Source: Nitrospirota bacterium (GTDB taxonomy: Bacteria > Nitrospirota > UBA9217). Taken from it: DNA of 64,000 bases. Below are positions 1-64,000 of this stretch, piece after piece. The stretch is from positions 1 to 64,000 of the forward strand of contig OY760142.1 in assembly GCA_963663225.1 (NCBI GenBank), in the 5' to 3' direction. Made by a program: the position numbers and the translations under genes. How positions within the stretch are numbered: position 1 is the stretch's first letter; each line of letters opens with the position of its first letter. The notes under the pieces were generated by a model. It was not told where the DNA came from, did no database searches, and worked only from the letters and a program-made list of their open reading frames with translations.

Positions 1-186
1 TACATAAAAGCGATTATCGCCGCACGAAGGCTGTTTAATTCCCTGCCGCTGGAAGAAATAGAGTTTTACGAAAACGGGGAAAAGCTGGAAATACCGAAGG
101 GAGTTATTAACGAATTTCAGTTCACCGGGCTGTGTAATATTGATTTCGTTGAATATGATTTTTGGAAAGAGGTCTCCCATGAATGA
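1..186 (+). CDS. Phage hypothetical protein, partial (5' end outside window)
   Basis: Frame 1 is open from base 1 (YIKAIIAARRLFNSLPLEEIEF...) to TGA at 184-186. Confidence 0.55.
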   Translation, partial: YIKAIIAARRLFNSLPLEEIEFYENGEKLEIPKGVINEFQFTGLCNIDFVEYDFWKEVSHE

Positions 187-189
187 GCT

Positions 190-333
190 ATGAGATTGTG
201 TCCAGTATGTAAAAAATCAGAGTTGGAAATGGTGTTATTTTGGGCTGATAAACTAATATGCCCGAAGTGCGGATATTTTTGTGATAGGGATAAAGCATTG
301 AACACCCGCCCGCAGCGGGAGGAGGAGAAGTGA
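190..333 (+). CDS. Small Zn-ribbon phage protein (47 aa)
   Basis: Hand translation MRLCPVCKKSELEMVLFWADKLICPKCGYFCDRDKALNTRPQREEEK has two CxxC pairs. Its stop overlaps the next GTG (GTGA). Confidence 0.65.
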   Translation: MRLCPVCKKSELEMVLFWADKLICPKCGYFCDRDKALNTRPQREEEK

Positions 334-509
334 AGAAACCACGGTTATTTTACTACGAGGAAGCAGTTGATAACTATATTCCTGTTCCAGATTTGGTTGA
401 GAATATTGTTGATGTAAGTAGTTTCATGGCTGACAACGAAACAATAGAAATAATTTTTAAACGTATAGATATGACAGACGATGAATTTAAAAATTTACCG
501 GAAGCTTAA
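330..509 (+). CDS. Acidic phage hypothetical protein (59 aa)
   Basis: GTG start after a GGAGGAGG SD; (M)KKPRLFYYEEAVDNYIPVPDLVENIV...DEFKNLPEA; TAA at 507-509. Confidence 0.6.
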   Translation: MKKPRLFYYEEAVDNYIPVPDLVENIVDVSSFMADNETIEIIFKRIDMTDDEFKNLPEA

Positions 510-537
510 CCACACTCACCGGACGGGAGGATTGAAA

Positions 538-795
538 ATGATTGAGCTTGGAGACAGAGTAAAGGACAGAATTACCGGATTAAAAGGAATAGCCGTAGGC
601 ATATCTAAATACCTTTACGGTTGCACACGAATAGCCGTGCAGCCAGAGGAAGCAAAAGACGGGAAGCCCGCCGAGTGGTTCCATGTTGATGAGCCACAAC
701 TTGAATTAATGAAGAAATCTGTGGTTTCAGGTAGAGAAACACCAACTCATGGACCGCGTGAAAACATACTTCTCCGGAAGGAGTCGTTCAGATAG
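538..795 (+). CDS. Phage hypothetical protein (SH3/KOW-like LGDRVKDRITG type)
   Basis: GGGAGG SD before ATG 538; MIELGDRVKDRITGLKGIAVG...YLYGC resembles a recurrent small phage protein pattern. Confidence 0.7.
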   Translation: MIELGDRVKDRITGLKGIAVGISKYLYGCTRIAVQPEEAKDGKPAEWFHVDEPQLELMKKSVVSGRETPTHGPRENILLRKESFR

Positions 796-1137
796 CCGGT
801 CAGGCTTGGGAATTGAATCAGATCGGCGCGGTGGCAGGAATAAAAAGCGTCACAAGGCCCGTATTGAAAAATTATCACGTCGGAAGAATAGAATGAAATA
901 ACAATGCTATCGTCCCAGGAAAGGAAAATATGAAAAACCAGATCGTCCCCAAATGGGCACTACGGCAGGAAGGTATCACATCCAGACAAAGGATTGGCAG
1001 TTTGCTTGAGAAAAGCAGCAGAAGCCCATGAAAAAGAATTTAACCGTTCAGTTGAGGAAATTTTAAATTCGGTACGCCCATTGTAAGGACTGTAAATATA
1101 AGAACGTATGTGCATGGGGAAAGGAGGTGAAAGAAAA

Positions 1138-1419
1138 ATGAAAGATAAGATAGCTTCGGTTCCGCAGACAGAAAAAAATACACAGGTACAATCTGAATTA
1201 AATGAATTAATACACGTTGCCGAGGAAATGGATACTACTATTTTGCGCCTCAGGGAACGCATGAAATCAGTATTAATTACAACTCCGAAAGCTGAAACAG
1301 TAGACGCAAATAAACCCTGTCAACTTGTTTCTCATGCGGAAGAATTGAGAAATTTGCGAATCATGCTTTCGTACCAAAACGAGACGCTCAAAGACACAAT
1401 AGCGTGTTGCGAATTATAG
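1138..1419 (+). CDS. Phage coiled-coil hypothetical protein
   Basis: Strong SD AAGGAGGTGA before ATG 1138; heptad-rich helical sequence. Confidence 0.65.
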   Translation: MKDKIASVPQTEKNTQVQSELNELIHVAEEMDTTILRLRERMKSVLITTPKAETVDANKPCQLVSHAEELRNLRIMLSYQNETLKDTIACCEL

Positions 1420-1434
1420 AAAGGAGGTGAGTTA

Positions 1435-1488
1435 ATGGCTAAAGCTCCAAAGGCAGTAAAGAAGTCAAAAGGCGGTAAGAAGTGCTAA
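1435..1488 (+). CDS. 17-aa Lys-rich micropeptide MAKAPKAVKKSKGGKKC
   Basis: SD AAGGAGGTGA at 1421-1430, ATG 1435, TAA 1486-1488. It directly follows the upstream ORF. Confidence 0.5.
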   Translation: MAKAPKAVKKSKGGKKC

Positions 1489-1596
1489 GTAGGACATCTC
1501 AAAACCAACTCTAAAAGAAAGGAAGGACAGAACCGGAAAAATAAAGTATTAAAAAAACTAGGGTTGTTGTAGACAATATTACCTTTTAACGGCGAA

Positions 1597-1618
1597 GCCC
1601 CTCCCTCACGGGAGGGGC
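1597..1618. terminator. GC-rich hairpin separating the phage ORFs from the integrase promoter
   Basis: GCCCCTCCC-TCAC-GGGAGGGGC is a perfect 9-bp stem, but there is no clear U-tract. Confidence 0.45.
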
Positions 1619-1636
1619 ACTATAATTATGATCATG

Positions 1637-1666
1637 TTGACAGAACATAGAGATTTATCATATAAT
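1637..1666 (+). promoter_or_regulatory. Sigma70 promoter of the integrase
   Basis: TTGACA (1637-1642), 18-nt spacer, TATAAT (1661-1666). ATG 1673 lies 6 nt downstream. Confidence 0.7.
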
Positions 1667-1672
1667 TTCATC

Positions 1673-2848
1673 ATGGCCGGAACGATTCGTTGTAATAAGT
1701 GCGGTGTTGCCATGAATCCAAAAACAGGCACTTGCCCGAAGTGTTTCCGCGCCCCCTGCCATATTTATCTATTCTATCAAGGTGAACGCCACAAATTCTT
1801 CCGTGACACTCAGGGAGACTTATTCAGCTACATGAAAGCCGTCAGCCAGTCAGTATCAATGCAACGAGATATTGACGATAAGAAATTTAATCCTGTTGAC
1901 TGGAATCATGTCAGAGTAAAAGAGCGTCTTTTTAAAAACATGATGCAGAAATGGTTAGATCAGGTAGAAGAAGAAGTTGAGTCTAACGAATTATCATACG
2001 GTTCTTTCCATAGCTACCAGTCAAGGGCAAAAAATCATACCATACCATTTTTAGGAAACAAGGACGTAAGGGAAATACGATTTCACGACCTTGAGGAATT
2101 TAAGGACTCATTACCAAAGAAGCTTAAAATAGCCACCAGAAAAGCAATTATAAATGACCTCAAGACGGCTATGAGATGGATGCACCGTAAGGGAATTATT
2201 GAAGCATTACCGCCCTTCCCGATTATAAAAGGTAACGATTCTGAGTCAAAGATGGCATTGAGCTACGAAGATCAGATTGAGGCTTTAAAGAAAATTCCAG
2301 ATAAACATAGAGACATATTTGAGTTTGAGTTTGAAACAGGTATAAGACCGGGTGAGTCTTGTGCGCTGAAAATAAAAGACCTGGATTTTAACGACCTGTC
2401 CGCAAGAATATGCCGTACTTTCACCATGAGACGGATTAGAGAGTCCGACAAGGAAGGTCATAAGGAAACAATCCCGCTATCAGATCGGGCAATTGAGATA
2501 GCCAAGAAGAACTCTAAAGAAAGATTTCCTGAGGATTGGTTATTTATTAATCATGATACGAAACGTAATTATACAGTACAGTATTTAGGCAAGTGGTGGA
2601 AGATATGGACAGGACTCACCTGCTCTCATTACGAAGGCTCTAGACACTCTTTCTGCACGCAAATAGCGGAATCAGCAAACGACTCCGCAGCGCAAAGACT
2701 TATGCGCCACGCTGATAAAAGATCAACGGAAAAGTACACTCATCACAGACCTACATACCTACGAGACGTAGTAAATAATAGAGGAAAGGTGGTTGAATTA
2801 AAAAAGTCTACTTACCGTGAGCGTACCTTATTAAATAAAAAACCCTAA
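1673..2848 (+). CDS. int: Tyrosine recombinase/phage integrase with N-terminal Zn ribbon
   Basis: Catalytic motifs TGIRPGE, SHYEGSRHSF, MRHAD and TEKYTH; N-terminal CNKC...CPKC; adjacent to a tRNA-derived att site. Start placed at 1673 from the promoter position (ORF track gives 1628). Confidence 0.92.
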   Translation: MAGTIRCNKCGVAMNPKTGTCPKCFRAPCHIYLFYQGERHKFFRDTQGDLFSYMKAVSQSVSMQRDIDDKKFNPVDWNHVRVKERLFKNMMQKWLDQVEEEVESNELSYGSFHSYQSRAKNHTIPFLGNKDVREIRFHDLEEFKDSLPKKLKIATRKAIINDLKTAMRWMHRKGIIEALPPFPIIKGNDSESKMALSYEDQIEALKKIPDKHRDIFEFEFETGIRPGESCALKIKDLDFNDLSARICRTFTMRRIRESDKEGHKETIPLSDRAIEIAKKNSKERFPEDWLFINHDTKRNYTVQYLGKWWKIWTGLTCSHYEGSRHSFCTQIAESANDSAAQRLMRHADKRSTEKYTHHRPTYLRDVVNNRGKVVELKKSTYRERTLLNKKP

Positions 2849-2869
2849 TAATTCAATACTAGGGTTTAA

Positions 2870-2893
2870 TTCGATTCTCATGCTCTCCCGCCA
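2870..2893 (+). repeat. att site: 3' fragment of tRNA-Sec (selC)
   Basis: TTCGATT (T-loop) + CTCAT (5-nt T-stem arm) + GCTCTCCC (8-nt acceptor arm) + G + CCA. The 13-nt 8/5 spacing is characteristic of bacterial tRNA-Sec. No tRNA 5' half is present upstream. Confidence 0.8.
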
Positions 2894-3055
2894 ATAAATC
2901 TGCGCCCTGCCAAAATCCCCCTCCATGCAACAACTATACGCTAAAAAAAACGACCCTCTTGAAACCTTTTCTTAATTTTCTTAATTTATCTTTTAGTATT
3001 TGAAATTTTATGATATATTTTCTGACAATAATTGTTCCCTAAGGATGGTACACGA

Positions 3056-3430
3056 ATGTCGACCCCGGAAAGAAGAGAACCGCGGTACAGCGTTCCAGAC
3101 CCTTGTCAAAAGTATATTACGTTCAAAGTAAAACACGGCCAGGAACTTGTGCCTGCGGTCATCGGTAATTTCAGCCGGAACGGCATTCTTTTCGAATGTC
3201 CGGTGCAATTTAATAAAGGAGACCGCACTGAATGCGTTCTGAGGATCAATCTGGTCATTAATCGGGAGATAACATTCGGGATCGATGTCAAATATTGCTT
3301 CGAGAACAAAGGTTCCTTTATTATGGGCGCCGCCATCTATGCGATCTCGGAAGACACCTGGTTCGATGTTTTTGAAGAAATATTTGATTTCATTGTTGTT
3401 CGACAAGGGGAAAATAAAACCTCCACTTGA
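3056..3430 (+). CDS. PilZ domain protein
   Basis: ERREPR (RxxxR) and NFSRNG (D/NxSxxG) c-di-GMP-binding motifs. Confidence 0.85.
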   Translation: MSTPERREPRYSVPDPCQKYITFKVKHGQELVPAVIGNFSRNGILFECPVQFNKGDRTECVLRINLVINREITFGIDVKYCFENKGSFIMGAAIYAISEDTWFDVFEEIFDFIVVRQGENKTST

Positions 3431-3829
3431 AATATCAGGTTTTTAACTGCACCTAAAGAGTGGTCTCTTTTCCAGATCAAAAGCTTTCACGCCTTGTCGG
3501 CATGCTAAATTCTTCACGTCTTTGAGATTTTGAATGCGCTGATAATTAATTCTTCTGCATCCTCTACGCAAAAAAGACAGAATGAACCTACTATATTCCT
3601 GCACCAACCGGATTCTTGCGTCTGCCAGATTGCGCTTACAGCTTCTGTGAAGGACTGCTCGTAAAGTTTTTCACTTGCATTTTGCCGTGGTTTTGCTACA
3701 ATTTTGGCGCCTTAATCCTCCGTAGGTACATAACATATTCGTAAATACAGCCTACATCCGCCATAGTCAACACATGGTCGGGTATTTTTTAAATTTATTC
3801 AGTGGTCATTATATCGGAGGAGGTCTATC

Positions 3830-4375
3830 ATGCCCAAAAAAGCTGCAAAAAAGAAGGCCATTAAAAAGACGGCAGGTAAAAAATCCGTCAAAAAAACTCT
3901 GAAAAAGAACGCAGGCAAGAAGAAAGCTGCCAAGAAGAAAACAGCAAAGAAAAAAACGGCAAAAAAAGCTTCCCCAAATAAAAAACCAACCAAAAAATCG
4001 ACAAAAAAAAGCGTTGCCCCGAAAACAAAACCTGCAAGCAAACCAACTGTTCCCGTCAAAACATTTGAAATTGAGCCGGGCCCCGCTACCATGATTACCT
4101 CGCCGGTAGAAGAGCCGATCCAGCACGAAATAGCGGTCGGCACCGTGACCCATTACTACAGCCATCTTAACGTAGCTGTGGTGCAACTCAACACGGGCAC
4201 GCTCGATACAGGCGCCACGATTCATATTAAAGGCAATACGACCGACTTTACGCAAAAAGTAGAGTCCATGGAGTTTGAGCACCAGTCTATTGCACAGGCA
4301 ACCGCGGGCCAGAGCTTCGGCCTCCGGGTCAAAGAGCATGCACGGGAACACGATATCGTTTATCTGGTAAAATAG
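3830..4375 (+). CDS. Histone H1-like Lys/Ala-rich N-terminus fused to a translation-factor-type beta-barrel
   Basis: KKAAKKK repeats over about 70 aa; C-terminal VGTVTHYYSHLNVAVV...G..IHIKG.TTDF.Q.V.SM pattern; SD GGAGG. Confidence 0.8.
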   Translation: MPKKAAKKKAIKKTAGKKSVKKTLKKNAGKKKAAKKKTAKKKTAKKASPNKKPTKKSTKKSVAPKTKPASKPTVPVKTFEIEPGPATMITSPVEEPIQHEIAVGTVTHYYSHLNVAVVQLNTGTLDTGATIHIKGNTTDFTQKVESMEFEHQSIAQATAGQSFGLRVKEHAREHDIVYLVK

Positions 4376-4518
4376 CCATGCTGACCACAGGTTGCTGCCC
4401 AGCTACTAACTATCTTTTTTAACTCATCATACTTTACCAGTTGTTCAGCGCAGGCATCAATCCTGCGCTGTTTTTTTCAGTAGGTTTTGTGAAAATACCG
4501 CTGTACGAGGAGGCCCTC

Positions 4519-6150
4519 ATCCCCACCATTCATGGAAATGTAAGCGGCTTGAAACCCGCCGAGATAAAAATGCTGGAACGTCTGTACCGCAGGAAAATGC
4601 CTCCCAACACGGTCATTACGCCCGAGGCAGCGCGGGCATTAACCGAATCTTCTGCGGCAATAAACCGTCAAGTGGGGCTCATCATCGACCGATCCGGTAA
4701 TGTCAGGAACGTACTCATCGGCACCAATAAAGACATTCTTATCCCCGATCTTTCTGAGCACCGCCTCGGCACCAGGCGTCTGCGCGGTGTCAGATTTATT
4801 CATACCCACTTAAAAGACCAGCCGCTGAACCAGGAGGATCTTACCGACCTTGCGCTGCTCCGCCTTGATATGATTGCCGCATTGTATGCACGGCCGGACG
4901 GTCTTCCCGGAAATATTTCCCTGGCACACCTCGTACCACCTAATCCTGAGGGAAAGCTCTATGAGGTATTGCCGGTACAATCCGTCCACGCCGTCAGCCT
5001 GGAGGCGGCTGAATTCATCGCTGACATCGAACGCCAAATGGAGCGCGCACAGGCCGCGGTAGAGGTTGCAAAAAAAGACCGGGCCATCCTCGTCAGCGTA
5101 TCAAAGAAATCAAAACAGGAGCAGGAAGAATCCATTGAAGAGTTGAGAGAGCTCGCCCGCTCGGACAATATCACCGTCCTCGACACGGTGATCCAGCGGC
5201 TGTACGATATCAATCCCAAGTATTTGCTGGGCGAAGGCAAGCTCAAGGAAATGATCATCCGATCCCAGCAACTCGGCGCGGACCTTATTGTTTTTAACCA
5301 GGATCTTACTCCAGCACAAGTCAAGGCCATTGGTGATATCACCGAAATGCGCGTCATAGACCGCACGCAGCTTATCCTTGATATCTTCGCCCGCAGGGCA
5401 CACAGCGGAGACGGCAAAGTACAGGTTGAACTGGCGCAGCTCAAATACCGTCTTCCTCGTCTGTCTGAACGATCTACCGCTCTCTCGCGGCTCACGGGAG
5501 GAATTGGAGGAAGAGGCCCGGGAGAAACGAGGCTCGAAATTGACATGCGCCGGGCACGCGACAAGATTCGCAGGCTTGAAAAACAGCTTGATGCGCTCGG
5601 CAAAGCCAGGGATCAGCGCCGGGAAAGACGCGTCCAGAGCGCCATCCCGATTGTTTCCATCGCGGGATATACAAACGCAGGGAAGTCCACTCTCTTCAAC
5701 GCACTTACCAAATCAACGGTCAAGGCTGAGAATCTGCTTTTCGCCACTCTGGACACCGCTACGCGCAGGCTTCGTTTCCCTCGCGACCGCGAAGTGGTTA
5801 TCACGGACACGGTGGGGTTTATCAAAGATTTGCCGAAAGACCTTCTGGGGGCATTTCGCGCCACCCTTGATGAAATGCAGGATGCGGATTTGATCATGCA
5901 TGTGGTGGACATCAGCAATCCGCGATTTGAGCAGCAAATGGAGTCCGTGGACAAGCTCCTTGCTGAAATCGGACTTGACCATATTTCCAAACTCATCGTC
6001 TTTAATAAAACGGACCTCGTGAACCCACTCTGGGCACGGGCCATCGCGCACCGGTTCGACGGCGTGCTCTGTTCAGCAATCAAACCCGATACGTTTGGAG
6101 ATCTTTTGAGGGAAATCGAAAAAAAAGTGTGGGTACACGACGAGGCATGA
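4519..6150 (+). CDS. hflX: GTPase HflX (long form with N-terminal extension)
   Basis: GYTNAGKST, LFATLD, DTVGFI, NKTD and GGIGGRGPGET motifs. Start is uncertain: SD GAGGAGG points to ATC 4519, while the ORF track gives TTG 4441. Confidence 0.95.
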   Translation: MPTIHGNVSGLKPAEIKMLERLYRRKMPPNTVITPEAARALTESSAAINRQVGLIIDRSGNVRNVLIGTNKDILIPDLSEHRLGTRRLRGVRFIHTHLKDQPLNQEDLTDLALLRLDMIAALYARPDGLPGNISLAHLVPPNPEGKLYEVLPVQSVHAVSLEAAEFIADIERQMERAQAAVEVAKKDRAILVSVSKKSKQEQEESIEELRELARSDNITVLDTVIQRLYDINPKYLLGEGKLKEMIIRSQQLGADLIVFNQDLTPAQVKAIGDITEMRVIDRTQLILDIFARRAHSGDGKVQVELAQLKYRLPRLSERSTALSRLTGGIGGRGPGETRLEIDMRRARDKIRRLEKQLDALGKARDQRRERRVQSAIPIVSIAGYTNAGKSTLFNALTKSTVKAENLLFATLDTATRRLRFPRDREVVITDTVGFIKDLPKDLLGAFRATLDEMQDADLIMHVVDISNPRFEQQMESVDKLLAEIGLDHISKLIVFNKTDLVNPLWARAIAHRFDGVLCSAIKPDTFGDLLREIEKKVWVHDEA

Positions 6151-6198
6151 GAATCTGCAGGCAACCACTTCAGCCGGATAAGGTATGCAAATCAGGAA

Positions 6199-6918
6199 CT
6201 ATTTTCCTGCTTCTGTTTCAGAATCGGTTGTTATCGCACTGAAGTAATCTATCAACGTTTGAATAAACGCCCTGTCCTTGTCCGTCAAGTTGACGAACTC
6301 AACGCCAATTTCGTGGGCTGTTTGTCGCTTATTATCCGACATCTGACAAGAGACAACTCTTCCGACCAAATGCATGTCCCTGTCTGTATTCAGGGAAAGC
6401 GTCATAGGAATGGCGCTTTCTATCGACAGCGCCTGCTCACTCTCAATAAGCATACCGGTCAGGCTCATTGTTTTCACCTTGAATTGTGCTGGAAAACTGA
6501 GGAGTTTTTCCTGCGGCGTCGTGATACTGAAGCGGATGGAAAGCCTCCGCTCAACGGCCACCGGTTCTTCCTGCTCTCTATTCTGTGTAGCCGATTTCAG
6601 AAACTCAGAAATGGTATTCGATTGTCCGTCTTTAAACATCATTCCGACTTTGTAGACCATGCTCTGTTGCCCGTTGGCGCGGTCCTCTATTCCGCTTAAC
6701 TGAGAACGTACGACAACGCCCCTCACATCGATGCTGCTTGCTTTATCGCCCAGCTTCAGCATGATTTCTTTGCCGAAATTCAACCTTCTATCGGCCTTCA
6801 GAGAGACCCCGCCAATGCTGATATTGTCTATCTCAACTTTTTCAGCCAAGCTCATCTTGCCGTTTATATCCAGCAAATCCAGTCTTAATCTTTTATACCG
6901 TCTTCTGTCTTCCATCAT
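6199..6918 (-). CDS. Tandem PilZ domain protein
   Basis: DRRRYKR...NISIGG and ERRLSIR...TMSLTG. Confidence 0.85.
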   Translation of the reverse strand: MMEDRRRYKRLRLDLLDINGKMSLAEKVEIDNISIGGVSLKADRRLNFGKEIMLKLGDKASSIDVRGVVVRSQLSGIEDRANGQQSMVYKVGMMFKDGQSNTISEFLKSATQNREQEEPVAVERRLSIRFSITTPQEKLLSFPAQFKVKTMSLTGMLIESEQALSIESAIPMTLSLNTDRDMHLVGRVVSCQMSDNKRQTAHEIGVEFVNLTDKDRAFIQTLIDYFSAITTDSETEAGK

Positions 6919-6981
6919 CCTGTGCCTCCATCACGCTGCCGACAACAGCAGGAGATCATCACTCCTGGAGCGCTGCTCCCC

Positions 6982-8319
6982 TCATTTTCCACCGACAGAT
7001 AATGTTTTTATCCGTAACGATGGACAACCAAGCCGGCCAAAAAATCTGATATCGCTGCCCACAGCGTCAATGTGCTTCATAAAATCGAGGATATTGCCCG
7101 CAATAGTAATTTCGCGCACCGGGTGGATTTTTTCCCCTTTTTCTATCCAAAAACCCGTGGCACCTACTGAAAAGTCACCGGATATGGCGTTCGCGGTATG
7201 CATACCCATAACTTCAGTAACCAGCAGTCCTTTATCCACGGACTGGATCAACTCATCCAAGGAGGTCTTCCCCGGTTCTACATACAGGTTAGTGATGCCG
7301 ACTCCCGGAATGCTTTTGAAGCCGCCGCGCATCCCGTTCCCCGTGGATAGGGTTTCCGCTTTGTTTGCCGTATAGCAGTTATGCAGGAACATGACGAGTC
7401 TGCCTTTGTCGATAAGGACCTTATCTTTTACAGGCACGAGTTCGTCATCACAGGGAGCCGTTCCAAGCCCCTGTTCGAGAAAGCCGTCATCGTGTACTGA
7501 AATAAGGGAAGATGCAACCTCGGCGCCCAACTTCCCTTCAAAAAGAGATCTTCTTTTCTGAACGCTTTCTGCAGAAAAGCCGCCTGCAATGAGTCCGAGA
7601 AACTCCTGGGCGACGCTGGATTCAAGAACAACCGGGGCCGCCGTGGAGTCGATATGCTTTGCACCGAGAAGATCAAGCGCTTTTTGCGCTGCCCTGCGGC
7701 CCACGGCCTCTATTTCAAGTTTTTGGTAGAATCTGTTCATATCGAATTCGAAGCCTGCCTGCGATTCTCCCTTGTCTTCCGCAACAACTTCAATGCTCGA
7801 TGAACAGGAGGTGCTCCGAAAAAAGATTTCCGCGCCCTGCGTGTTCATAATCAGTGTTTCCGCATCCGAGAAACCGGCGGAAGCTTTCCGAACACGTTTG
7901 ATCCTGGCATCAACGGCAAATGCCTCCCGTTCCATTGCCATGACGCGATCAATCTTTTCTTTTTCCGTCAGAGCAACGATGTCCGGATCAAAAACAGCGA
8001 CTTCCCGGTAGGGAGAATCAGGTTTTACCGGCAAGGAAAGATAAGGGTCCGGCTCCGTGTTTTGTGCGTTCATGGCAGCAGTCTGGGCGAGAGTCCTGAG
8101 AGCGCCGGTGGAGAGATCTGTTGTAAACGCAAAACCCAAACGCTGCCCCAGCAGCACGCGCAACCCTATGCCTATGTCTCTGGCACGGTCGAAGGCATCG
8201 ATTTTTTGTTCTTTTATCTCTAGGGAAGTTGCGGAATAAGAACGAAGATAGACGTCAGCAGCATCAACCTTGCAGTCTCTGGCGAAGGAAAGAACTTTTT
8301 CAGCAATTTTTTTTTCCAT
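6982..8319 (-). CDS. pmbA: TldD/PmbA family protein (PmbA/TldE type)
   Basis: STGN, GDFSVGA, REITIAGN and PSL motifs; no HExxxH. Start MEKKIAEK at 8319; the longer ORF runs into a repeat element. Confidence 0.9.
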   Translation of the reverse strand: MEKKIAEKVLSFARDCKVDAADVYLRSYSATSLEIKEQKIDAFDRARDIGIGLRVLLGQRLGFAFTTDLSTGALRTLAQTAAMNAQNTEPDPYLSLPVKPDSPYREVAVFDPDIVALTEKEKIDRVMAMEREAFAVDARIKRVRKASAGFSDAETLIMNTQGAEIFFRSTSCSSSIEVVAEDKGESQAGFEFDMNRFYQKLEIEAVGRRAAQKALDLLGAKHIDSTAAPVVLESSVAQEFLGLIAGGFSAESVQKRRSLFEGKLGAEVASSLISVHDDGFLEQGLGTAPCDDELVPVKDKVLIDKGRLVMFLHNCYTANKAETLSTGNGMRGGFKSIPGVGITNLYVEPGKTSLDELIQSVDKGLLVTEVMGMHTANAISGDFSVGATGFWIEKGEKIHPVREITIAGNILDFMKHIDAVGSDIRFFGRLGCPSLRIKTLSVGGK

Positions 8320-8380
8320 ACTGCACCGAAAACGAGTTGCTAAAAAAACCGCGAATACAACTCTTTGTCCGTAAAAATTC

Positions 8381-8490
8381 AGTGGAAGCCCACCGGCAGG
8401 AGTTGGAGGCTCCCCCGATAAACGCAACCTCCCGCGACGTACCACCTTCCTCCTCCGACAGGAGTCGGGGAATTCCATGTCGCAAGGATT
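8381..8490 (-). mobile_element. IS200/IS605-derived miniature element (PATE/MITE), copy 1
   Basis: Two imperfect hairpins with TCCT loops on the minus strand; aligns by eye with the copies at 15001 and 15299. Confidence 0.65.
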
Positions 8491-8574
8491 ATAGAGAGGT
8501 TTTCAGAATACAAAACCGGGGCGTGGTTTTTAGGTTCCTTTAGGCATTCACAACATTGTTATCCAGGTAAGATA

Positions 8575-8943
8575 TTACTCGAAATAGCTCGCCGACGCTG
8601 TATCCGATTCCCACACGGTGACACTTGCCACCTCGATATTGTCATCGTTTACTTTCTTTGCCATATTATCATAAATCCATTTGGCCACATTTTCCGACGT
8701 GGGGTTAATCTGAGTGAAGGGGAAAATTTCATTTAAACAGGTATGTTCGAGCTGATCAAGCACTTCACGCAGCAACTTTTTCAGATCATGGAAATCCATG
8801 GCGATGCCTTGCTCGTCCAGGCGTTCGGCGGTCACGGCCATCGTAACGCGCCAGTTGTGGCCATGCAGTTTCTCGCATCCGCCCTGGTAACCCCGGAGTT
8901 GATGCGCTGCTGCAAATTTGGATTCAATCATAAGTTCATACAT
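8575..8943 (-). CDS. queD: 6-carboxytetrahydropterin synthase QueD
   Basis: FAAAHQL, CEKLHGHNW, PTSEN and VWES motifs. Confidence 0.95.
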   Translation of the reverse strand: MYELMIESKFAAAHQLRGYQGGCEKLHGHNWRVTMAVTAERLDEQGIAMDFHDLKKLLREVLDQLEHTCLNEIFPFTQINPTSENVAKWIYDNMAKKVNDDNIEVASVTVWESDTASASYFE

Positions 8944-9140
8944 GGAACTGGAATAATATGGTATACGTCATGAAAAGTCAATAAGTAAAAGCTGCTGACA
9001 AGCGGCCCGGTACAGGATCATCCCTTCCGAAACTTTTGGGGAAAAAATACGGAGGGAATATCCGACAATACGCTCCCGCAAGACCGAATCAGATGAAAAT
9101 TTTCTTGCAAAAGTCCAGAATTTCAGTTATGATTTTTTCA

Positions 9141-9617
9141 ATGGTAGTGCAGAAGGAAGAATCAAAACAATCCATAGAACCTCAATTTCTGGCGCAGGCG
9201 CAGCAAAAAGGCGTTACAGTTCGTATCGGACAGATGAACAAGACCGAGCGCGAAGGTATTATTCGCGACATCGGCCGATATGAAATAACTCTTGAGGAAA
9301 ACGGACGAATCATTACTCTCCTGAAGCAGGAAATTTCTTATCTAGCAGTTTCCCAGTCCAACTCTTTGATCCCCGCGCAACAGCCGGTCATCGCTGAAGA
9401 AGGCTCGCCCGAACCATCCACCGGCAGCAAACCGAATATCCAGCAGGAATTTCTGGACAAAGCCATTCGAGAAAATCAGATCCTTACTCTCTACCTCATC
9501 AACGGACAGCGTTTCAAGGCAACCATTACGGCATATGATAATTTTACCATCCTGCTCACCGAAGATGATAAACAACACCTGTACTATAAACACGCTATTA
9601 CCACAATTAACCGTTAA
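9141..9617 (+). CDS. hfq: Tandem two-domain Hfq-like protein
   Basis: The C-terminal domain NIQQEFL...LYLING...YDNFTILL...YKHAITTI is Hfq. The N-terminal domain SIEPQFL...EGIIRDIGRYEITL...LLKQEISYL is a degenerate Hfq fold. Promoter TTGCAA-N17-TATGAT sits just upstream of ATG 9141. Confidence 0.85.
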   Translation: MVVQKEESKQSIEPQFLAQAQQKGVTVRIGQMNKTEREGIIRDIGRYEITLEENGRIITLLKQEISYLAVSQSNSLIPAQQPVIAEEGSPEPSTGSKPNIQQEFLDKAIRENQILTLYLINGQRFKATITAYDNFTILLTEDDKQHLYYKHAITTINR

Positions 9618-9631
9618 TCGAAGAGGTCTTC

Positions 9632-10030
9632 ATGGAAACAAATCTTCTCGACAGAATGCTGGACACCTACCTGACCGGGCGGATACCGGTAACCATGACC
9701 CTTCAAAATAAGGTTCGAATTTCAGGAATTATAAAAGCGTTCGACAGCTATATTATTCTCATGGAAGGCCAGAAGCGTGAAATTGTGTATCGCCACGCAA
9801 TTTCCAGCATCTCCTCCGCTGTTGCGGGTGAGCAAAAGCAGAAACACGCGGCTGCCGATCCCGCGTCATCACCATCTCTCGATTCTCCCCAAACCGCGAA
9901 GCATGCTCCGCAAAAACGCGGAACAAAACACGTTCAACCGCCCTCCCCTGCGGCAAAACAGCAAAACCTTAATAATACGTTGAAAGACGGCCTCCTGAAA
10001 TGGATGCAGGAACAAAAGGCGGCAAAATAA
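9632..10030 (+). CDS. hfq: Second Hfq-like protein with long C-terminal tail
   Basis: NLLDRML...LQNKVRISGIIKAFDSYIILM...VYRHAISSI (Sm1/Sm2 motifs); SD GAGG. Confidence 0.85.
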   Translation: METNLLDRMLDTYLTGRIPVTMTLQNKVRISGIIKAFDSYIILMEGQKREIVYRHAISSISSAVAGEQKQKHAAADPASSPSLDSPQTAKHAPQKRGTKHVQPPSPAAKQQNLNNTLKDGLLKWMQEQKAAK

Positions 10031-10031
10031 C

Positions 10032-11594
10032 ATGAGTCTTCGCACCATCGTGCTGGCCGCTTTATCAGGTGTTCTTCTCGCTGCATCCTTCCCGTCTTTT
10101 GATGCCCATTTTTTAGCCTGGATCGCCTTTGTACCATTGTTATTTGCACTGCAAAAAAAAACCATCAAAGAAGGTTTCTGGCTCGGCGGCATCACCGGCA
10201 TTGTGTTTTTTACAGGTACTGTTTACTGGGTAACAAACTCAGTGCATTTCTACGGCGGCATCCCTATTGTTCTTGCATCACTCGTCACACTTTTACTCTG
10301 CGCTTATCTGGCCCTCTACCCGGCACTCTTCGGGGCCGCCGTCGTTCACCTCTGCAACCGCCACCCGGCCTTTTATATCATCATTGTTCCCGCACTCTGG
10401 ACGTCTCTCGAACTTGCCCGTACTTACCTTTTGAGTGGTTTCCCATGGTCGCTGCTGGGATATTCACAATATAAAACGCTTTCGGTTATCCAGATATCGG
10501 ACGTCGTGGGTGTTTATGGCGTTTCCTTTCTGGTTGTTTTGGTGAATACGGCCATTGCCGGAGTTTTCCTGAGCAAAAAGAAATATACCGGTTTTTTTAT
10601 CACCCTGATCGTCATGGCTGCTGTTCTTGGATATGGCACGCAGAAGCTGCGGGCTCCTGAGCGCACGGAAGAAATGATCGCATCGGTCGTCCAGGGGAAT
10701 ATCGAACAGGATAAGAAATGGGACCCTGCGTATCAGGCGGACACAATTGGGGTTTATAAAAGGCTGACGCTGGCAGCAAATACCCAGCATCCCGATTTGG
10801 TCATCTGGCCGGAAACCGCGACTCCGTTTTACTTTAACGGCGCCAGACAAAGCGACCAGCGTCTGACGACTGATCTGGTACAGTTTGTAAAGGAACACAG
10901 AATACCACTTCTTTTCGGCAGTCCCACGTTTGAGATAAAGCCCTCCAGAATGATCGTAGCCAGAAATTCAGCATTTTTTCTGTCGCCGGAAGGCGCTGTT
11001 ACGGGAACGTATCATAAAATACATCTGGTCCCGTTTGGAGAATATGTGCCGTTCAAAAGCATGTTGTTCTTCGTTGAAAAAATGGTTCAGGCCATCGGTG
11101 ATTTTCAGTCAGGGGACGAATTTACGGTTATGGAAATGCCATTGCAGAATTCCGGCAATCGAAGCATCAAGGTCAGCACGGTTATCTGCTATGAAATTAT
11201 TTTCCCCAATCTGGTCAGACAGTTTGTAAACCAGGGCGCGAACGTCGTGACAACAATAACAAATGATGCCTGGTTCGGCAGGACCGCGGCCCCCTATCAG
11301 CATTTTTCCATGGCTGTCTTTCGAGCGGTAGAAAACCGTGTGCCGGTTGCGCGTGCGGCCAATACCGGGGTCTCCGGTTTTATTGATGCCCATGGGCATA
11401 TTCTGAACACGTCCGGCATTTTCAGAGAAACATTCCTTACACAAAAAATCAATGTCGGTGCAGAGAAGACCTTTTATACCCGCTATGGCGATCTTTTTAG
11501 TTATGCCTGCCTGCTTTTTATCCTTCTGATGCTGGTTCTAAAACCGTATTCTCCCTCACGCGTTCACGGCGCCTCTCAATCAAAAAAGCCGTGA
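10032..11594 (+). CDS. lnt: Apolipoprotein N-acyltransferase
   Basis: GFPW, QGNI, WPET, KIHLVPFGEY, ICYE, TNDAWFG and RAANTG motifs. Confidence 0.97.
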   Translation: MSLRTIVLAALSGVLLAASFPSFDAHFLAWIAFVPLLFALQKKTIKEGFWLGGITGIVFFTGTVYWVTNSVHFYGGIPIVLASLVTLLLCAYLALYPALFGAAVVHLCNRHPAFYIIIVPALWTSLELARTYLLSGFPWSLLGYSQYKTLSVIQISDVVGVYGVSFLVVLVNTAIAGVFLSKKKYTGFFITLIVMAAVLGYGTQKLRAPERTEEMIASVVQGNIEQDKKWDPAYQADTIGVYKRLTLAANTQHPDLVIWPETATPFYFNGARQSDQRLTTDLVQFVKEHRIPLLFGSPTFEIKPSRMIVARNSAFFLSPEGAVTGTYHKIHLVPFGEYVPFKSMLFFVEKMVQAIGDFQSGDEFTVMEMPLQNSGNRSIKVSTVICYEIIFPNLVRQFVNQGANVVTTITNDAWFGRTAAPYQHFSMAVFRAVENRVPVARAANTGVSGFIDAHGHILNTSGIFRETFLTQKINVGAEKTFYTRYGDLFSYACLLFILLMLVLKPYSPSRVHGASQSKKP

Positions 11595-11708
11595 GCCCTG
11601 CGTCCTGTCTCGCGCACATGCCCGGACGTGTCGGGACATCGCGGAACAATGCTTCAAACTCCGTTGTTTCCCGCAGATAATTTAGGGTAAAGAAATGCGA
11701 AACAGGCA

Positions 11709-12461
11709 TTACAAGGAAAAAACCGTCTGAAGAAAATCCGTGGATTTCAATCTTTTGCCGAGAAGATGGAATATATATGCAGTGAATATCTGTCCCAGTT
11801 CCTGCACTATCGCGGGAGAAGGCTTCAGCCGGGATATCTTATCCATATCCATTCGTAATGCTTGATAATAGAACCCTACTGTTCCCGGTGAAACTTTCAA
11901 GTCGGTGTCTCCGGAAGAGACCAGGCAAGACGCACACAATACCTCGCCTTTTAATCTGAGAAAGACGACATCCCCTTTCGGCTGGTTTCCGCAGGAGCAA
12001 CATCTGTCCAATCTGGGTTGATATCCGAGAAGCGAAAGAAACTTGATCTCAAATACCCTGAGCAAAAAAACAGGATTTTCCCCTGCGTTCAGGAGGGTTA
12101 TGGCATGCGAAAGAAGCCGAAACACTGCTGAGTTCCCTTCACCGGGCGGGGCCAGTTCTTTTATGAGTTCCAGAATGACAGCACCCGCGGCGGCGCACAA
12201 GAGATCATTGCAAATAGCAGCGGGTTGCGTGGTGATGTCAGCAGATTCGATTCTGAGAAGTTCCTGGTGTTCCCGTTCATATAAATGGAGTCGGCAGGTT
12301 GTGAAGGTCTCAAGGCCCGCCCCGAAACGTTTGAAAGATTTGCGGGCGTTTTTCGCGACCCCTTTCAGCAAACCCCGTTCTGCTGAAAAAAAGGTGACGA
12401 GTTTATCAGCATCTCCGAGGTTCATGCTGCTGACAATGATGGCTTCAGTTTTGGACTTCAT
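11709..12461 (-). CDS. recO: DNA repair protein RecO
   Basis: N-terminal OB fold (GDADKLVTFFS...AKNARKS.KRF) and Zn-finger CSCG...CASC. Confidence 0.95.
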   Translation of the reverse strand: MKSKTEAIIVSSMNLGDADKLVTFFSAERGLLKGVAKNARKSFKRFGAGLETFTTCRLHLYEREHQELLRIESADITTQPAAICNDLLCAAAGAVILELIKELAPPGEGNSAVFRLLSHAITLLNAGENPVFLLRVFEIKFLSLLGYQPRLDRCCSCGNQPKGDVVFLRLKGEVLCASCLVSSGDTDLKVSPGTVGFYYQALRMDMDKISRLKPSPAIVQELGQIFTAYIFHLLGKRLKSTDFLQTVFSL

Positions 12462-12486
12462 AGATTCATATCGGTCGGGAGCCTGG

Positions 12487-13134
12487 TCAATTACCGCAAA
12501 CTCCGTCTATTTTCCCGTCACCTTGCGAAATCCTCCGCTTTTGCTTTCTTTTGTGGTTCCAGACATACAGAAGAGCGATAACGATACTCAACAGTACGGC
12601 TCCGATGAGCGCCTGATGAGAATAACGCATGATCAGTTCACGGTTTGCCCCGATAAAATACCCGATGTACGACAGGACGGTAACCCAGAGGCCGGCGCCG
12701 AAAAGTGTATAGAGGGAAAATTTTACATGATTCATGCCCGCAAGGCCCGCAGGGAGCGATATGAGATGACGCACCACGGGAAGGAGTCTGCCGATGAAGG
12801 TAGATACTTCGCCATGATTTTTAAAAAACAACTCAACTTTTGCGAATTTTTCTTCCGTAATCCAGACATATTTCCCGTATTTCAGCACGAGAGGCCTTCC
12901 CAGATACCGTGCGGCGAAATAGTTGGCGTAGGCGCCAAGAAGGCTGCCGAAGGTGCCGCAAAGAATGACCACGGTCATATCCATCTGCCCCTGCTGGGCA
13001 AGGTACCCGGCCGGCGGCATGACCAGTTCACTCGGGACTGGAATGATGGAGCTTTCCATGGCCATCAACAAAAAAATGCCTGGATAGCCGAGCGCACCGA
13101 TGGTTGCGACAAGCCACTCAATAATTTCCTGCAC
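12487..13134 (-). CDS. dedA: DedA family membrane protein
   Basis: ESSIIPVPSE and GRLLPVVRHLISLPAG motifs. Confidence 0.93.
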   Translation of the reverse strand: MQEIIEWLVATIGALGYPGIFLLMAMESSIIPVPSELVMPPAGYLAQQGQMDMTVVILCGTFGSLLGAYANYFAARYLGRPLVLKYGKYVWITEEKFAKVELFFKNHGEVSTFIGRLLPVVRHLISLPAGLAGMNHVKFSLYTLFGAGLWVTVLSYIGYFIGANRELIMRYSHQALIGAVLLSIVIALLYVWNHKRKQKRRISQGDGKIDGVCGN

Positions 13135-13136
13135 GA

Positions 13137-14039
13137 TTACTCCCCTTCCGTGAGTATCCCGATATTTTTCAGCATACGATCGTCTTCACGCCACCCTTTT
13201 TTCACCTTAACCCACAGTTGAAGAAATATTTTGGTTCCCAGCAGTTTTTCCGCATCCAGCCGGGCAAGCGTGCCGATCTGCTTGAGCATATTTCCACCTT
13301 TGCCTATCAGAATGCCTTTTTGTGAGTCCCGCTCCACGTAGATAACCGCGGTAATGCGCGTAATCGCCGTTTCTTCCTTCATATCTTCGATGGAAACTGC
13401 CGTGGAATACGGGATTTCTTCCTGGGTAAGTTCGAACACCTTTTCACGGATGATTTCAGCGATAACAAATCGCTCCGGCTGGTCGGTCAACTGGTCATCG
13501 GGAAAATATTTCGGTCCGTGAGGCAGCTGCTTTTCGATTATTTCCACAAGGCCGCCGAGATCATTCTGGAGTGCTGAGACGGGAATAATTTCCGCGAACG
13601 AATACAGTTTGCTGCATTCCCGCATCAGGGGGAGGAGCGATTCTTTTGCGACAAGATCCGTTTTATTGATGAGAAGAAAAACCGGCGTATGGACCGCTGC
13701 AAGCGTCTCAATGATAAACTTGTCTCCCGCGCCAGGAGGATCCGTTGCTTCAACCAGCATCAGGATCAGATCCACTTCGTTATAGGTTGCAAGCGCAGTT
13801 TTGACCATCACCTCGTTCATCCGGTGCATGGGCTTGTGGATGCCCGGTGTATCCATAAACACCAGTTGAGCATTCGGTCGGTTGACAATACCGAGAATAC
13901 GATTGCGCGTTGTCTGAGGTTTGTCGGATATAATTGCGATTTTTTCGCCGAGAAGAGCGTTTAAGAGTGTTGACTTGCCGACGTTCGGCCTGCCGATAAT
14001 CGAAATAAAACCTGATTTGAATTTTTGTGCATCTGCCAT
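13137..14039 (-). CDS. era: GTPase Era
   Basis: GRPNVGKST, PQTTR, DTPG, NKTD, and KH domain ILIGKGG. Confidence 0.97.
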   Translation of the reverse strand: MADAQKFKSGFISIIGRPNVGKSTLLNALLGEKIAIISDKPQTTRNRILGIVNRPNAQLVFMDTPGIHKPMHRMNEVMVKTALATYNEVDLILMLVEATDPPGAGDKFIIETLAAVHTPVFLLINKTDLVAKESLLPLMRECSKLYSFAEIIPVSALQNDLGGLVEIIEKQLPHGPKYFPDDQLTDQPERFVIAEIIREKVFELTQEEIPYSTAVSIEDMKEETAITRITAVIYVERDSQKGILIGKGGNMLKQIGTLARLDAEKLLGTKIFLQLWVKVKKGWREDDRMLKNIGILTEGE

Positions 14040-14172
14040 GGGGGGTAGAATACCTGAAATTCCTCAGTCGCGCAACAGAAAAGCCGCGGAAAGGGGACTG
14101 GCAACAGGAATACAAGGCAAATTTGTCTGAGTCGATGGGGCCATCGGCCAACAGATATCAGTCCCGGTCAGG

Positions 14173-14709
14173 CTACGGCAAACCGCTCGACGCTGAGAGC
14201 ATGGTGGAAAAATATTCGGCCTTATTGTCTTTATAATGCTTCATAAGGTTGTTAATTACCAGATTTCTGCCGTTAGGAAGCCTGAACTTCGATTGATGTT
14301 TATAGACAAACCATCCCCTGAAAATAATGAAATAAGGCACCTGTTCAGAAGTCAAATGTATATATTTCTCGACCGCATCAAAAAGAAAGAGTTCGTTGAT
14401 ATGCGGATTGAAATTGACAAGCGCCTTATCATCATTGCTTATCATCTGAAACGATTTCCTGGATTCTTTTATCGCCTTCTGTATTTCTTTTTTGTATTTA
14501 TCCCGTATTACCAGGTTGTCAATCTGCCCTGAATTGTCATGACGGACATTGAGGCTCTTCTGAAGATTTTCAAGTATGCCATGAGATGCGCCTGCCAGCG
14601 TATAAATGGACATTGGATCTGCATCGTTAAAATAGAGTCGTATGGCAGTTTCCAATTGACGTTTGGCCGCATCTAATTTTGATACTTTTACGTTTGATTT
14701 TATCGGCAT
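14173..14709 (-). CDS. Conserved hypothetical protein (KLDAAxRQLETAI family)
   Basis: 178-aa ORF whose N-terminal motif KLDAAKRQLETAIRLYF...DPMSIYTLAGA recurs in accessory regions; function unknown. Confidence 0.65.
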   Translation of the reverse strand: MPIKSNVKVSKLDAAKRQLETAIRLYFNDADPMSIYTLAGASHGILENLQKSLNVRHDNSGQIDNLVIRDKYKKEIQKAIKESRKSFQMISNDDKALVNFNPHINELFLFDAVEKYIHLTSEQVPYFIIFRGWFVYKHQSKFRLPNGRNLVINNLMKHYKDNKAEYFSTMLSASSGLP

Positions 14710-14792
14710 ATTTGGAATACCGTCGTTTCCCTAAGTTCAACCGGGTCTTTGGGCAGTTGAAAGAAAAATACTTTTTGCGCTGTTTTGTGAAG

Positions 14793-14936
14793 CTACGAAG
14801 AACGTCTGCGATTGACGGAAGCTCTTCGTTCTGTCCCGTTTCTACGTTCGGGTCCATTATAATTTTGATTATTCAATTTTCGTCTGTCGGGATTCTTTCT
14901 CCGGTTGTCCCCTGACCTGCGTTCTTTTGTTTCCAT
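14793..14936 (-). CDS. 47-aa ERR/DRR-repeat microprotein (missed by ORF track)
   Basis: METKERRSGDNRRKNPDRRKLNNQNYNGPERRNGTERRASVNRRRSS; SD GGGGAG upstream of the ATG. Confidence 0.7.
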   Translation of the reverse strand: METKERRSGDNRRKNPDRRKLNNQNYNGPERRNGTERRASVNRRRSS

Positions 14937-15000
14937 AATCTCCCCCTATCTTTGTATTTACGAGAAGCATGCAACGTATTTTGTTGAAAGTAATTCTGCG

Positions 15001-15155
15001 AGTGGAGCCCTTTTCCGGCAGGAGCCTGAGGCTCCCTCAATAAACGCTACCTCCCGCTTGTACCCAGCGTTAACGAGTGCGATGCGCGAGTGCAGGGCAC
15101 GACTTACTGTATTTCTTCCCTAGCAGAAGCCAAGGGATTCCCTGTCTCAGGGATT
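15001..15155 (-). mobile_element. IS200/IS605-derived miniature element, copy 2
   Basis: Homologous to copies 1 and 3; two hairpins plus a 49-nt core identical to copy 3. Confidence 0.65.
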
Positions 15156-15298
15156 GAGAAGAATGGAAAAATTCTGACCGCAAGCCAACAACAGCTTTAT
15201 CAATTATTAATCTAGAATATGCTAAATAAATAAAAAAGGCAAGATTTTACAAAACACAACAGTTGAAATTTTTTGTCTTATATTTTCGAAATTTATTT

Positions 15299-15452
15299 AG
15301 TGGAGTCCCCTCCGGCAGGAGCCGGAGGCTCCTTCTATAAACGCGACCGCTCGCTTATACCCAGCGTTAACGAGTGCGATGCGCGAGTGCAGGGCACGAC
15401 TTACTGCATTCCTCACCTGGCAGGAGCCAAGGGCTTCCCTGTCGCTGAGATT
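15299..15452 (-). mobile_element. IS200/IS605-derived miniature element, copy 3
   Basis: Perfect hairpin CCTCCGGC-TCCT-GCCGGAGG, preceded by GGAG and followed by CCAC on the minus strand. Confidence 0.65.
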
Positions 15453-15842
15453 AACTGGCATAATTAATGCTTAATAAATCACGAAATTATTCTTAATTTT
15501 TTTTCATTCAAACGATAACGAATATCTGCATATTACCGAAATTAATAATGCTAAAAAAAATTACAAGCGCCTTAGCCTAGTAATTTGTTCCAGATATTTT
15601 GACAAAAAATATATTTTATATTAAAAATCAATTACATATAGAAAGTATTCCATAATATTTTAAAATTATGAGTATGAGCAATGGCTTACCGAAATAACCT
15701 ACTGCAACAAAAGTAATACTTGAAACAACTATACATATAATTAGAATTGAGTATTTTTCCCTTCAAAAAAACACTACCATGTGCTAAATTGAAACATAAG
15801 TAGCGTTCTGTAACGTTTCATTAATAAAACACGAGGACATCT

Positions 15843-17786
15843 ATGGCAGAAATATGCGTTATAGCTCCCTACGAAGATTTATCACATACGGTTTTCCAAG
15901 TAAGCCAGGAAATGAAAATGGACCTGGATATCAGAGTAGCGCGCTCTACCGAAGGGGTGATTGCCGCACGTGAAGCGGTAAAAAACGGCTGCCATGTACT
16001 GGTGAGTCGTGGCGTTACGGCCTGGCTTATCCAGCAATCGGATATAGAAGCACCGGTAGTAGTAATCCCTATTGGAGGCTATGATTTACTGCGTGCTTAT
16101 TACCAAGCCAAGGATCTCGGCGGGCCTATCGCTGTCGTGGATGTTCCCGAAGTAATACAAATGCTGGAGAGTCTTGAGAAGATCATTGGTGAAACATTCA
16201 TTAAATACACTTTGGTGAACCAGGCAGACGACATATGCAGAGGCGTCCAAACGGTAAAAGAGGCTGGTGCGCAGGTAGTGATTGGGAAAATTGCCATGGC
16301 ACGTGAAGCACATAATTACGATCTTAAAAGCGTAATTTTTAACTCTGGCAAGGAATCCGTCAGTCAGGCATTAAAAGAAGCACAAAGAGTATTCTCTGTC
16401 TATAAACAGGAAAAACGCAGGTCAGAGCAGTTGAACGCTATTCTCGATTTTGCTTATGATGGTGTAATCGCGCTCGATGAGGAAGGTCATATCACTGTTT
16501 TTAATCCAGTTGCGGAAAGACTCTCCGGATGGAAGGCGGAAGATGCCATAGGACGCAAAGTTACCGATATCATACCAAAAGCTCATTGTCAATTTTTACT
16601 CAAAACCAGTAAACCTGAACTTGGCGAAATTCTCGAACTCGGCAATAACAGGGTTGTCGCCAATCGAGTACCCATTATTGTGGATGGCAAAACAGTCGGA
16701 GTGGTATCAACATTTCAACATATAACACAGCTTCAGAATCTTGAACACAAAGTCCGCCGCATTCTTTCAGAAAAAGGACACGTTGCAAAATATACTTTTG
16801 AAGATATCATCGGTGAAAGCGAAGCAATGCGGGAAGTTACCAGCATAGCGCGGGAATATGCAGCCTCACAAGCCACAATACTCATTCACGGAGAATCAGG
16901 GACAGGCAAAGAGATGTTTGCCCATGCCATGCATCTAGTCGGCCCCCGTCGTCAAGGCCCTTTCGTCGCGATCAATTGCGCCGCTATGCCTGAGAACCTT
17001 TTGGAAAGTGAATTATTCGGCTATAGAGAAGGCGCCTTTACGGGTGCCCGTAAAGGAGGGAAGCCGGGACTGTTCGAATTGGCCCATAACGGCACAATAT
17101 TCCTCGATGAAATCGGAGAGATGTCTCCCCGGCTGCAAGCCCGGGTTCTTAGAGTGCTGGAAGAACATGAAATCATGCGTTTAGGTGATGATCGCATCAT
17201 CCCCGTAGATATCTGGGTCTTTGCTGCCACCCATCGGAACCTCAAAACCATGGTGCGAGATCAAACTTTCCGAGAAGACCTCTACTATCGCATCAACGTT
17301 CTCACACTCTCCATCCCTCCTCTACGGGAGCGGGGAGCTGATATTATCATCCTTGCAGAACGGTTCGCGCAGGAATTCTATCGTGAGCTCAACCGGTCCA
17401 TCCCCCACTTTACTCAGGAGGCGTATCGAGAGTTATTGCTCTATCCTTGGCCCGGTAATATTCGCGAACTGCGCAATGCCATGAAACGACTTTCTCTACG
17501 TTTCAATTGTGATACAGTTGGAGCCAAGGAAATCATGAGAATCCTCGAATTAGAACCAAGGTCGTGCGAAGAAAAAAAAGAACTCGGAAGAGCAGTAAAA
17601 AACGTTCCCGATGAAAAACATATAGGAAAATCACGCTTATCAGCCCATGTTGGTCGCCTTGAAAAAAGCCTTATTGAGAAAACCCTCCAAGAAACAATGG
17701 GTAATAAAGCAGAAGCTGCAAAACGGTTAAATATAAGCAGAACAACTCTGTGGAGAAAATTGCGTACAGATGAATATTCTGCATAA
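15843..17786 (+). CDS. PrpR-type sigma54-dependent activator (PrpR_N, PAS, AAA+, Fis HTH)
   Basis: N-terminal SRG motif, GESGTGKE, GAFTGA, FLDEIGE, WPGNIREL and ISRTTLWRK. Confidence 0.93.
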   Translation: MAEICVIAPYEDLSHTVFQVSQEMKMDLDIRVARSTEGVIAAREAVKNGCHVLVSRGVTAWLIQQSDIEAPVVVIPIGGYDLLRAYYQAKDLGGPIAVVDVPEVIQMLESLEKIIGETFIKYTLVNQADDICRGVQTVKEAGAQVVIGKIAMAREAHNYDLKSVIFNSGKESVSQALKEAQRVFSVYKQEKRRSEQLNAILDFAYDGVIALDEEGHITVFNPVAERLSGWKAEDAIGRKVTDIIPKAHCQFLLKTSKPELGEILELGNNRVVANRVPIIVDGKTVGVVSTFQHITQLQNLEHKVRRILSEKGHVAKYTFEDIIGESEAMREVTSIAREYAASQATILIHGESGTGKEMFAHAMHLVGPRRQGPFVAINCAAMPENLLESELFGYREGAFTGARKGGKPGLFELAHNGTIFLDEIGEMSPRLQARVLRVLEEHEIMRLGDDRIIPVDIWVFAATHRNLKTMVRDQTFREDLYYRINVLTLSIPPLRERGADIIILAERFAQEFYRELNRSIPHFTQEAYRELLLYPWPGNIRELRNAMKRLSLRFNCDTVGAKEIMRILELEPRSCEEKKELGRAVKNVPDEKHIGKSRLSAHVGRLEKSLIEKTLQETMGNKAEAAKRLNISRTTLWRKLRTDEYSA

Positions 17787-17825
17787 TGAAACATTGCGTA
17801 ACGCTTATGTTTCTTTTTTGAAACG
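17787..17825. promoter_or_regulatory. Candidate upstream activator site for the PrpR-like regulator
   Basis: TGAAACA at 17787 and palindrome TGTTTC-N6-GAAACG at 17808-17825. Related half-sites TGAAACA/CGTTTCA occur at 15790-15820, upstream of the regulator gene. Confidence 0.5.
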
Positions 17826-17956
17826 CTATTTGGCAGCAGTAATTTTTAACTACGAATTAAAAAGCTTCAAGTTACATTAGTATAGTTCCCTTCTTATCAT
17901 ATTAATCAATAGGTTTTACCCTTTCCGCTAGACGTATTCGCACATCGACATAATCA

Positions 17957-17972
17957 TGGCATGCTATTTGTA
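17957..17972 (+). promoter_or_regulatory. Sigma54 (-24/-12) promoter candidate
   Basis: TGGCATGCTATTTGTA versus consensus TGGCACG-N4-TTGCW (GT instead of GC at -12); about 130 nt downstream of the candidate activator site. Confidence 0.55.
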
Positions 17973-18372
17973 ATGCTTATAACAGCTGTTCAAATAGCAA
18001 CACTCAACATTCTCGTTGGAAAAGCAGCCAAGATTCTCTACATAGCATATAAAGCTTTGATCCATTTCAATTAGCAAACATTCTAAAAGAGACGCGTACG
18101 ACGAAATAGAATCATGCCTGAAGCAAGAAGTTCCGTCTGTCGCATCGTTGACTGGTTGACTAGTTTAGGACCTGTTCTAGCACAGGAAGACGGTATATCT
18201 TCGTTGTACAAATTACTCTCGCTGAAGGAAGGGGGGGATGAGTATAGAAGACAGTACCAGACTATGAACACCAATAATTTTTTTGCAAGTTGTATTAAAT
18301 CAAGGTTATATGATGCTGTTACCCTTGGAATCAAAATTGTCTAATTATGACGGGAGATGAAAGGAGCAATTC

Positions 18373-19689
18373 ATGGAAATGAAGAAAGAAAAGCCCACCA
18401 AAATGCGATGGTATGTCCTGTTTATGGCGAGCTTGATGTATCTGGTTACCTATATGGACCGGGTCAACATATCCGCCGCAGCGCCGATCATCAGGCAGGA
18501 ATTTGGCTTTGATAAAATCACCATGGGTATCATTTTCAGTATGTTTACATGGGGCTATGCCATGTTCCAGGTTCCGGGCGGCTGGTTGGGCGACAAGTTC
18601 GGGCCGAGAAACGTTTTGACGACAATTGTGACCTATTGGTCCATCATGACAGCAGCAACTGCCCATTGCGTTGGAGTGCTCTCATTCTCGATTGTCCGCT
18701 TCCTGTTCGGCATAGGCGAAGGCGGTGCATTCCCCACGGCAACGCGCGCGATGCAGATGTGGTTTACCAGATCAGAGCGCGGAATTGTGCAGGGCGTGAC
18801 TCACAGCGCAAGCCGTCTTGGTGCCGCAATTGTGCCTCCTATTACCGTGGCAATCATACAGGCTTTTGGCTGGCGCGCCGTGTTCTACATCTTCGGCGCA
18901 GTCGGTCTCCTTTGGGCCTTGGTGTGGTGGTACACGTATAAAGATATGCCTGAAGAGCATAAAGGGGTGAACAAGGCAGAACTCGGCCATATTCGCGGTG
19001 TCGATGAAAATGGAAACATAAAAGCTGCGAATATTGTCAAAAACCCGAAAGTGCCCTGGAGCGTGCTCTTAAGACATCCCAATATGTGGGCCATCATGTG
19101 CGGATATTTCTGCTACAACTACAACCTGTGGATATTCCTCTCTTGGCTTCCGACTTACCTCGTCGACCATCGTGGTTTTACTTTGGTGAAGATGGGTATC
19201 TTTGCCTCCCTGCCTCTTCTGGCCGGTGTTGTTGGTGATACCGTCGGCGGCTGGGCAAGCGATAAATTGCTCGAAAAAACCGGCCACACCAAATTCTCCC
19301 GGCGCGTGGTGGCAATCATAGGTATGCTCGGTTGTGCGATCTTTATGCTGGCCACCGCGCTTTCAACTGATGCGTACATGGCGGTGGGTTGCCTAACGGC
19401 AGCCATGTTCTTCCTTGAATGCATCATCGGTCCGGCATGGGCAGTCCCCATGGATGTCGGCGGACCATATTCAGGAACAGTGTCAGGTATGATGAACATG
19501 GCGGGAAATACCGGCGGAGCACTTTCACCGTTGGTCTTTGGCGTACTGGTAACGTATATGTCTTGGGAAGCACCTTTTTACGTTGCATCAGCACTGCTTG
19601 CTGTAGGTGCCTGCATCTGGGCATTCTGGCTCAATCCTGAAATTTCCGTTATTGATAAAGGCAATGTCGTAGTCAAGCATCATCAATAA
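18373..19689 (+). CDS. MFS transporter, anion:cation symporter (GudP/DgoT-like) family
   Basis: YMDRVNIS, QVPGGWLGDKFG, RFLFGIGE and WF...ERG motifs; hydrophobic pattern consistent with about 12 TM segments. Confidence 0.92.
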   Translation: MEMKKEKPTKMRWYVLFMASLMYLVTYMDRVNISAAAPIIRQEFGFDKITMGIIFSMFTWGYAMFQVPGGWLGDKFGPRNVLTTIVTYWSIMTAATAHCVGVLSFSIVRFLFGIGEGGAFPTATRAMQMWFTRSERGIVQGVTHSASRLGAAIVPPITVAIIQAFGWRAVFYIFGAVGLLWALVWWYTYKDMPEEHKGVNKAELGHIRGVDENGNIKAANIVKNPKVPWSVLLRHPNMWAIMCGYFCYNYNLWIFLSWLPTYLVDHRGFTLVKMGIFASLPLLAGVVGDTVGGWASDKLLEKTGHTKFSRRVVAIIGMLGCAIFMLATALSTDAYMAVGCLTAAMFFLECIIGPAWAVPMDVGGPYSGTVSGMMNMAGNTGGALSPLVFGVLVTYMSWEAPFYVASALLAVGACIWAFWLNPEISVIDKGNVVVKHHQ

Positions 19690-19819
19690 TAATTATTTAC
19701 TTTTTCGGGGGTCAGCCATCAATGTCCAAAGTGGCTGACGTTGTATGGCTGACCCCGCATTGCTCGAAGCGTAATTACAGAATAATAACCGGCAGACACA
19801 CGAAAACAGGAGGCTGATA

Positions 19820-20596
19820 ATGCAAGGTATGATAGAACTTTTCCATGCCGATTCACTGGGCGGACCAATGAATGAACTGAAGAAGGCATTTGAGGCCAGA
19901 AACACAGGAGTCACTATTAATCTTACTTCAGGTCGTTCCAAAGAACTCGCAGAACGTATCTTGAATGGAGATACCTGTGATATTTTCGCCCCCTCCGATC
20001 CTCAGGTTATTAAAAACCTGATGACTAAACGGGTTCAGGAAAAGCTGGCTGCGTCCTGGTATATTGCGTTTTCGGCCAATGAACTGGTTGTCATTACAAA
20101 AAAAGGCAATCCTTTCGGCATAAAACGAATGAACGATCTAACAAAAGATGGGGTCGTCCTTGCGCGAGTAAGCGGTGAAACCGATATGGGTACGAATCGG
20201 ACAATCGAATTCATCCAAAACGCGACGGCAGAGGAAGAAAATTCCGGTTTGGCACAACAAATAATAGACAGTGCTCTGAAAGCGGGCACTGTTCCCGGCG
20301 TTTTGCAGGCAGTCCAAAGCGGCAGGGCGAATGTTGGCATCGTCTATCTCTCAGCAGCGGTGTCGATTGCCAACGATGTAGATATTATTTATTTTCCAGC
20401 GACTGTAAATTTAAGCAAAAAAATCGTCAATGTAGTCACCATCCCAAGTACTGCAAAAAATATTAGAGCAGCAGACAGTTTCATTAAGCTGCTTCTGTCT
20501 GCGGATGGGAGACAAATTTTAAAGAAAACCGGGCAGCCGCCGATCGTGCCACCGCACACAGAAGGCAGCGTGCCCCCGAGTCTTCTCGCAGACTGA
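19820..20596 (+). CDS. ModA/WtpA-fold solute-binding-like protein lacking a signal peptide
   Basis: FHADSL, SGRSKELA, DIFAPSD, FSANELV and GIVYLS motifs. ATG after SD AGGAGG leads directly into the mature fold. Confidence 0.8.
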   Translation: MQGMIELFHADSLGGPMNELKKAFEARNTGVTINLTSGRSKELAERILNGDTCDIFAPSDPQVIKNLMTKRVQEKLAASWYIAFSANELVVITKKGNPFGIKRMNDLTKDGVVLARVSGETDMGTNRTIEFIQNATAEEENSGLAQQIIDSALKAGTVPGVLQAVQSGRANVGIVYLSAAVSIANDVDIIYFPATVNLSKKIVNVVTIPSTAKNIRAADSFIKLLLSADGRQILKKTGQPPIVPPHTEGSVPPSLLAD

Positions 20597-20693
20597 TTAT
20601 ACGATCCGTTTACCAATATCTTGCTGTTCCCCTTTGGGGCAGTAATTTATAATAGGCATCAGACATTTTACAGAAAGCGGAGGTGGATTTATC

Positions 20694-20993
20694 TTGGCTA
20701 AAAATTTACCGATAGTACCTACGGCAAAAGCGAACAGCATGGCCGAAGCACCGTCAGGGATAGCCTGGCGTGAACAGCACCCGGTCATCAACGACAAGTG
20801 CAATCAGTGTTTGGTATGTACCCTATACTGTCCGGAAGGCGCATTACAGCAGGACAAAGGCAAGGTGGTGCTCGTGTTGGATTTATGCAACGGTTGCGGC
20901 ACCTGCGCAGTGGAATGTCCGGAAAAGGCAATCGCCATGGTTCCCGAGTTTGAGGGTGATCGAGGCGTGTTCCCCTTAAAGGAGGGCAAATAA
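20694..20993 (+). CDS. porD: 2-oxoacid:ferredoxin oxidoreductase delta subunit (2x[4Fe-4S])
   Basis: WR...P, CNQCLVC...CP and CNGCGTC...CP. Confidence 0.9.
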   Translation: MAKNLPIVPTAKANSMAEAPSGIAWREQHPVINDKCNQCLVCTLYCPEGALQQDKGKVVLVLDLCNGCGTCAVECPEKAIAMVPEFEGDRGVFPLKEGK

Positions 20994-22141
20994 TGAGTGT
21001 AACGTTACTGACAGGCAGTGAAGCCGCGGCCTATGGGGCCAAGCTGGCGAAGATTGAAGTACTGGCATATTATCCCATCACCCCTGCGTTTCCCGCGATG
21101 GAGCGGCTGAGCAAATTTATCGACGACGGTGAGTTGAATGCCCGGTTTGTGCGTGTGGAAGGCGATCACAGCGCGCTGGCCGCGGCCCTTGGCGCATCGT
21201 TGGCAGGAAGCAGGGCCTTCACGGTGACCAATTCCCAGGGTCTTTTGTACATGACCGAGGTGGTGTATCACACGGCAGGCCTGCGGCAGCCGGTGGTCAT
21301 GGCAGTGGCCAACCGGGCGCTTTCCGCACCCCACAGCCGTTTCCCCGAGCACGGCGATGTGATTTCCCAGGACGCCAGCGGCTGGATTCTGCTGTTTTGC
21401 GAGAACAACCAGGAAGTACTGGACACCACCCTGCAGGCGTTCAAGGTTGCAGAAACATGCCGTCTGCCGGTGATGGTCAACTACGAGGGATACATTCAAT
21501 CCCATACCCAGGAAGAAGTGGATGTTCCGGAGCAGGCAAAGGTGGACGCGTTCCTGCCCTTCAAGCGGGTGGCCACGCTGGACGTCAACAATCCGCAGGG
21601 CGTGAACACCGTTGCCAGCCCTGAGTTTTATATGGATTACAAGTTCCGCCAGAATGAAGCAATGGAGCAGGCACTGGAAACCATCAACACGACCGCGGGC
21701 GACTTCGGCAAGGCATTCGGCCGGAACTGGTCCGGTGTCATCGAAGGCTACCAGATGGCCGACGCAGAGCATGCGGTGGTGGCCATGGGTTCAGCCGTTG
21801 CTGACTGCCGGGTGGTTGTGGATGCATTGCGCGCAGAAGGCAAGAAGGTTGGGCTGGTCAAAGTCAGATCGTTCCGCCCCTTCCCTGCCGAGGCGCTGCG
21901 CACGATGTTAAAGAACACCAAGCTGGTGACTGTCCTGGACAAGAACATCGTGTTCGGATCCGGCGGCGCCCTTGGAAACGAGACAAAATCAGCGCTGTAT
22001 GGTCATTTTGCAGTCCCCGTAAAGAACTTCATTGTCGGCCTGGGCGGCCGGGACTTCAGACCGGATGAAATCAAGCAGGTGCTCAGCCAGTCTGAAGAGC
22101 GTGCGAAACAGACAGCAGCGTATGAATGGTTCGGATTATAA
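20993..22141 (+). CDS. porA: 2-oxoacid:ferredoxin oxidoreductase alpha subunit
   Basis: YPITP, NSQGLLYM, ANRALSAP, VRSFRPFP and GLGGRD motifs. Confidence 0.93.
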   Translation: MSVTLLTGSEAAAYGAKLAKIEVLAYYPITPAFPAMERLSKFIDDGELNARFVRVEGDHSALAAALGASLAGSRAFTVTNSQGLLYMTEVVYHTAGLRQPVVMAVANRALSAPHSRFPEHGDVISQDASGWILLFCENNQEVLDTTLQAFKVAETCRLPVMVNYEGYIQSHTQEEVDVPEQAKVDAFLPFKRVATLDVNNPQGVNTVASPEFYMDYKFRQNEAMEQALETINTTAGDFGKAFGRNWSGVIEGYQMADAEHAVVAMGSAVADCRVVVDALRAEGKKVGLVKVRSFRPFPAEALRTMLKNTKLVTVLDKNIVFGSGGALGNETKSALYGHFAVPVKNFIVGLGGRDFRPDEIKQVLSQSEERAKQTAAYEWFGL

Positions 22142-22159
22142 GAATAAGGAGGAAGGCTT

Positions 22160-23026
22160 GTGACGATCAATATAAAAGAGTTACCACAACAGGATTTATT
22201 CGGCCCGGGCAACGCGGGTTGCCGCGGCTGTGGTGCCGCGATTGCCGGCAGACAGGCAATGAAAGTGTTGGGACCCCGGACCATTATCAGCATACCGGCT
22301 TCCTGCATGGCCACCCTCAGCGGGAGCAATCAGAGAACCGCATGGAGTATTCCTTTTTATCACACTCTGTTCGAGATCGCTCCTGCGATTTCATCGGGAG
22401 TCCGTGCGTCACTGGACGTCCAGGGGATCAAAGACGTGAATGTCGTATCATGGGGCGGCGACGCCGGATCGGCCGACATCGGTTTCCAGGCATTGTCGGG
22501 TGCGGCAGAGCGCAACGAATCCATTATTCATGTTTGTTATGACAATGAAATGTACATGAACACCAGCGGCCAGACCGGGAGCCAGACTCCCCTGTATGCC
22601 GCGACGACGAACGAACAGAAGGGCAAGAAGACCAATAAAAAAGATATGCTTGCGATCATGGTGGCGCATGGCGCCGGATATGTGGCAAGCGCGTCCATAT
22701 CCCATCCGCTGGACCTGATGGAGAAGTTCAAGAAGGCGGCCGCTCATGACGGTTTCGCGTATATCCACATCCTGGCCCCGTGCTATCGCGGCTGGAACAT
22801 CCCCACGGACAAGTCGGTGGACACCGCGAGAAAGGCCGTTGAAAGCGGTATGTGGGAACTGTATGAGGTAGTGGACGGCAAAAAAACCCGGACGTACGAA
22901 CCTTCATTCATTCCGGTGGCCGACTATCTGAAGCCGCAGGGCCGGTTCAAGCACCTGACGGCAGCTCAGATTCAAGAGGTGCAGAATGCCGTGAATCGCC
23001 ACTTTGGGCGTAAGGAGGCAAAATAA
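22160..23026 (+). CDS. porB: 2-oxoacid:ferredoxin oxidoreductase beta subunit (TPP binding)
   Basis: CRGCG, ASCM, GGDAGSADIG, YDNEMYMNT and APC motifs. Confidence 0.93.
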   Translation: MTINIKELPQQDLFGPGNAGCRGCGAAIAGRQAMKVLGPRTIISIPASCMATLSGSNQRTAWSIPFYHTLFEIAPAISSGVRASLDVQGIKDVNVVSWGGDAGSADIGFQALSGAAERNESIIHVCYDNEMYMNTSGQTGSQTPLYAATTNEQKGKKTNKKDMLAIMVAHGAGYVASASISHPLDLMEKFKKAAAHDGFAYIHILAPCYRGWNIPTDKSVDTARKAVESGMWELYEVVDGKKTRTYEPSFIPVADYLKPQGRFKHLTAAQIQEVQNAVNRHFGRKEAK

Positions 23027-23028
23027 TT

Positions 23029-23457
23029 ATGCGTGAGATTCGTCTACACGGTCGATTCGGGCAGCCGGTTGCCAAGCTGGCAACGGCAATAGGAAAAAAG
23101 GCCATGGCAAACGGCAAGCATGTACAGATTGCCAATGCGTTTGCCGCGTTCCGTCCCGGAGGACCCATGAATGTCGTAATCAGGACCGATGCGGCGCCGA
23201 TCAAGGAGCGGTCATCCAACAATACCAAGCCGGACATTGTAGTAGTGCTTGACAACACCTTGTTCAAGGCAATGGATGTGACCAAGGGAATGAAAAAAGG
23301 CGGCACGGTGATGGCCCTGGGCGCCGATAAAAACGTATTGGGTGACAAGGCAGGTCAGTTCACTTTTGTGGCTATGGACCCCTTCTTTAAGGGCCGTGGT
23401 GCGAATGAAGTCGAAGCCGGCGTCATCAGCAGCCTCGAAAATCAAAAGGCCATATAG
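23029..23457 (+). CDS. porC: 2-oxoacid:ferredoxin oxidoreductase gamma subunit, short and divergent
   Basis: EIRLHGRFGQP, RPGGP and PDIVVVLDNTL; only 142 aa. Confidence 0.8.
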   Translation: MREIRLHGRFGQPVAKLATAIGKKAMANGKHVQIANAFAAFRPGGPMNVVIRTDAAPIKERSSNNTKPDIVVVLDNTLFKAMDVTKGMKKGGTVMALGADKNVLGDKAGQFTFVAMDPFFKGRGANEVEAGVISSLENQKAI

Positions 23458-23497
23458 TCATACCACACATGCATCGGCATGTGTAAGGAGGAATAAA

Positions 23498-26398
23498 ATG
23501 GGCTCGGCACAAACAAACGATTCATGTTGTGGTGAAAAAAACCACACATTAAATCCGGAAAAAGTATTTACCGAGATCAAAGCAATGATCAAAGGCGACG
23601 TCCTTTACGATGATCTCACCCGGACAATTTACAGCAGTGCAGCATGTCTTTTTCAGGTGAAACCCCTGGGAATCGTGCTTCCTAAAGACAAGGATGACGT
23701 CGTCCAGGTTGTTAAATACGCCAGCAAAAATAAAATCCCTCTTATTCCCCGTGGAGGCGGTACGAGCCGCGCAGGAAATGAACTGGGTGAAGGAATCATA
23801 CTGGACTTTTCCCGCTATATGAACAATATGCTGGAGGAAAATGCAGGAGAAAAATGGGCCAGGGTCCAACCGGGCATCACGCAAGGAGGACTGAACAATC
23901 TGCTTAAACCGCAAAAGCTTTTCTTTCCGATCGACCCCTCGACGAAAGAACACTGCACATTCGGCGGCATGATTGCCAATAATTCCAGCGGTCCGCATGC
24001 CATTAAATACGGTGCTGCGCGGGATAACGTCATCTCACTCGAAATAGTTCTCCCCACTGGAGAAATTATAAACACAGGACCAGTTTCAGGTGGGGAAATT
24101 TCCGGAAACATCGGAAATATCTACCAGGGGGTTGATGATGTATTGAAACGCTACCAGAAACCTCTAGAAGATGAGAAGCCGTTCACCATCAAGAACTCCT
24201 CAGGGTATGATCTCTGGAGAATCAAGAACAATGGAACAATGGATCTCACTTCACTTTTGGTAGGTTCCGAAGGCACGCTCGGCATCATTACTGAAGCGAA
24301 AGTCAAGCTCTGGCCGTTGCCGGGTAAAACACTGGGCGGTCTGGTCTATTTCGACAGCCTGGAGAAAGTCGGCAAGGCAGTCGTGAAAATACTCGAATTT
24401 TCTCCGACCATGCTGGAAATTATTGAACGGCGGATTCTCGACTTGGCCCGTCAACAGAAGGCTGAAATGCGTCCCTACCTGCCGGACGGCATAGAAGCGA
24501 TGCTCTTCATCGAGTTTGAAGAAAAAGATGAGGCTGAGCTCCGCAACAAGTTTGCCAAAGTCGAACAGGCCATGAAGAGCGAAAACTTGTCCATCGATAT
24601 GAAAGTAGCGAAGGACAAAAAAGACATGGAAATGCTGGGCAAAGTCCGGCAAATTTCCGGGCCTATCCTGAACAAAACAAAAGGACCGAAAAAACCAATA
24701 GCCTTCATTGAAGATGCCGCAGTCCATCCCACCAGACTCCCGCAGTATATTCAGGGACTGAGAAGCATATTCAGCAAATACGGCGTTGATGCCGGCGTCT
24801 ACGGACACGCCGGTGACGGCAACATGCACCTCATGGTTTTTCTGGATCTACGCCAGGAAGAAGAAGTCAAAAAGATGCTTGCCATTGCTGATGAGACCTA
24901 CAATCTTGTCTTTTCATTAAAAGGCACGATCAGCGGTGAGCATGGCGATGGTCGCCTTCGCACCTACTACACCAAAAAACAATACCCCAAACTGTATGCT
25001 GCATTTGAGGAAATAAAAAAACTATTTGACCCGGACAATATTTTCAATCCCGGATCAATCGTGGGCGGTGGGGAGAATCCTCTCGCTCAATATCTCAAAT
25101 TCAAAAGTAAAGATGAAAAAGCAGCATTGTCCGCCATTCTCACCAAGGAATTGGTACAAGAGGCAAGCAGCACCTGCTCCGGCTGCGGAAAGTGCCGCTC
25201 CTACTGTCCGGTAGCCATGAAAGTTCTCGATGAGTTTGCGCTTGGAAGGGCCAAGGCAACGCTGATTCGCGGCTATCTGAACGGAACCATTGATAAAAAA
25301 ATCCTGGATTCTCCAAAATTCAAAGAAGTTCTTGACGCCTGCGTAAACTGCAAACGTTGTCTGACGGAATGCCCGTCAGGAGCAGACATACCCTGGCTTG
25401 CGGTTGAAGGCCGGCATTATGTAGTGGATCGAGACGGTGAACCTTTCGGACAGAGAATTCTTGCAAGCACAAAGGATCTTTGCCGGACCTCAAGCATGTT
25501 CGCACCTTTGGTAAACCTGACCAATTCCCTGAAGCCTTTCCGTAAAGGCCTGGAACTGGCTGTTGGCCTTGATGCCCGCCGCACGCTTCCGAAGTTCCCG
25601 AACAAGACCCTGCGGCAGATGCTTGAAAACCGACCGCGGAAGACCAGCGAGAAGAAGGTTGTTCTTTTCCTAGGCTGCTATTCCACTTACAATGAGCCCG
25701 AAGAGGACGGTCTGGCAACAATAGAAATTCTTGAGAAAAACGGTTATGAAGTCCTTCTGCCTGATTTCCGCTGCTGCGGAATCGCACGCCTCAGTGCCGG
25801 AGGTATTGACCAGGTTGGGGACGACATAAACTACAACATTAAAAAGCTGTCGGAATTTGTCGACAAGGGCTATCCCATCATTTTCAGCGAATCAAGCTGC
25901 GCCCTTGCGATCAAGATGGAATATCCGAAAATTGTGAATTCGGACGATGCAAAAAAAGTTTCAAAAAACTGTATTGATATCCATGACTTCCTGATGCAGC
26001 TCCACAAAAAAGGAGAGCTTAATCTGGATTTCGGCAAAATAGACCTTAAAATCGGATATCACAATCCCTGCCATCTCCGGGCCCTCGGGGTCACTAAGCA
26101 ACCGGTTGAATTGCTCAACCTGATCCCCGGTGTAACTGCCCAGGCATATTCCGACGCATGCTGCGGTATCTCAGGAACATTCGGTATGAAGAAGAAGAAT
26201 TTCGATCTCTCTATGAAAATCGGAGAGCGGTTGTTTAAAGAGATAAAGGCTTCAGACGCGCAGGAGCTTGCCACCGGATGCGGCGCTTGTGCAATGCAGA
26301 TATTCCAGGGAACGCAAAGAAAAGCGGTAACCCCGGTATCGCTGCTCGCAAAAGCATATAAGTTGAAGGAACAATCCTCAACTGCCAAAGCAAGTTAA
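23498..26398 (+). CDS. FAD-linked 2-hydroxyacid dehydrogenase fused to Fe-S/CCG domains (GlcD+GlcF, YdiJ-like)
   Basis: RGGGTS, GSEGTLG, HAGDGNMH, SGEHGDG, CSGCGKC, CVNCKRC, CCG repeats and YHNPCH. SD AAGGAGG before ATG 23498. Confidence 0.92.
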   Translation: MGSAQTNDSCCGEKNHTLNPEKVFTEIKAMIKGDVLYDDLTRTIYSSAACLFQVKPLGIVLPKDKDDVVQVVKYASKNKIPLIPRGGGTSRAGNELGEGIILDFSRYMNNMLEENAGEKWARVQPGITQGGLNNLLKPQKLFFPIDPSTKEHCTFGGMIANNSSGPHAIKYGAARDNVISLEIVLPTGEIINTGPVSGGEISGNIGNIYQGVDDVLKRYQKPLEDEKPFTIKNSSGYDLWRIKNNGTMDLTSLLVGSEGTLGIITEAKVKLWPLPGKTLGGLVYFDSLEKVGKAVVKILEFSPTMLEIIERRILDLARQQKAEMRPYLPDGIEAMLFIEFEEKDEAELRNKFAKVEQAMKSENLSIDMKVAKDKKDMEMLGKVRQISGPILNKTKGPKKPIAFIEDAAVHPTRLPQYIQGLRSIFSKYGVDAGVYGHAGDGNMHLMVFLDLRQEEEVKKMLAIADETYNLVFSLKGTISGEHGDGRLRTYYTKKQYPKLYAAFEEIKKLFDPDNIFNPGSIVGGGENPLAQYLKFKSKDEKAALSAILTKELVQEASSTCSGCGKCRSYCPVAMKVLDEFALGRAKATLIRGYLNGTIDKKILDSPKFKEVLDACVNCKRCLTECPSGADIPWLAVEGRHYVVDRDGEPFGQRILASTKDLCRTSSMFAPLVNLTNSLKPFRKGLELAVGLDARRTLPKFPNKTLRQMLENRPRKTSEKKVVLFLGCYSTYNEPEEDGLATIEILEKNGYEVLLPDFRCCGIARLSAGGIDQVGDDINYNIKKLSEFVDKGYPIIFSESSCALAIKMEYPKIVNSDDAKKVSKNCIDIHDFLMQLHKKGELNLDFGKIDLKIGYHNPCHLRALGVTKQPVELLNLIPGVTAQAYSDACCGISGTFGMKKKNFDLSMKIGERLFKEIKASDAQELATGCGACAMQIFQGTQRKAVTPVSLLAKAYKLKEQSSTAKAS

Positions 26399-26568
26399 GC
26401 AGGAAGCAAAAAACTAGTCGTTAAAGGCAGCAGGTGCAGCAGACATGTTGACACCAGGGATATGACAACGAGATTAAAAACATGTCTGCTGCTCCTTGCT
26501 GTTCCCCTTTGGGGCAGTAATTTATAATAGGCATCAGACATTTTACAGAAAGCGGAGGTGGATTTATC

Positions 26569-26868
26569 TTGGCTAAAAATTTACCGATAGTACCTACGGC
26601 AAAAGCGAACAGCATGGCCGAAGCACCGTCAGGGATAGCCTGGCGTGAACAGCACCCGGTCATCAACGACAAGTGCAATCAGTGTTTGGTATGTACCCTA
26701 TACTGTCCGGAAGGCGCATTACAGCAGGACAAAGGCAAGGTGGTGCTCGTGTTGGATTTATGCAACGGTTGCGGCACCTGCGCAGTGGAATGTCCGGAAA
26801 AGGCAATCGCCATGGTTCCCGAGTTTGAGGGTGATCGAGGCGTGTTCCCCTTAAAGGAGGGCAAATAA
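26569..26868 (+). CDS. porD: OFOR delta subunit, copy 2
   Basis: Identical to 20694-20993. Confidence 0.9.
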   Translation: MAKNLPIVPTAKANSMAEAPSGIAWREQHPVINDKCNQCLVCTLYCPEGALQQDKGKVVLVLDLCNGCGTCAVECPEKAIAMVPEFEGDRGVFPLKEGK

Positions 26869-28016
26869 TGAGTGTAACGTTACTGACAGGCAGTGAAGCC
26901 GCGGCCTATGGGGCCAAGCTGGCGAAGATTGAAGTACTGGCATATTATCCCATCACCCCTGCGTTTCCCGCGATGGAGCGGCTGAGCAAATTTATCGACG
27001 ACGGTGAGTTGAATGCCCGGTTTGTGCGTGTGGAAGGCGATCACAGCGCGCTGGCCGCGGCCCTTGGCGCATCGTTGGCAGGAAGCAGGGCCTTCACGGT
27101 GACCAATTCCCAGGGTCTTTTGTACATGACCGAGGTGGTGTATCACACGGCAGGCCTGCGGCAGCCGGTGGTCATGGCAGTGGCCAACCGGGCGCTTTCC
27201 GCACCCCACAGCCGTTTCCCCGAGCACGGCGATGTGATTTCCCAGGACGCCAGCGGCTGGATTCTGCTGTTTTGCGAGAACAACCAGGAAGTACTGGACA
27301 CCACCCTGCAGGCGTTCAAGGTTGCAGAAACATGCCGTCTGCCGGTGATGGTCAACTACGAGGGATACATTCAATCCCATACCCAGGAAGAAGTGGATGT
27401 TCCGGAGCAGGCAAAGGTGGACGCGTTCCTGCCCTTCAAGCGGGTGGCCACGCTGGACGTCAACAATCCGCAGGGCGTGAACACCGTTGCCAGCCCTGAG
27501 TTTTATATGGATTACAAGTTCCGCCAGAATGAAGCAATGGAGCAGGCACTGGAAACCATCAACACGACCGCGGGCGACTTCGGCAAGGCATTCGGCCGGA
27601 ACTGGTCCGGTGTCATCGAAGGCTACCAGATGGCCGACGCAGAGCATGCGGTGGTGGCCATGGGTTCAGCCGTTGCTGACTGCCGGGTGGTTGTGGATGC
27701 ATTGCGCGCAGAAGGCAAGAAGGTTGGGCTGGTCAAAGTCAGATCGTTCCGCCCCTTCCCTGCCGAGGCGCTGCGCACGATGTTAAAGAACACCAAGCTG
27801 GTGACTGTCCTGGACAAGAACATCGTGTTCGGATCCGGCGGCGCCCTTGGAAACGAGACAAAATCAGCGCTGTATGGTCATTTTGCAGTCCCCGTAAAGA
27901 ACTTCATTGTCGGCCTGGGCGGCCGGGACTTCAGACCGGATGAAATCAAGCAGGTGCTCAGCCAGTCTGAAGAGCGTGCGAAACAGACAGCAGCGTATGA
28001 ATGGTTCGGATTATAA
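26868..28016 (+). CDS. porA: OFOR alpha subunit, copy 2
   Basis: Identical to 20993-22141. Confidence 0.93.
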   Translation: MSVTLLTGSEAAAYGAKLAKIEVLAYYPITPAFPAMERLSKFIDDGELNARFVRVEGDHSALAAALGASLAGSRAFTVTNSQGLLYMTEVVYHTAGLRQPVVMAVANRALSAPHSRFPEHGDVISQDASGWILLFCENNQEVLDTTLQAFKVAETCRLPVMVNYEGYIQSHTQEEVDVPEQAKVDAFLPFKRVATLDVNNPQGVNTVASPEFYMDYKFRQNEAMEQALETINTTAGDFGKAFGRNWSGVIEGYQMADAEHAVVAMGSAVADCRVVVDALRAEGKKVGLVKVRSFRPFPAEALRTMLKNTKLVTVLDKNIVFGSGGALGNETKSALYGHFAVPVKNFIVGLGGRDFRPDEIKQVLSQSEERAKQTAAYEWFGL

Positions 28017-28034
28017 GAATAAGGAGGAAGGCTT

Positions 28035-28901
28035 GTGACGATCAATATAAAAGAGTTACCACAACAGGATTTATTCGGCCCGGGCAACGCGGGTTGCCGC
28101 GGCTGTGGTGCCGCGATTGCCGGCAGACAGGCAATGAAAGTGTTGGGACCCCGGACCATTATCAGCATACCGGCTTCCTGCATGGCCACCCTCAGCGGGA
28201 GCAATCAGAGAACCGCATGGAGTATTCCTTTTTATCACACTCTGTTCGAGATCGCTCCTGCGATTTCATCGGGAGTCCGTGCGTCACTGGACGTCCAGGG
28301 GATCAAAGACGTGAATGTCGTATCATGGGGCGGCGACGCCGGATCGGCCGACATCGGTTTCCAGGCATTGTCGGGTGCGGCAGAGCGCAACGAATCCATT
28401 ATTCATGTTTGTTATGACAATGAAATGTACATGAACACCAGCGGCCAGACCGGGAGCCAGACTCCCCTGTATGCCGCGACGACGAACGAACAGAAGGGCA
28501 AGAAGACCAATAAAAAAGATATGCTTGCGATCATGGTGGCGCATGGCGCCGGATATGTGGCAAGCGCGTCCATATCCCATCCGCTGGACCTGATGGAGAA
28601 GTTCAAGAAGGCGGCCGCTCATGACGGTTTCGCGTATATCCACATCCTGGCCCCGTGCTATCGCGGCTGGAACATCCCCACGGACAAGTCGGTGGACACC
28701 GCGAGAAAGGCCGTTGAAAGCGGTATGTGGGAACTGTATGAGGTAGTGGACGGCAAAAAAACCCGGACGTACGAACCTTCATTCATTCCGGTGGCCGACT
28801 ATCTGAAGCCGCAGGGCCGGTTCAAGCACCTGACGGCAGCTCAGATTCAAGAGGTGCAGAATGCCGTGAATCGCCACTTTGGGCGTAAGGAGGCAAAATA
28901 A
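28035..28901 (+). CDS. porB: OFOR beta subunit, copy 2
   Basis: Identical to 22160-23026. Confidence 0.93.
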   Translation: MTINIKELPQQDLFGPGNAGCRGCGAAIAGRQAMKVLGPRTIISIPASCMATLSGSNQRTAWSIPFYHTLFEIAPAISSGVRASLDVQGIKDVNVVSWGGDAGSADIGFQALSGAAERNESIIHVCYDNEMYMNTSGQTGSQTPLYAATTNEQKGKKTNKKDMLAIMVAHGAGYVASASISHPLDLMEKFKKAAAHDGFAYIHILAPCYRGWNIPTDKSVDTARKAVESGMWELYEVVDGKKTRTYEPSFIPVADYLKPQGRFKHLTAAQIQEVQNAVNRHFGRKEAK

Positions 28902-28903
28902 TT

Positions 28904-29332
28904 ATGCGTGAGATTCGTCTACACGGTCGATTCGGGCAGCCGGTTGCCAAGCTGGCAACGGCAATAGGAAAAAAGGCCATGGCAAACGGCAAGCATGTAC
29001 AGATTGCCAATGCGTTTGCCGCGTTCCGTCCCGGAGGACCCATGAATGTCGTAATCAGGACCGATGCGGCGCCGATCAAGGAGCGGTCATCCAACAATAC
29101 CAAGCCGGACATTGTAGTAGTGCTTGACAACACCTTGTTCAAGGCAATGGATGTGACCAAGGGAATGAAAAAAGGCGGCACGGTGATGGCCCTGGGCGCC
29201 GATAAAAACGTATTGGGTGACAAGGCAGGTCAGTTCACTTTTGTGGCTATGGACCCCTTCTTTAAGGGCCGTGGTGCGAATGAAGTCGAAGCCGGCGTCA
29301 TCAGCAGCCTCGAAAATCAAAAGGCCATATAG
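28904..29332 (+). CDS. porC: OFOR gamma subunit, copy 2
   Basis: Identical to 23029-23457. Confidence 0.8.
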   Translation: MREIRLHGRFGQPVAKLATAIGKKAMANGKHVQIANAFAAFRPGGPMNVVIRTDAAPIKERSSNNTKPDIVVVLDNTLFKAMDVTKGMKKGGTVMALGADKNVLGDKAGQFTFVAMDPFFKGRGANEVEAGVISSLENQKAI

Positions 29333-29473
29333 TCATACCACACATGCAACAACTGCATGGGTAATAAACAATTTGCTTCAATCATCCAACCGTCTCGCAC
29401 ATTATGCATCACGTGAAATATCGTGAATTCCCAGGTTTTACCCGGCCCTGGGTGTTCCTTTATTTCACATTAC

Positions 29474-29510
29474 AATGCCTTCTATCGTTTAGATAGAAGG
29501 CATTTCTTTT
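29474..29510 (+). terminator. Rho-independent terminator
   Basis: AATGCCTTCTATC-GTTTA-GATAGAAGGCATT followed by TCTTTT. Confidence 0.8.
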
Positions 29511-29618
29511 ATAAAAAACCGCATAATATATCTTCCCAATGGTTTTCTTGACAGATAATCATATACGCATCTATACTTTAAGCAGGAGCTGATATATTCA
29601 GTTCAGAGGAGGTTTAAC

Positions 29619-30785
29619 ATGAATTTCATGACTGGACGCCATTTTCTTCAGATTCCGGGCCCGACAAACGTACCGGACCGGATATTGCGGGCAATGGCTA
29701 AACCGACAATCGATCATCGCGGCCCCGAGTTTTCACGAGTGGCCCTCGAAGTGCTGGATGGTCTGAAGCAAATCTCTAAAACAACCGGATCGGTGGTGGT
29801 ATATCCCTCTTCCGGGACCGGTGCGTGGGAAGCAGCTCTGGTGAACATTCTCTCTCCCGGTGACCGGGTTTTAATGGTTGAAACCGGCCACTTTGCCACA
29901 CTCTGGAAAGGCATTGCAGTCCGCTTCGGACTGGAAGTTGACTTTATTCCAACTGACTGGAGACGTGGAGCCGATCCGGCCATGATCGAAGAAAAGCTGA
30001 TCCAGGACCGGGAACGGAGAATTAAGGCCGTGGCCATTGTGCATAACGAGACATCGACGGGAGTAACAAGCCGAATTGCGGAAATCCGCAAGGCAATCGA
30101 CCGGGCTGCCCATCCGGCCTTGTTCCTGGTTGATACAATCTCGTCCCTGGCATCAATTGATTACCGGCACGATGAATGGCAAGTCGATGTAATGGCCGGT
30201 TGTTCCCAGAAAGGTCTGATGCTGCCGCCTGGATTGGGCATCAATGCCATCAGTGCAAAAGCCCTGTCCGCCGCCAAAACAGCGCGCTTGCCGAAGTCTT
30301 ATTGGGATTGGGAACCTATGCTCAATGCCAATAAAATGGGTTTTTTCCCCTATACTCCACCAACCAATCTGTTGTACGGGCTTCAAGAATCCCTGCAGAT
30401 GCTGCGGGAGGAAGGCCTGGAAAAGGTTTTCGCACGGCACGACCGTCATGCCGAAGCAACGCGCCGTGCAGTTCGGGCGTGGGGGCTTGAACTGCTTTGC
30501 CTTAATCCGGACGAATACAGCAGTTCACTTACTGCGGTACTCATGCCTGCAGGTCACAATGCCGACGCCTTTCGCAAAGTTGTCCTGGAGCATTTCAACA
30601 TGTCTCTAGGAAATGGCCTGGATAAAGTTGCAGGCAGGGTTTTCCGCATCGGGCATCTGGGCAATTTCAACGATCTCATGCTGGCGGGAACGCTCAGTGG
30701 AGTGGAAATGGGCTTGGGTCTTGCAAATGTTCCTTATGCCAAAGGTGGCGTCATGGCGGCACTTGAATATCTGGGACAGAAGTAA
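29619..30785 (+). CDS. sgaA: Serine-glyoxylate aminotransferase (class V PLP)
   Basis: GRHFLQIPGPTNVPDR, SGTGAWE, HNETSTG, SQKGLMLPPG and FRIGHLG. Own promoter candidate TTGACA-N18-TATACT near 29548. Confidence 0.9.
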   Translation: MNFMTGRHFLQIPGPTNVPDRILRAMAKPTIDHRGPEFSRVALEVLDGLKQISKTTGSVVVYPSSGTGAWEAALVNILSPGDRVLMVETGHFATLWKGIAVRFGLEVDFIPTDWRRGADPAMIEEKLIQDRERRIKAVAIVHNETSTGVTSRIAEIRKAIDRAAHPALFLVDTISSLASIDYRHDEWQVDVMAGCSQKGLMLPPGLGINAISAKALSAAKTARLPKSYWDWEPMLNANKMGFFPYTPPTNLLYGLQESLQMLREEGLEKVFARHDRHAEATRRAVRAWGLELLCLNPDEYSSSLTAVLMPAGHNADAFRKVVLEHFNMSLGNGLDKVAGRVFRIGHLGNFNDLMLAGTLSGVEMGLGLANVPYAKGGVMAALEYLGQK

Positions 30786-30829
30786 TCCTGGCAGCAGAAT
30801 GGGAAAAGGCTGTTTCTGTGCGCGGCACC

Positions 30830-32062
30830 TCAACCTTTTTTATTAAATGGAATAAACGTATACCGGAAAACGTAGATTCCGCAGTCATTCAGAAAATGAC
30901 GAAACAGGGAGTATTGTTCGGCCTCCAGCTGGGAGTTTACGTTTCCGTGTTTATCCTTGAATTCAGAGGAAAAAATCGAAGGTTTATTGTCACCGGGGCG
31001 GTATAGTGCACGGAAAAGCTGCACCGTTCCGCGCACATGATCATCCCAGTCAACTCCTGCAACAATGTTCACGGAGTAAGGAATCTTCGTATTTTTCAAT
31101 ATTTTCAGGGCATCCCTGATTGAAGCAAGATTCATGTTCTTCCCGTAGGCCTTTAATCCAGCCGGAGAGCCGCTCTCGACACCGATGTTTAGGTGCAACC
31201 CAATGCGCATCATTGATGCTTCCATTTCCTTCTGCCCGTACTGGGCGTGCAACCGCAAAATATCCTCTGCATTACAAAAAACGAATACCTTACCTTCACG
31301 CATTCCGGCATCACGCCTCACACGGTTGATATGTTCTTTGAATAAATCAAAGTCAATTCCCAGACCGCGGTGATTTCCGGCAAAAATTTCAAATTGTGCC
31401 CGTTCCTGCTCCGAGAAGATCGTTTTATAAAAACCGATCTGTTCTTCCAGTTCTTGTTTCGATCGGGGGAGCAGTTTTCTTTTGTGTTGAAAATTGCATT
31501 TCAGACATCCTCCATCACATCCCTGCGAAAAGGAGAAAGCCAGGTAATCACGGTCACCCACGTCGGGATGAATAATGTCCATGGCTCCCAGATGCTTGTT
31601 CACCTGCTGGGCGAGGCCAAGTAAAGTGGCGCGATTTTTAAGTTTTTTGAACAAAGAAAGAATATCCTCGTCCGTTGGCACCTCATGTTCGTATTCCCTG
31701 TGTTCATGCCGGGTAATGGATATTTTATCACCGGCAAGAACGCGCTCTTTGATCGTTTCGAGGCTGGTTGTCGTTTGCTCAAAACGCTCCATTTGCTGAG
31801 CAGTTGGAATGCTGGTAATGTACCCGCCGCTTTTGACGTCCGGTTCTATATCAACGAGAGAACCTCCGAGTGTTCGTATGGTTTCTGAGTTCCTGTCGCT
31901 CACGCTTTTCAGGATGCCGGATTTATAGACAGCTGCGACGGAATCATCCGGAAATTTCAAAAAATACTTCGGGACGTTACCTTTTTCATAAGGGCTGCCC
32001 GTAGTGATTTCGATGAGGGTATTATTCGCAACTATCTTTAACATCGTGAAACCTTTCATCAA
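30830..32062 (-). CDS. Radical SAM protein of unknown function
   Basis: CDGGCLKC (CxxxCxxC) and NIGVESGS; start may be 32044. Confidence 0.8.
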   Translation of the reverse strand: MMKGFTMLKIVANNTLIEITTGSPYEKGNVPKYFLKFPDDSVAAVYKSGILKSVSDRNSETIRTLGGSLVDIEPDVKSGGYITSIPTAQQMERFEQTTTSLETIKERVLAGDKISITRHEHREYEHEVPTDEDILSLFKKLKNRATLLGLAQQVNKHLGAMDIIHPDVGDRDYLAFSFSQGCDGGCLKCNFQHKRKLLPRSKQELEEQIGFYKTIFSEQERAQFEIFAGNHRGLGIDFDLFKEHINRVRRDAGMREGKVFVFCNAEDILRLHAQYGQKEMEASMMRIGLHLNIGVESGSPAGLKAYGKNMNLASIRDALKILKNTKIPYSVNIVAGVDWDDHVRGTVQLFRALYRPGDNKPSIFSSEFKDKHGNVNSQLEAEQYSLFRHFLNDCGIYVFRYTFIPFNKKG

Positions 32063-32226
32063 GCAGGCCTGGCTGTGTATGCTCAGGCTAGAATTGATGG
32101 CCTTCTGCTGTCACTCACCGCAGATTTGGAACGTTCGGGAGAAGAACAACGAGTTGGAAATTATTATGATATCCAGCGTTTCAGAATCATTGTCGATGGC
32201 TTCCGCACTGAAAAAAAACTGTGAAA

Positions 32227-32586
32227 CTACCAATAGAGATCCTTCACAGTTACCGACACGGGCAATTCATAATCAGTGCCGCCTGAGTCCACGTACTCGC
32301 GGCAGGACGGATACTGTTGATAGCAATACAATGCATGAATACTGATGTTCGAAAGTTTGTGTTCGGCCGACATGGTATCAAAAAAATATTCCCACTCGTC
32401 AGTGGAATCTTCGCTATTTGCTCCGCGAGGCCAGAAATGGCCGGCACGGTAACCGTAACCAAGGTTTGGAAACGGCGGCGCCGGCGGCGCTGCATTCGCT
32501 GCATCATCCTGATAACGCATCAGCCATGCCCACCATAATGCCACAAATTCATATTGCTTTGATCGTTCGATTAAGCTGCTGTCCAT
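32227..32586 (-). CDS. Hypothetical protein (aromatic/acidic)
   Basis: 119-aa ORF with a GAGG-like SD upstream; no family recognised. Confidence 0.4.
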   Translation of the reverse strand: MDSSLIERSKQYEFVALWWAWLMRYQDDAANAAPPAPPFPNLGYGYRAGHFWPRGANSEDSTDEWEYFFDTMSAEHKLSNISIHALYCYQQYPSCREYVDSGGTDYELPVSVTVKDLYW

Positions 32587-33079
32587 AGTTCTCTTCCTCG
32601 CAGACTAGTTATCGTATTGAGTCGTAATGTTATATCGACAAAGGAAACATTTTCCGCTTGCCTTCGGGAAACGCTCCTCGCAATCAATAAAGTCATTTGT
32701 TTTTAAATCAAACAATTATTACAATCTCGACAAGCATGGTGTACGTGCGGTTTAAAAGAAGAGCTTGATATCAGACTGATATTAATATCAGAATAAAATT
32801 GTTACCATATAACTCCGGAACCGAATACCACTGCCCCCTGCCAGTCAATAGTTAGCCCAAACCGCTCAGAATAACCCTTCTTTCCGAATTTACTCGAAGT
32901 GAGAAGGGTTTTACATAATATCAAAAACGTCTTTTTTATGCAAACAAAAAGAAACAAACTCCATCATGGCTGGGGGGGGGAAGCAGTATTTCTCGTTACG
33001 TACAAAAAAATAAAAAACTGTTCTTGTCGCATCATTCCTTTAAGGACTTACGGCATTAAAGTGGCAGGTGGCCGCATTA

Positions 33080-33478
33080 TCAGTCTTTAAAATGCGATTT
33101 TGCTTTTTCAAAAGCCTTCTCAAAGTCATCCGCTGCTTTATTCAATTCGCTTGAAAGTTTATGCCACTTTTTTTCTGACTCTTTTTGTATCATTTCAAAC
33201 TTCTGTGAGGCTATTTTCTGTTTTTTTTCTGCCTCTGCGAGATATTTATTCAAGTCCTTGTTTGCCCGCTCCTTCATGGCTGCTGCTTTGGTTCTCAACT
33301 CCTCCATTTGCGTGCCCAGTCGATCTAAGCGTTCTCCCATTTTTTTTTCAAACTGCTGCCTTTGTGCCGTTATATCCTGTGATATCGATTGCTGTTCTTT
33401 GGCGTATCCCGTTGTCAGGAACGTGGTACACGAGATAAACAAGGCACCTGTCAGCGCAAGTGAAATAAGATGTTTCAT
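33080..33478 (-). CDS. Exported coiled-coil protein
   Basis: SD AAGGAGAGG; signal-peptide-like MKHLISLALTGALFISC followed by charged heptads. Confidence 0.75.
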   Translation of the reverse strand: MKHLISLALTGALFISCTTFLTTGYAKEQQSISQDITAQRQQFEKKMGERLDRLGTQMEELRTKAAAMKERANKDLNKYLAEAEKKQKIASQKFEMIQKESEKKWHKLSSELNKAADDFEKAFEKAKSHFKD

Positions 33479-33696
33479 AAACACCTCTCCTTTCGTTAAA
33501 CAACGCTTGAAATCCATGCGAATATACTATTATTTATGATAGCACAATTCCAGAAAAGCAGCGATGAAGAGGCCGGGGAAATGATTATTTTGGCATCTTC
33601 TATTGATACCCTTATGAAAGTCGAATTTCTGCCCGGAAACGATTCATATGGGTTGCATTGACAACGTTGGATACTGCGATGAAAACTTTTCAACCT

Positions 33697-34281
33697 TTAT
33701 CCTATTAATGTCACAATAAAAGACATTACGCCTCCCGATACAAGAGGTATTAAAAGGTTATCGTTCACCGGAAGCGGCAGGAGTTCCACACCCGCAGCAA
33801 TAAACGCGCCGATCACGACCAAACCATACATTATCGGAATGCCGGTCAGCGAGAGCAGCATTCCTCCTGATATCGCGGCGGCAACAAAAGCAATGCTCCC
33901 TTCAACGCTTTTATTTCCAATTTTTGTTTTACCATACCGTTCACCTGCAGTCGTGGCTGCAACATCGCCAAAGGCAAGAAAACAAATAGCCAATGTGGCA
34001 ATATCTTCACGGTAGAAATAAAAAGTCAAACCAATTCCTAAAATGTAGGAAGCGGTGCCCGTAATCTTCCGCTTCTCGCTCAAACGGATAAAGTTTCGGA
34101 ACTTATCATGAATAAAACGATTGACCAGCGGTAGTTTAAGGCGAACTATATCCAGCGTGAGAACAATAGCAAACAATACTGCATACAACAAAAGCGCCTG
34201 ATTTCTGCCAAGAAAATAGTAAAGTGAGACAAGGGACAAGCCGCCTAAAAGGTGATATAACTTTCTGCCTAGCTGGTTCAC
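33697..34281 (-). CDS. CTP-dependent diacylglycerol/polyprenol kinase family membrane protein
   Basis: RKLYHL, FGDVAA...G, KSVEGS and NDNLLIP motifs of the Dgk1/dolichol/phytol kinase family. Confidence 0.85.
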   Translation of the reverse strand: MNQLGRKLYHLLGGLSLVSLYYFLGRNQALLLYAVLFAIVLTLDIVRLKLPLVNRFIHDKFRNFIRLSEKRKITGTASYILGIGLTFYFYREDIATLAICFLAFGDVAATTAGERYGKTKIGNKSVEGSIAFVAAAISGGMLLSLTGIPIMYGLVVIGAFIAAGVELLPLPVNDNLLIPLVSGGVMSFIVTLIG

Positions 34282-34443
34282 CGAAATCCTCGCTTGTAAT
34301 AAAAAATATTTTGTAAAGATTTTTCACGCAACAGTATTCCATCTTTTAGTCTATTGTATTTTAGAAAGATCATATGAGCAATCGTTTTTTATAACAGTTA
34401 ATTAATACGCGATCACACCTATCTTTTGCGAATGGTGAATTAT

Positions 34444-34494
34444 ATTAAATGTATGTTACGGTATTATGAAAAGATTATTACAATCGGGTTACTA
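34444..34494 (-). promoter_or_regulatory. Pho-box-like array (5 heptamers, 11-bp period) facing the lipid kinase
   Basis: Minus-strand TAGTAAC, TTGTAAT, TTTTCAT, CCGTAAC and ATTTAAT, at + coordinates 34488, 34477, 34466, 34455 and 34444. Confidence 0.6.
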
Positions 34495-34563
34495 CTAAAA
34501 AATTAATACTATCATAGCTAAACATGATTTTTACGCCACACCTCTCGGCAGAATACTAAAATT

Positions 34564-34603
34564 TTTTCACGCATTTTTAACCTGGTTGTAATATTCCCGT
34601 AAT
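34564..34603 (+). promoter_or_regulatory. Pho-box-like array upstream of psiE
   Basis: TTTTCAC, TTTTAAC, TTGTAAT and CCGTAAT at 34564, 34575, 34586 and 34597. Confidence 0.7.
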
Positions 34604-34651
34604 AACCTTTTATCAATATGACAACAATTGATTTTATAATTTGGTGAAACT

Positions 34652-35074
34652 ATGATCGTAGAATACTTCGGCAAAATAGTCGACAATATGATCAAACTGC
34701 TGATCCCCATGGTAATCATTGCATTGTTGATGGGAATTGCGCGACTGGTTCTTGACTTGCGTTCAGTTTTCGGGAGCCAAACAATAGGAGCAGCTTTTGA
34801 TATGATGGTGACGAATATTCTTTCCATGTTCATCGTCATTGAACTCTTGAGAAGCGTAATAGAATATTTCAGCGTGCATCGTTTGAAAATAACCTTCATC
34901 ACCGATGCCGCGCTGGTATTCGTGTTAAGGGAAGTTATGGCTGGTCTTTATGAGCACACACTGCAGACTCCCATGATTTTTGCCCTTTCTGCGCTGATAC
35001 TGGTAATCGGATGTCTCAGAACGCTTGCAGTGGTTTTTTCACCGAAAAAATATCTAGAATCGGAGCAAAAGTAA
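34652..35074 (+). CDS. psiE: Phosphate-starvation-inducible PsiE family protein
   Basis: Four hydrophobic segments; IELLRSV.EYF and DAALVFVLREV motifs. Confidence 0.85.
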   Translation: MIVEYFGKIVDNMIKLLIPMVIIALLMGIARLVLDLRSVFGSQTIGAAFDMMVTNILSMFIVIELLRSVIEYFSVHRLKITFITDAALVFVLREVMAGLYEHTLQTPMIFALSALILVIGCLRTLAVVFSPKKYLESEQK

Positions 35075-35191
35075 TATGGACAACAGCATGAACAATATTG
35101 ATGGAAAATCGGAAAATAAATATGAAGAAGCAGTCCTATTCGCAATTGCTCTATTAGGCCTGCTCGGAATGGTGCTCTATTGGCGATAACA

Positions 35192-36466
35192 ATGGGAAAA
35201 AACCCAGATTGCAGAGATAATGAAACCGTTTTCCCGATTGATTTTCAATGGGGAATCGCCACATCTGCATTTCAAATTGAAGGTTCGCCTCATGCGGATT
35301 GGACAACATGGGATCCCGATCTTGAAGGAATGCCGAATATAACGGACCACTACAATCGCTATCGTCAGGATCTTTATTTATTAAAGGAATTAGGCGTCAA
35401 CAGTTATCGTTTCTCTATAGAATGGAGCAGGATTCAGCCACAGGACGGGGTCTGGAACGAGGAGGCCATAGGTCACTACCAGGACATTATCAATATCCTT
35501 CGAAGCTACAATATTGAACCCATGGTGACATTGCACCATTTTACAAATCCCTCCTGGTTTATTGAACGTACACCGTGGCACCGGACAACATCTATAGAAA
35601 AGTTCCTGCGCTTTACCGAAAAAATGGTATCTACTCTCAAAGGCGTGCGTTATTGGATAACATTTAATGAACCGTACGTCATTCTGCTGGGTGGTTATCT
35701 CGAAGGATGCACACCTCCGGGGATTCAGGATGTACCGAAATCACTTCGTGCTTTAAAAAATATCTTCACCTGCCATGGAAAAGCATACGACCTTATCCAT
35801 AGTTACGTTCCGGACGCCCAGGTAAGCCTCTCTCATAATATGTCCGTTTTTGCGCCCTGGAAAAAATGGAACCCTCTGGATCGGGCACTCAAAAAAACAG
35901 CAAATTTTTTCTACAATCATTCAATCATAGATGCATTTAAAACAGGTAATTTTGTCATTAAATTTCCATTCTCGCGCCCTATCGAGATAGAAATTCCTAT
36001 TAAAGGAAAGCTCGATTTTTTCGGTGTGAACTATTATACTCGCATTCATCTTCGTTTCAATCCCTTCAAGAGGATGGGAGTGGAGCTCCGGCATCTCGAC
36101 ATCGATGGTCACGGCCTTACGAATATCGGTTGGGAAATTCATCCCCGTGGAATTGAAAAGGTCCTCAGATATGCTTCCCGTCTTCAGGTTCCGCTGATAA
36201 TCACGGAAAACGGCATTGCGACACATGATGCCGAAAAAAAAGTGAAATATATGAAGCGGCACGTTGACATGTTGGAGCGGTGCCTGAAAAATGGCCTTGA
36301 CATACGGGGTTATTACTATTGGACGTTAATTGATAATTACGAATGGCTCAATGGTCTTGATACCCGGTTCGGACTTTATGGGGTGGATTTCAAAACACTC
36401 CAACGCCACCCCACAAGCGCCGCAGCATACTATTCTTATTTAATTCACAGCCGATCGCAATTGTAA
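35192..36466 (+). CDS. Glycoside hydrolase family 1 (beta-glucosidase-like)
   Basis: WGIATSAFQIEG, YRFSIEWSRI, TFNEP (acid/base), ITENG (nucleophile) and DNYEW. Confidence 0.95.
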   Translation: MGKNPDCRDNETVFPIDFQWGIATSAFQIEGSPHADWTTWDPDLEGMPNITDHYNRYRQDLYLLKELGVNSYRFSIEWSRIQPQDGVWNEEAIGHYQDIINILRSYNIEPMVTLHHFTNPSWFIERTPWHRTTSIEKFLRFTEKMVSTLKGVRYWITFNEPYVILLGGYLEGCTPPGIQDVPKSLRALKNIFTCHGKAYDLIHSYVPDAQVSLSHNMSVFAPWKKWNPLDRALKKTANFFYNHSIIDAFKTGNFVIKFPFSRPIEIEIPIKGKLDFFGVNYYTRIHLRFNPFKRMGVELRHLDIDGHGLTNIGWEIHPRGIEKVLRYASRLQVPLIITENGIATHDAEKKVKYMKRHVDMLERCLKNGLDIRGYYYWTLIDNYEWLNGLDTRFGLYGVDFKTLQRHPTSAAAYYSYLIHSRSQL

Positions 36467-36500
36467 CAGCAATTTAATATATCCGTAATATACCCGTAAT
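36461..36500 (+). promoter_or_regulatory. Pho-box-like array upstream of the PHP-GT21-olsF operon
   Basis: TTGTAAC, ATTTAAT, CCGTAAT and CCGTAAT at 36461, 36472, 36483 and 36494. Confidence 0.7.
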
Positions 36501-36524
36501 ATTAAAAAAGTATATTTAATCACA

Positions 36525-37217
36525 ATGATACTATGTGATTTTCACATTCATACCACGTACTCTGACGGGTTTGTGGAAATGAGAAAAACAATCGATCTTT
36601 TTGGACAGGCGGGTTTTGACGTCATTGCTATTACAGACCATGTGGTAAACGGGGACAATGTATTAGGAAAGTTTGCTCAAAAATTCAATCTCTCCGTCAA
36701 ACAAGATAATTTCGATGAATACCTCTTGACGATTCGCGAAGAGGCAAAAAGAGCCATGAACAAATACGGAATGCTGGTCGTTCCGGGTGTGGAAATAAGC
36801 AAAAATTACTTATCAGAAGACGAATCAGCGCACTTTTTGCTTCTTGATATAAAAAAATTCATCCCTGCCTGCATGAATTGTGAAGAAATATTCATCGAAG
36901 CAAAAAAACAGAATGCACTCATCATCGCGTGCCACCCTCACCACACCACGGATGCCACGACCATGGATACTTTGTTTCTCTGGAACAACCGGGATAAATA
37001 CACCAAATACATCGACGCATGGGAAATTGCCAATCGTGACGATGTGTTCAATGTGATCAGCTTAAAAAAATATCCATACGTCGCTAATAGCGATTTCCAC
37101 AAACCGCATCATCTGTATTCCTGGAAAACGCTCTTGAATTGTGAAAAAACCATCGATTGCGTGAAAAATTGTATTAAGCACAACAGAGGAGTGGCGATCA
37201 CACTATTCAGGAACTGA
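36525..37217 (+). CDS. PHP-domain metal-dependent phosphoesterase
   Basis: DFHIHTTYSDG, AITDH, GVE, CHPH and NSDFH. Confidence 0.9.
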   Translation: MILCDFHIHTTYSDGFVEMRKTIDLFGQAGFDVIAITDHVVNGDNVLGKFAQKFNLSVKQDNFDEYLLTIREEAKRAMNKYGMLVVPGVEISKNYLSEDESAHFLLLDIKKFIPACMNCEEIFIEAKKQNALIIACHPHHTTDATTMDTLFLWNNRDKYTKYIDAWEIANRDDVFNVISLKKYPYVANSDFHKPHHLYSWKTLLNCEKTIDCVKNCIKHNRGVAITLFRN

Positions 37218-37267
37218 ACGATGAAACTTTATATTCTTCTACACATTACCTATGATGGAGGCATACC

Positions 37268-38512
37268 ATGATTTTGTTTACCATCTGCGTAATACTTTCA
37301 ATCATCGGCATCATGCTCTGTCTGCTCCAGGCAGGCGCAGTATATGATACTCTTCTCAGAAAAAAACGCGGACCAGTAAATCCTGACACGGAAATCAATC
37401 CCACCTCACAACCACCCATCTCAATTTTAAAACCACTGAAAGGCCTCGATGACAATCTTTTTGATAATCTAGCCAGTTTTTGCATTCAGGACTACCCGGA
37501 GTATGAAGTTATTTTTGCTCTTCAGGACCGTAATGATGCTGCGTATAAAGTAGCGTCAAAAATCAAAGCTAAATATCCCGATAAAAACATACGGATCGCG
37601 GTCGAAAAATGCAACGCAGGACTCAATCCGAAGATAAACAACCTCATTCCCGCATATCGGACGTCCCGTTTTTCTCACATACTCATCAGCGACAGCAACG
37701 TTATGGTGGATAAAAATTATCTGACGGAAATTGTAAAGCATATTCAGAATCCCGCAGTCGGGTTGGTAAGTAATGTAATCCACGGCGCAGGAGGACGCAG
37801 CGTTGGTGCGCTTTTAGAAAATCTCCACTTAAATTCTTTTATCATAGGGAGTGTCAGTTTTCTCGATAAATTTCTGAGAATGCCATGCGTCATAGGCAAA
37901 TCAATGCTCATGAGCAAAAAAGACCTCGAAAAGCTTGGTGGCTTTACAGCCTTCAAGGATATTCTTGCGGAAGACTTTATTATCGGCAGAGAAATGGACC
38001 GCATCGGTAAACGGGTAGTCCTGTCAAATTATCTAGTCAGCAATGTAAATGAATACTGGAGCATAAAACGCTTTTTGAACCGCCACACACGATGGGGAAA
38101 ACTCAGATGGAAGATCGGCGGATATAAATATTTTTGCGAGCTTCTCAGCAATCCTGTTTTCATATCTGTTTTACCGATTCTTTTCACAGGTCCTACCCAG
38201 CTATCATTATTCTTTGCAGGCATTATAGGACTTGTTAAGTCCGGCATAGACCTGCTTATGGGAAAATTCATCGAGGCCTCTGCGGACAAAAAAGAATTAC
38301 ACAGGCCATCAGCGCTCGCTTATGCTCTCAGTCCTGTAAAAGATTTGATAATAGGTTTTGTATGGTTTGTGCCTATTCTGAGTTCCACAGTAATCTGGCG
38401 GGGAAACCGCTATTGTATCGTAAAAGACTCGCGGTTAATGCCCTGCCCTGAAACCGGAGTATGGTCATGGAAATATCGAATCTCGAACGTCATTCGAGAA
38501 CGTTTTGCATAA
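37268..38512 (+). CDS. Ceramide glucosyltransferase-like GT21/HpnI family glycosyltransferase
   Basis: SILKPLKG, NPKINNL, ISDSN, LAEDF and RHTRW motifs; N-terminal TM segment. Confidence 0.9.
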   Translation: MILFTICVILSIIGIMLCLLQAGAVYDTLLRKKRGPVNPDTEINPTSQPPISILKPLKGLDDNLFDNLASFCIQDYPEYEVIFALQDRNDAAYKVASKIKAKYPDKNIRIAVEKCNAGLNPKINNLIPAYRTSRFSHILISDSNVMVDKNYLTEIVKHIQNPAVGLVSNVIHGAGGRSVGALLENLHLNSFIIGSVSFLDKFLRMPCVIGKSMLMSKKDLEKLGGFTAFKDILAEDFIIGREMDRIGKRVVLSNYLVSNVNEYWSIKRFLNRHTRWGKLRWKIGGYKYFCELLSNPVFISVLPILFTGPTQLSLFFAGIIGLVKSGIDLLMGKFIEASADKKELHRPSALAYALSPVKDLIIGFVWFVPILSSTVIWRGNRYCIVKDSRLMPCPETGVWSWKYRISNVIRERFA

Positions 38513-38624
38513 ACAATAAACACCTTGGTCTTTTCAAAGACGACAAAGAACCATGATGATGCACCATCCGACTCGCTTAACGAGCGTACTTTTTAAATAT
38601 TTTTACAGACAACGGGAGGGACGT

Positions 38625-40478
38625 ATGCTGCCGCAGAACCAGTCGAATCGAATTTTCAATCTGTCTCTCAATTTTAAGGACCCAGTGCAAAACATGCTTT
38701 TTTCTCTGATAAAAAACCCGATAGAACATTTTTTAGCATTTCCGCGCTTGAACAGAGTATATAGCGACATCACATCCATGGAAGACGGCAGATCTTTTCC
38801 GGAAAAAGCTCTGGAGCGCTTGAGTGTGGCATACGATCTGGCAGAAGCGGACCGAAAACGGATAGCTATTTCACACGGACCTGTTCTTATCGTTGCAAAC
38901 CATCCTTTCGGCGGCATAGAAGGCATTATTCTGTCGTCGATTCTGCGTTCAGTACGAAGCGATGTAAAATTCATGGCTAATTATCTGCTCAAATACATAC
39001 CGGAAATGAGGGATTCTTTTATTGCTGTAAACCCGTTCAACACGAAAGCATCTATCAAGGAAAACATCAAGCCAATCAGGGAATGCATACAGTGGCTGAA
39101 ACAAGGAGGGATGCTGGTCGTCTTTCCAGCCGGTGAAGTCTCGCATTTCAATATTCAGAAAGGCGCAATTACCGACCCGGACTGGAGCTCTAGTGCTGCC
39201 CGGATCAGCAAAATCACATCCGTTCCCGTGCTGCCGGTCTTCTTTCGTGGAACGAACAGCGCCGCCTTTCATATGGCGGGAATGGTGCACCCGCTGCTTC
39301 GGACTGCCATGCTGCCGAACGAACTTTTCAATAAAAAATCTAAAAAAATACAGGTCAAGGTAGGAGAATTAATTCCCTCAGAAAAATTGAGTGAATTCGA
39401 CCGGGATGATGATTTGACCAGATATCTAAGGCTTCGTACATATCTTCTCGAGTTAAGCAACAATCGCAGCAAGAAGAAAATTCCGGGGCCGTTGTTGCCG
39501 ATCACGAAAACTAAAACTCCAGAATCTATCATACCGGCACAAAATCCGGTGCGCATGGCCGAGGAAATAAGCTTGCTGCCGCCTGACCAAATTCTTATTG
39601 AGAACGGCAACCTCATGGTTACTTATGCCAGATGTCATCAAATCCCCTGTCTTCTGACTGAGATCTGCCGATTGCGGGAAAAAACATTTCGCGCCGTCGG
39701 TGAAGGAACGGGAAAAGCACTGGATAGAGATCAATATGACACGACGTATGTTCATCTTTTCATCTGGAACAAAGAAACCTGTGAAGTCGTAGGCGCTTAT
39801 AGACTTGGTAAAACGGACGAACTCATTCATAAGCAAGGATTACACGGTCTGTATACCAGCACGCTCTTTCACTATAAATCAGGTTTTCTTGAACGCATGG
39901 GTCCGGCACTGGAATTGGGACGTTCCTTTGTACGTCCTGAATATCAAAAGTCCTATACTCCCCTCCTGTTGCTTTGGAAAGGAATCGCACAATTTCTGGT
40001 TCTGCATCCCAAGTACAAAACGCTTTTCGGCCCGGTAAGCATAACCCGTGAATATCAACCGTTATCAAAACAACTGATGGTCGACTACCTTACAACAAAC
40101 CGATACCAGTCCGACCTTGCTGAATTCGTCCAACCGAAAAAACCATTTCGTTCGAAAGGACTTCGTAAATGGGATATTGACGGCATCGTACGCATGTTAA
40201 AAGAAGATTCCAACGATTGTTCCGACCTTATCTCATATATTGAAGATGACCGCAAGGGCATTCCGATCCTTTTAAAACAATATCTTAAACTCGGCGGGCG
40301 AATCATCGGCTTTAATGTGGACCCTGCGTTTGGTCATGTGCTCGACGGCCTCATCACGGTTGATTTAATGCAGACAGATTCAAAAATACGAGAACGATAT
40401 TTTGGAAAAGAAGGAGCATTAAAATTCACCGAGTACCATGAAGCAATAAATAAAAAAATTCTGGCACCGTGCGCTTAA
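38625..40478 (+). CDS. olsF: Bifunctional acyltransferase (PlsC-like + GNAT), OlsF-like ornithine/aminolipid synthase
   Basis: N-terminal NHPFGGIEG and FPAGEVS; C-terminal RLRE.TFR.VGEG, VGAYRLG, LELGRSFV and LLLLWKGI. Confidence 0.8.
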   Translation: MLPQNQSNRIFNLSLNFKDPVQNMLFSLIKNPIEHFLAFPRLNRVYSDITSMEDGRSFPEKALERLSVAYDLAEADRKRIAISHGPVLIVANHPFGGIEGIILSSILRSVRSDVKFMANYLLKYIPEMRDSFIAVNPFNTKASIKENIKPIRECIQWLKQGGMLVVFPAGEVSHFNIQKGAITDPDWSSSAARISKITSVPVLPVFFRGTNSAAFHMAGMVHPLLRTAMLPNELFNKKSKKIQVKVGELIPSEKLSEFDRDDDLTRYLRLRTYLLELSNNRSKKKIPGPLLPITKTKTPESIIPAQNPVRMAEEISLLPPDQILIENGNLMVTYARCHQIPCLLTEICRLREKTFRAVGEGTGKALDRDQYDTTYVHLFIWNKETCEVVGAYRLGKTDELIHKQGLHGLYTSTLFHYKSGFLERMGPALELGRSFVRPEYQKSYTPLLLLWKGIAQFLVLHPKYKTLFGPVSITREYQPLSKQLMVDYLTTNRYQSDLAEFVQPKKPFRSKGLRKWDIDGIVRMLKEDSNDCSDLISYIEDDRKGIPILLKQYLKLGGRIIGFNVDPAFGHVLDGLITVDLMQTDSKIRERYFGKEGALKFTEYHEAINKKILAPCA

Positions 40479-40526
40479 AATCAGCCGGACTTAATGCCGT
40501 TGTAGATTCAGCAAGCGGAGGATACT

Positions 40527-41369
40527 ATGATTATCGAACAAAGACAATCTTTTGTCTCTCAAAAAACTCTGACGCCTCAGACCACACTGCTGCAGTTTTC
40601 GCAAATAGCCGAAACGATGAGAGCAAATAATCAGGCAACGAGGTCCTCTGTTCTCACAAAAGTTCCCTTCCTTCACGATACAACCAGAGACTTGGGCTAT
40701 TTTCTTTACGAAATTCTCGCGATAACGGACCTGATGAGAGAAGCGTATGTAAACAAAGACATGGAAAGCCTTCAAAACAGACTTGGTCTTTTGAAAGCAA
40801 AAACGTCTAGCTTTGCAAAGACCTTGTCCGCTCTTGTTGACTCAAAAACTCCGGCACCAGCAACAGATCCCCTGGAACTTTGCATTTTCGACATTGATGC
40901 GCTGTTGCAAGAAATATTGGAGAAAACGCAGTTGCTTGTAAGGGACAAACCGGTAAAAGTCACATATATTTCTTCTCCATGTCCTTTGTTAGTTTTTTCA
41001 AATCGTTTTACGATCAAAGAAATTATCATGGAACTCTGTACCAATGCCGCACAATATACAAATCACGGCCGAATTGCCGTCATCCTGAATAAAGACAAGA
41101 ACCGAATCCGTTTTACTGTCACCGATACGGGAATCGGCATGACGCCCGACGAGATTACAACATTACTCGCGCACTCTGAGCCGAGCACGATGAATCAAGA
41201 TGTGCAGCACTCCGAAACTCTGCACCCAGGTATTACCATGGTCTTGCAGTATTTAAAGACACTAAACGGCACCATCGTAATTTCCAGCAAATTTAGAGAG
41301 GGAACTATTGTCGAGGTCGAATTGCCGATCGAATATACCGATCACTCATCGACCCAGAAGTACAGATGA
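40527..41369 (+). CDS. HATPase_c protein with degenerate HisKA domain (pseudokinase-like)
   Basis: NAAQYT and DTGIGM boxes are present; the H-box and G2 box are degenerate. Confidence 0.7.
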   Translation: MIIEQRQSFVSQKTLTPQTTLLQFSQIAETMRANNQATRSSVLTKVPFLHDTTRDLGYFLYEILAITDLMREAYVNKDMESLQNRLGLLKAKTSSFAKTLSALVDSKTPAPATDPLELCIFDIDALLQEILEKTQLLVRDKPVKVTYISSPCPLLVFSNRFTIKEIIMELCTNAAQYTNHGRIAVILNKDKNRIRFTVTDTGIGMTPDEITTLLAHSEPSTMNQDVQHSETLHPGITMVLQYLKTLNGTIVISSKFREGTIVEVELPIEYTDHSSTQKYR

Positions 41370-41568
41370 CGATAAAAAACCAATAACCCACTGAAATAAT
41401 AAAACTTACAATACGATTCTTAAAACAATATTTCCGACTTTTCATATATGCAGGCTTTATAATTAACTGCCTAATTAAACAATAAAAGTACAACTTAATC
41501 GAATCAGAGTCGTTTCATAATTGAAAACCAAGAATAAAATTTACACAAAAAATACAATTATTTTCTGT

Positions 41569-41607
41569 TTAACATAATTTTAACAGTACCATAACAGTTC
41601 TGTAATA
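41569..41607 (+). promoter_or_regulatory. Pho-box-like array upstream of the hybrid kinase
   Basis: TTAACA, TTAACA, ATAACA and GTAATA at 41569, 41580, 41591 and 41602. Confidence 0.7.
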
Positions 41608-41644
41608 ATAAAATGTGATAGTGTCCTCTCGGGAGCGTCTCACT

Positions 41645-42763
41645 ATGAACGAATCAATCCTTATTGTTGACGACGAAGATGATTTGAGAGAATTACTCCG
41701 GTACAATCTGGAAAAAGAAAACTACAAAACAGCTGCAGCTCGAAACGGCAAAGAAGCAATTGACAGCATGCAGCACCATATACCTGATTTGATACTTCTC
41801 GACGTCATGATGCCGGGTCTGGATGGCTGGGAAGTATGCCGTATCGTGAAAAAAAATACAGCGTGGAAATACATTCCGATTATCATGCTGACGGCGCTCA
41901 CGGATGAAAAAGACCGCATAACGGGACTTACACTCGGCGCAGATGATTATATGTCAAAACCCTTCTCGCTCTCGGAATTGCTGCTCAAGGTACGAAAAAA
42001 TCTTGAGCATCGTAGCATTCTGAAAGAACTCCAAACGAGCGAACGCGAAAAAGAAACTTCGTTGCGGTATTTCATTCACGAGATGGGAAATTCATTGACT
42101 ACTATCAGCGGTTTTTCTTCACTTGCGATAAAAAAAAATGGCGAGCAACGACATTTAAAAATGATCAACACTATCGCCATGCACGCGGAAAGTCTTTTAC
42201 GGGATGCATCGCTCCTCAGTCAACTTGAAAAAGACCATAATTCCTTGCCGCTGGAATCCATAAATATCACCGCGATAGCCGAAGAGGTTATCGATTTCTT
42301 TGATGAACAGGCAAAAAGAAAAAATATCGAAATACTGGCAATGCAAAAAAGTCATCCAATAATGATCAAGGCAAATAAAACCGCCGTCCGGCAGGTTTTG
42401 GTGAACATTCTCTCCAATGCAATCAAATATAGCAAGAAAAGCGGGAACGTATGGGTTAATTTCGAAACAACCGGTAACTGCACAAATATCACGATCAAAG
42501 ATGACGGTTGTGGAATATCACGAGATGAAATACCCAGAATATTCGATAAATTCTATCGCGCCGCTGGAAGCGAATCTGTCAAAGGAGCAGGACTCGGTCT
42601 CTATATTGTGAAACTTCTCACGGAATCCATGCGCGGCAAAATAACGGTATCGAGTATGCCGGGATCGGGAAGTACTTTCATTTTAACGTTTCCTCTGGAA
42701 AATGACCCCGTACAGTACAAAAGAAGAGGGCCTGAATTCACGGTCCAAGAATGTCGACTATAA
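41645..42763 (+). CDS. Hybrid receiver-histidine kinase (PhoB-like REC + HisKA/HATPase)
   Basis: ILIVDDE...LRYNLEKE...LLDVMMP...GADDYMSKPF, then IHEMGNSL, NAIKYS, DDGCGI and GAGLGL. Confidence 0.9.
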   Translation: MNESILIVDDEDDLRELLRYNLEKENYKTAAARNGKEAIDSMQHHIPDLILLDVMMPGLDGWEVCRIVKKNTAWKYIPIIMLTALTDEKDRITGLTLGADDYMSKPFSLSELLLKVRKNLEHRSILKELQTSEREKETSLRYFIHEMGNSLTTISGFSSLAIKKNGEQRHLKMINTIAMHAESLLRDASLLSQLEKDHNSLPLESINITAIAEEVIDFFDEQAKRKNIEILAMQKSHPIMIKANKTAVRQVLVNILSNAIKYSKKSGNVWVNFETTGNCTNITIKDDGCGISRDEIPRIFDKFYRAAGSESVKGAGLGLYIVKLLTESMRGKITVSSMPGSGSTFILTFPLENDPVQYKRRGPEFTVQECRL

Positions 42764-42865
42764 ACAATCCAAGATAAGTCTTAATACAATGTACAAGACA
42801 ATCGCATCGATAAATAAAGTCCTCGTACCTGAAACAATCCAGATTCAGCAAACCATGGAGGACCC

Positions 42866-44071
42866 GTGCCGCCAGAATTTGTAATAGACAACATACTTCC
42901 CGTTGGAAAACTGATCGTTTCAGATGATCATGTTCCTCCGCACGACAGTGTAACAAACATCGCGGAAAAATTTTTCAGCACGACCGACCTGGAAGCAATA
43001 GCAATTGTTAATGAAAACAGGCCGGTAGGACTCATCACACGGACCAAACTGCTGTTTACTCTTTTTCGAAGATTCGGTTTTGAACTCTACGGCAAACACT
43101 CAATCATTACGCTCGCAGAAAGAAACCCTCTTATTGTGCCTGAAAACATGGCGCTCAATGAAGTCATTGATATGGCCCTCGAACGGCCCACTCAAGACAT
43201 CTACGATGAAATTATTGTTACGCATGATAACGGAATCTTTCGTGGTCTTTTATCCGTAAAGCAGCTTGTAATACAACAGAGCAACGCACTTGCAAGCAGT
43301 ATTTTGCAAAAAGAAATTGCGAGTGCGCGCGCGCAAGAGCTTGAAAAAATGAGCCAGATAAAGTCGCAATTTCTCGCCAACGTTACTCATGAACTCCGGT
43401 CACCTGTAAATGCCATTCTTGGGCTGGCAGAATTGCTCCGTATGGCGGCTGAAAAAAACTCCATCGAACAAATTAAGGAGCGACTCTCGTTTATGATTAC
43501 CAGTGCAACAAATCTCAGAACAATTATCACCAATATTCTCGATTTGTCGAAGATTGAAGCGGGCAAAATGACCGTTCTGTATCAACCGGTCGATGTTTCA
43601 GCTCTCATAGAGGAAATCGCTCAGACAACGCGTATTCTTATCGGCAACAAACCGGTGAATGTTATTACTACTTCCTCTCCCGGATTTATCACCATTGTTA
43701 CGGATTCTGTCAAACTACGGCAGATTCTTACGAACCTTATAAGTAACGCAGCCAAGTTCACTGAAGCCGGCACTATTACCATAAGGGTAATCATGCAAGG
43801 CGACACTCTGGAAATTTCGATAACCGACACGGGCATCGGCATTAAAGAAGAACATCTTATAAACCTTTTTACCGCTTTCACACAGGTGGAAGACGCAAAA
43901 ACGAAGCAATATGAAGGAACCGGACTAGGATTAACAATCAGCAAAAACCTTGTCGGACTAATCGGCGGATCTATTGCCGTATCCAGCACATTTGGCACGG
44001 GAACTATTTTTACAGTAACACTTCCATTTCAAAACGACAAGAAGCAGGAAGATATCCACTATGAACTATAA
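42866..44071 (+). CDS. Cytoplasmic CBS-domain sensor histidine kinase
   Basis: N-terminal CBS pair (PVGLITR; GIFRGLLSVKQL); FLANVTHELRSP, NAAKFT, DTGIGI and GTGLGL; no TM segment. Confidence 0.88.
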   Translation: MPPEFVIDNILPVGKLIVSDDHVPPHDSVTNIAEKFFSTTDLEAIAIVNENRPVGLITRTKLLFTLFRRFGFELYGKHSIITLAERNPLIVPENMALNEVIDMALERPTQDIYDEIIVTHDNGIFRGLLSVKQLVIQQSNALASSILQKEIASARAQELEKMSQIKSQFLANVTHELRSPVNAILGLAELLRMAAEKNSIEQIKERLSFMITSATNLRTIITNILDLSKIEAGKMTVLYQPVDVSALIEEIAQTTRILIGNKPVNVITTSSPGFITIVTDSVKLRQILTNLISNAAKFTEAGTITIRVIMQGDTLEISITDTGIGIKEEHLINLFTAFTQVEDAKTKQYEGTGLGLTISKNLVGLIGGSIAVSSTFGTGTIFTVTLPFQNDKKQEDIHYEL

Positions 44072-44423
44072 CAAGAAAAAAATACTGGTAATTGATGATG
44101 ACGAACTACATCTTTATACAACCAGTGAATTGCTCCAGGACGAACAATGGCTGGTGTTTACCCACAAAAGCAACCATGGAATAGGAGTAACGACCCTGGT
44201 AAAAGAGCTGCAACCGGATCTCATACTGCTTGATGTCAACATGCCGGGACTTTCGGGCGACCAGCTGGCAAAACTTCTTCGCTGGCGTGCATCGTTCATA
44301 TTCTATTCTTCGAACGATGAAGACAGTCTTCGTGATTATGCCGTGCGATATGGAGCGAAAGGCTATATCTGCAAGGGATGCATAGGAGAACTGAAAAAGA
44401 AAGTTAAAAGTATTCTCCAGTAG
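44061..44423 (+). CDS. Single-domain response regulator
   Basis: ILVIDDD, LLDVNMP and YICK. Confidence 0.9.
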   Translation: MNYNKKKILVIDDDELHLYTTSELLQDEQWLVFTHKSNHGIGVTTLVKELQPDLILLDVNMPGLSGDQLAKLLRWRASFIFYSSNDEDSLRDYAVRYGAKGYICKGCIGELKKKVKSILQ

Positions 44424-44495
44424 CCGCGCCGAAACTTGCACAACCATATACCTTTCTACGATTATTGATGGACAGGATGTGGAGGTAAACGGGCC

Positions 44496-44903
44496 ATGAA
44501 TGCTGATTGGGATGCAAGGAACGGTCATCAAGCTAAAAAAAAGATATTTGTAGTTGATGATGATGAAGTGCATCTCGATATCGTCAAAGAGCTGGTAGAG
44601 GACGAAACTATTGAGGTAGTCACCCATCATAATGGATTCGGTGCGGTCAATCGTATATTGGATATACAACCGGATCTGGTACTGCTCGATATAAATATGC
44701 CGGGAATATCGGGCGATAAACTTGCAGCACTGCTGCGTTCCAATCGTGAAACAAATCGAGTTCCCATCGTATTTTATTCTTCCAATGATGAATGCAGTTT
44801 GAGGGAAATTGTTTCAGTCTGCAATGTCCAAGGATATATTTGTAAGGGTGATATCGTCAACCTCCGGCAGCACATTAATCAATATCTCAAAAGCGCTTTC
44901 TGA
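44496..44903 (+). CDS. Single-domain response regulator (paralogue of the upstream gene)
   Basis: VVDDD, LLDINMP, FYSSNDE and YICKG. Confidence 0.9.
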   Translation: MNADWDARNGHQAKKKIFVVDDDEVHLDIVKELVEDETIEVVTHHNGFGAVNRILDIQPDLVLLDINMPGISGDKLAALLRSNRETNRVPIVFYSSNDECSLREIVSVCNVQGYICKGDIVNLRQHINQYLKSAF

Positions 44904-44982
44904 GTTCTTAAAACAAAAGCAATGCCTGACCGGTGTCGGTGCTGTGATACAATTATTCTTATCAAACTTCATTTTTATAAAA

Positions 44983-45011
44983 TTGTAATGGAACTGTAAC
45001 ATAATTGTAAT
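44983..45011 (+). promoter_or_regulatory. Pho box upstream of pstS
   Basis: TTGTAAT, CTGTAAC and TTGTAAT at 44983, 44994 and 45005; resembles the E. coli CTGTCAT-N4 unit. Confidence 0.85.
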
Positions 45012-45061
45012 AATTCAATTGTATGTTTATGTCAGCTATTTAACAATAAGGAGGAGTACTG

Positions 45062-46084
45062 ATGAAAAAAATTGCAATATTGACCTTAAGTGCAGTGATG
45101 TTGGTGACGTTTATGTTGATGACGGCCATAGTACATGCGGAAGAAACATTAAATGGCGCCGGGGCTTCATTTCCTGCGCCTTTATACTCAGCATGGGCGC
45201 ATGAATACAACAAAATAACAGGTACCAAGCTTAACTATCAGTCCGTCGGGTCCGGTGCAGGACAGCGCCAGATTGTCGAACGGACCGTGGACTTCGGCGC
45301 TTCAGACGATCCGCTGGAGTCAACAAAGCTGAAGAAAGACAATCTGATTCAATTCCCAACCGTTATCGGCGGCATCACCCCGGTCATTAACATCAAAGGC
45401 ATCAAGTCGGGCCAGCTAAAACTCGATTCAGCTGTATTGGCCAAAATTTTTCTCGGTGAAATCAAAAAATGGGACGATGCGCAGATCAAGAAGCTTAATC
45501 CCGGCCTGACACTGCCGTCAGCTGACATCACCGTTGTTCACCGCTCTGACGGATCAGGCACAACGGCAATCTATACACACTATCTTGCTGATTCTTCGGC
45601 AGAATGGAAAAGCAAAGTTGGAGAAGGAAAATCCGTGTCATGGCCCGTTGGCATCGGCGGCAAGGGCAATGAAGGCGTCGCCAATTATGTAAAACAGACA
45701 AACAATTCCATCGGCTATGTTGAATTTGCCTATGCAAAGCAAAACAATCTCGTGTATGTGATGCTCAAGAATTCCGCCGGCAAGTTTGTTGAACCGACCT
45801 TCGAGTCCTTTGAAGATGCGGCTGCCTCAGGAAATTTTGATCCCGCCAAGGATTTCTATGTCTGGCTTACCAATTCTCCGGGCAAAAAATCGTGGCCCAT
45901 TGCAGGCGCGACCTTTATTCTGATGGCAAAAGACAAAAAAGACGCAAATGTTAAAACCGCAAAATTTTTCGACTGGGCTTATGCAAACGGCAATCCGACA
46001 GCTAAAAAACTGATTTACATCCCGCTGCCGAAACCGTTGCAGGAGAAGGTCAAAGCCTATTGGAAGGCAAACGGAATTCAGTAA
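45062..46084 (+). CDS. pstS: Phosphate ABC transporter substrate-binding protein
   Basis: GAGASFP, GSGAG, DFGASD and RSDGSGTT; signal peptide. Confidence 0.97.
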   Translation: MKKIAILTLSAVMLVTFMLMTAIVHAEETLNGAGASFPAPLYSAWAHEYNKITGTKLNYQSVGSGAGQRQIVERTVDFGASDDPLESTKLKKDNLIQFPTVIGGITPVINIKGIKSGQLKLDSAVLAKIFLGEIKKWDDAQIKKLNPGLTLPSADITVVHRSDGSGTTAIYTHYLADSSAEWKSKVGEGKSVSWPVGIGGKGNEGVANYVKQTNNSIGYVEFAYAKQNNLVYVMLKNSAGKFVEPTFESFEDAAASGNFDPAKDFYVWLTNSPGKKSWPIAGATFILMAKDKKDANVKTAKFFDWAYANGNPTAKKLIYIPLPKPLQEKVKAYWKANGIQ

Positions 46085-46121
46085 ACCCGGCAGCTAAATT
46101 ACTACTCTGTTTGACTCTCTT

Positions 46122-46160
46122 GGGTCAGATAGCTATAATTTACTATCTGACCCTTTTTTT
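46122..46160 (+). terminator. Terminator/stabilising hairpin after pstS
   Basis: GGGTCAGATAG...CTATCTGACCC followed by T7. Confidence 0.8.
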
Positions 46161-46214
46161 ACTTATCAGGTAAATCCTTAAGTCGCAGACTTTTTTTTAC
46201 AGGAGTCAGGTTCG

Positions 46215-47156
46215 TTGGCAATTATACCTAAAAAAAATCCCTGGGATTTTGCTTTTTCAGTCCTTACTGCCATTGCATCGCTTTCGGTAATTCTGATCAT
46301 ACTCGGCATCTTCTGGATATTGATTCATGAATCCTCCCCGGCAATCAACAAATTCGGCATTCTTAATTTTCTGACATCCACCGACTGGAATCCCGTCAGG
46401 GAAAGTTTCGGTGCAGCCACGAATATTTACGGCACCTTCATCACGACGGGACTTTCTCTCCTCATTGCGGTCCCCACCGCGATCGGCATTGCCATATTCG
46501 TGACGGAAATTGCTCCGAATGTCCTAAAAAGCCCCATCGGCATCGCGATCGAACTGCTTGCGGCCATCCCGAGCATTATCTATGGCATGTGGGGCCTTTT
46601 CACGCTGGCGCCGATAATGAGCAAATACATAGAGCCCGCCCTACAAAACACTATCGGTCAGCTTCCCGTGTTTGAAATTCTTTTCCGCGGCACTCCGCTC
46701 GGCATCGATATTCTGACCGCAAGCGTCATCTTGAGCATCATGATCATACCATTCACCGCCAGCATTGCCAGAGATTCATTCAACCTCACGCCGTCGGTGG
46801 TAAAGGAATCTGCTTACGCTGTCGGCGCGACACAGTGGGAAGTGGTAAAGAATATCGTACTCCCCTACTCCAAATTAGGCGTGTTCGGCGGGGTGGTGCT
46901 CTCTCTCGGCAGAGCGCTTGGTGAAACCATGGCCGTGGCTTTTGTTCTCGGCAACAATCATAAAATCGCCACATCATTTTTCGATGCGGCCGCGACCATT
47001 ACCGTAACTCTGGCAAACGAATTTACCGAGGCTGACAATGATGTGTACCTGTCTGCCCTTTTTTATCTTGCACTCGTGCTGTTCTTAATGAGCTTTATCA
47101 CCCTTGCGATTGCGAAATTATTCCTGATCAAAGCGGAAAAAAAATATTCACGATAA
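46215..47156 (+). CDS. pstC: Phosphate ABC permease PstC
   Basis: ELLAAIPSIIYGMWG and GRALGETMAV. Confidence 0.96.
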   Translation: MAIIPKKNPWDFAFSVLTAIASLSVILIILGIFWILIHESSPAINKFGILNFLTSTDWNPVRESFGAATNIYGTFITTGLSLLIAVPTAIGIAIFVTEIAPNVLKSPIGIAIELLAAIPSIIYGMWGLFTLAPIMSKYIEPALQNTIGQLPVFEILFRGTPLGIDILTASVILSIMIIPFTASIARDSFNLTPSVVKESAYAVGATQWEVVKNIVLPYSKLGVFGGVVLSLGRALGETMAVAFVLGNNHKIATSFFDAAATITVTLANEFTEADNDVYLSALFYLALVLFLMSFITLAIAKLFLIKAEKKYSR

Positions 47157-47201
47157 AACAGGTATGCCATACTGGACTCAGCTTTCATTTTCTCAGATGA
47201 T

Positions 47202-48041
47202 ATGAATATTGAAAAAAAACGTAAACTAGAAGGTTTCATTGCCCTCACGCTCAGTTCACTGGCGGCCGTAACCGGTTTGTTCTGGCTTATATTCATTCTC
47301 GGTGATGTCATTATTAACGGCATCGGCTCGCTTAATCTCAGCCTCTTTCTTCACGACCCCGTTCCTCCGGGAGACACGGGCGGGGGGCTCAGACATGCAT
47401 TTATCGGGCAGTTGATGATCACGATTTTTGCAACACTCATCGGGGTTCCGCTCGGCGTTCTGGGAGGAACCTTCCTCGCAGAATATGCCAAAAGGACCCG
47501 CTATGCGCGCGTTATCAGCGTACTGGCGGATATCATCGTCAGCGTTCCTTCCATCGTAGTAGGCACCTTCATCTATGCTTTGCTCGTGAGGCCTCTGGGA
47601 CATTTCAGCGGTTGGGCCGGCGCCGTTGCCCTTGCCGTTATCATGATTCCGGTGATCCTCAGAACTACGGAAGATATGCTGTCCATGGTGCCCTGGACTT
47701 TGCGGGAGGCCGCGTTCGCCCTGGGTGCCCCTTACTATAAGGTGATCATCCAGGTTGTTTATCGCGGGGCGGCAACAGGAATTCTGACCGGTATCCTGCT
47801 TTCCATAGCCCGGGTCGCCGGAGAAACAGCGCCCCTGCTCTTTACTTCATTCAACAACAATTTCTTTTCCCTGGACATGAATCGTCCGATAGCATCACTG
47901 ACGGTCACCATCTTTCAGTTTGCCATGGGGCCATACGACGACTGGCACAAACAGGCCTGGGCGGCATCCTTCGTCATAACGCTCTTTATTCTCATTGTGA
48001 CGCTCCTCGGCAGGCTTCTTCTTAAGTGGAGGTATAAATAG
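47202..48041 (+). CDS. pstA: Phosphate ABC permease PstA
   Basis: VPSIVVG, RTTE and [13 protein letters not shown]. Confidence 0.96.
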
Positions 48042-48805
48042 TGAACTCGACAACAGAAATCGAGGTCAAAAAACTGGATTTTTTCTACAGCGCCGATGTT
48101 CGTGCGCTTCAAAATATCTCGCTGCCGATTTATAAAAACAATGTCACCGCACTAATCGGTCCGTCGGGATGTGGAAAAACAACGCTCCTCCGCTGTTTCA
48201 ACCGGATGCATGACCTCTATCCCAATCACCGGTATGAAGGAGAAATACTGTTCCAGGGGTCCAACATCCTGTCAGGCGACGTTGATCTGATCAGTCTCAG
48301 AAGCAGGATCGGCATGGTTTTCCAGAAACCCACGCCGTTCCCCATGTCCATTGCCGACAATATCGCGTACGGCCTGAAACTGAAGGGCATCAAAAACAAA
48401 GGGGAGTTGACCGGGCGGATCGAACAGGCGCTTAAAAACGCCGTCCTCTGGAATGAAGTGCGGGACAAACTGAACGCGAGCGCCTATGAACTGTCGGGCG
48501 GACAGCAACAGAGGCTGGTGATCGCACGGGCCCTTGCCGTTGAACCGGAAGTACTGCTCTTCGATGAACCGACGTCGGCACTGGACCCCATTTCAACGGC
48601 AAAAATCGAGGAACTGGTCGTGACGCTCAAAAAAGATGTTTCGATCATTATTGTGACGCACAATATGCAGCAGGCAGCACGGGTATCGGACATGACAGGA
48701 TTTCTGTATATCGGTGAACTGATTGAATACGGGACTACCGAGAAAATATTCACCAACCCCGATAAAAAACAGACCGACGACTACATTACCGGAAGATTCG
48801 GATGA
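48041..48805 (+). CDS. pstB: Phosphate ABC ATPase PstB
   Basis: [25 protein letters not shown] and YITGRFG. Confidence 0.97.
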
Positions 48806-48869
48806 TTTTTGATCAAATCGGAAACGCAGAGCATGCCGTTTGCTTTTGAAATGACTGAAGGAGAACTCT

Positions 48870-49562
48870 ATGTCCACACAAAAAGAGCAGGACCTTACCA
48901 AGCTCAAGGAAAAAATACTGAAGATGGGTGCAGCCGTTGAGGATGCAATCAAAAAATCCATCAAGGCGCTGGTGGACCGGGACCGGGACCTGGCACGCCG
49001 CGTAATAGACGGCGATTCCATCATTAATACGTATGATGTGGAGATCGAGGAGGAATGCATCCGATTTCTCGCTCTCTGGCAGCCAACCGGCAGCAATCTC
49101 CGCTTTGTGACCACCGCCATCAAGATCATCACGGATTTAGAACGCGTGGGAGACCTGGCCGTGGATATCTGCGAGCGGGTGATCGAGCTGTGCGATGAGC
49201 CTCCCCTCAAGCCGTACATCGACCTGCCGCGCATGGCTGAAGCCTCCCAAAAAATGCTCAAAGACAGCCTCGATGCTTTTCTGAAAAGGGACGCCGACCT
49301 CGCCATGCAGATATGCGCAGCGGACGATTTCGTCGACAACCTGAATCAGCAGATATTCAACGAGCTTCTGTTGTTCATGCTGAAAGATCCTCAAACCATA
49401 TCTCGGGCGGTACGCGTTACCGCCATCACAAAATACATGGAGCGCATAGCGGACCACTCAACAAATATTGCCGAAATGGTAGTCTATATGGTCAAAGGCA
49501 AGGTGATCCGGCACATGGCGTGCGAGGCCCCGCGTAAAGACAGCACACCTGATAAAAAATAG
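48870..49562 (+). CDS. phoU: Phosphate signalling protein PhoU
   Basis: DLERVGD and ERIADHSTNIAE. Confidence 0.96.
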   Translation: MSTQKEQDLTKLKEKILKMGAAVEDAIKKSIKALVDRDRDLARRVIDGDSIINTYDVEIEEECIRFLALWQPTGSNLRFVTTAIKIITDLERVGDLAVDICERVIELCDEPPLKPYIDLPRMAEASQKMLKDSLDAFLKRDADLAMQICAADDFVDNLNQQIFNELLLFMLKDPQTISRAVRVTAITKYMERIADHSTNIAEMVVYMVKGKVIRHMACEAPRKDSTPDKK

Positions 49563-49700
49563 CAGTATTTCCACCTGTTCATCCGCTCCTTTTTCATCCC
49601 GTGTTTTTCGAATAAACCAGTTAGGCTGCGATGGCCCCCTAGCCTCTGTTCAGGGGCCATCCTTCCACCTCTCATTCAATTCCTCAAAAAATTTAAATGT

Positions 49701-49729
49701 TTGACAAAGCATACAGCACAAGGTAAAAT
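49701..49729 (+). promoter_or_regulatory. Sigma70 promoter of the arn operon
   Basis: TTGACA-N17-TAAAAT. Confidence 0.6.
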
Positions 49730-49839
49730 CTATGCTCTGATAATATGCGCTATCAGTACGGCCATTCCTTGGCACATTGAGGCACGGCCACTCTCAAATC
49801 GGAATCCTTGTAGGCACGATCCACGCCAAACTAAAAATC

Positions 49840-51546
49840 ATGATGGTAAGCACCAAATCAACAGGAGGTCGGCTTCCTTTGCGCGACCTTATTCTTTTGA
49901 CCATTTTTTCCACGCTGCTTTTTTCCTTCATGCTCGGCAACCGTCCGCTGTCCGTGCCGGATGAAGGACGGTATGTGGAAATCCCCCGGGAAATGGTTGT
50001 TTCCGGAGATTATCTCACCCCCCGCCTGAACCAGGTAAAATATTTTGAAAAACCGGTGTTGTTTTACTGGCTCGAAGCCTTTTCCATAAAGCTTTTTGGT
50101 CTTCACGAATTTACGCTTCGCCTCTGGCCTGCGATAATGGCCCTTCTCGGCTGTCTTGCCGTTGCCGTCGCAGGCGCGAGGCTTTTCGACCGCATGACCG
50201 GAATTCTTGCAGGCGCAATACTCGCCACAAGTATTTTATATTATGCACTGAGCCGGGCAATTATTCTGGATCTCACGGTTTCGACCCTGTTGACTGCCGC
50301 ACTTCTCTCTTTTCTCATCGGAACACACGAGCCAGTCGGAACAAGGCGGCGGCTCTACCTCTGGTGTTTTTGCGCCTTCTCTGCGCTTGCAGTCCTGACC
50401 AAGGGGCTGATCGGCATTCTGATCCCGGGCATGGTGATCGGGGCCTGGATCCTGCTCCTGGGTGAATGGCGCATATTGAAAACCATCTATCTGCCGACGG
50501 GTCTTGCCCTCTTTTTGCTTATTGCGGCGCCGTGGCACATCATGGTCGGCAGGGCTAATCCCGAATTTTTCAATTTTTATTTTATCCATGAGCATTTTGT
50601 CCGTTATCTGACCAAAGTGCACGGGCGATATCAGCCGTTCTGGTTTTTTGTCCCGATCCTTCTTCTGGGTTTGTTTCCCTGGAGCGCTTTTCTTATTCAA
50701 TCGATCAAGCACAGCATGCCTTCTTCCTGGAAAGAGCGGCATGAACACCGGGACGCTCTTTTTCTCCTGCTGTGGGCCGGTTTGGTCTTCATTTTTTTCT
50801 CCATTTCCGACTCAAAACTGATCCCTTATATTTTGCCGATTTTCCCCCCTCTTGCCATTCTGATCGGCCGCTATTATGCCGCGGCATGGGACCGCAGCGA
50901 TTTCCCCGGCATTCGGGCCGGCTATCATGCCCTTGTCATTGTCGCACTTCTGCTGGCCGCGGTGTTGATTTCCCTGCCCTATTTCCGGCCCATCGTCTCC
51001 GCTGATGCGGGAGACATCCGGATGCTGGGCTACTGGCGGATCACAATCGCAGTGACCGTTGTCAGCGGCATTGCAGCATCGTGGGCTCTGGCGAAGTACC
51101 GTGGTTTCCGGCACGCTTTTATTGTCCTGACCGTGACTGCTGCGCTCTTTCTGATGGAAGCAAACGCGGCGGCGCCGCTTGTAGACACAAAATCCGTAAA
51201 AGATATTGCAATCGTACTCAAGACCAAAATCAAACCAGGTGAGGAAGTGGCAAGCTATCATACCTATTATCAGGACCTGCCGGTATATCTGGAACAGCGC
51301 ATTACCGTCGTGGATTGGAAGGGCGAACTGGAATTCGGCACCGAGGTGGAAGACACCAGCCAGTGGATGATCGACACCGCAACCTTCTGGAAGCGCTGGG
51401 AGGGACCTGTAACCATGTACATGATAACAAAGATTGAACTCTATGATGCTCTGCGCGTCAATCCGCGGATTAAGCTCTTTCCTGTCGCCCGGAATGCCAG
51501 ACATATCATTGTGTCCAATAACGAGGTGAAAGGGGTCGGTCAATGA
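49840..51546 (+). CDS. arnT: 4-amino-4-deoxy-L-arabinose transferase
   Basis: PDEGRY.EI.REM, YFEKP, LTKG and SKLIPYILP; start uncertain. Confidence 0.92.
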   Translation: MMVSTKSTGGRLPLRDLILLTIFSTLLFSFMLGNRPLSVPDEGRYVEIPREMVVSGDYLTPRLNQVKYFEKPVLFYWLEAFSIKLFGLHEFTLRLWPAIMALLGCLAVAVAGARLFDRMTGILAGAILATSILYYALSRAIILDLTVSTLLTAALLSFLIGTHEPVGTRRRLYLWCFCAFSALAVLTKGLIGILIPGMVIGAWILLLGEWRILKTIYLPTGLALFLLIAAPWHIMVGRANPEFFNFYFIHEHFVRYLTKVHGRYQPFWFFVPILLLGLFPWSAFLIQSIKHSMPSSWKERHEHRDALFLLLWAGLVFIFFSISDSKLIPYILPIFPPLAILIGRYYAAAWDRSDFPGIRAGYHALVIVALLLAAVLISLPYFRPIVSADAGDIRMLGYWRITIAVTVVSGIAASWALAKYRGFRHAFIVLTVTAALFLMEANAAAPLVDTKSVKDIAIVLKTKIKPGEEVASYHTYYQDLPVYLEQRITVVDWKGELEFGTEVEDTSQWMIDTATFWKRWEGPVTMYMITKIELYDALRVNPRIKLFPVARNARHIIVSNNEVKGVGQ

Positions 51547-51908
51547 TATATCTTCCCTTAATTTTGCTCGGCGTGCTGCTGAATGCTGCGGCGCAGCTTT
51601 TTCTCAAGGAAGGAATGCGCAGAATCGGCTATTTCGAATTCACCTGGACCAATGCCATCCCCATCGGACTGCAGGCTGCCGGAAATATATTTGTGCTCGG
51701 TGGCCTGCTCTGCTATGTCATAAGCGTCGTGGTCTGGTTGATGGTTCTCTCCCGCGTAGAAGTAAGTTATGCCTATCCGTTACTGAGCGTTGGGTACATC
51801 GTAAATGCCGTCGCGGGATACTATCTCTTTCAGGAAAATCTTTCCCTGGTGCGCATCACGGGGATACTGATCATTTGCATCGGCGTGTACTTTGTTACAA
51901 AGAGCTGA
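51543..51908 (+). CDS. Undecaprenyl-P-L-Ara4N flippase subunit (ArnE/F-like, SMR/EamA)
   Basis: Four TM segments, LSRVEVSYAYPLLS, and position in the arn operon. Confidence 0.85.
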   Translation: MIYLPLILLGVLLNAAAQLFLKEGMRRIGYFEFTWTNAIPIGLQAAGNIFVLGGLLCYVISVVVWLMVLSRVEVSYAYPLLSVGYIVNAVAGYYLFQENLSLVRITGILIICIGVYFVTKS

Positions 51909-51951
51909 TCGTCGTAACAGTATCGATACCCATAAGGAATGAGGAACCTCT

Positions 51952-53127
51952 ATGTCAAATACTCAAAATGATGAATTCCTTCCCTTCTCGCGTCCTTCCA
52001 TCAGTCAGGCAGCCATCGATGAAGTTGTGGCGTGTTTGAAATCGGGTTGGATCACCACGGGGCCGCGCGTAAAACAGTTTGAGGATGACCTGAAGGCCTA
52101 TCTCGGAGCACCACATGTGCTTGCCCTTACCTCGGCAACTGCGGGCCTGCATCTGGTGCTTGTCGCGCTTCAGTTGAAACCCGGCGATGAAGTGATCACG
52201 ACCCCCATGACATTCGCGGCCACTCTGAACACGATCGTTCTTGCCGGCGGCAAACCGGTTCTTGTGGACGTCGAACCGGGCACCTATAACATGGATGTGT
52301 CAAAAATTGAACGGGCTCTCACCAAACGCACCCGCGCCATCATGCCCGTTCATTTTGCCGGTTTGCCGGTGGACCTTGACCCGTTGTACGACATTGCACA
52401 AAAATACAACCTTCGGGTTATTGAGGATGCAGCCCACGCCATCGGCACGGAATACAAAGACAAACGCATCGGAAGCTTCGGCGATGTTCAGGTCTTCAGT
52501 TTCCATCCCAACAAAAACATGACAACCGGCGAAGGCGGCTGTGTTGCCACGCGCGACGAAAAATTAGCCGCCGACATAGCGCTTCTGCGGTTTCACGGCA
52601 TGGACCGCGAAGCATGGAACCGCTTCGGGAAAAAAGGCAGCCAGCATTATGAAATAATCTCGCCCGGGTACAAGTATAATATGATGGACATTCAGGCGGC
52701 CATCGGAATTCATCAGCTGAAGCAGCTGGATGGATTCATCAAACGGCGGACGGAAATTGCCCACAGATATCACTCACTCCTCGCGGACTGGCCGCAATGG
52801 ACGCTGACGTCCTCCCCGGTGTTTTCGCATCTGCATGCCTGGCACCTTTATACGCCGCTCATCAATCCGCAGGCGGCGGGCATGGACCGTGATGCCTTCA
52901 TGCAAGGCATGAAAGACCGCAATATTGGCACCGGCCTGCACTACCGTGCTGTGCATTTGTATCCGTACTATCGAGAACAGTTCGGCTTTAAGCGCGGAGA
53001 CTTTCCGCACGCTGAAACCATCTCTGACCGCATCGTAAGTCTTCCGCTGTTCCCGGCCTTGACTGACGCAGATCAGGACCGTGTGGTCGAGGCCATGGCC
53101 GATCTCTTCGGGAGGAAACCCGTATGA
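51952..53127 (+). CDS. arnB: UDP-4-amino-4-deoxy-L-arabinose aminotransferase
   Basis: FLPFSRP, SGWITTGP, EDAAHA and SFHPNKNMTTGEGG. Confidence 0.93.
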   Translation: MSNTQNDEFLPFSRPSISQAAIDEVVACLKSGWITTGPRVKQFEDDLKAYLGAPHVLALTSATAGLHLVLVALQLKPGDEVITTPMTFAATLNTIVLAGGKPVLVDVEPGTYNMDVSKIERALTKRTRAIMPVHFAGLPVDLDPLYDIAQKYNLRVIEDAAHAIGTEYKDKRIGSFGDVQVFSFHPNKNMTTGEGGCVATRDEKLAADIALLRFHGMDREAWNRFGKKGSQHYEIISPGYKYNMMDIQAAIGIHQLKQLDGFIKRRTEIAHRYHSLLADWPQWTLTSSPVFSHLHAWHLYTPLINPQAAGMDRDAFMQGMKDRNIGTGLHYRAVHLYPYYREQFGFKRGDFPHAETISDRIVSLPLFPALTDADQDRVVEAMADLFGRKPV

Positions 53128-54065
53128 GCAAACCCTCCATAAGCGTTGTCATACCGGTTTATAACGAGCAGGACAATCTTGAAACTCTTTTTGCGCGTCT
53201 GACGGCGGTAATGGACAAACTCGGGAAGTCCTTTGAAATCATATTTACCAACGACGGAAGCCGCGACCGTTCCGGTGTCATGCTGAAAGAATTTCATGAC
53301 CGACGGCCGAAGCAGGTGCGTGTTATCGATTTTAACGGCAATTTCGGCCAGCATATGGCGATCATGGCCGCGTTCGAACGGGTGCGCGGCGAAATCATCA
53401 TAACTCTCGACGCCGACCTTCAAAATCCTCCGGAAGAAATCCCCAAACTGGTTGCTGCCATGGAAGCAGGGCATGACGTGGTCGGAGGATACCGTAAAAA
53501 CCGCCAGGACACTTTTTTCAGAAAATATGCCTCGCGTGTTATCAACGGCATCCGCGCAAAAATCACCAATATCCGCATGCGCGACCAGGGGTGCATGCTC
53601 CGGGCGTACCGAAAAAACATCATCGAGAATATTGTTGCAAGCGAAGAAGCCTCGACTTTCATCCCCGCCCTCGCGCACAGTTTCGCATCGAATCCAACCG
53701 AGGTGGAAGTGGAACACGCGGCCCGCGCAGCAGGGGAGTCAAAATACAGGCTTTATGACCTGATCCGGCTTAACTTCGATCTTATGACGGGCTTTTCCGT
53801 GGTCCCCCTCCAGATATTTACACTTATCGGCATGGTCGTATCAGTGCTCTCCATCCTGTTTGTAATATATCTGTTCATCCGCAGGTTGCTGATCGGCCCC
53901 GAAGCAGAAGGTGTGTTCACACTGTTCGCGATCCTCTATTTTCTCGTGGGCATCGGCATCATGGGACTCGGCATTATCGGCGAGTATGTCGGCCGCATCC
54001 ACAAGGAAGTACGCAGACGACCCCGCTTTGTAATCCGGAAAGTGTATGAGAGGACCGATGAATAA
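53124..54065 (+). CDS. arnC: Undecaprenyl-phosphate Ara4FN transferase
   Basis: VIPVYNE, NFGQH.A and LDADLQNPPEEIP. Confidence 0.93.
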   Translation: MSKPSISVVIPVYNEQDNLETLFARLTAVMDKLGKSFEIIFTNDGSRDRSGVMLKEFHDRRPKQVRVIDFNGNFGQHMAIMAAFERVRGEIIITLDADLQNPPEEIPKLVAAMEAGHDVVGGYRKNRQDTFFRKYASRVINGIRAKITNIRMRDQGCMLRAYRKNIIENIVASEEASTFIPALAHSFASNPTEVEVEHAARAAGESKYRLYDLIRLNFDLMTGFSVVPLQIFTLIGMVVSVLSILFVIYLFIRRLLIGPEAEGVFTLFAILYFLVGIGIMGLGIIGEYVGRIHKEVRRRPRFVIRKVYERTDE

Positions 54066-54993
54066 ACCCAGTATACTGGTTTTTGCCTACCACGACGTAG
54101 GATATGAATGCCTGAACCTCCTGATAGAACGCCGCGAAAACATTCTGGCCGTCATCACCCATGAAGACAATCCGACGGAACAGATATGGTTCAAATCCGT
54201 GAAGGAGCTTGCCGCCCGGAACAACATTCCGGTATGTACCCCCCAGTCTGTCAACACCCCTGAGTGGATCGACCGCATCCGGGCCTGGGCGCCGCAGCTG
54301 ATATTTTCCTTTTACTACCGCAATATGATCAAGGAAGATATTTTAAGCATCCCGCCCCTCGGCGCTTTCAACATGCATGGTTCTCTCCTGCCCAAATACC
54401 GGGGACGGGTGCCGATCAACTGGGCCGTCCTGCACGGTGAAAAAGAGAGCGGTGTGACCCTGCACTACATGGTGAAGCGGGCCGACGCAGGCGACATTGT
54501 TGACCGGCAGGCTGTTCCGATTTTGCATGATGATACCGCACAGGCTGTATTTCAAAAAGTAGTAAAAGCCGCCCATGTCGTCCTCGAGCGCCAGATTGAC
54601 GCATTGCTGAACGGAACGGCGCCCCGCCAAAAACAGGATGAATCGCAGGCAACCTACTTCGGCGGACGGAAACCGGAAGACGGAAGGATTGACTGGACAC
54701 AGAGCGCTGAAAAGATATATAATCTCATCCGCGCGGTTACCCATCCGTATCCGGGGGCTTTCACCGAACAAGACGGAAAGCGCCTCTTCATCTGGTGGGC
54801 GCGACCATGCAAAGACCATGATTTCAGCGGTGCACCAGGACAAGTTTTGTCCGAAAAACCTCTTCGGGTGGCAACCGGCAGCGGCTGCCTCGAAATTTTG
54901 ACGTTTCAGTGGGAAGGATCGGAAGAGCAGAACGCCGCGGACGAAACACACAATCTGCGCAAAAAACAGTTTCTGGGAAGCCAGGGACTTTGA
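54058..54993 (+). CDS. arnA: UDP-L-Ara4N formyltransferase (ArnA N-terminal half as a separate gene)
   Basis: FAYHDVG, SFYYR and NMHGSLLPKYRGR. Confidence 0.9.
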   Translation: MNKPSILVFAYHDVGYECLNLLIERRENILAVITHEDNPTEQIWFKSVKELAARNNIPVCTPQSVNTPEWIDRIRAWAPQLIFSFYYRNMIKEDILSIPPLGAFNMHGSLLPKYRGRVPINWAVLHGEKESGVTLHYMVKRADAGDIVDRQAVPILHDDTAQAVFQKVVKAAHVVLERQIDALLNGTAPRQKQDESQATYFGGRKPEDGRIDWTQSAEKIYNLIRAVTHPYPGAFTEQDGKRLFIWWARPCKDHDFSGAPGQVLSEKPLRVATGSGCLEILTFQWEGSEEQNAADETHNLRKKQFLGSQGL

Positions 54994-55029
54994 ACCGGAA
55001 AGAAATTTATCAGATCGGAGAATTACATT

Positions 55030-56070
55030 ATGGCCCTCAAGATTTTAATCCTCGGAGTAAACGGTTTTATCGGAAACAGCCTTACGGAATATATCTTAAA
55101 ACACAAGGACTGGGAAGTATACGGCATGGACATGTCCTGTGATAAACTTGATCAATGCCTGGGTCATGAACGGTTTCACTTTGTCGAGGGCGACATTACC
55201 ATCAATAAAGAATGGATCGAGTATCATGTCCGAAAATGCGATATCATCATCCCGCTCGTTGCCATTGCCACGCCGGCGACGTACGTGCTGGATCCATTGC
55301 GGGTGTTTGAACTCGATTTTGAGGCCAACCTCGCTGTTGTACGCAAATGCGTGCAATACAAAAAACGGGTGATTTTCCCGTCAACATCGGAAGTATACGG
55401 TATGTGCGCCGACCGGGAATTTGATGAAGAATCATCAAATTTAATACTCGGACCGATCAACAAACCACGCTGGATATATTCCTGTTCCAAACAGCTGCTG
55501 GACCGGGTCATTCATGCCTATGCCATGAAAGAAGGCCTGCGGTACACGCTCTTCCGTCCGTTCAACTGGATTGGTCCAAAACTCGACAACATCCTTGAGC
55601 CGAAGGAAGGCAGTTCACGCGTGCTTACGCAATTTATCGGCAACACGCTGCGCGGAAAAGACATTCTGCTGGTCGACGGCGGCGCACAACGCCGGAGCTT
55701 TACGTATATCGACGACGGCATCGAAGCACTGATCCGCATCATCGAGAACAAAAACAACTCCGCTGACGGACGCATTTTCAATATCGGTAATCCGGCAAAC
55801 GACATGTCAATCCGGGAACTTGCGGAAACACTCATTGCGCTCATAAAGACATACCCCAACTACGCGAAACTCGCGGAAAGCGTCAAGATCGTAAACGTAC
55901 AGTCCAAAGAATACTATGGAGAAGGATACCAGGATATCCAGACCCGCGTTCCATCCATTAAAAATGCGGAAAAGTACCTTGGTTGGAAACCGACCACCGA
56001 TTTCAAAACCGCGCTCAAGAAAACACTGGATTATCATCTCGGAAGGCCGTCAAGCGAACTGAGCGAATAA
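55030..56070 (+). CDS. arnA: UDP-glucuronate oxidase/decarboxylase (ArnA C-terminal half)
   Basis: ILGVNGFIG, PSTSEVYG, RWIYSCSKQL and RPFNW. Confidence 0.93.
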   Translation: MALKILILGVNGFIGNSLTEYILKHKDWEVYGMDMSCDKLDQCLGHERFHFVEGDITINKEWIEYHVRKCDIIIPLVAIATPATYVLDPLRVFELDFEANLAVVRKCVQYKKRVIFPSTSEVYGMCADREFDEESSNLILGPINKPRWIYSCSKQLLDRVIHAYAMKEGLRYTLFRPFNWIGPKLDNILEPKEGSSRVLTQFIGNTLRGKDILLVDGGAQRRSFTYIDDGIEALIRIIENKNNSADGRIFNIGNPANDMSIRELAETLIALIKTYPNYAKLAESVKIVNVQSKEYYGEGYQDIQTRVPSIKNAEKYLGWKPTTDFKTALKKTLDYHLGRPSSELSE

Positions 56071-56135
56071 CGGATTCAGAGCCATGCCGGTTCGCAGCAA
56101 AACTGGCTGTTGCTCCTGCTTCCTGTGCAAAATGA

Positions 56136-57065
56136 ATGCATAACATGGATACGGAAAATCCCATCCTCGCCATCAAAATAGACGTTGACACTGACCGTGG
56201 TACCCGTATTGGCGTCCCGAACCTTGTCGACCTTTTTGAGGAGTTTTCCGTCAAGGCAACATTCCTTTTCTCCCTCGGCCCGGACAATACGGGCCGCGCC
56301 ATAAAACGCATTTTCCGACCCGGATTTCTCAAAAAAGTGAGCCGTACCAGCGTCCTCTCCACATACGGCATCCGTACTCTTCTGAACGGCGTGCTCCTTC
56401 CCGGCCCTCATGTCGGAAGACACAACGAAACTATCATGCGAAAAACGCGCGACCTCGGCCATGAGGTAGGAATCCACTGCTACGATCATATACGCTGGCA
56501 AGATGGACTTGTGAATATGTCAAAGAATGAAGTATATGAAGAATTCGGCAAAGCACGGCGGGAGTTCGAACGCATTTTTAGCAGACCAGCCACAACCGCA
56601 GGAGCGGCAGGCTGGCAGGCAAACGGCTTCAGTCTTGCTGCTTATGACGATGCCGGCCTCTTGTATGCCAGCGATACGCGGGGGTCCCACCCCTTCTTTC
56701 CGCGTATAGCCAATACTGTCTACAAGACCATCCAGATACCCTCGACACTCCCCACACTGGACGAACTGCTCGGCCGACCGGAATACCCCGAGCAGCGCAT
56801 CGTCAACCATTACCTGTCACTCCTCCGGCCCGGCACATTGAATGTCTTTACGATCCATGCTGAAATAGAGGGCATGAGCAAGATGCCCCTGTTTCGCTCG
56901 TTCCTGGAAGCCGTAAAGCAGTCGGATATTCAAATCGTTACGCTGGACGTCTGGGCTCGTCGTCTGCACGATAATCCTTCCCGTGTTCCTGTCTGCGACT
57001 TGATTCAGGGAACAGTTGATGGACGAAGCGGCACACTCGCGGTCCAGCAATGCCCCGACAGATAA
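56136..57065 (+). CDS. arnD: Ara4FN deformylase (polysaccharide deacetylase family)
   Basis: KIDVDT.RGT, GPDNTGR, TLPTLDE and TIHAE.EG. Confidence 0.92.
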   Translation: MHNMDTENPILAIKIDVDTDRGTRIGVPNLVDLFEEFSVKATFLFSLGPDNTGRAIKRIFRPGFLKKVSRTSVLSTYGIRTLLNGVLLPGPHVGRHNETIMRKTRDLGHEVGIHCYDHIRWQDGLVNMSKNEVYEEFGKARREFERIFSRPATTAGAAGWQANGFSLAAYDDAGLLYASDTRGSHPFFPRIANTVYKTIQIPSTLPTLDELLGRPEYPEQRIVNHYLSLLRPGTLNVFTIHAEIEGMSKMPLFRSFLEAVKQSDIQIVTLDVWARRLHDNPSRVPVCDLIQGTVDGRSGTLAVQQCPDR

Positions 57066-57206
57066 TCACACCGGTTCCACGGCCAAAACCTGCTTCGTTT
57101 CCCATTTCTGCATAGTGATTCCAGATTCTTTTTGACAATTCTCTTATATTCCTCTATAGTTAAGGTACATGAAGCAACCCTGTCAAATCAGCTGAAGGAG
57201 ATATGA

Positions 57207-58268
57207 ATGATCCCGACCATAGAATGGAAAGACGGTGTCGTGCGGATGCTGGACCAGTCAAAACTGCCCCTCGAAACCATCTATATTGAATGTAAAGACT
57301 ATCAGACAGTGGCCCGCGGAATCAAGGAACTCTGGGTTCGCGGCGCCCCGGCAATCGGAATATCGGCAGCCATGGGGCTGGCGCTCGGCGCAAGGCAGAT
57401 ATCAGCCGATACTTTTGATGCATTCTGGACACAGTTTGAGGAAATCTGCGCTTTTATGGCTGCCACGAGACCGACCGCGGTAAACCTCTTTTGGGCCATC
57501 GAGCGGATCAAAAAAATAGCACAAGACAACAGGGAGAAGGAACTGGATGCCCTAAGGGAGATCATTGTGCAGGAATCGCAGCGTATGCTGGAAGAAGATA
57601 TCGAGACAAACAAATTGATCGGAAGCTATGGCTCTCTGTTTGTATCAGATGGCGACAATATCATCACGCACTGCAATGCAGGATCCATCGCGACTGCCGG
57701 TTATGGGACGGCGCTCGGCGTAATGAGAACGGCTTCGTCTGAGGGGAAAAAAATCCATGTTTTCGTTGATGAAACACGCCCTGTGCTTCAGGGTGCGCGT
57801 TTGACTGCGTGGGAACTCATGCAAGAAAAAATCCCCTGCACACTGATTACCGACAATATGGCCGGATACTTTATGTTCCGTGATATGGTCGACCTCGCCG
57901 TTGTCGGAGCGGACCGCATTGCACGCAACGGTGATGTAGCGAACAAAATCGGCACCTACAGCCTCGCGGTGCTCTGCAAGGAGCATGGAATTCCGTTTTA
58001 CGTGGCTGCTCCCTTTGCAACACTGGATTTCAATCTTGAATCAGGCTCATCGATCCCCATCGAGGAGCGCGATCCTCGTGAAGTTACCCATGTTTTCGGC
58101 AAAGTCCAAATAGCACCAGATGGCGTGACGGTACTGAATCCGGCATTTGATGTTACTCCGGCCCGTTACATTACAGCCATCATAACTGAAAAAGGCGCTT
58201 TCCACCCGAAGGACATCCGCAAACTTGCCGATGGGAAAACCGACCCGGAACAACTGAGAATAAAATAA
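57207..58268 (+). CDS. mtnA: S-methyl-5-thioribose-1-phosphate isomerase
   Basis: [28 protein letters not shown] and NKIGT. Promoter TTGACA-N17-TATAGT at 57132-57160. Confidence 0.96.
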
Positions 58269-58344
58269 CATAGTGCCGCTCTTTCCGAAGTTCTGTGCAT
58301 TCTCCGCTCAGAAGACTGATCTTATGCATACATGAGGGGGCTAC

Positions 58345-59424
58345 ATGAAACATACTGTTCTCCATCAAAGGCATCTTCAGTTAACTGCAAAAATGACCGA
58401 CTTCCAGGGATGGCAAATCCCGGTCCAATTCTCCGATCCTCAAAATGAGTATCTTGCAGTCCGTACTGCCGCGGGCCTCTTTGACGCAGGATTTCTCGGC
58501 AGAATTGAAGTGAGCGGTGTGAATGCTTCCAAATTTCTGAACACCATCGTTGCCCGCAACATCTCGAAAATACCGGAAGGCGCTTTCTGCTATGGCCTGA
58601 TTTGCAATCACCAGGGTGGCATTATCAGCGATGCATTAATTCTCCATGTGCCGGACAACCGATATCTGATCACAACAAACCCCATCAATACCGAGAAATT
58701 GATTGCGTGGCTAAAAAAACACGCAGAAGACAATATTACCATTGCAGAGAAAACGCAGGATATCGCTCAATTCGCTCTTCAAGGCCCTCGCTCAGAAAGA
58801 ATTCTTGGGAATCTTGCGGCACAACATATGAAAAGAATGAAACCGAAAACGCTGCAGGAGCTGACGATTTTGGACACGACGATAATCGTGTCCCGGGCCA
58901 GCTATACCGGTGAACATGGCTATGAATTTTTTGTGCAGTCCGACCGTGCTGAACAGTTCTGGGACGCAATCATGGCCGCCGGAAGCGAAGCAGGCATCTT
59001 ACCGTGCGGATTCGCAAGCCGGGATATTCTGCGATTAGAAATGGGATATCTCCTGTACGGCAACGATATCGATGAAACGCGCACCCCGTTCGAAGCAGGT
59101 CTTGCATCTTACCTTGACTTCAAAAAAGATTTTATCGGCAAAGATGCTCTAGTCAAAATGGATGCCGGAAAAAGCAAGGAAAAGCTTGTCGGATTCGAAC
59201 TGCTTGACAAGGGACTGCCCAAAAACGGCGGCAGCATTTTCTCTGAAAACCGCGAAATCGGGACCGTAACCAGCTGTGGGCAGTCGCCCCGTGTCCGGAA
59301 AGGCATCGGCCTCGGGTATGTCGCGAGCCGATATGCTCAGCCGGGCCAGGAAATAGAGATAGAAGTCCGGGACCATGAAGTCGCCGCCAGAATCGTGTCT
59401 ACGCCTTTTTATCATAGACCGTAA
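58345..59424 (+). CDS. gcvT: Glycine cleavage T-protein family aminomethyltransferase
   Basis: ALQGP, SRASYTGEHGYE, RDILRLEMG and TPFEAGL; no gcvH or gcvP adjacent. Confidence 0.85.
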   Translation: MKHTVLHQRHLQLTAKMTDFQGWQIPVQFSDPQNEYLAVRTAAGLFDAGFLGRIEVSGVNASKFLNTIVARNISKIPEGAFCYGLICNHQGGIISDALILHVPDNRYLITTNPINTEKLIAWLKKHAEDNITIAEKTQDIAQFALQGPRSERILGNLAAQHMKRMKPKTLQELTILDTTIIVSRASYTGEHGYEFFVQSDRAEQFWDAIMAAGSEAGILPCGFASRDILRLEMGYLLYGNDIDETRTPFEAGLASYLDFKKDFIGKDALVKMDAGKSKEKLVGFELLDKGLPKNGGSIFSENREIGTVTSCGQSPRVRKGIGLGYVASRYAQPGQEIEIEVRDHEVAARIVSTPFYHRP

Positions 59425-59548
59425 AAGCTGATTTTCCCACATATGCCGGATGCCGGGCACTTCTTTGAGTTCTTTTATTATCAGTGACCGGCATTCCCTG
59501 TATTTCCAGTCCCCTGTCTTCTTCTCTGCGCATGTGCTAAAATAAAAT

Positions 59549-61978
59549 ATGGAAACGAAAAAAGCCATCATCCCGATACGAGGCATGAGTTGCGTCAATT
59601 GCGCCGCAGCAATCCAGAAGGATATCGCGAAGCTGCCCGGCGTGCAAACCGTGCATGTCAACTATGCAAATGAAAAAGCAGTGGTGGAGTTTCATCCCGA
59701 ATCCATCAAGGCGGAAAAATTCATCACCAGCATCAACGAACTCGGCTATCAGGCCGTTTTCGAAACAGCCGTTCTTGCGGTTTTGGACATGAATTCCTCC
59801 CGTGCACAAAAACTCGAAGATATTTTGACAAACCTTGAAGGCGTGGTAACGGCCTCGGTGAATGCAGCGACCGGCATGACAGAGATACAATACATGCCTG
59901 ATCAAATAAGCCTGCGCGACATCCGCAGAACCGCTGAGCGTGAAGGCTTTCGTTTCCCGCACCAGGAAGAAAGCATTGTCGAGCCTGATGCAGATAAAAT
60001 CGCCCAAGAAAAAGAATTATCATCACTGCGCAACAAACTGGTTCTGAGCGCCGTCCTTTCAACGCTGATTCTGATCGGAAGTTTTCAGGACATGCTCCCA
60101 TTTTTGACGATTTTCCCCCAACAGGTCATGTGGATTATTCTCCTTGTCCTGACGACACCCGTGCAATTCTGGGCGGGGCGCCACTTTTATCAGAACGCGT
60201 GGGCATCAATCAGGCATGGCAGTTTGAACATGAATACCCTTGTTGTTATCGGTACGACCGCAGCCTATGGATACAGCGCCATGCTTACTTTTTCTCCTTC
60301 TCTCTCAGGCCATGGCGGTGCATATTTCGACACCGCGGCAATCATCATCACTCTCGTACTGTTCGGCAGATATCTGGAGACAAGGGCAAAAACACGTACA
60401 AACGAGGCCGTTAAAAAACTCATGAAACTGAGTCCACGAACCGCAAGGGTGATTCGAGAAAACAAAGAGCTGGACATTCTTATCGACGAGGTCGAGTACG
60501 GAGATCTCATCGTCGTACGGCCGGGTGAGCGAATACCCGTGGACGGCATAGTCCGAAACGGGTCATCCTCCGTGGATGAATCAATGCTTACCGGCGAAAG
60601 TCTTCCCGTGGACAAACAAACAGGAGATACTGTTATCGGGGCAACGCTGAACAGAACCGGCTCTTTTATCTTTGAAGCGACGAAAATCGGCAAAGATACA
60701 ATGCTTGCGCAAATTATCCGGATGGTACAGGAGGCGCAGGGGTCCAAGGCCCCCATTCAGCGTCTGGCCGATTCTATTTCAGGCATTTTTGTCCCAGTCG
60801 TTATTGGTATCGCGCTGGCCACATTCGTTCTCTGGTATGTCTTCGGGCCGCCTGAAACACGCATTACTTTTGCGCTGCTTAATTTCATCGCCGTGCTGAT
60901 CATTGCGTGCCCGTGCGCCATGGGGCTCGCCACCCCTACAGCCATCATGGTCGGGACCGGAAAAGGTGCTGAGTTCGGAGTCCTGTTTAAAAATGCAGAA
61001 AGTTTGGAAATGGCCGGAAACATTGATACAATCGTTCTTGATAAAACGGGGACGCTCACCCGCGGGGAACCAATGGTTACCGATATTGTCTGCAAAAATA
61101 TGGACGAAATAACAATGCTTTTTTTTGCCGCTTCCGCCGAAAAGAATTCAGAACACCCGATGGGAAAAGCCATAGTACGTGCAGCCATGGAGAAGAAAAT
61201 ATTATTTACACAACCGGACAATTTTAAAGCCCTGCCCGGTTATGGCGTCCATACGGTAGTAAACGGCAAGGAAGTCTTTCTCGGCAATGACCAGTTAATG
61301 GCTCAAAAAGGCATCGAACTAAAATCACTGGACGAGACGGCACAAAAATTTTCCGCCACCGGAAAAACGCCGATATTTATTGCTGTTGACAGCCAGGCTG
61401 CAGGCATCATTGCCGTTGCCGACACATTAAAGGAGCAATCAAAAGATGCAGTCAAAGAATTGAAGCTGCTCGGCCTTGATGTCGTTATGCTGACAGGAGA
61501 CAATAAAAACACCGCCGATGCCATAGCGGGTTCCCTTGGAATCACTCGCGTGCTGGCAGAAGTTCTCCCGCGCGATAAAATGGCCACGATACAAAAACTG
61601 CAAACAGAAGGCCGCACCGTGGCTATGGTCGGCGACGGCATCAATGACGCACCTGCTTTGACGCAGGCTGATGTGGGGATTGCCATCGGCACGGGCACGG
61701 ACGTGGCAATCGAGGCATCGGATATCACCTTGATCAAGGACGACCTCCGATCAGTCGCTACTGCCCTGCGGCTCTCAAAACGCACGCTGCGCACAATTAA
61801 AATGAACCTTTTTTGGGCATTCTTCTATAACACGCTCGGCATTCCTGTTGCGGCTGGCATCCTGTTTCCTTTTTTCGGGACAAAAGGACTTTTGAATCCC
61901 ATGCTGGCCTCCCTTGCCATGGCCTTCAGTTCCATCAGTGTTGTTTCTAATTCACTGAGGTTAAAAAAGTTCTCATAA
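59549..61978 (+). CDS. copA: Cu(I)-translocating P1B-type ATPase
   Basis: [33 protein letters not shown] and MAFSS. Confidence 0.95.
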
Positions 61979-62043
61979 CCCGCAGGAACCGGGACGTAAC
62001 GGCATGACAATACTGATTCAGGTCCGTTATACCATGGCCATAT

Positions 62044-62496
62044 ATGAAGAAATTTGTTGCTGATGTTATGCTGGGCAGGCTCGCGAAACAATTGCGTTTG
62101 CTGGGGTTCGATGTGTTGTATGAGCGTACATTCGGCGATGATGAAATCATCCATCTCTCGCTTGTGCAGCAGCGCGTAATTCTGACACGGGACGCCGCAC
62201 TCGTACGAAGGCCGCTGGCGTCAAATCACTGTTATCTTAGGTCCGAGAAAACCGCTGAGCAGCTTAAACAGGTGCTTGCGGATTTTTCTCTTTCGGATTC
62301 TGCGACTCCTTTGACGCGCTGTTCCCTTTGCAATGAGCCACTTATCCCGATTCCAAAACAAAATGCGCAGGACAGCGTGCCCCCGTTTATTTATGAGCAA
62401 ACTAAAAGATTTTTACACTGCAACCGCTGCAATAAAACATACTGGAACGGCAGCCATATACAGCGGATGTATTTTCTGCGAAGGAAAGGCTGCTAA
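62044..62496 (+). CDS. Mut7-C RNase domain protein
   Basis: DVMLGRLAK.LR.LG.D, LTRD, RCSLCN and C..C.K.YW.GSH. Confidence 0.92.
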   Translation: MKKFVADVMLGRLAKQLRLLGFDVLYERTFGDDEIIHLSLVQQRVILTRDAALVRRPLASNHCYLRSEKTAEQLKQVLADFSLSDSATPLTRCSLCNEPLIPIPKQNAQDSVPPFIYEQTKRFLHCNRCNKTYWNGSHIQRMYFLRRKGC

Positions 62497-63443
62497 TGCG
62501 TTGGAGTTGGTCTCGACTGCTGAATGGCAGGTTTGACTTTCTGTGCCGTACCGGACTGTTGAGAAGATATCTGCGTACGCTGTTGCCCCACCATGCCCGG
62601 CTTCCGCGGAGGAGTTTGCTGTTGCACGGCTGATTGCTGGGGCGAAGGCTGGTTCTGACGGAGCGCCGGTTGTTCCTGTGCCGCTTTCTTTGCTTTTGCA
62701 TATTCCGCGGGGGTCTTTTTGGTGACAATACCTGCCGCTGTAATAGTCAGGTCCCGTATCACGGTGTTTTTGGGCTCGGTCACAACTAATTCATGGCCAT
62801 TGAGAGCCAGTTTAAGCGCTCCTGCACTGCCGTAGCTCACCAGAAAACGTTCATCAGCGCTCCAGGTAAGCGCTTCTCCTTTTTGGAGAACGGCTTTTTT
62901 CTGCGGACTGGTATCGGTCCTTACCAGAATCCACGTATTCTCCAGAGCAGTGACCTCAAGATAGATTTTACTCGGCCTGCCTGTTGTTGACGTCTGGATC
63001 GAAGATATTCCCTGAGACACCACCCCTTGCGGGCCAGCCTGGCGTTGCTGCCGCGCCGGCAAGGCAAAAAAGAAAAACAGCGAGAGTGCGAGGACTATTC
63101 CTGCGCCCCATATAAACGGCTCTATGGATGTTTTGAGAGGTATTTTCTTTTCAGCAACGGTTTCAGGCTGAGGCTTCTCTTGAGGCTCTTCCACCGGCGG
63201 TAAGGATTTACAGGGCTTCAGTTCATGGTATTTCTGCATCACCGCTGATTCATCAAGGCGGAGAAATTTCGCATAATTCTTCAGAAACCCCTTGACAAAA
63301 ACCTCCCCCGGCAGCCTCGAAAAATCCTCGTCTTCCAGAGCCTTAAGATAGTGGCTACTGATACGGGTGTGTTGGGCAGCATCACGCAAGTCAATTCTCT
63401 GCGACTCTCTGGCGTCGCGCAGGTATTTCCCCAATGTCTCCAT
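62493..63443 (-). CDS. rodZ: RodZ-like protein (HTH, TM, DUF4115)
   Basis: LGKYLRDARE...TRIS..YLKALE...LPGEVFVKGFLKNYA; single TM segment; C-terminal beta domain. Confidence 0.88.
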   Translation of the reverse strand: METLGKYLRDARESQRIDLRDAAQHTRISSHYLKALEDEDFSRLPGEVFVKGFLKNYAKFLRLDESAVMQKYHELKPCKSLPPVEEPQEKPQPETVAEKKIPLKTSIEPFIWGAGIVLALSLFFFFALPARQQRQAGPQGVVSQGISSIQTSTTGRPSKIYLEVTALENTWILVRTDTSPQKKAVLQKGEALTWSADERFLVSYGSAGALKLALNGHELVVTEPKNTVIRDLTITAAGIVTKKTPAEYAKAKKAAQEQPALRQNQPSPQQSAVQQQTPPRKPGMVGQQRTQISSQQSGTAQKVKPAIQQSRPTPTH

Positions 63444-63451
63444 GTATTGTA

Positions 63452-64000
63452 TTACCTCAAGGTCTTAATATAGTCGTTCGCCTTTGCCGCTATGTCGCTC
63501 TGGGGAGCAAATTCTACAGCTTTTTTAAACTCTGACAGTGCCAGATTCTTTCTGCCCGCCTTCAGATATGCCAAGGCCAGATTATACCGCATACCGGCGT
63601 TCTTCGGGGCAACTTTTATCCCGTCAGAAAATTCATTGATTGCTTCCTTTGTTTTTCCCGATTCAAACAACGCGGTTCCGAGTGCATTAATGATAAAGTC
63701 CAGGCTTGCGTTCCGCTTTGCATCGCGAAATGCTTCAATAGCCTTTTCATAATCCTTCTGCGCCATATATACCTGGCCGATATTATAATAAGGCAGATGG
63801 GGAGTAGTATACAGCTTATTATCGAGAGCTTTGTTATATGCTTTCAAAGCTTCTTGCCATTTTTGCTGTCGTGAGTACGTCGTCCCGATCGCATTGTAAG
63901 CTTCGGAAAAATTTGAATCCGCGTTGATTGCCTCTTTATAGAAGCCCACCGCGTCGTCAAACTTCTCCCGAGAATCGCTGATGATGCCCAGATAGTAATA
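63452..64000 (-). CDS. TPR protein (PilF/PilW-like), partial
   Basis: Repeated TPR helices; LYTTP..PYYN.G pattern; located upstream of rodZ; the frame stays open to the window edge. Confidence 0.75.
   Translation of the reverse strand, partial: YYYLGIISDSREKFDDAVGFYKEAINADSNFSEAYNAIGTTYSRQQKWQEALKAYNKALDNKLYTTPHLPYYNIGQVYMAQKDYEKAIEAFRDAKRNASLDFIINALGTALFESGKTKEAINEFSDGIKVAPKNAGMRYNLALAYLKAGRKNLALSEFKKAVEFAPQSDIAAKANDYIKTLR

Follow-up and report, generated by a model that had tools for sequence, protein, structure and literature searches.

The window analysed here is a 64,000-nt stretch of contig OY760142.1 from a Nitrospirota bacterium, and the genes of interest lie on its forward strand between positions 15843 and 30785. 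The first encodes a sigma-54 enhancer-binding activator (15843-17786) with PrpR_N, PAS, Sigma54_activat (AAA+) and HTH_8 domains (Pfam); it matches the NCBIfam PrdR and PrpR models, both below their cutoffs. The genome also encodes rpoN. We found no convincing sigma-54 promoter in the window, where sigma-54-like sites are not above chance (48 found, ~65 expected); a weak -24/-12-like site, TGGCATGCTATTTGT (17957-17971, + strand), has GT replacing the -12 GC and is a lead only. The next gene (18373-19689; MFS_1) encodes an MFS organic-anion carrier of the ACS / D-galactonate-type subfamily, with TIGR00893 '2A0114' as its best NCBIfam match, below cutoff (303 vs 395 bits). Its orthologue (65% identity) adjoins the OFOR in a Desulfosporosinus locus (L019). 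A ModA/WtpA-fold solute-binding-like protein follows (19820-20596; SBP_bac_11 in Pfam). It scores above the TIGR01256 modA cutoff (80.6 vs 62.5 bits), its PDB matches to WtpA/ModA span only residues ~4-100 and 198-254, and a search for a signal peptide in it found none. Orthologues occur in six of 34 family loci, two of them with signal-peptide-like N-termini. Neighbour counts throughout refer to the 34 family loci with 4 kb or more of downstream sequence, and the regulator count to the 32 family loci with 2.5 kb or more upstream.

Four genes then encode an OFOR, a 2-oxoacid:ferredoxin oxidoreductase: delta (20694-20993), with Fer4 families, two [4Fe-4S] ferredoxin motifs and a PorD_KorD score above cutoff (TIGR02179, 69.6 vs 60.05); alpha (20993-22141), with POR_N and PFOR_II domains and a substrate loop containing Arg108, His114 and Arg116; beta (22160-23026), with a TPP_enzyme_C domain, GDA replacing GDG, and Thr52 at the position of Ile843 in the D. 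africanus pyruvate enzyme (DaPFOR); and gamma (23029-23457), a compact domain III of 142 aa in which GRFGQP replaces the GxGxxG P-loop. Behind gamma lies a fused FAD / Fe-S / CCG D-2-hydroxyacid dehydrogenase (23498-26398; FAD_binding_4, FAD-oxidase_C, Fer4 and two CCG domains) of YdiJ-type architecture with a GlpC-like C-terminal half (YdiJ model, 417.7 vs a cutoff of 1350; GlpC PRK11168, 333 vs 278). Translation most likely starts at ATG 23498, preceded by AGGAGG, for a product of 966 aa, rather than at a GTG further upstream overlapping gamma; the orthologue in a related locus (L007; 78% identity) comes after gamma and has 967 aa. The genes and all three OFOR motif changes described in the initial annotation were confirmed at their positions.

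The initial annotation listed one OFOR set and overlooked its perfect duplication. Positions 20620-23473 and 26495-29348 are direct repeats, 100% identical over 2,854 bp and separated by the dehydrogenase; each consists of a 74-nt leader, the delta-alpha-beta-gamma genes and 16 nt. The second copy encodes an identical OFOR (delta 26569-26868, alpha 26868-28016, beta 28035-28901, gamma 28904-29332). A mis-join could yield a perfect 2.85-kb repeat, in which case the second copy would be an assembly artefact, and the odd motifs could be degenerate. However, the repeat is a single 2,854-nt unitig at double the flank depth: 23.1 in X19, against 12.5, 13.7 and 12.9 for the dehydrogenase and flank unitigs, and 33.8 against 17.1 and 17.0 in X1, a run from a different study and a strain ~2% divergent, again 2:1. 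Furthermore, the loose ends of the X19 assembly spell the other two repeat junctions, all frames are open and the motifs are conserved. We therefore give artefact or decay almost no credence. The duplication of the OFOR block is real, and this homogenised 2.85-kb repeat doubles the OFOR dose.

The region ends with a class-V aminotransferase of the BhcA / serine-glyoxylate type (29619-30785; Aminotran_5; BhcA model 451 vs 650). Between OFOR copy 2 and this gene lie a terminator-like hairpin with a 13-bp stem and T-run (29474-29504, + strand), from a consensus scan in which the total count of such hairpins is close to shuffle expectation, and a sigma-70-like promoter, TTGACA-18-TATACT (11/12; 29548-29577, + strand). 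The aminotransferase adjoins the OFOR at only two of the 34 loci, the window and its 99%-identical relative, and is probably a separate transcription unit. The glyoxylate/serine logic put forward earlier leaned on this gene and is weakened by its rarity and its position behind a hairpin and a promoter-like site.

In alignments with solved structures, 9bt4_E and 2raa_A show HGRGGQG or HGRAGQG where gamma has HGRFGQP, and 9bt4_C, 5c4i_C, 6cin_A and 6n2n_B show GDG where beta has GDA. Alpha Arg116 aligns with Ile123 of DaPFOR, an Ile of the M. acetivorans PFOR and Phe117 of the oxalate oxidoreductase (OOR). Family ORFs have GR[F/Y]GQ[P/S] in gamma (52/54), APH[S/T]RFP in alpha (47/49) and GDA in beta (53/58), the remainder in each case being truncated ORFs. 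All three changes are family traits and not signs of decay. Poor conservation of GRFGQP among homologues had been named as grounds for abandoning the initial reading; in an alignment of 27 homologues, with identities as low as 50%, conservation of the motif is 90% or higher. Purifying selection on gamma is strong (mean column identity 73%). In the same genome, a canonical Por-like paralogue combines alpha NRALSGPINIHGDH and beta GGDGG with a gamma of 191 aa that carries HGRGGQG; its alpha keeps Ile where the family has Arg116. The family alpha-loop motif is absent from all 13 outgroup alphas, which have Ile at the Arg position, and in a quick tree 43 family alpha rows fall on one side of a branch of length 1.36 (SH-aLRT 100). 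A gamma profile search of 1.84 billion cluster representatives gave only six matches at E<=1e-30. The top seven measure 123-147 aa, six with GR[F/Y/H]GQP and one with GRFEQP; GRGGQG is found in 110 of the 150 matches listed. The window gamma scores too low even for the broad PorC_KorC subfamily model (63.5 vs 81.1), which the paralogue gamma passes (204). The best NCBIfam similarity of the window OFOR is to PorA/PorB and VorB; its failure to reach the PorA/PorB equivalog cutoffs carries no diagnostic weight, as the paralogue with canonical motifs misses them too (479 vs 550; 354 vs 405). Together, the clade separation and motif conservation show that the OFOR belongs to a distinct, little-known four-subunit (delta-alpha-beta-gamma) clade.

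An orthologue of the PrpR_N/sigma-54 activator accompanies the OFOR in all 32 loci with upstream sequence, and clear sigma-54 promoter sites are present in 24 of 30 related loci. A carrier gene is found at 27 of the 34 family loci; the annotated recurrent carriers are of MatC/CitMHS, GntP, ACS-MFS and TRAP types, with no lactate permease (LctP) among them. The proposed pairing of the OFOR with a 2-hydroxyacid dehydrogenase is seen repeatedly: 18 of 34 loci have a GlcD, GlcF-like or fused dehydrogenase. GlcD/GlcF-type and LUD-domain proteins are among the recurrent neighbours; beside an OFOR they recall lactate-utilisation operons, which counts against a non-pyruvate substrate. The annotated recurrent neighbour clusters include no phosphotransacylase, CoA-transferase or acyl-CoA synthetase. 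The commonest partner in other lineages (21 of 34 loci), overlooked in the initial annotation, is an aconitase/isopropylmalate-isomerase-family protein, for which we found no counterpart in the window's own genome. This partner and the MatC-, GntP-, TRAP- and ACS-type carriers make hydroxy- or unsaturated di-/tricarboxylates at least as likely as the C2-C3 acids first suggested.

What might the OFOR oxidise? By alignment, window Arg108 and Thr30 match Arg114 and Thr31 of DaPFOR, which PMC5020499 describes as binding the substrate carboxylate, with Leu121, Ile843 and Asn996 lining the methyl pocket. Beta Thr52 replaces the Ile or Val of canonical enzymes. Thr52 and the invariant loop with Arg116 and His114 occupy pocket positions and lend good support to the earlier proposal of a new specificity. 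We propose, with a probability of roughly 0.6, that the locus is a catabolic module under sigma-54 control and that its OFOR oxidises a 2-oxoacid that is polar or anionic and is not pyruvate. The PrpR_N-type activator would sense a small acid and switch on the operon, the carrier would import an organic-acid substrate and, in the window's genome, the fused FAD/Fe-S D-2-hydroxyacid dehydrogenase would convert it to a 2-oxoacid. The delta-alpha-beta-gamma OFOR would decarboxylate this oxidatively, passing electrons via three [4Fe-4S] clusters to ferredoxin, and the extra Arg116/His114 loop and Thr52 would meet its polar or anionic group. As candidates for this 2-oxoacid we consider oxo-dicarboxylates of the type of oxaloacetate, mesoxalate or 2-oxoglutarate, as well as hydroxypyruvate, glyoxylate and oxalate. 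The proposed module gives no account of the aconitase-like partner, which counts against it.

CoA is bound by the domain III P-loop, according to PMC8091585 (citing Chen 2018). In our alignment, MtPFOR GLGSDG pairs with canonical GRGGQG; in that register, 52 of 54 family gammas have an aromatic residue and Pro instead of the second and third of the three GxGxxG glycines. The window gamma is modelled with a domain III fold (pLDDT 91.5; TMq 0.73-0.76) and lacks the PNTPMLGA-type segment and ~45 C-terminal residues of canonical gammas. With the canonical CoA P-loop blocked, the acyl or carboxyl intermediate would be released without CoA or passed to CoA via a non-canonical site. The glycine replacements, the shortened domain III and the lack of recurrent CoA-handling neighbours make CoA independence plausible, with the oxidised intermediate released without a thioester as in the Moorella enzyme. 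Without a thioester, oxalate would yield CO2 and glyoxylate formate, or the acyl-TPP would be hydrolysed as in pyruvate oxidase. The PorC_KorC scores are consistent with this mode of action, as is a second pocket Arg, present in OOR at another position. However, gamma is conserved rather than lost, the OOR equivalog scores are far under their cutoffs (255 vs 500; 226 vs 590), the fused OOR gamma-delta subunit is absent, neither oxalate nor glyoxylate explains the aconitase-like partner, and acetyl-CoA or succinyl-CoA products need no dedicated neighbour genes. We hold an OOR-like mechanism only tentatively and lean slightly towards continued use of CoA; strong purifying selection on gamma is as expected if a ligand such as CoA is still bound.

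An ordinary CoA-dependent pyruvate (or branched-chain 2-oxoacid) oxidoreductase in a lactate/hydroxyacid utilisation operon would fit the NCBIfam similarities, the nearest solved structure (M. acetivorans PFOR; alpha 297.6 bits) and the resemblance of the GlcD/GlcF-type and LUD-domain neighbours to D- and L-lactate dehydrogenases. It is nonetheless improbable given the invariant Arg where canonical enzymes, the paralogue and 13/13 outgroups have Ile, the Thr52 substitution, the disrupted P-loop, carriers other than LctP, and a canonical Por-like set already in the genome. OFORs are reversible in principle, as stated in PMC13768988, and the enzyme could carboxylate an acyl donor to make a 2-oxoacid for biosynthesis. 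This synthase direction is very improbable: a ligand-sensing sigma-54 activator and uptake carriers are constant companions of the OFOR, as is typical of catabolic operons, and the set of neighbours differs between loci, as it does in substrate-utilisation islands.

The closest solved structure to the proposed non-pyruvate OFOR is the PorABCD-type PFOR of M. acetivorans (PDB 9bt4; best matches alpha 297.6, beta 213.5 and gamma 48.4 bits). The two share four polypeptides and their domains, the carboxylate-binding Thr and Arg, the TPP/Mg motif, the proximal-cluster Cys pattern and two ferredoxin motifs. They differ in gene order (delta-alpha-beta-gamma in the window, gamma-delta-alpha-beta in M. 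acetivorans), in or near the methyl pocket (Arg116, His114 and Thr52 against Ile, Ile and Val), and in GDA, GRFGQP and a 142-aa gamma against GDG, GRGGQG and 182 aa. The Moorella thermoacetica OOR (PDB 5c4i) does not require CoA, according to PMC5020499. Like the window OFOR, it has a P-loop segment that is not conserved, seen as a failure of its chain to align there, a second Arg near the substrate and a variable 'switch' loop, placed where the window has SAPHSRFPE. In contrast, its extra Arg lies in YPIRP where the window has YPITP, its domains III and V are fused in one 315-aa subunit but separate in the window, and the NCBIfam OOR models score the window OFOR far below cutoffs. Helicobacter pylori OorDABC (PDB 8ys5) shares the delta-alpha-beta-gamma order of genes and subunits, acts on an anionic 2-oxoacid, 2-oxoglutarate, and is CoA-dependent, with succinyl-CoA measured, as described in PMC12307629. 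It is distant from the window OFOR (beta 42.8 bits; alpha absent from the matches at E<=1e-10). Lactate-utilisation operons of sulfate reducers contain a GlcD/GlcF-type D-lactate dehydrogenase, LutABC and a plain PFOR. The logic is the same, in that the OFOR would take the product of a 2-hydroxyacid dehydrogenase encoded in the same operon, but the window module and its family differ in their carriers, aconitase-family partner, sigma-54/PrpR_N control and putative non-pyruvate pocket.

The gamma subunit of the window's 2-oxoacid:ferredoxin oxidoreductase (OFOR) departs from canonical enzymes at the loop where CoA would be held. According to PMC8091585, citing Chen 2018, CoA is bound by a P-loop formed by OFOR domain III. 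The window gamma has the domain III fold: its model (pLDDT 91.5) is a compact domain III, with TMq of 0.73–0.76 to chains of the M. acetivorans PFOR (9bt4) and of the Moorella thermoacetica oxalate oxidoreductase (OOR; 5c4i). In place of the GxGxxG P-loop, it reads G-R-F-G-Q-P. The register was set through a paralogue, the canonical Por-like OFOR encoded elsewhere in the same genome: G-L-G-S-D-G of the Moorella PFOR aligns with G-R-G-G-Q-G, so that Phe10 and Pro13 of the window gamma stand where canonical gammas have the second and third P-loop glycines. Compared with those gammas, it is also missing the PNTPMLGA-type segment and some 45 residues at the C-terminus, and it scores 63.5 with the broad PorC_KorC subfamily model, below the cutoff of 81.1; the paralogue gamma passes at 204. 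The OOR chain did not align over the P-loop segment in any comparison made, which is consistent with, but does not prove, the statement in the initial annotation that the loop is altered in OOR. The three motifs singled out there, the disrupted CoA loop, GDA in beta and an additional Arg in alpha, are all present in the translated sequences.

The initial annotation made its reading depend on whether the gamma motif is conserved, and the motif is indeed a trait of a clade. Across the window, with both of its OFOR copies counted, and 61 family loci, GR[F/Y]GQ[P/S] is found in 52 of 54 gamma ORFs, the other two being truncated, and GRGGQG in none. Alpha carries APH[S/T]RFP in 47/49 (the remaining two are truncated), and beta carries GDA in 53/58 (the remaining five are truncated) and PASC[M/F]AT in 51/58. 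Of 88 candidates, 56 were gamma homologues at E≤1e-5, nearly all about 142 aa long; in 27 aligned gammas, down to 50% identity, conservation is 90% or more at each of G8, R9, F10, G11, Q12 and P13. Of 1.84 billion cluster representatives searched with a gamma profile, 1,671 matched at E≤0.001 and only six at E≤1e-30. The seven best matches are 123–147 aa long, six with GR[F/Y/H]GQP and one with GRFEQP; GRGGQG occurs in 110 of the 150 matches listed from the 1,671. The genome supplies its own control: the Por-like set near 1.19 Mb, ordered gamma-delta-alpha-beta, has a 191-aa gamma with HGRGGQG, an alpha with NRALSGPINIHGDH and a beta with GGDGG and CLEV.

In a quick maximum-likelihood tree of 56 alpha rows, 43 family rows fall on one side of a branch of length 1.36 with SH-aLRT support of 100 (alphas outside 360–430 aa, three exact duplicates, and loci L038 and L039, where no ORF passed the filter, were left out). 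The clade is small but recurrent, in sulfate- or sulfite-reducing Bacillota, Negativicutes-labelled MAGs and Nitrospirota. In the same quick tree, the Nitrospirota alphas nest shallowly beside Negativicutes-labelled rows within an otherwise Bacillota tree, and alpha identity across phyla is 73–78%. This pattern suggests that the module entered Nitrospirota by lateral acquisition. Among public genome contigs, those nearest to the window belong to MAGs with Nitrospiraceae or Nitrospirota labels (gamma identity 99, 80 and 77%), and sequence close to the window's occurs in runs from digesters, bioreactors, wastewater and sludge.

What does the active site suggest about the substrate? PMC5020499 names Thr31 and Arg114 of the D. 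africanus PFOR (DaPFOR) as carboxylate binders and Leu121 as a methyl-pocket residue. The window alpha has POR_N and PFOR_II domains (Pfam) and both carboxylate-binding residues, since HMMER pairs its Thr30 with DaPFOR Thr31 and its Arg108 with Arg114. At Leu121 its substrate loop is short by one residue, and Arg116 aligns with Ile123, which we take to contact the methyl group itself. Ile occupies the Arg116 position in 13/13 outgroup alpha rows. In beta, Thr52 stands at the position of DaPFOR Ile843, and the equivalent of Asn996 is retained. The hydrophobic methyl pocket of the pyruvate type is thus missing from the window's OFOR, given Arg116, the shortened loop and Thr52. Judged from these alignments, the grip on the carboxylate is probably kept and the side-chain pocket appears to have turned polar and cationic, which speaks against pyruvate as the substrate and favors an acid whose side chain is anionic or hydroxylated.

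Beta and delta otherwise fit the four-subunit OFOR type. Beta has a TPP_enzyme_C domain and readable CxxC, PASC and APC cysteines, with GDA(G)...YDNEMYMNT where GDG...N is expected; GDA for GDG is a conservative change, and we attach little weight to it. Delta has two CxxCxxCxxxCP ferredoxin motifs and scores 69.6 with PorD_KorD (TIGR02179), above the cutoff of 60.05. The NCBIfam equivalog cutoffs for PFOR were all missed (PorA_Arch, 425 against 550; PorB, 314 against 405; PorC, 70.7 against 270; PorD_Arch, 68 against 120). We do not take this as a sign of novelty, because the canonical paralogue misses the PorA and PorB cutoffs too.

The single OFOR set described in the initial annotation is present, but there are two sets. 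Delta, alpha, beta and gamma are encoded on the + strand at 20694-23457 (copy 1) and again at 26569-29332 (copy 2), on either side of a dehydrogenase gene. All 2,854 bases are identical between 20620-23473 and 26495-29348, and identity just outside is 16–34% per 50 nt. Copy number was checked in contigs of two public sequencing runs over 22600-27300; another run, X23, yielded just fragmentary contigs at low depth. X19, which shares 99% of sampled words with the window and is possibly the source sample, has a 2,854-nt repeat unitig at depth 23.1, against 12.5 for the dehydrogenase unitig and 13.7 and 12.9 for the flanks. X1, a biofilm metagenome from another study, has a strain that differs at 60/3,111 positions of the dehydrogenase contig and 14/866 of the repeat; its 2,825-nt repeat unitig has a depth of 33.8, against 17.1 for the dehydrogenase unitig and 17.0 for the flanks. 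The loose ends in X19 at 23473 and 26495 spell the sequence after copy 2 and before copy 1, so that all four junctions exist. Together with the double depth, this shows that the repeat is real. Each strain has one collapsed, double-depth unitig even though the two strains differ from each other, which suggests that the two copies stay alike within any one strain, by gene conversion or by shared recent origin.

Each repeat copy opens with a hairpin of 10-bp stem and a T-rich tract (20621-20645 and 26496-26520), just after the ModA-like gene for copy 1 and the dehydrogenase gene for copy 2. This hairpin could be an attenuator, a processing site or the mark of a recombination boundary. A Gracilibacteraceae MAG (L026, 7670-17480) echoes the OFOR-dehydrogenase-OFOR layout, with two OFOR sets of the clade around GlcD, a GlcF-like protein and an NAD-dependent D-2-hydroxyacid dehydrogenase. 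However, its copies have diverged, with alphas 64 and 66% identical to the window's alpha, whereas those of the window are identical.

The genome is closed, a single contig of 3,255,001 bp, and the window covers its first 64 kb; an ORF of the phage-integrase family lies at 1628-2848, near genome coordinate 1. At about 1,682,910-1,684,632 the genome encodes a third OFOR, which appears to be of the two-subunit KorAB type; 2-oxoglutarate may therefore have a separate enzyme already.

The window's activator (15843-17786, + strand) has the architecture PrpR_N-PAS-sigma54-HTH_8 (Pfam), that is, a PrpR_N sensor, an AAA+ σ54 interaction domain and HTH_8, and the genome encodes RpoN (447.5 against a cutoff of 277). 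From its domains, and leaving the window's own promoter aside, it is a σ54 enhancer-binding protein of the PrpR_N class; it misses the PrpR and PrdR equivalog cutoffs and is thus neither of these proper. An activator is present in 32/32 sources with at least 2.5 kb upstream. Between activator and first operon gene, 24 of 30 scorable loci have TGGCA[C/T]-N5-TTGC[A/T] matching at 9–11 of the 11 specified positions; by our own estimate, such a −24/−12 element arises by chance at about 0.015 per locus. In the window itself, the case for a σ54 promoter is not convincing: there are 48 consensus matches against ~65 expected, and only two of them are intergenic, one at 17957 with GT at −12 and the other at 15456. 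Upstream of the activator, a GC-rich element of 142 nt occurs twice (15014-15155 and 15311-15452, 88% identity), with further copies at 77–82% at genome positions 611413, 1931984 and 2144433, plus fragments. It has no fold signal on either strand (z = −0.19 and −0.78), and Rfam gave no match over 14500-32500 at E≤0.1, the element included; it resembles a dispersed repeat.

Neighbouring genes were counted within 6 kb of the OFOR in the 34 sources, from 61 bearing an OFOR, that have at least 4 kb downstream. A carrier is present in 27/34 (MatC/CitMHS-like in 13, GntP in 6, TRAP in 6 and ACS-MFS in 3); that of the window is of the ACS/D-galactonate MFS type (18373-19689, + strand). The large subunit of an aconitase/isopropylmalate-isomerase-family enzyme is present in 21/34, GlcD in 16/34 and a GlcF-like protein in 13/34; GlcD, GlcF-like or fused dehydrogenase, taken together, in 18/34. 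The aconitase-like partner is closest to two large subunits from M. jannaschii, that of homoaconitase (209 bits) and that of isopropylmalate/citramalate isomerase (194 bits); the ESM Atlas gave generic isopropylmalate-dehydratase names only, and the window's genome has no orthologue. Enzymes of the aconitase type generally yield (2R)-2-hydroxy acids, which would suit D-2-hydroxyacid dehydrogenases of the GlcD type. A protein of ~145 aa follows the aconitase-like, GlcF-like or MatC-like gene at six loci (including L020, 13078-13515, and L024, 15966-16436); searched for as an aconitase small subunit, it had no Pfam match at E≤0.1 (two examples) and no NCBIfam match at E≤0.001 (one example). There was no CoA-transferase, phosphotransacylase or acyl-CoA synthetase among the recurrent neighbour clusters annotated.

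Some neighbours are rarer. The fused dehydrogenase (23498-26398 from its most likely start, + strand), found in 2/34 sources (the window and L007), joins FAD_binding_4, FAD-oxidase_C, Fer4 and two CCG domains in one chain, the YdiJ architecture; its YdiJ equivalog score of 417.7 against 1350 means that D-2-hydroxyglutarate is not implied as its substrate. The class-V aminotransferase (29619-30785, + strand) is likewise found in 2/34, the window and its 99%-identical relative L005; it misses the BhcA equivalog cutoff (451 against 650) and resembles the BhcA/serine-glyoxylate type at the family level only. Between OFOR copy 2 and this gene lie a terminator-like hairpin (29474-29504) and a promoter-like site matching at 11 of 12 positions (29548-29577), in promoter and terminator scans whose totals are near shuffle means (30 against 20.0, sd 4.7; 25 against 20.2, sd 5.0). 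Convergent to the aminotransferase gene is a radical-SAM-domain ORF (30830-32062, − strand), 97% conserved in L005. A ModA-like protein is present in 6/34. In the window (19820-20596, + strand), L006 and L010 this ModA/WtpA-fold protein has no signal peptide; orthologues in L007 (second copy, 13383-14225) and L009 (7125-8012) have hydrophobic N-terminal extensions. Its middle third, presumably the oxyanion-binding region in WtpA/ModA, does not align with solved WtpA/ModA chains. In Veillonellaceae-labelled MAGs L010 (12525-15243) and L012, a xylose-isomerase-like TIM barrel follows the OFOR-carrier-SBP block, and in L010 a split transketolase comes after this Hyi-like protein; a link to hydroxypyruvate or glycolaldehyde is possible.

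We propose that the conserved unit would be sensor-activator, OFOR and carrier, and that lineage-specific enzymes would channel related acids into a single 2-oxoacid. In the window and L007, that enzyme would be the fused D-2-hydroxyacid dehydrogenase; in many Bacillota, it would be an aconitase-type hydratase/dehydratase, with or without GlcD and GlcF. The reading that we favor, at a probability of about 0.6, is an OFOR of new specificity for a polar or anionic 2-oxoacid. Databases name members of the clade "pyruvate ferredoxin oxidoreductase gamma subunit" or "2-oxoacid:acceptor oxidoreductase family protein". With the methyl pocket changed as it is, we consider an ordinary PFOR very improbable. 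As to the acid itself, the Arg, the aconitase-like partner and the dicarboxylate-type carriers would all agree with an oxo-dicarboxylate. The adjoining aminotransferase, and also the Hyi-like TIM barrel and split transketolase of L010, would suit hydroxypyruvate or glyoxylate. Oxalate would best fit CoA independence, but leaves the partner enzymes unexplained. That the OFOR of new specificity also works without CoA is a tentative addition, which we judge rather less likely to be right than wrong.

In anaerobes, organic acids feed into low-potential electron flow chiefly through OFORs. Every locus of the clade has a sensor-activator and carriers of its own and so marks an acid that matters to the host, and current annotation simply labels the clade "pyruvate ferredoxin oxidoreductase". 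Because cultured carriers exist, such as Desulfosporosinus lacus DSM 15449, D. fructosivorans and Neomoorella sulfitireducens, the substrate question is directly testable. We found no published description of the clade, its regulator pairing, a glyoxylate-type OFOR or a second CoA-independent OFOR in the literature searched. PMC6615313 does not refer to oxoacid, ketoacid, aconitase or glycolate in its main text; its supplementary regulon tables may bear on these points.

How does the clade compare with the known CoA-independent enzyme? To our knowledge, few OFOR specificities have been characterised, and OOR is the sole member known to work without CoA. A bolder proposal, and a somewhat more doubtful one than CoA independence by itself, is that the clade is a second such branch besides OOR, evolved independently. 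An aromatic residue and a proline would plug the P-loop, and a new Arg/His loop would grip a small anionic 2-oxoacid of the oxalate, glyoxylate, mesoxalate or oxaloacetate type, yielding low-potential electrons without a thioester; the module would have spread laterally from Bacillota to Nitrospirota and been amplified there as a homogenised repeat. The OOR models NF045790-92 were missed by wide scores (255 against 500; 226 against 590; 32 and 60 against 230). OOR has a fused domain III-V subunit and an Arg in YPIRP, whereas the window encodes gamma and delta as separate genes and has YPITP.
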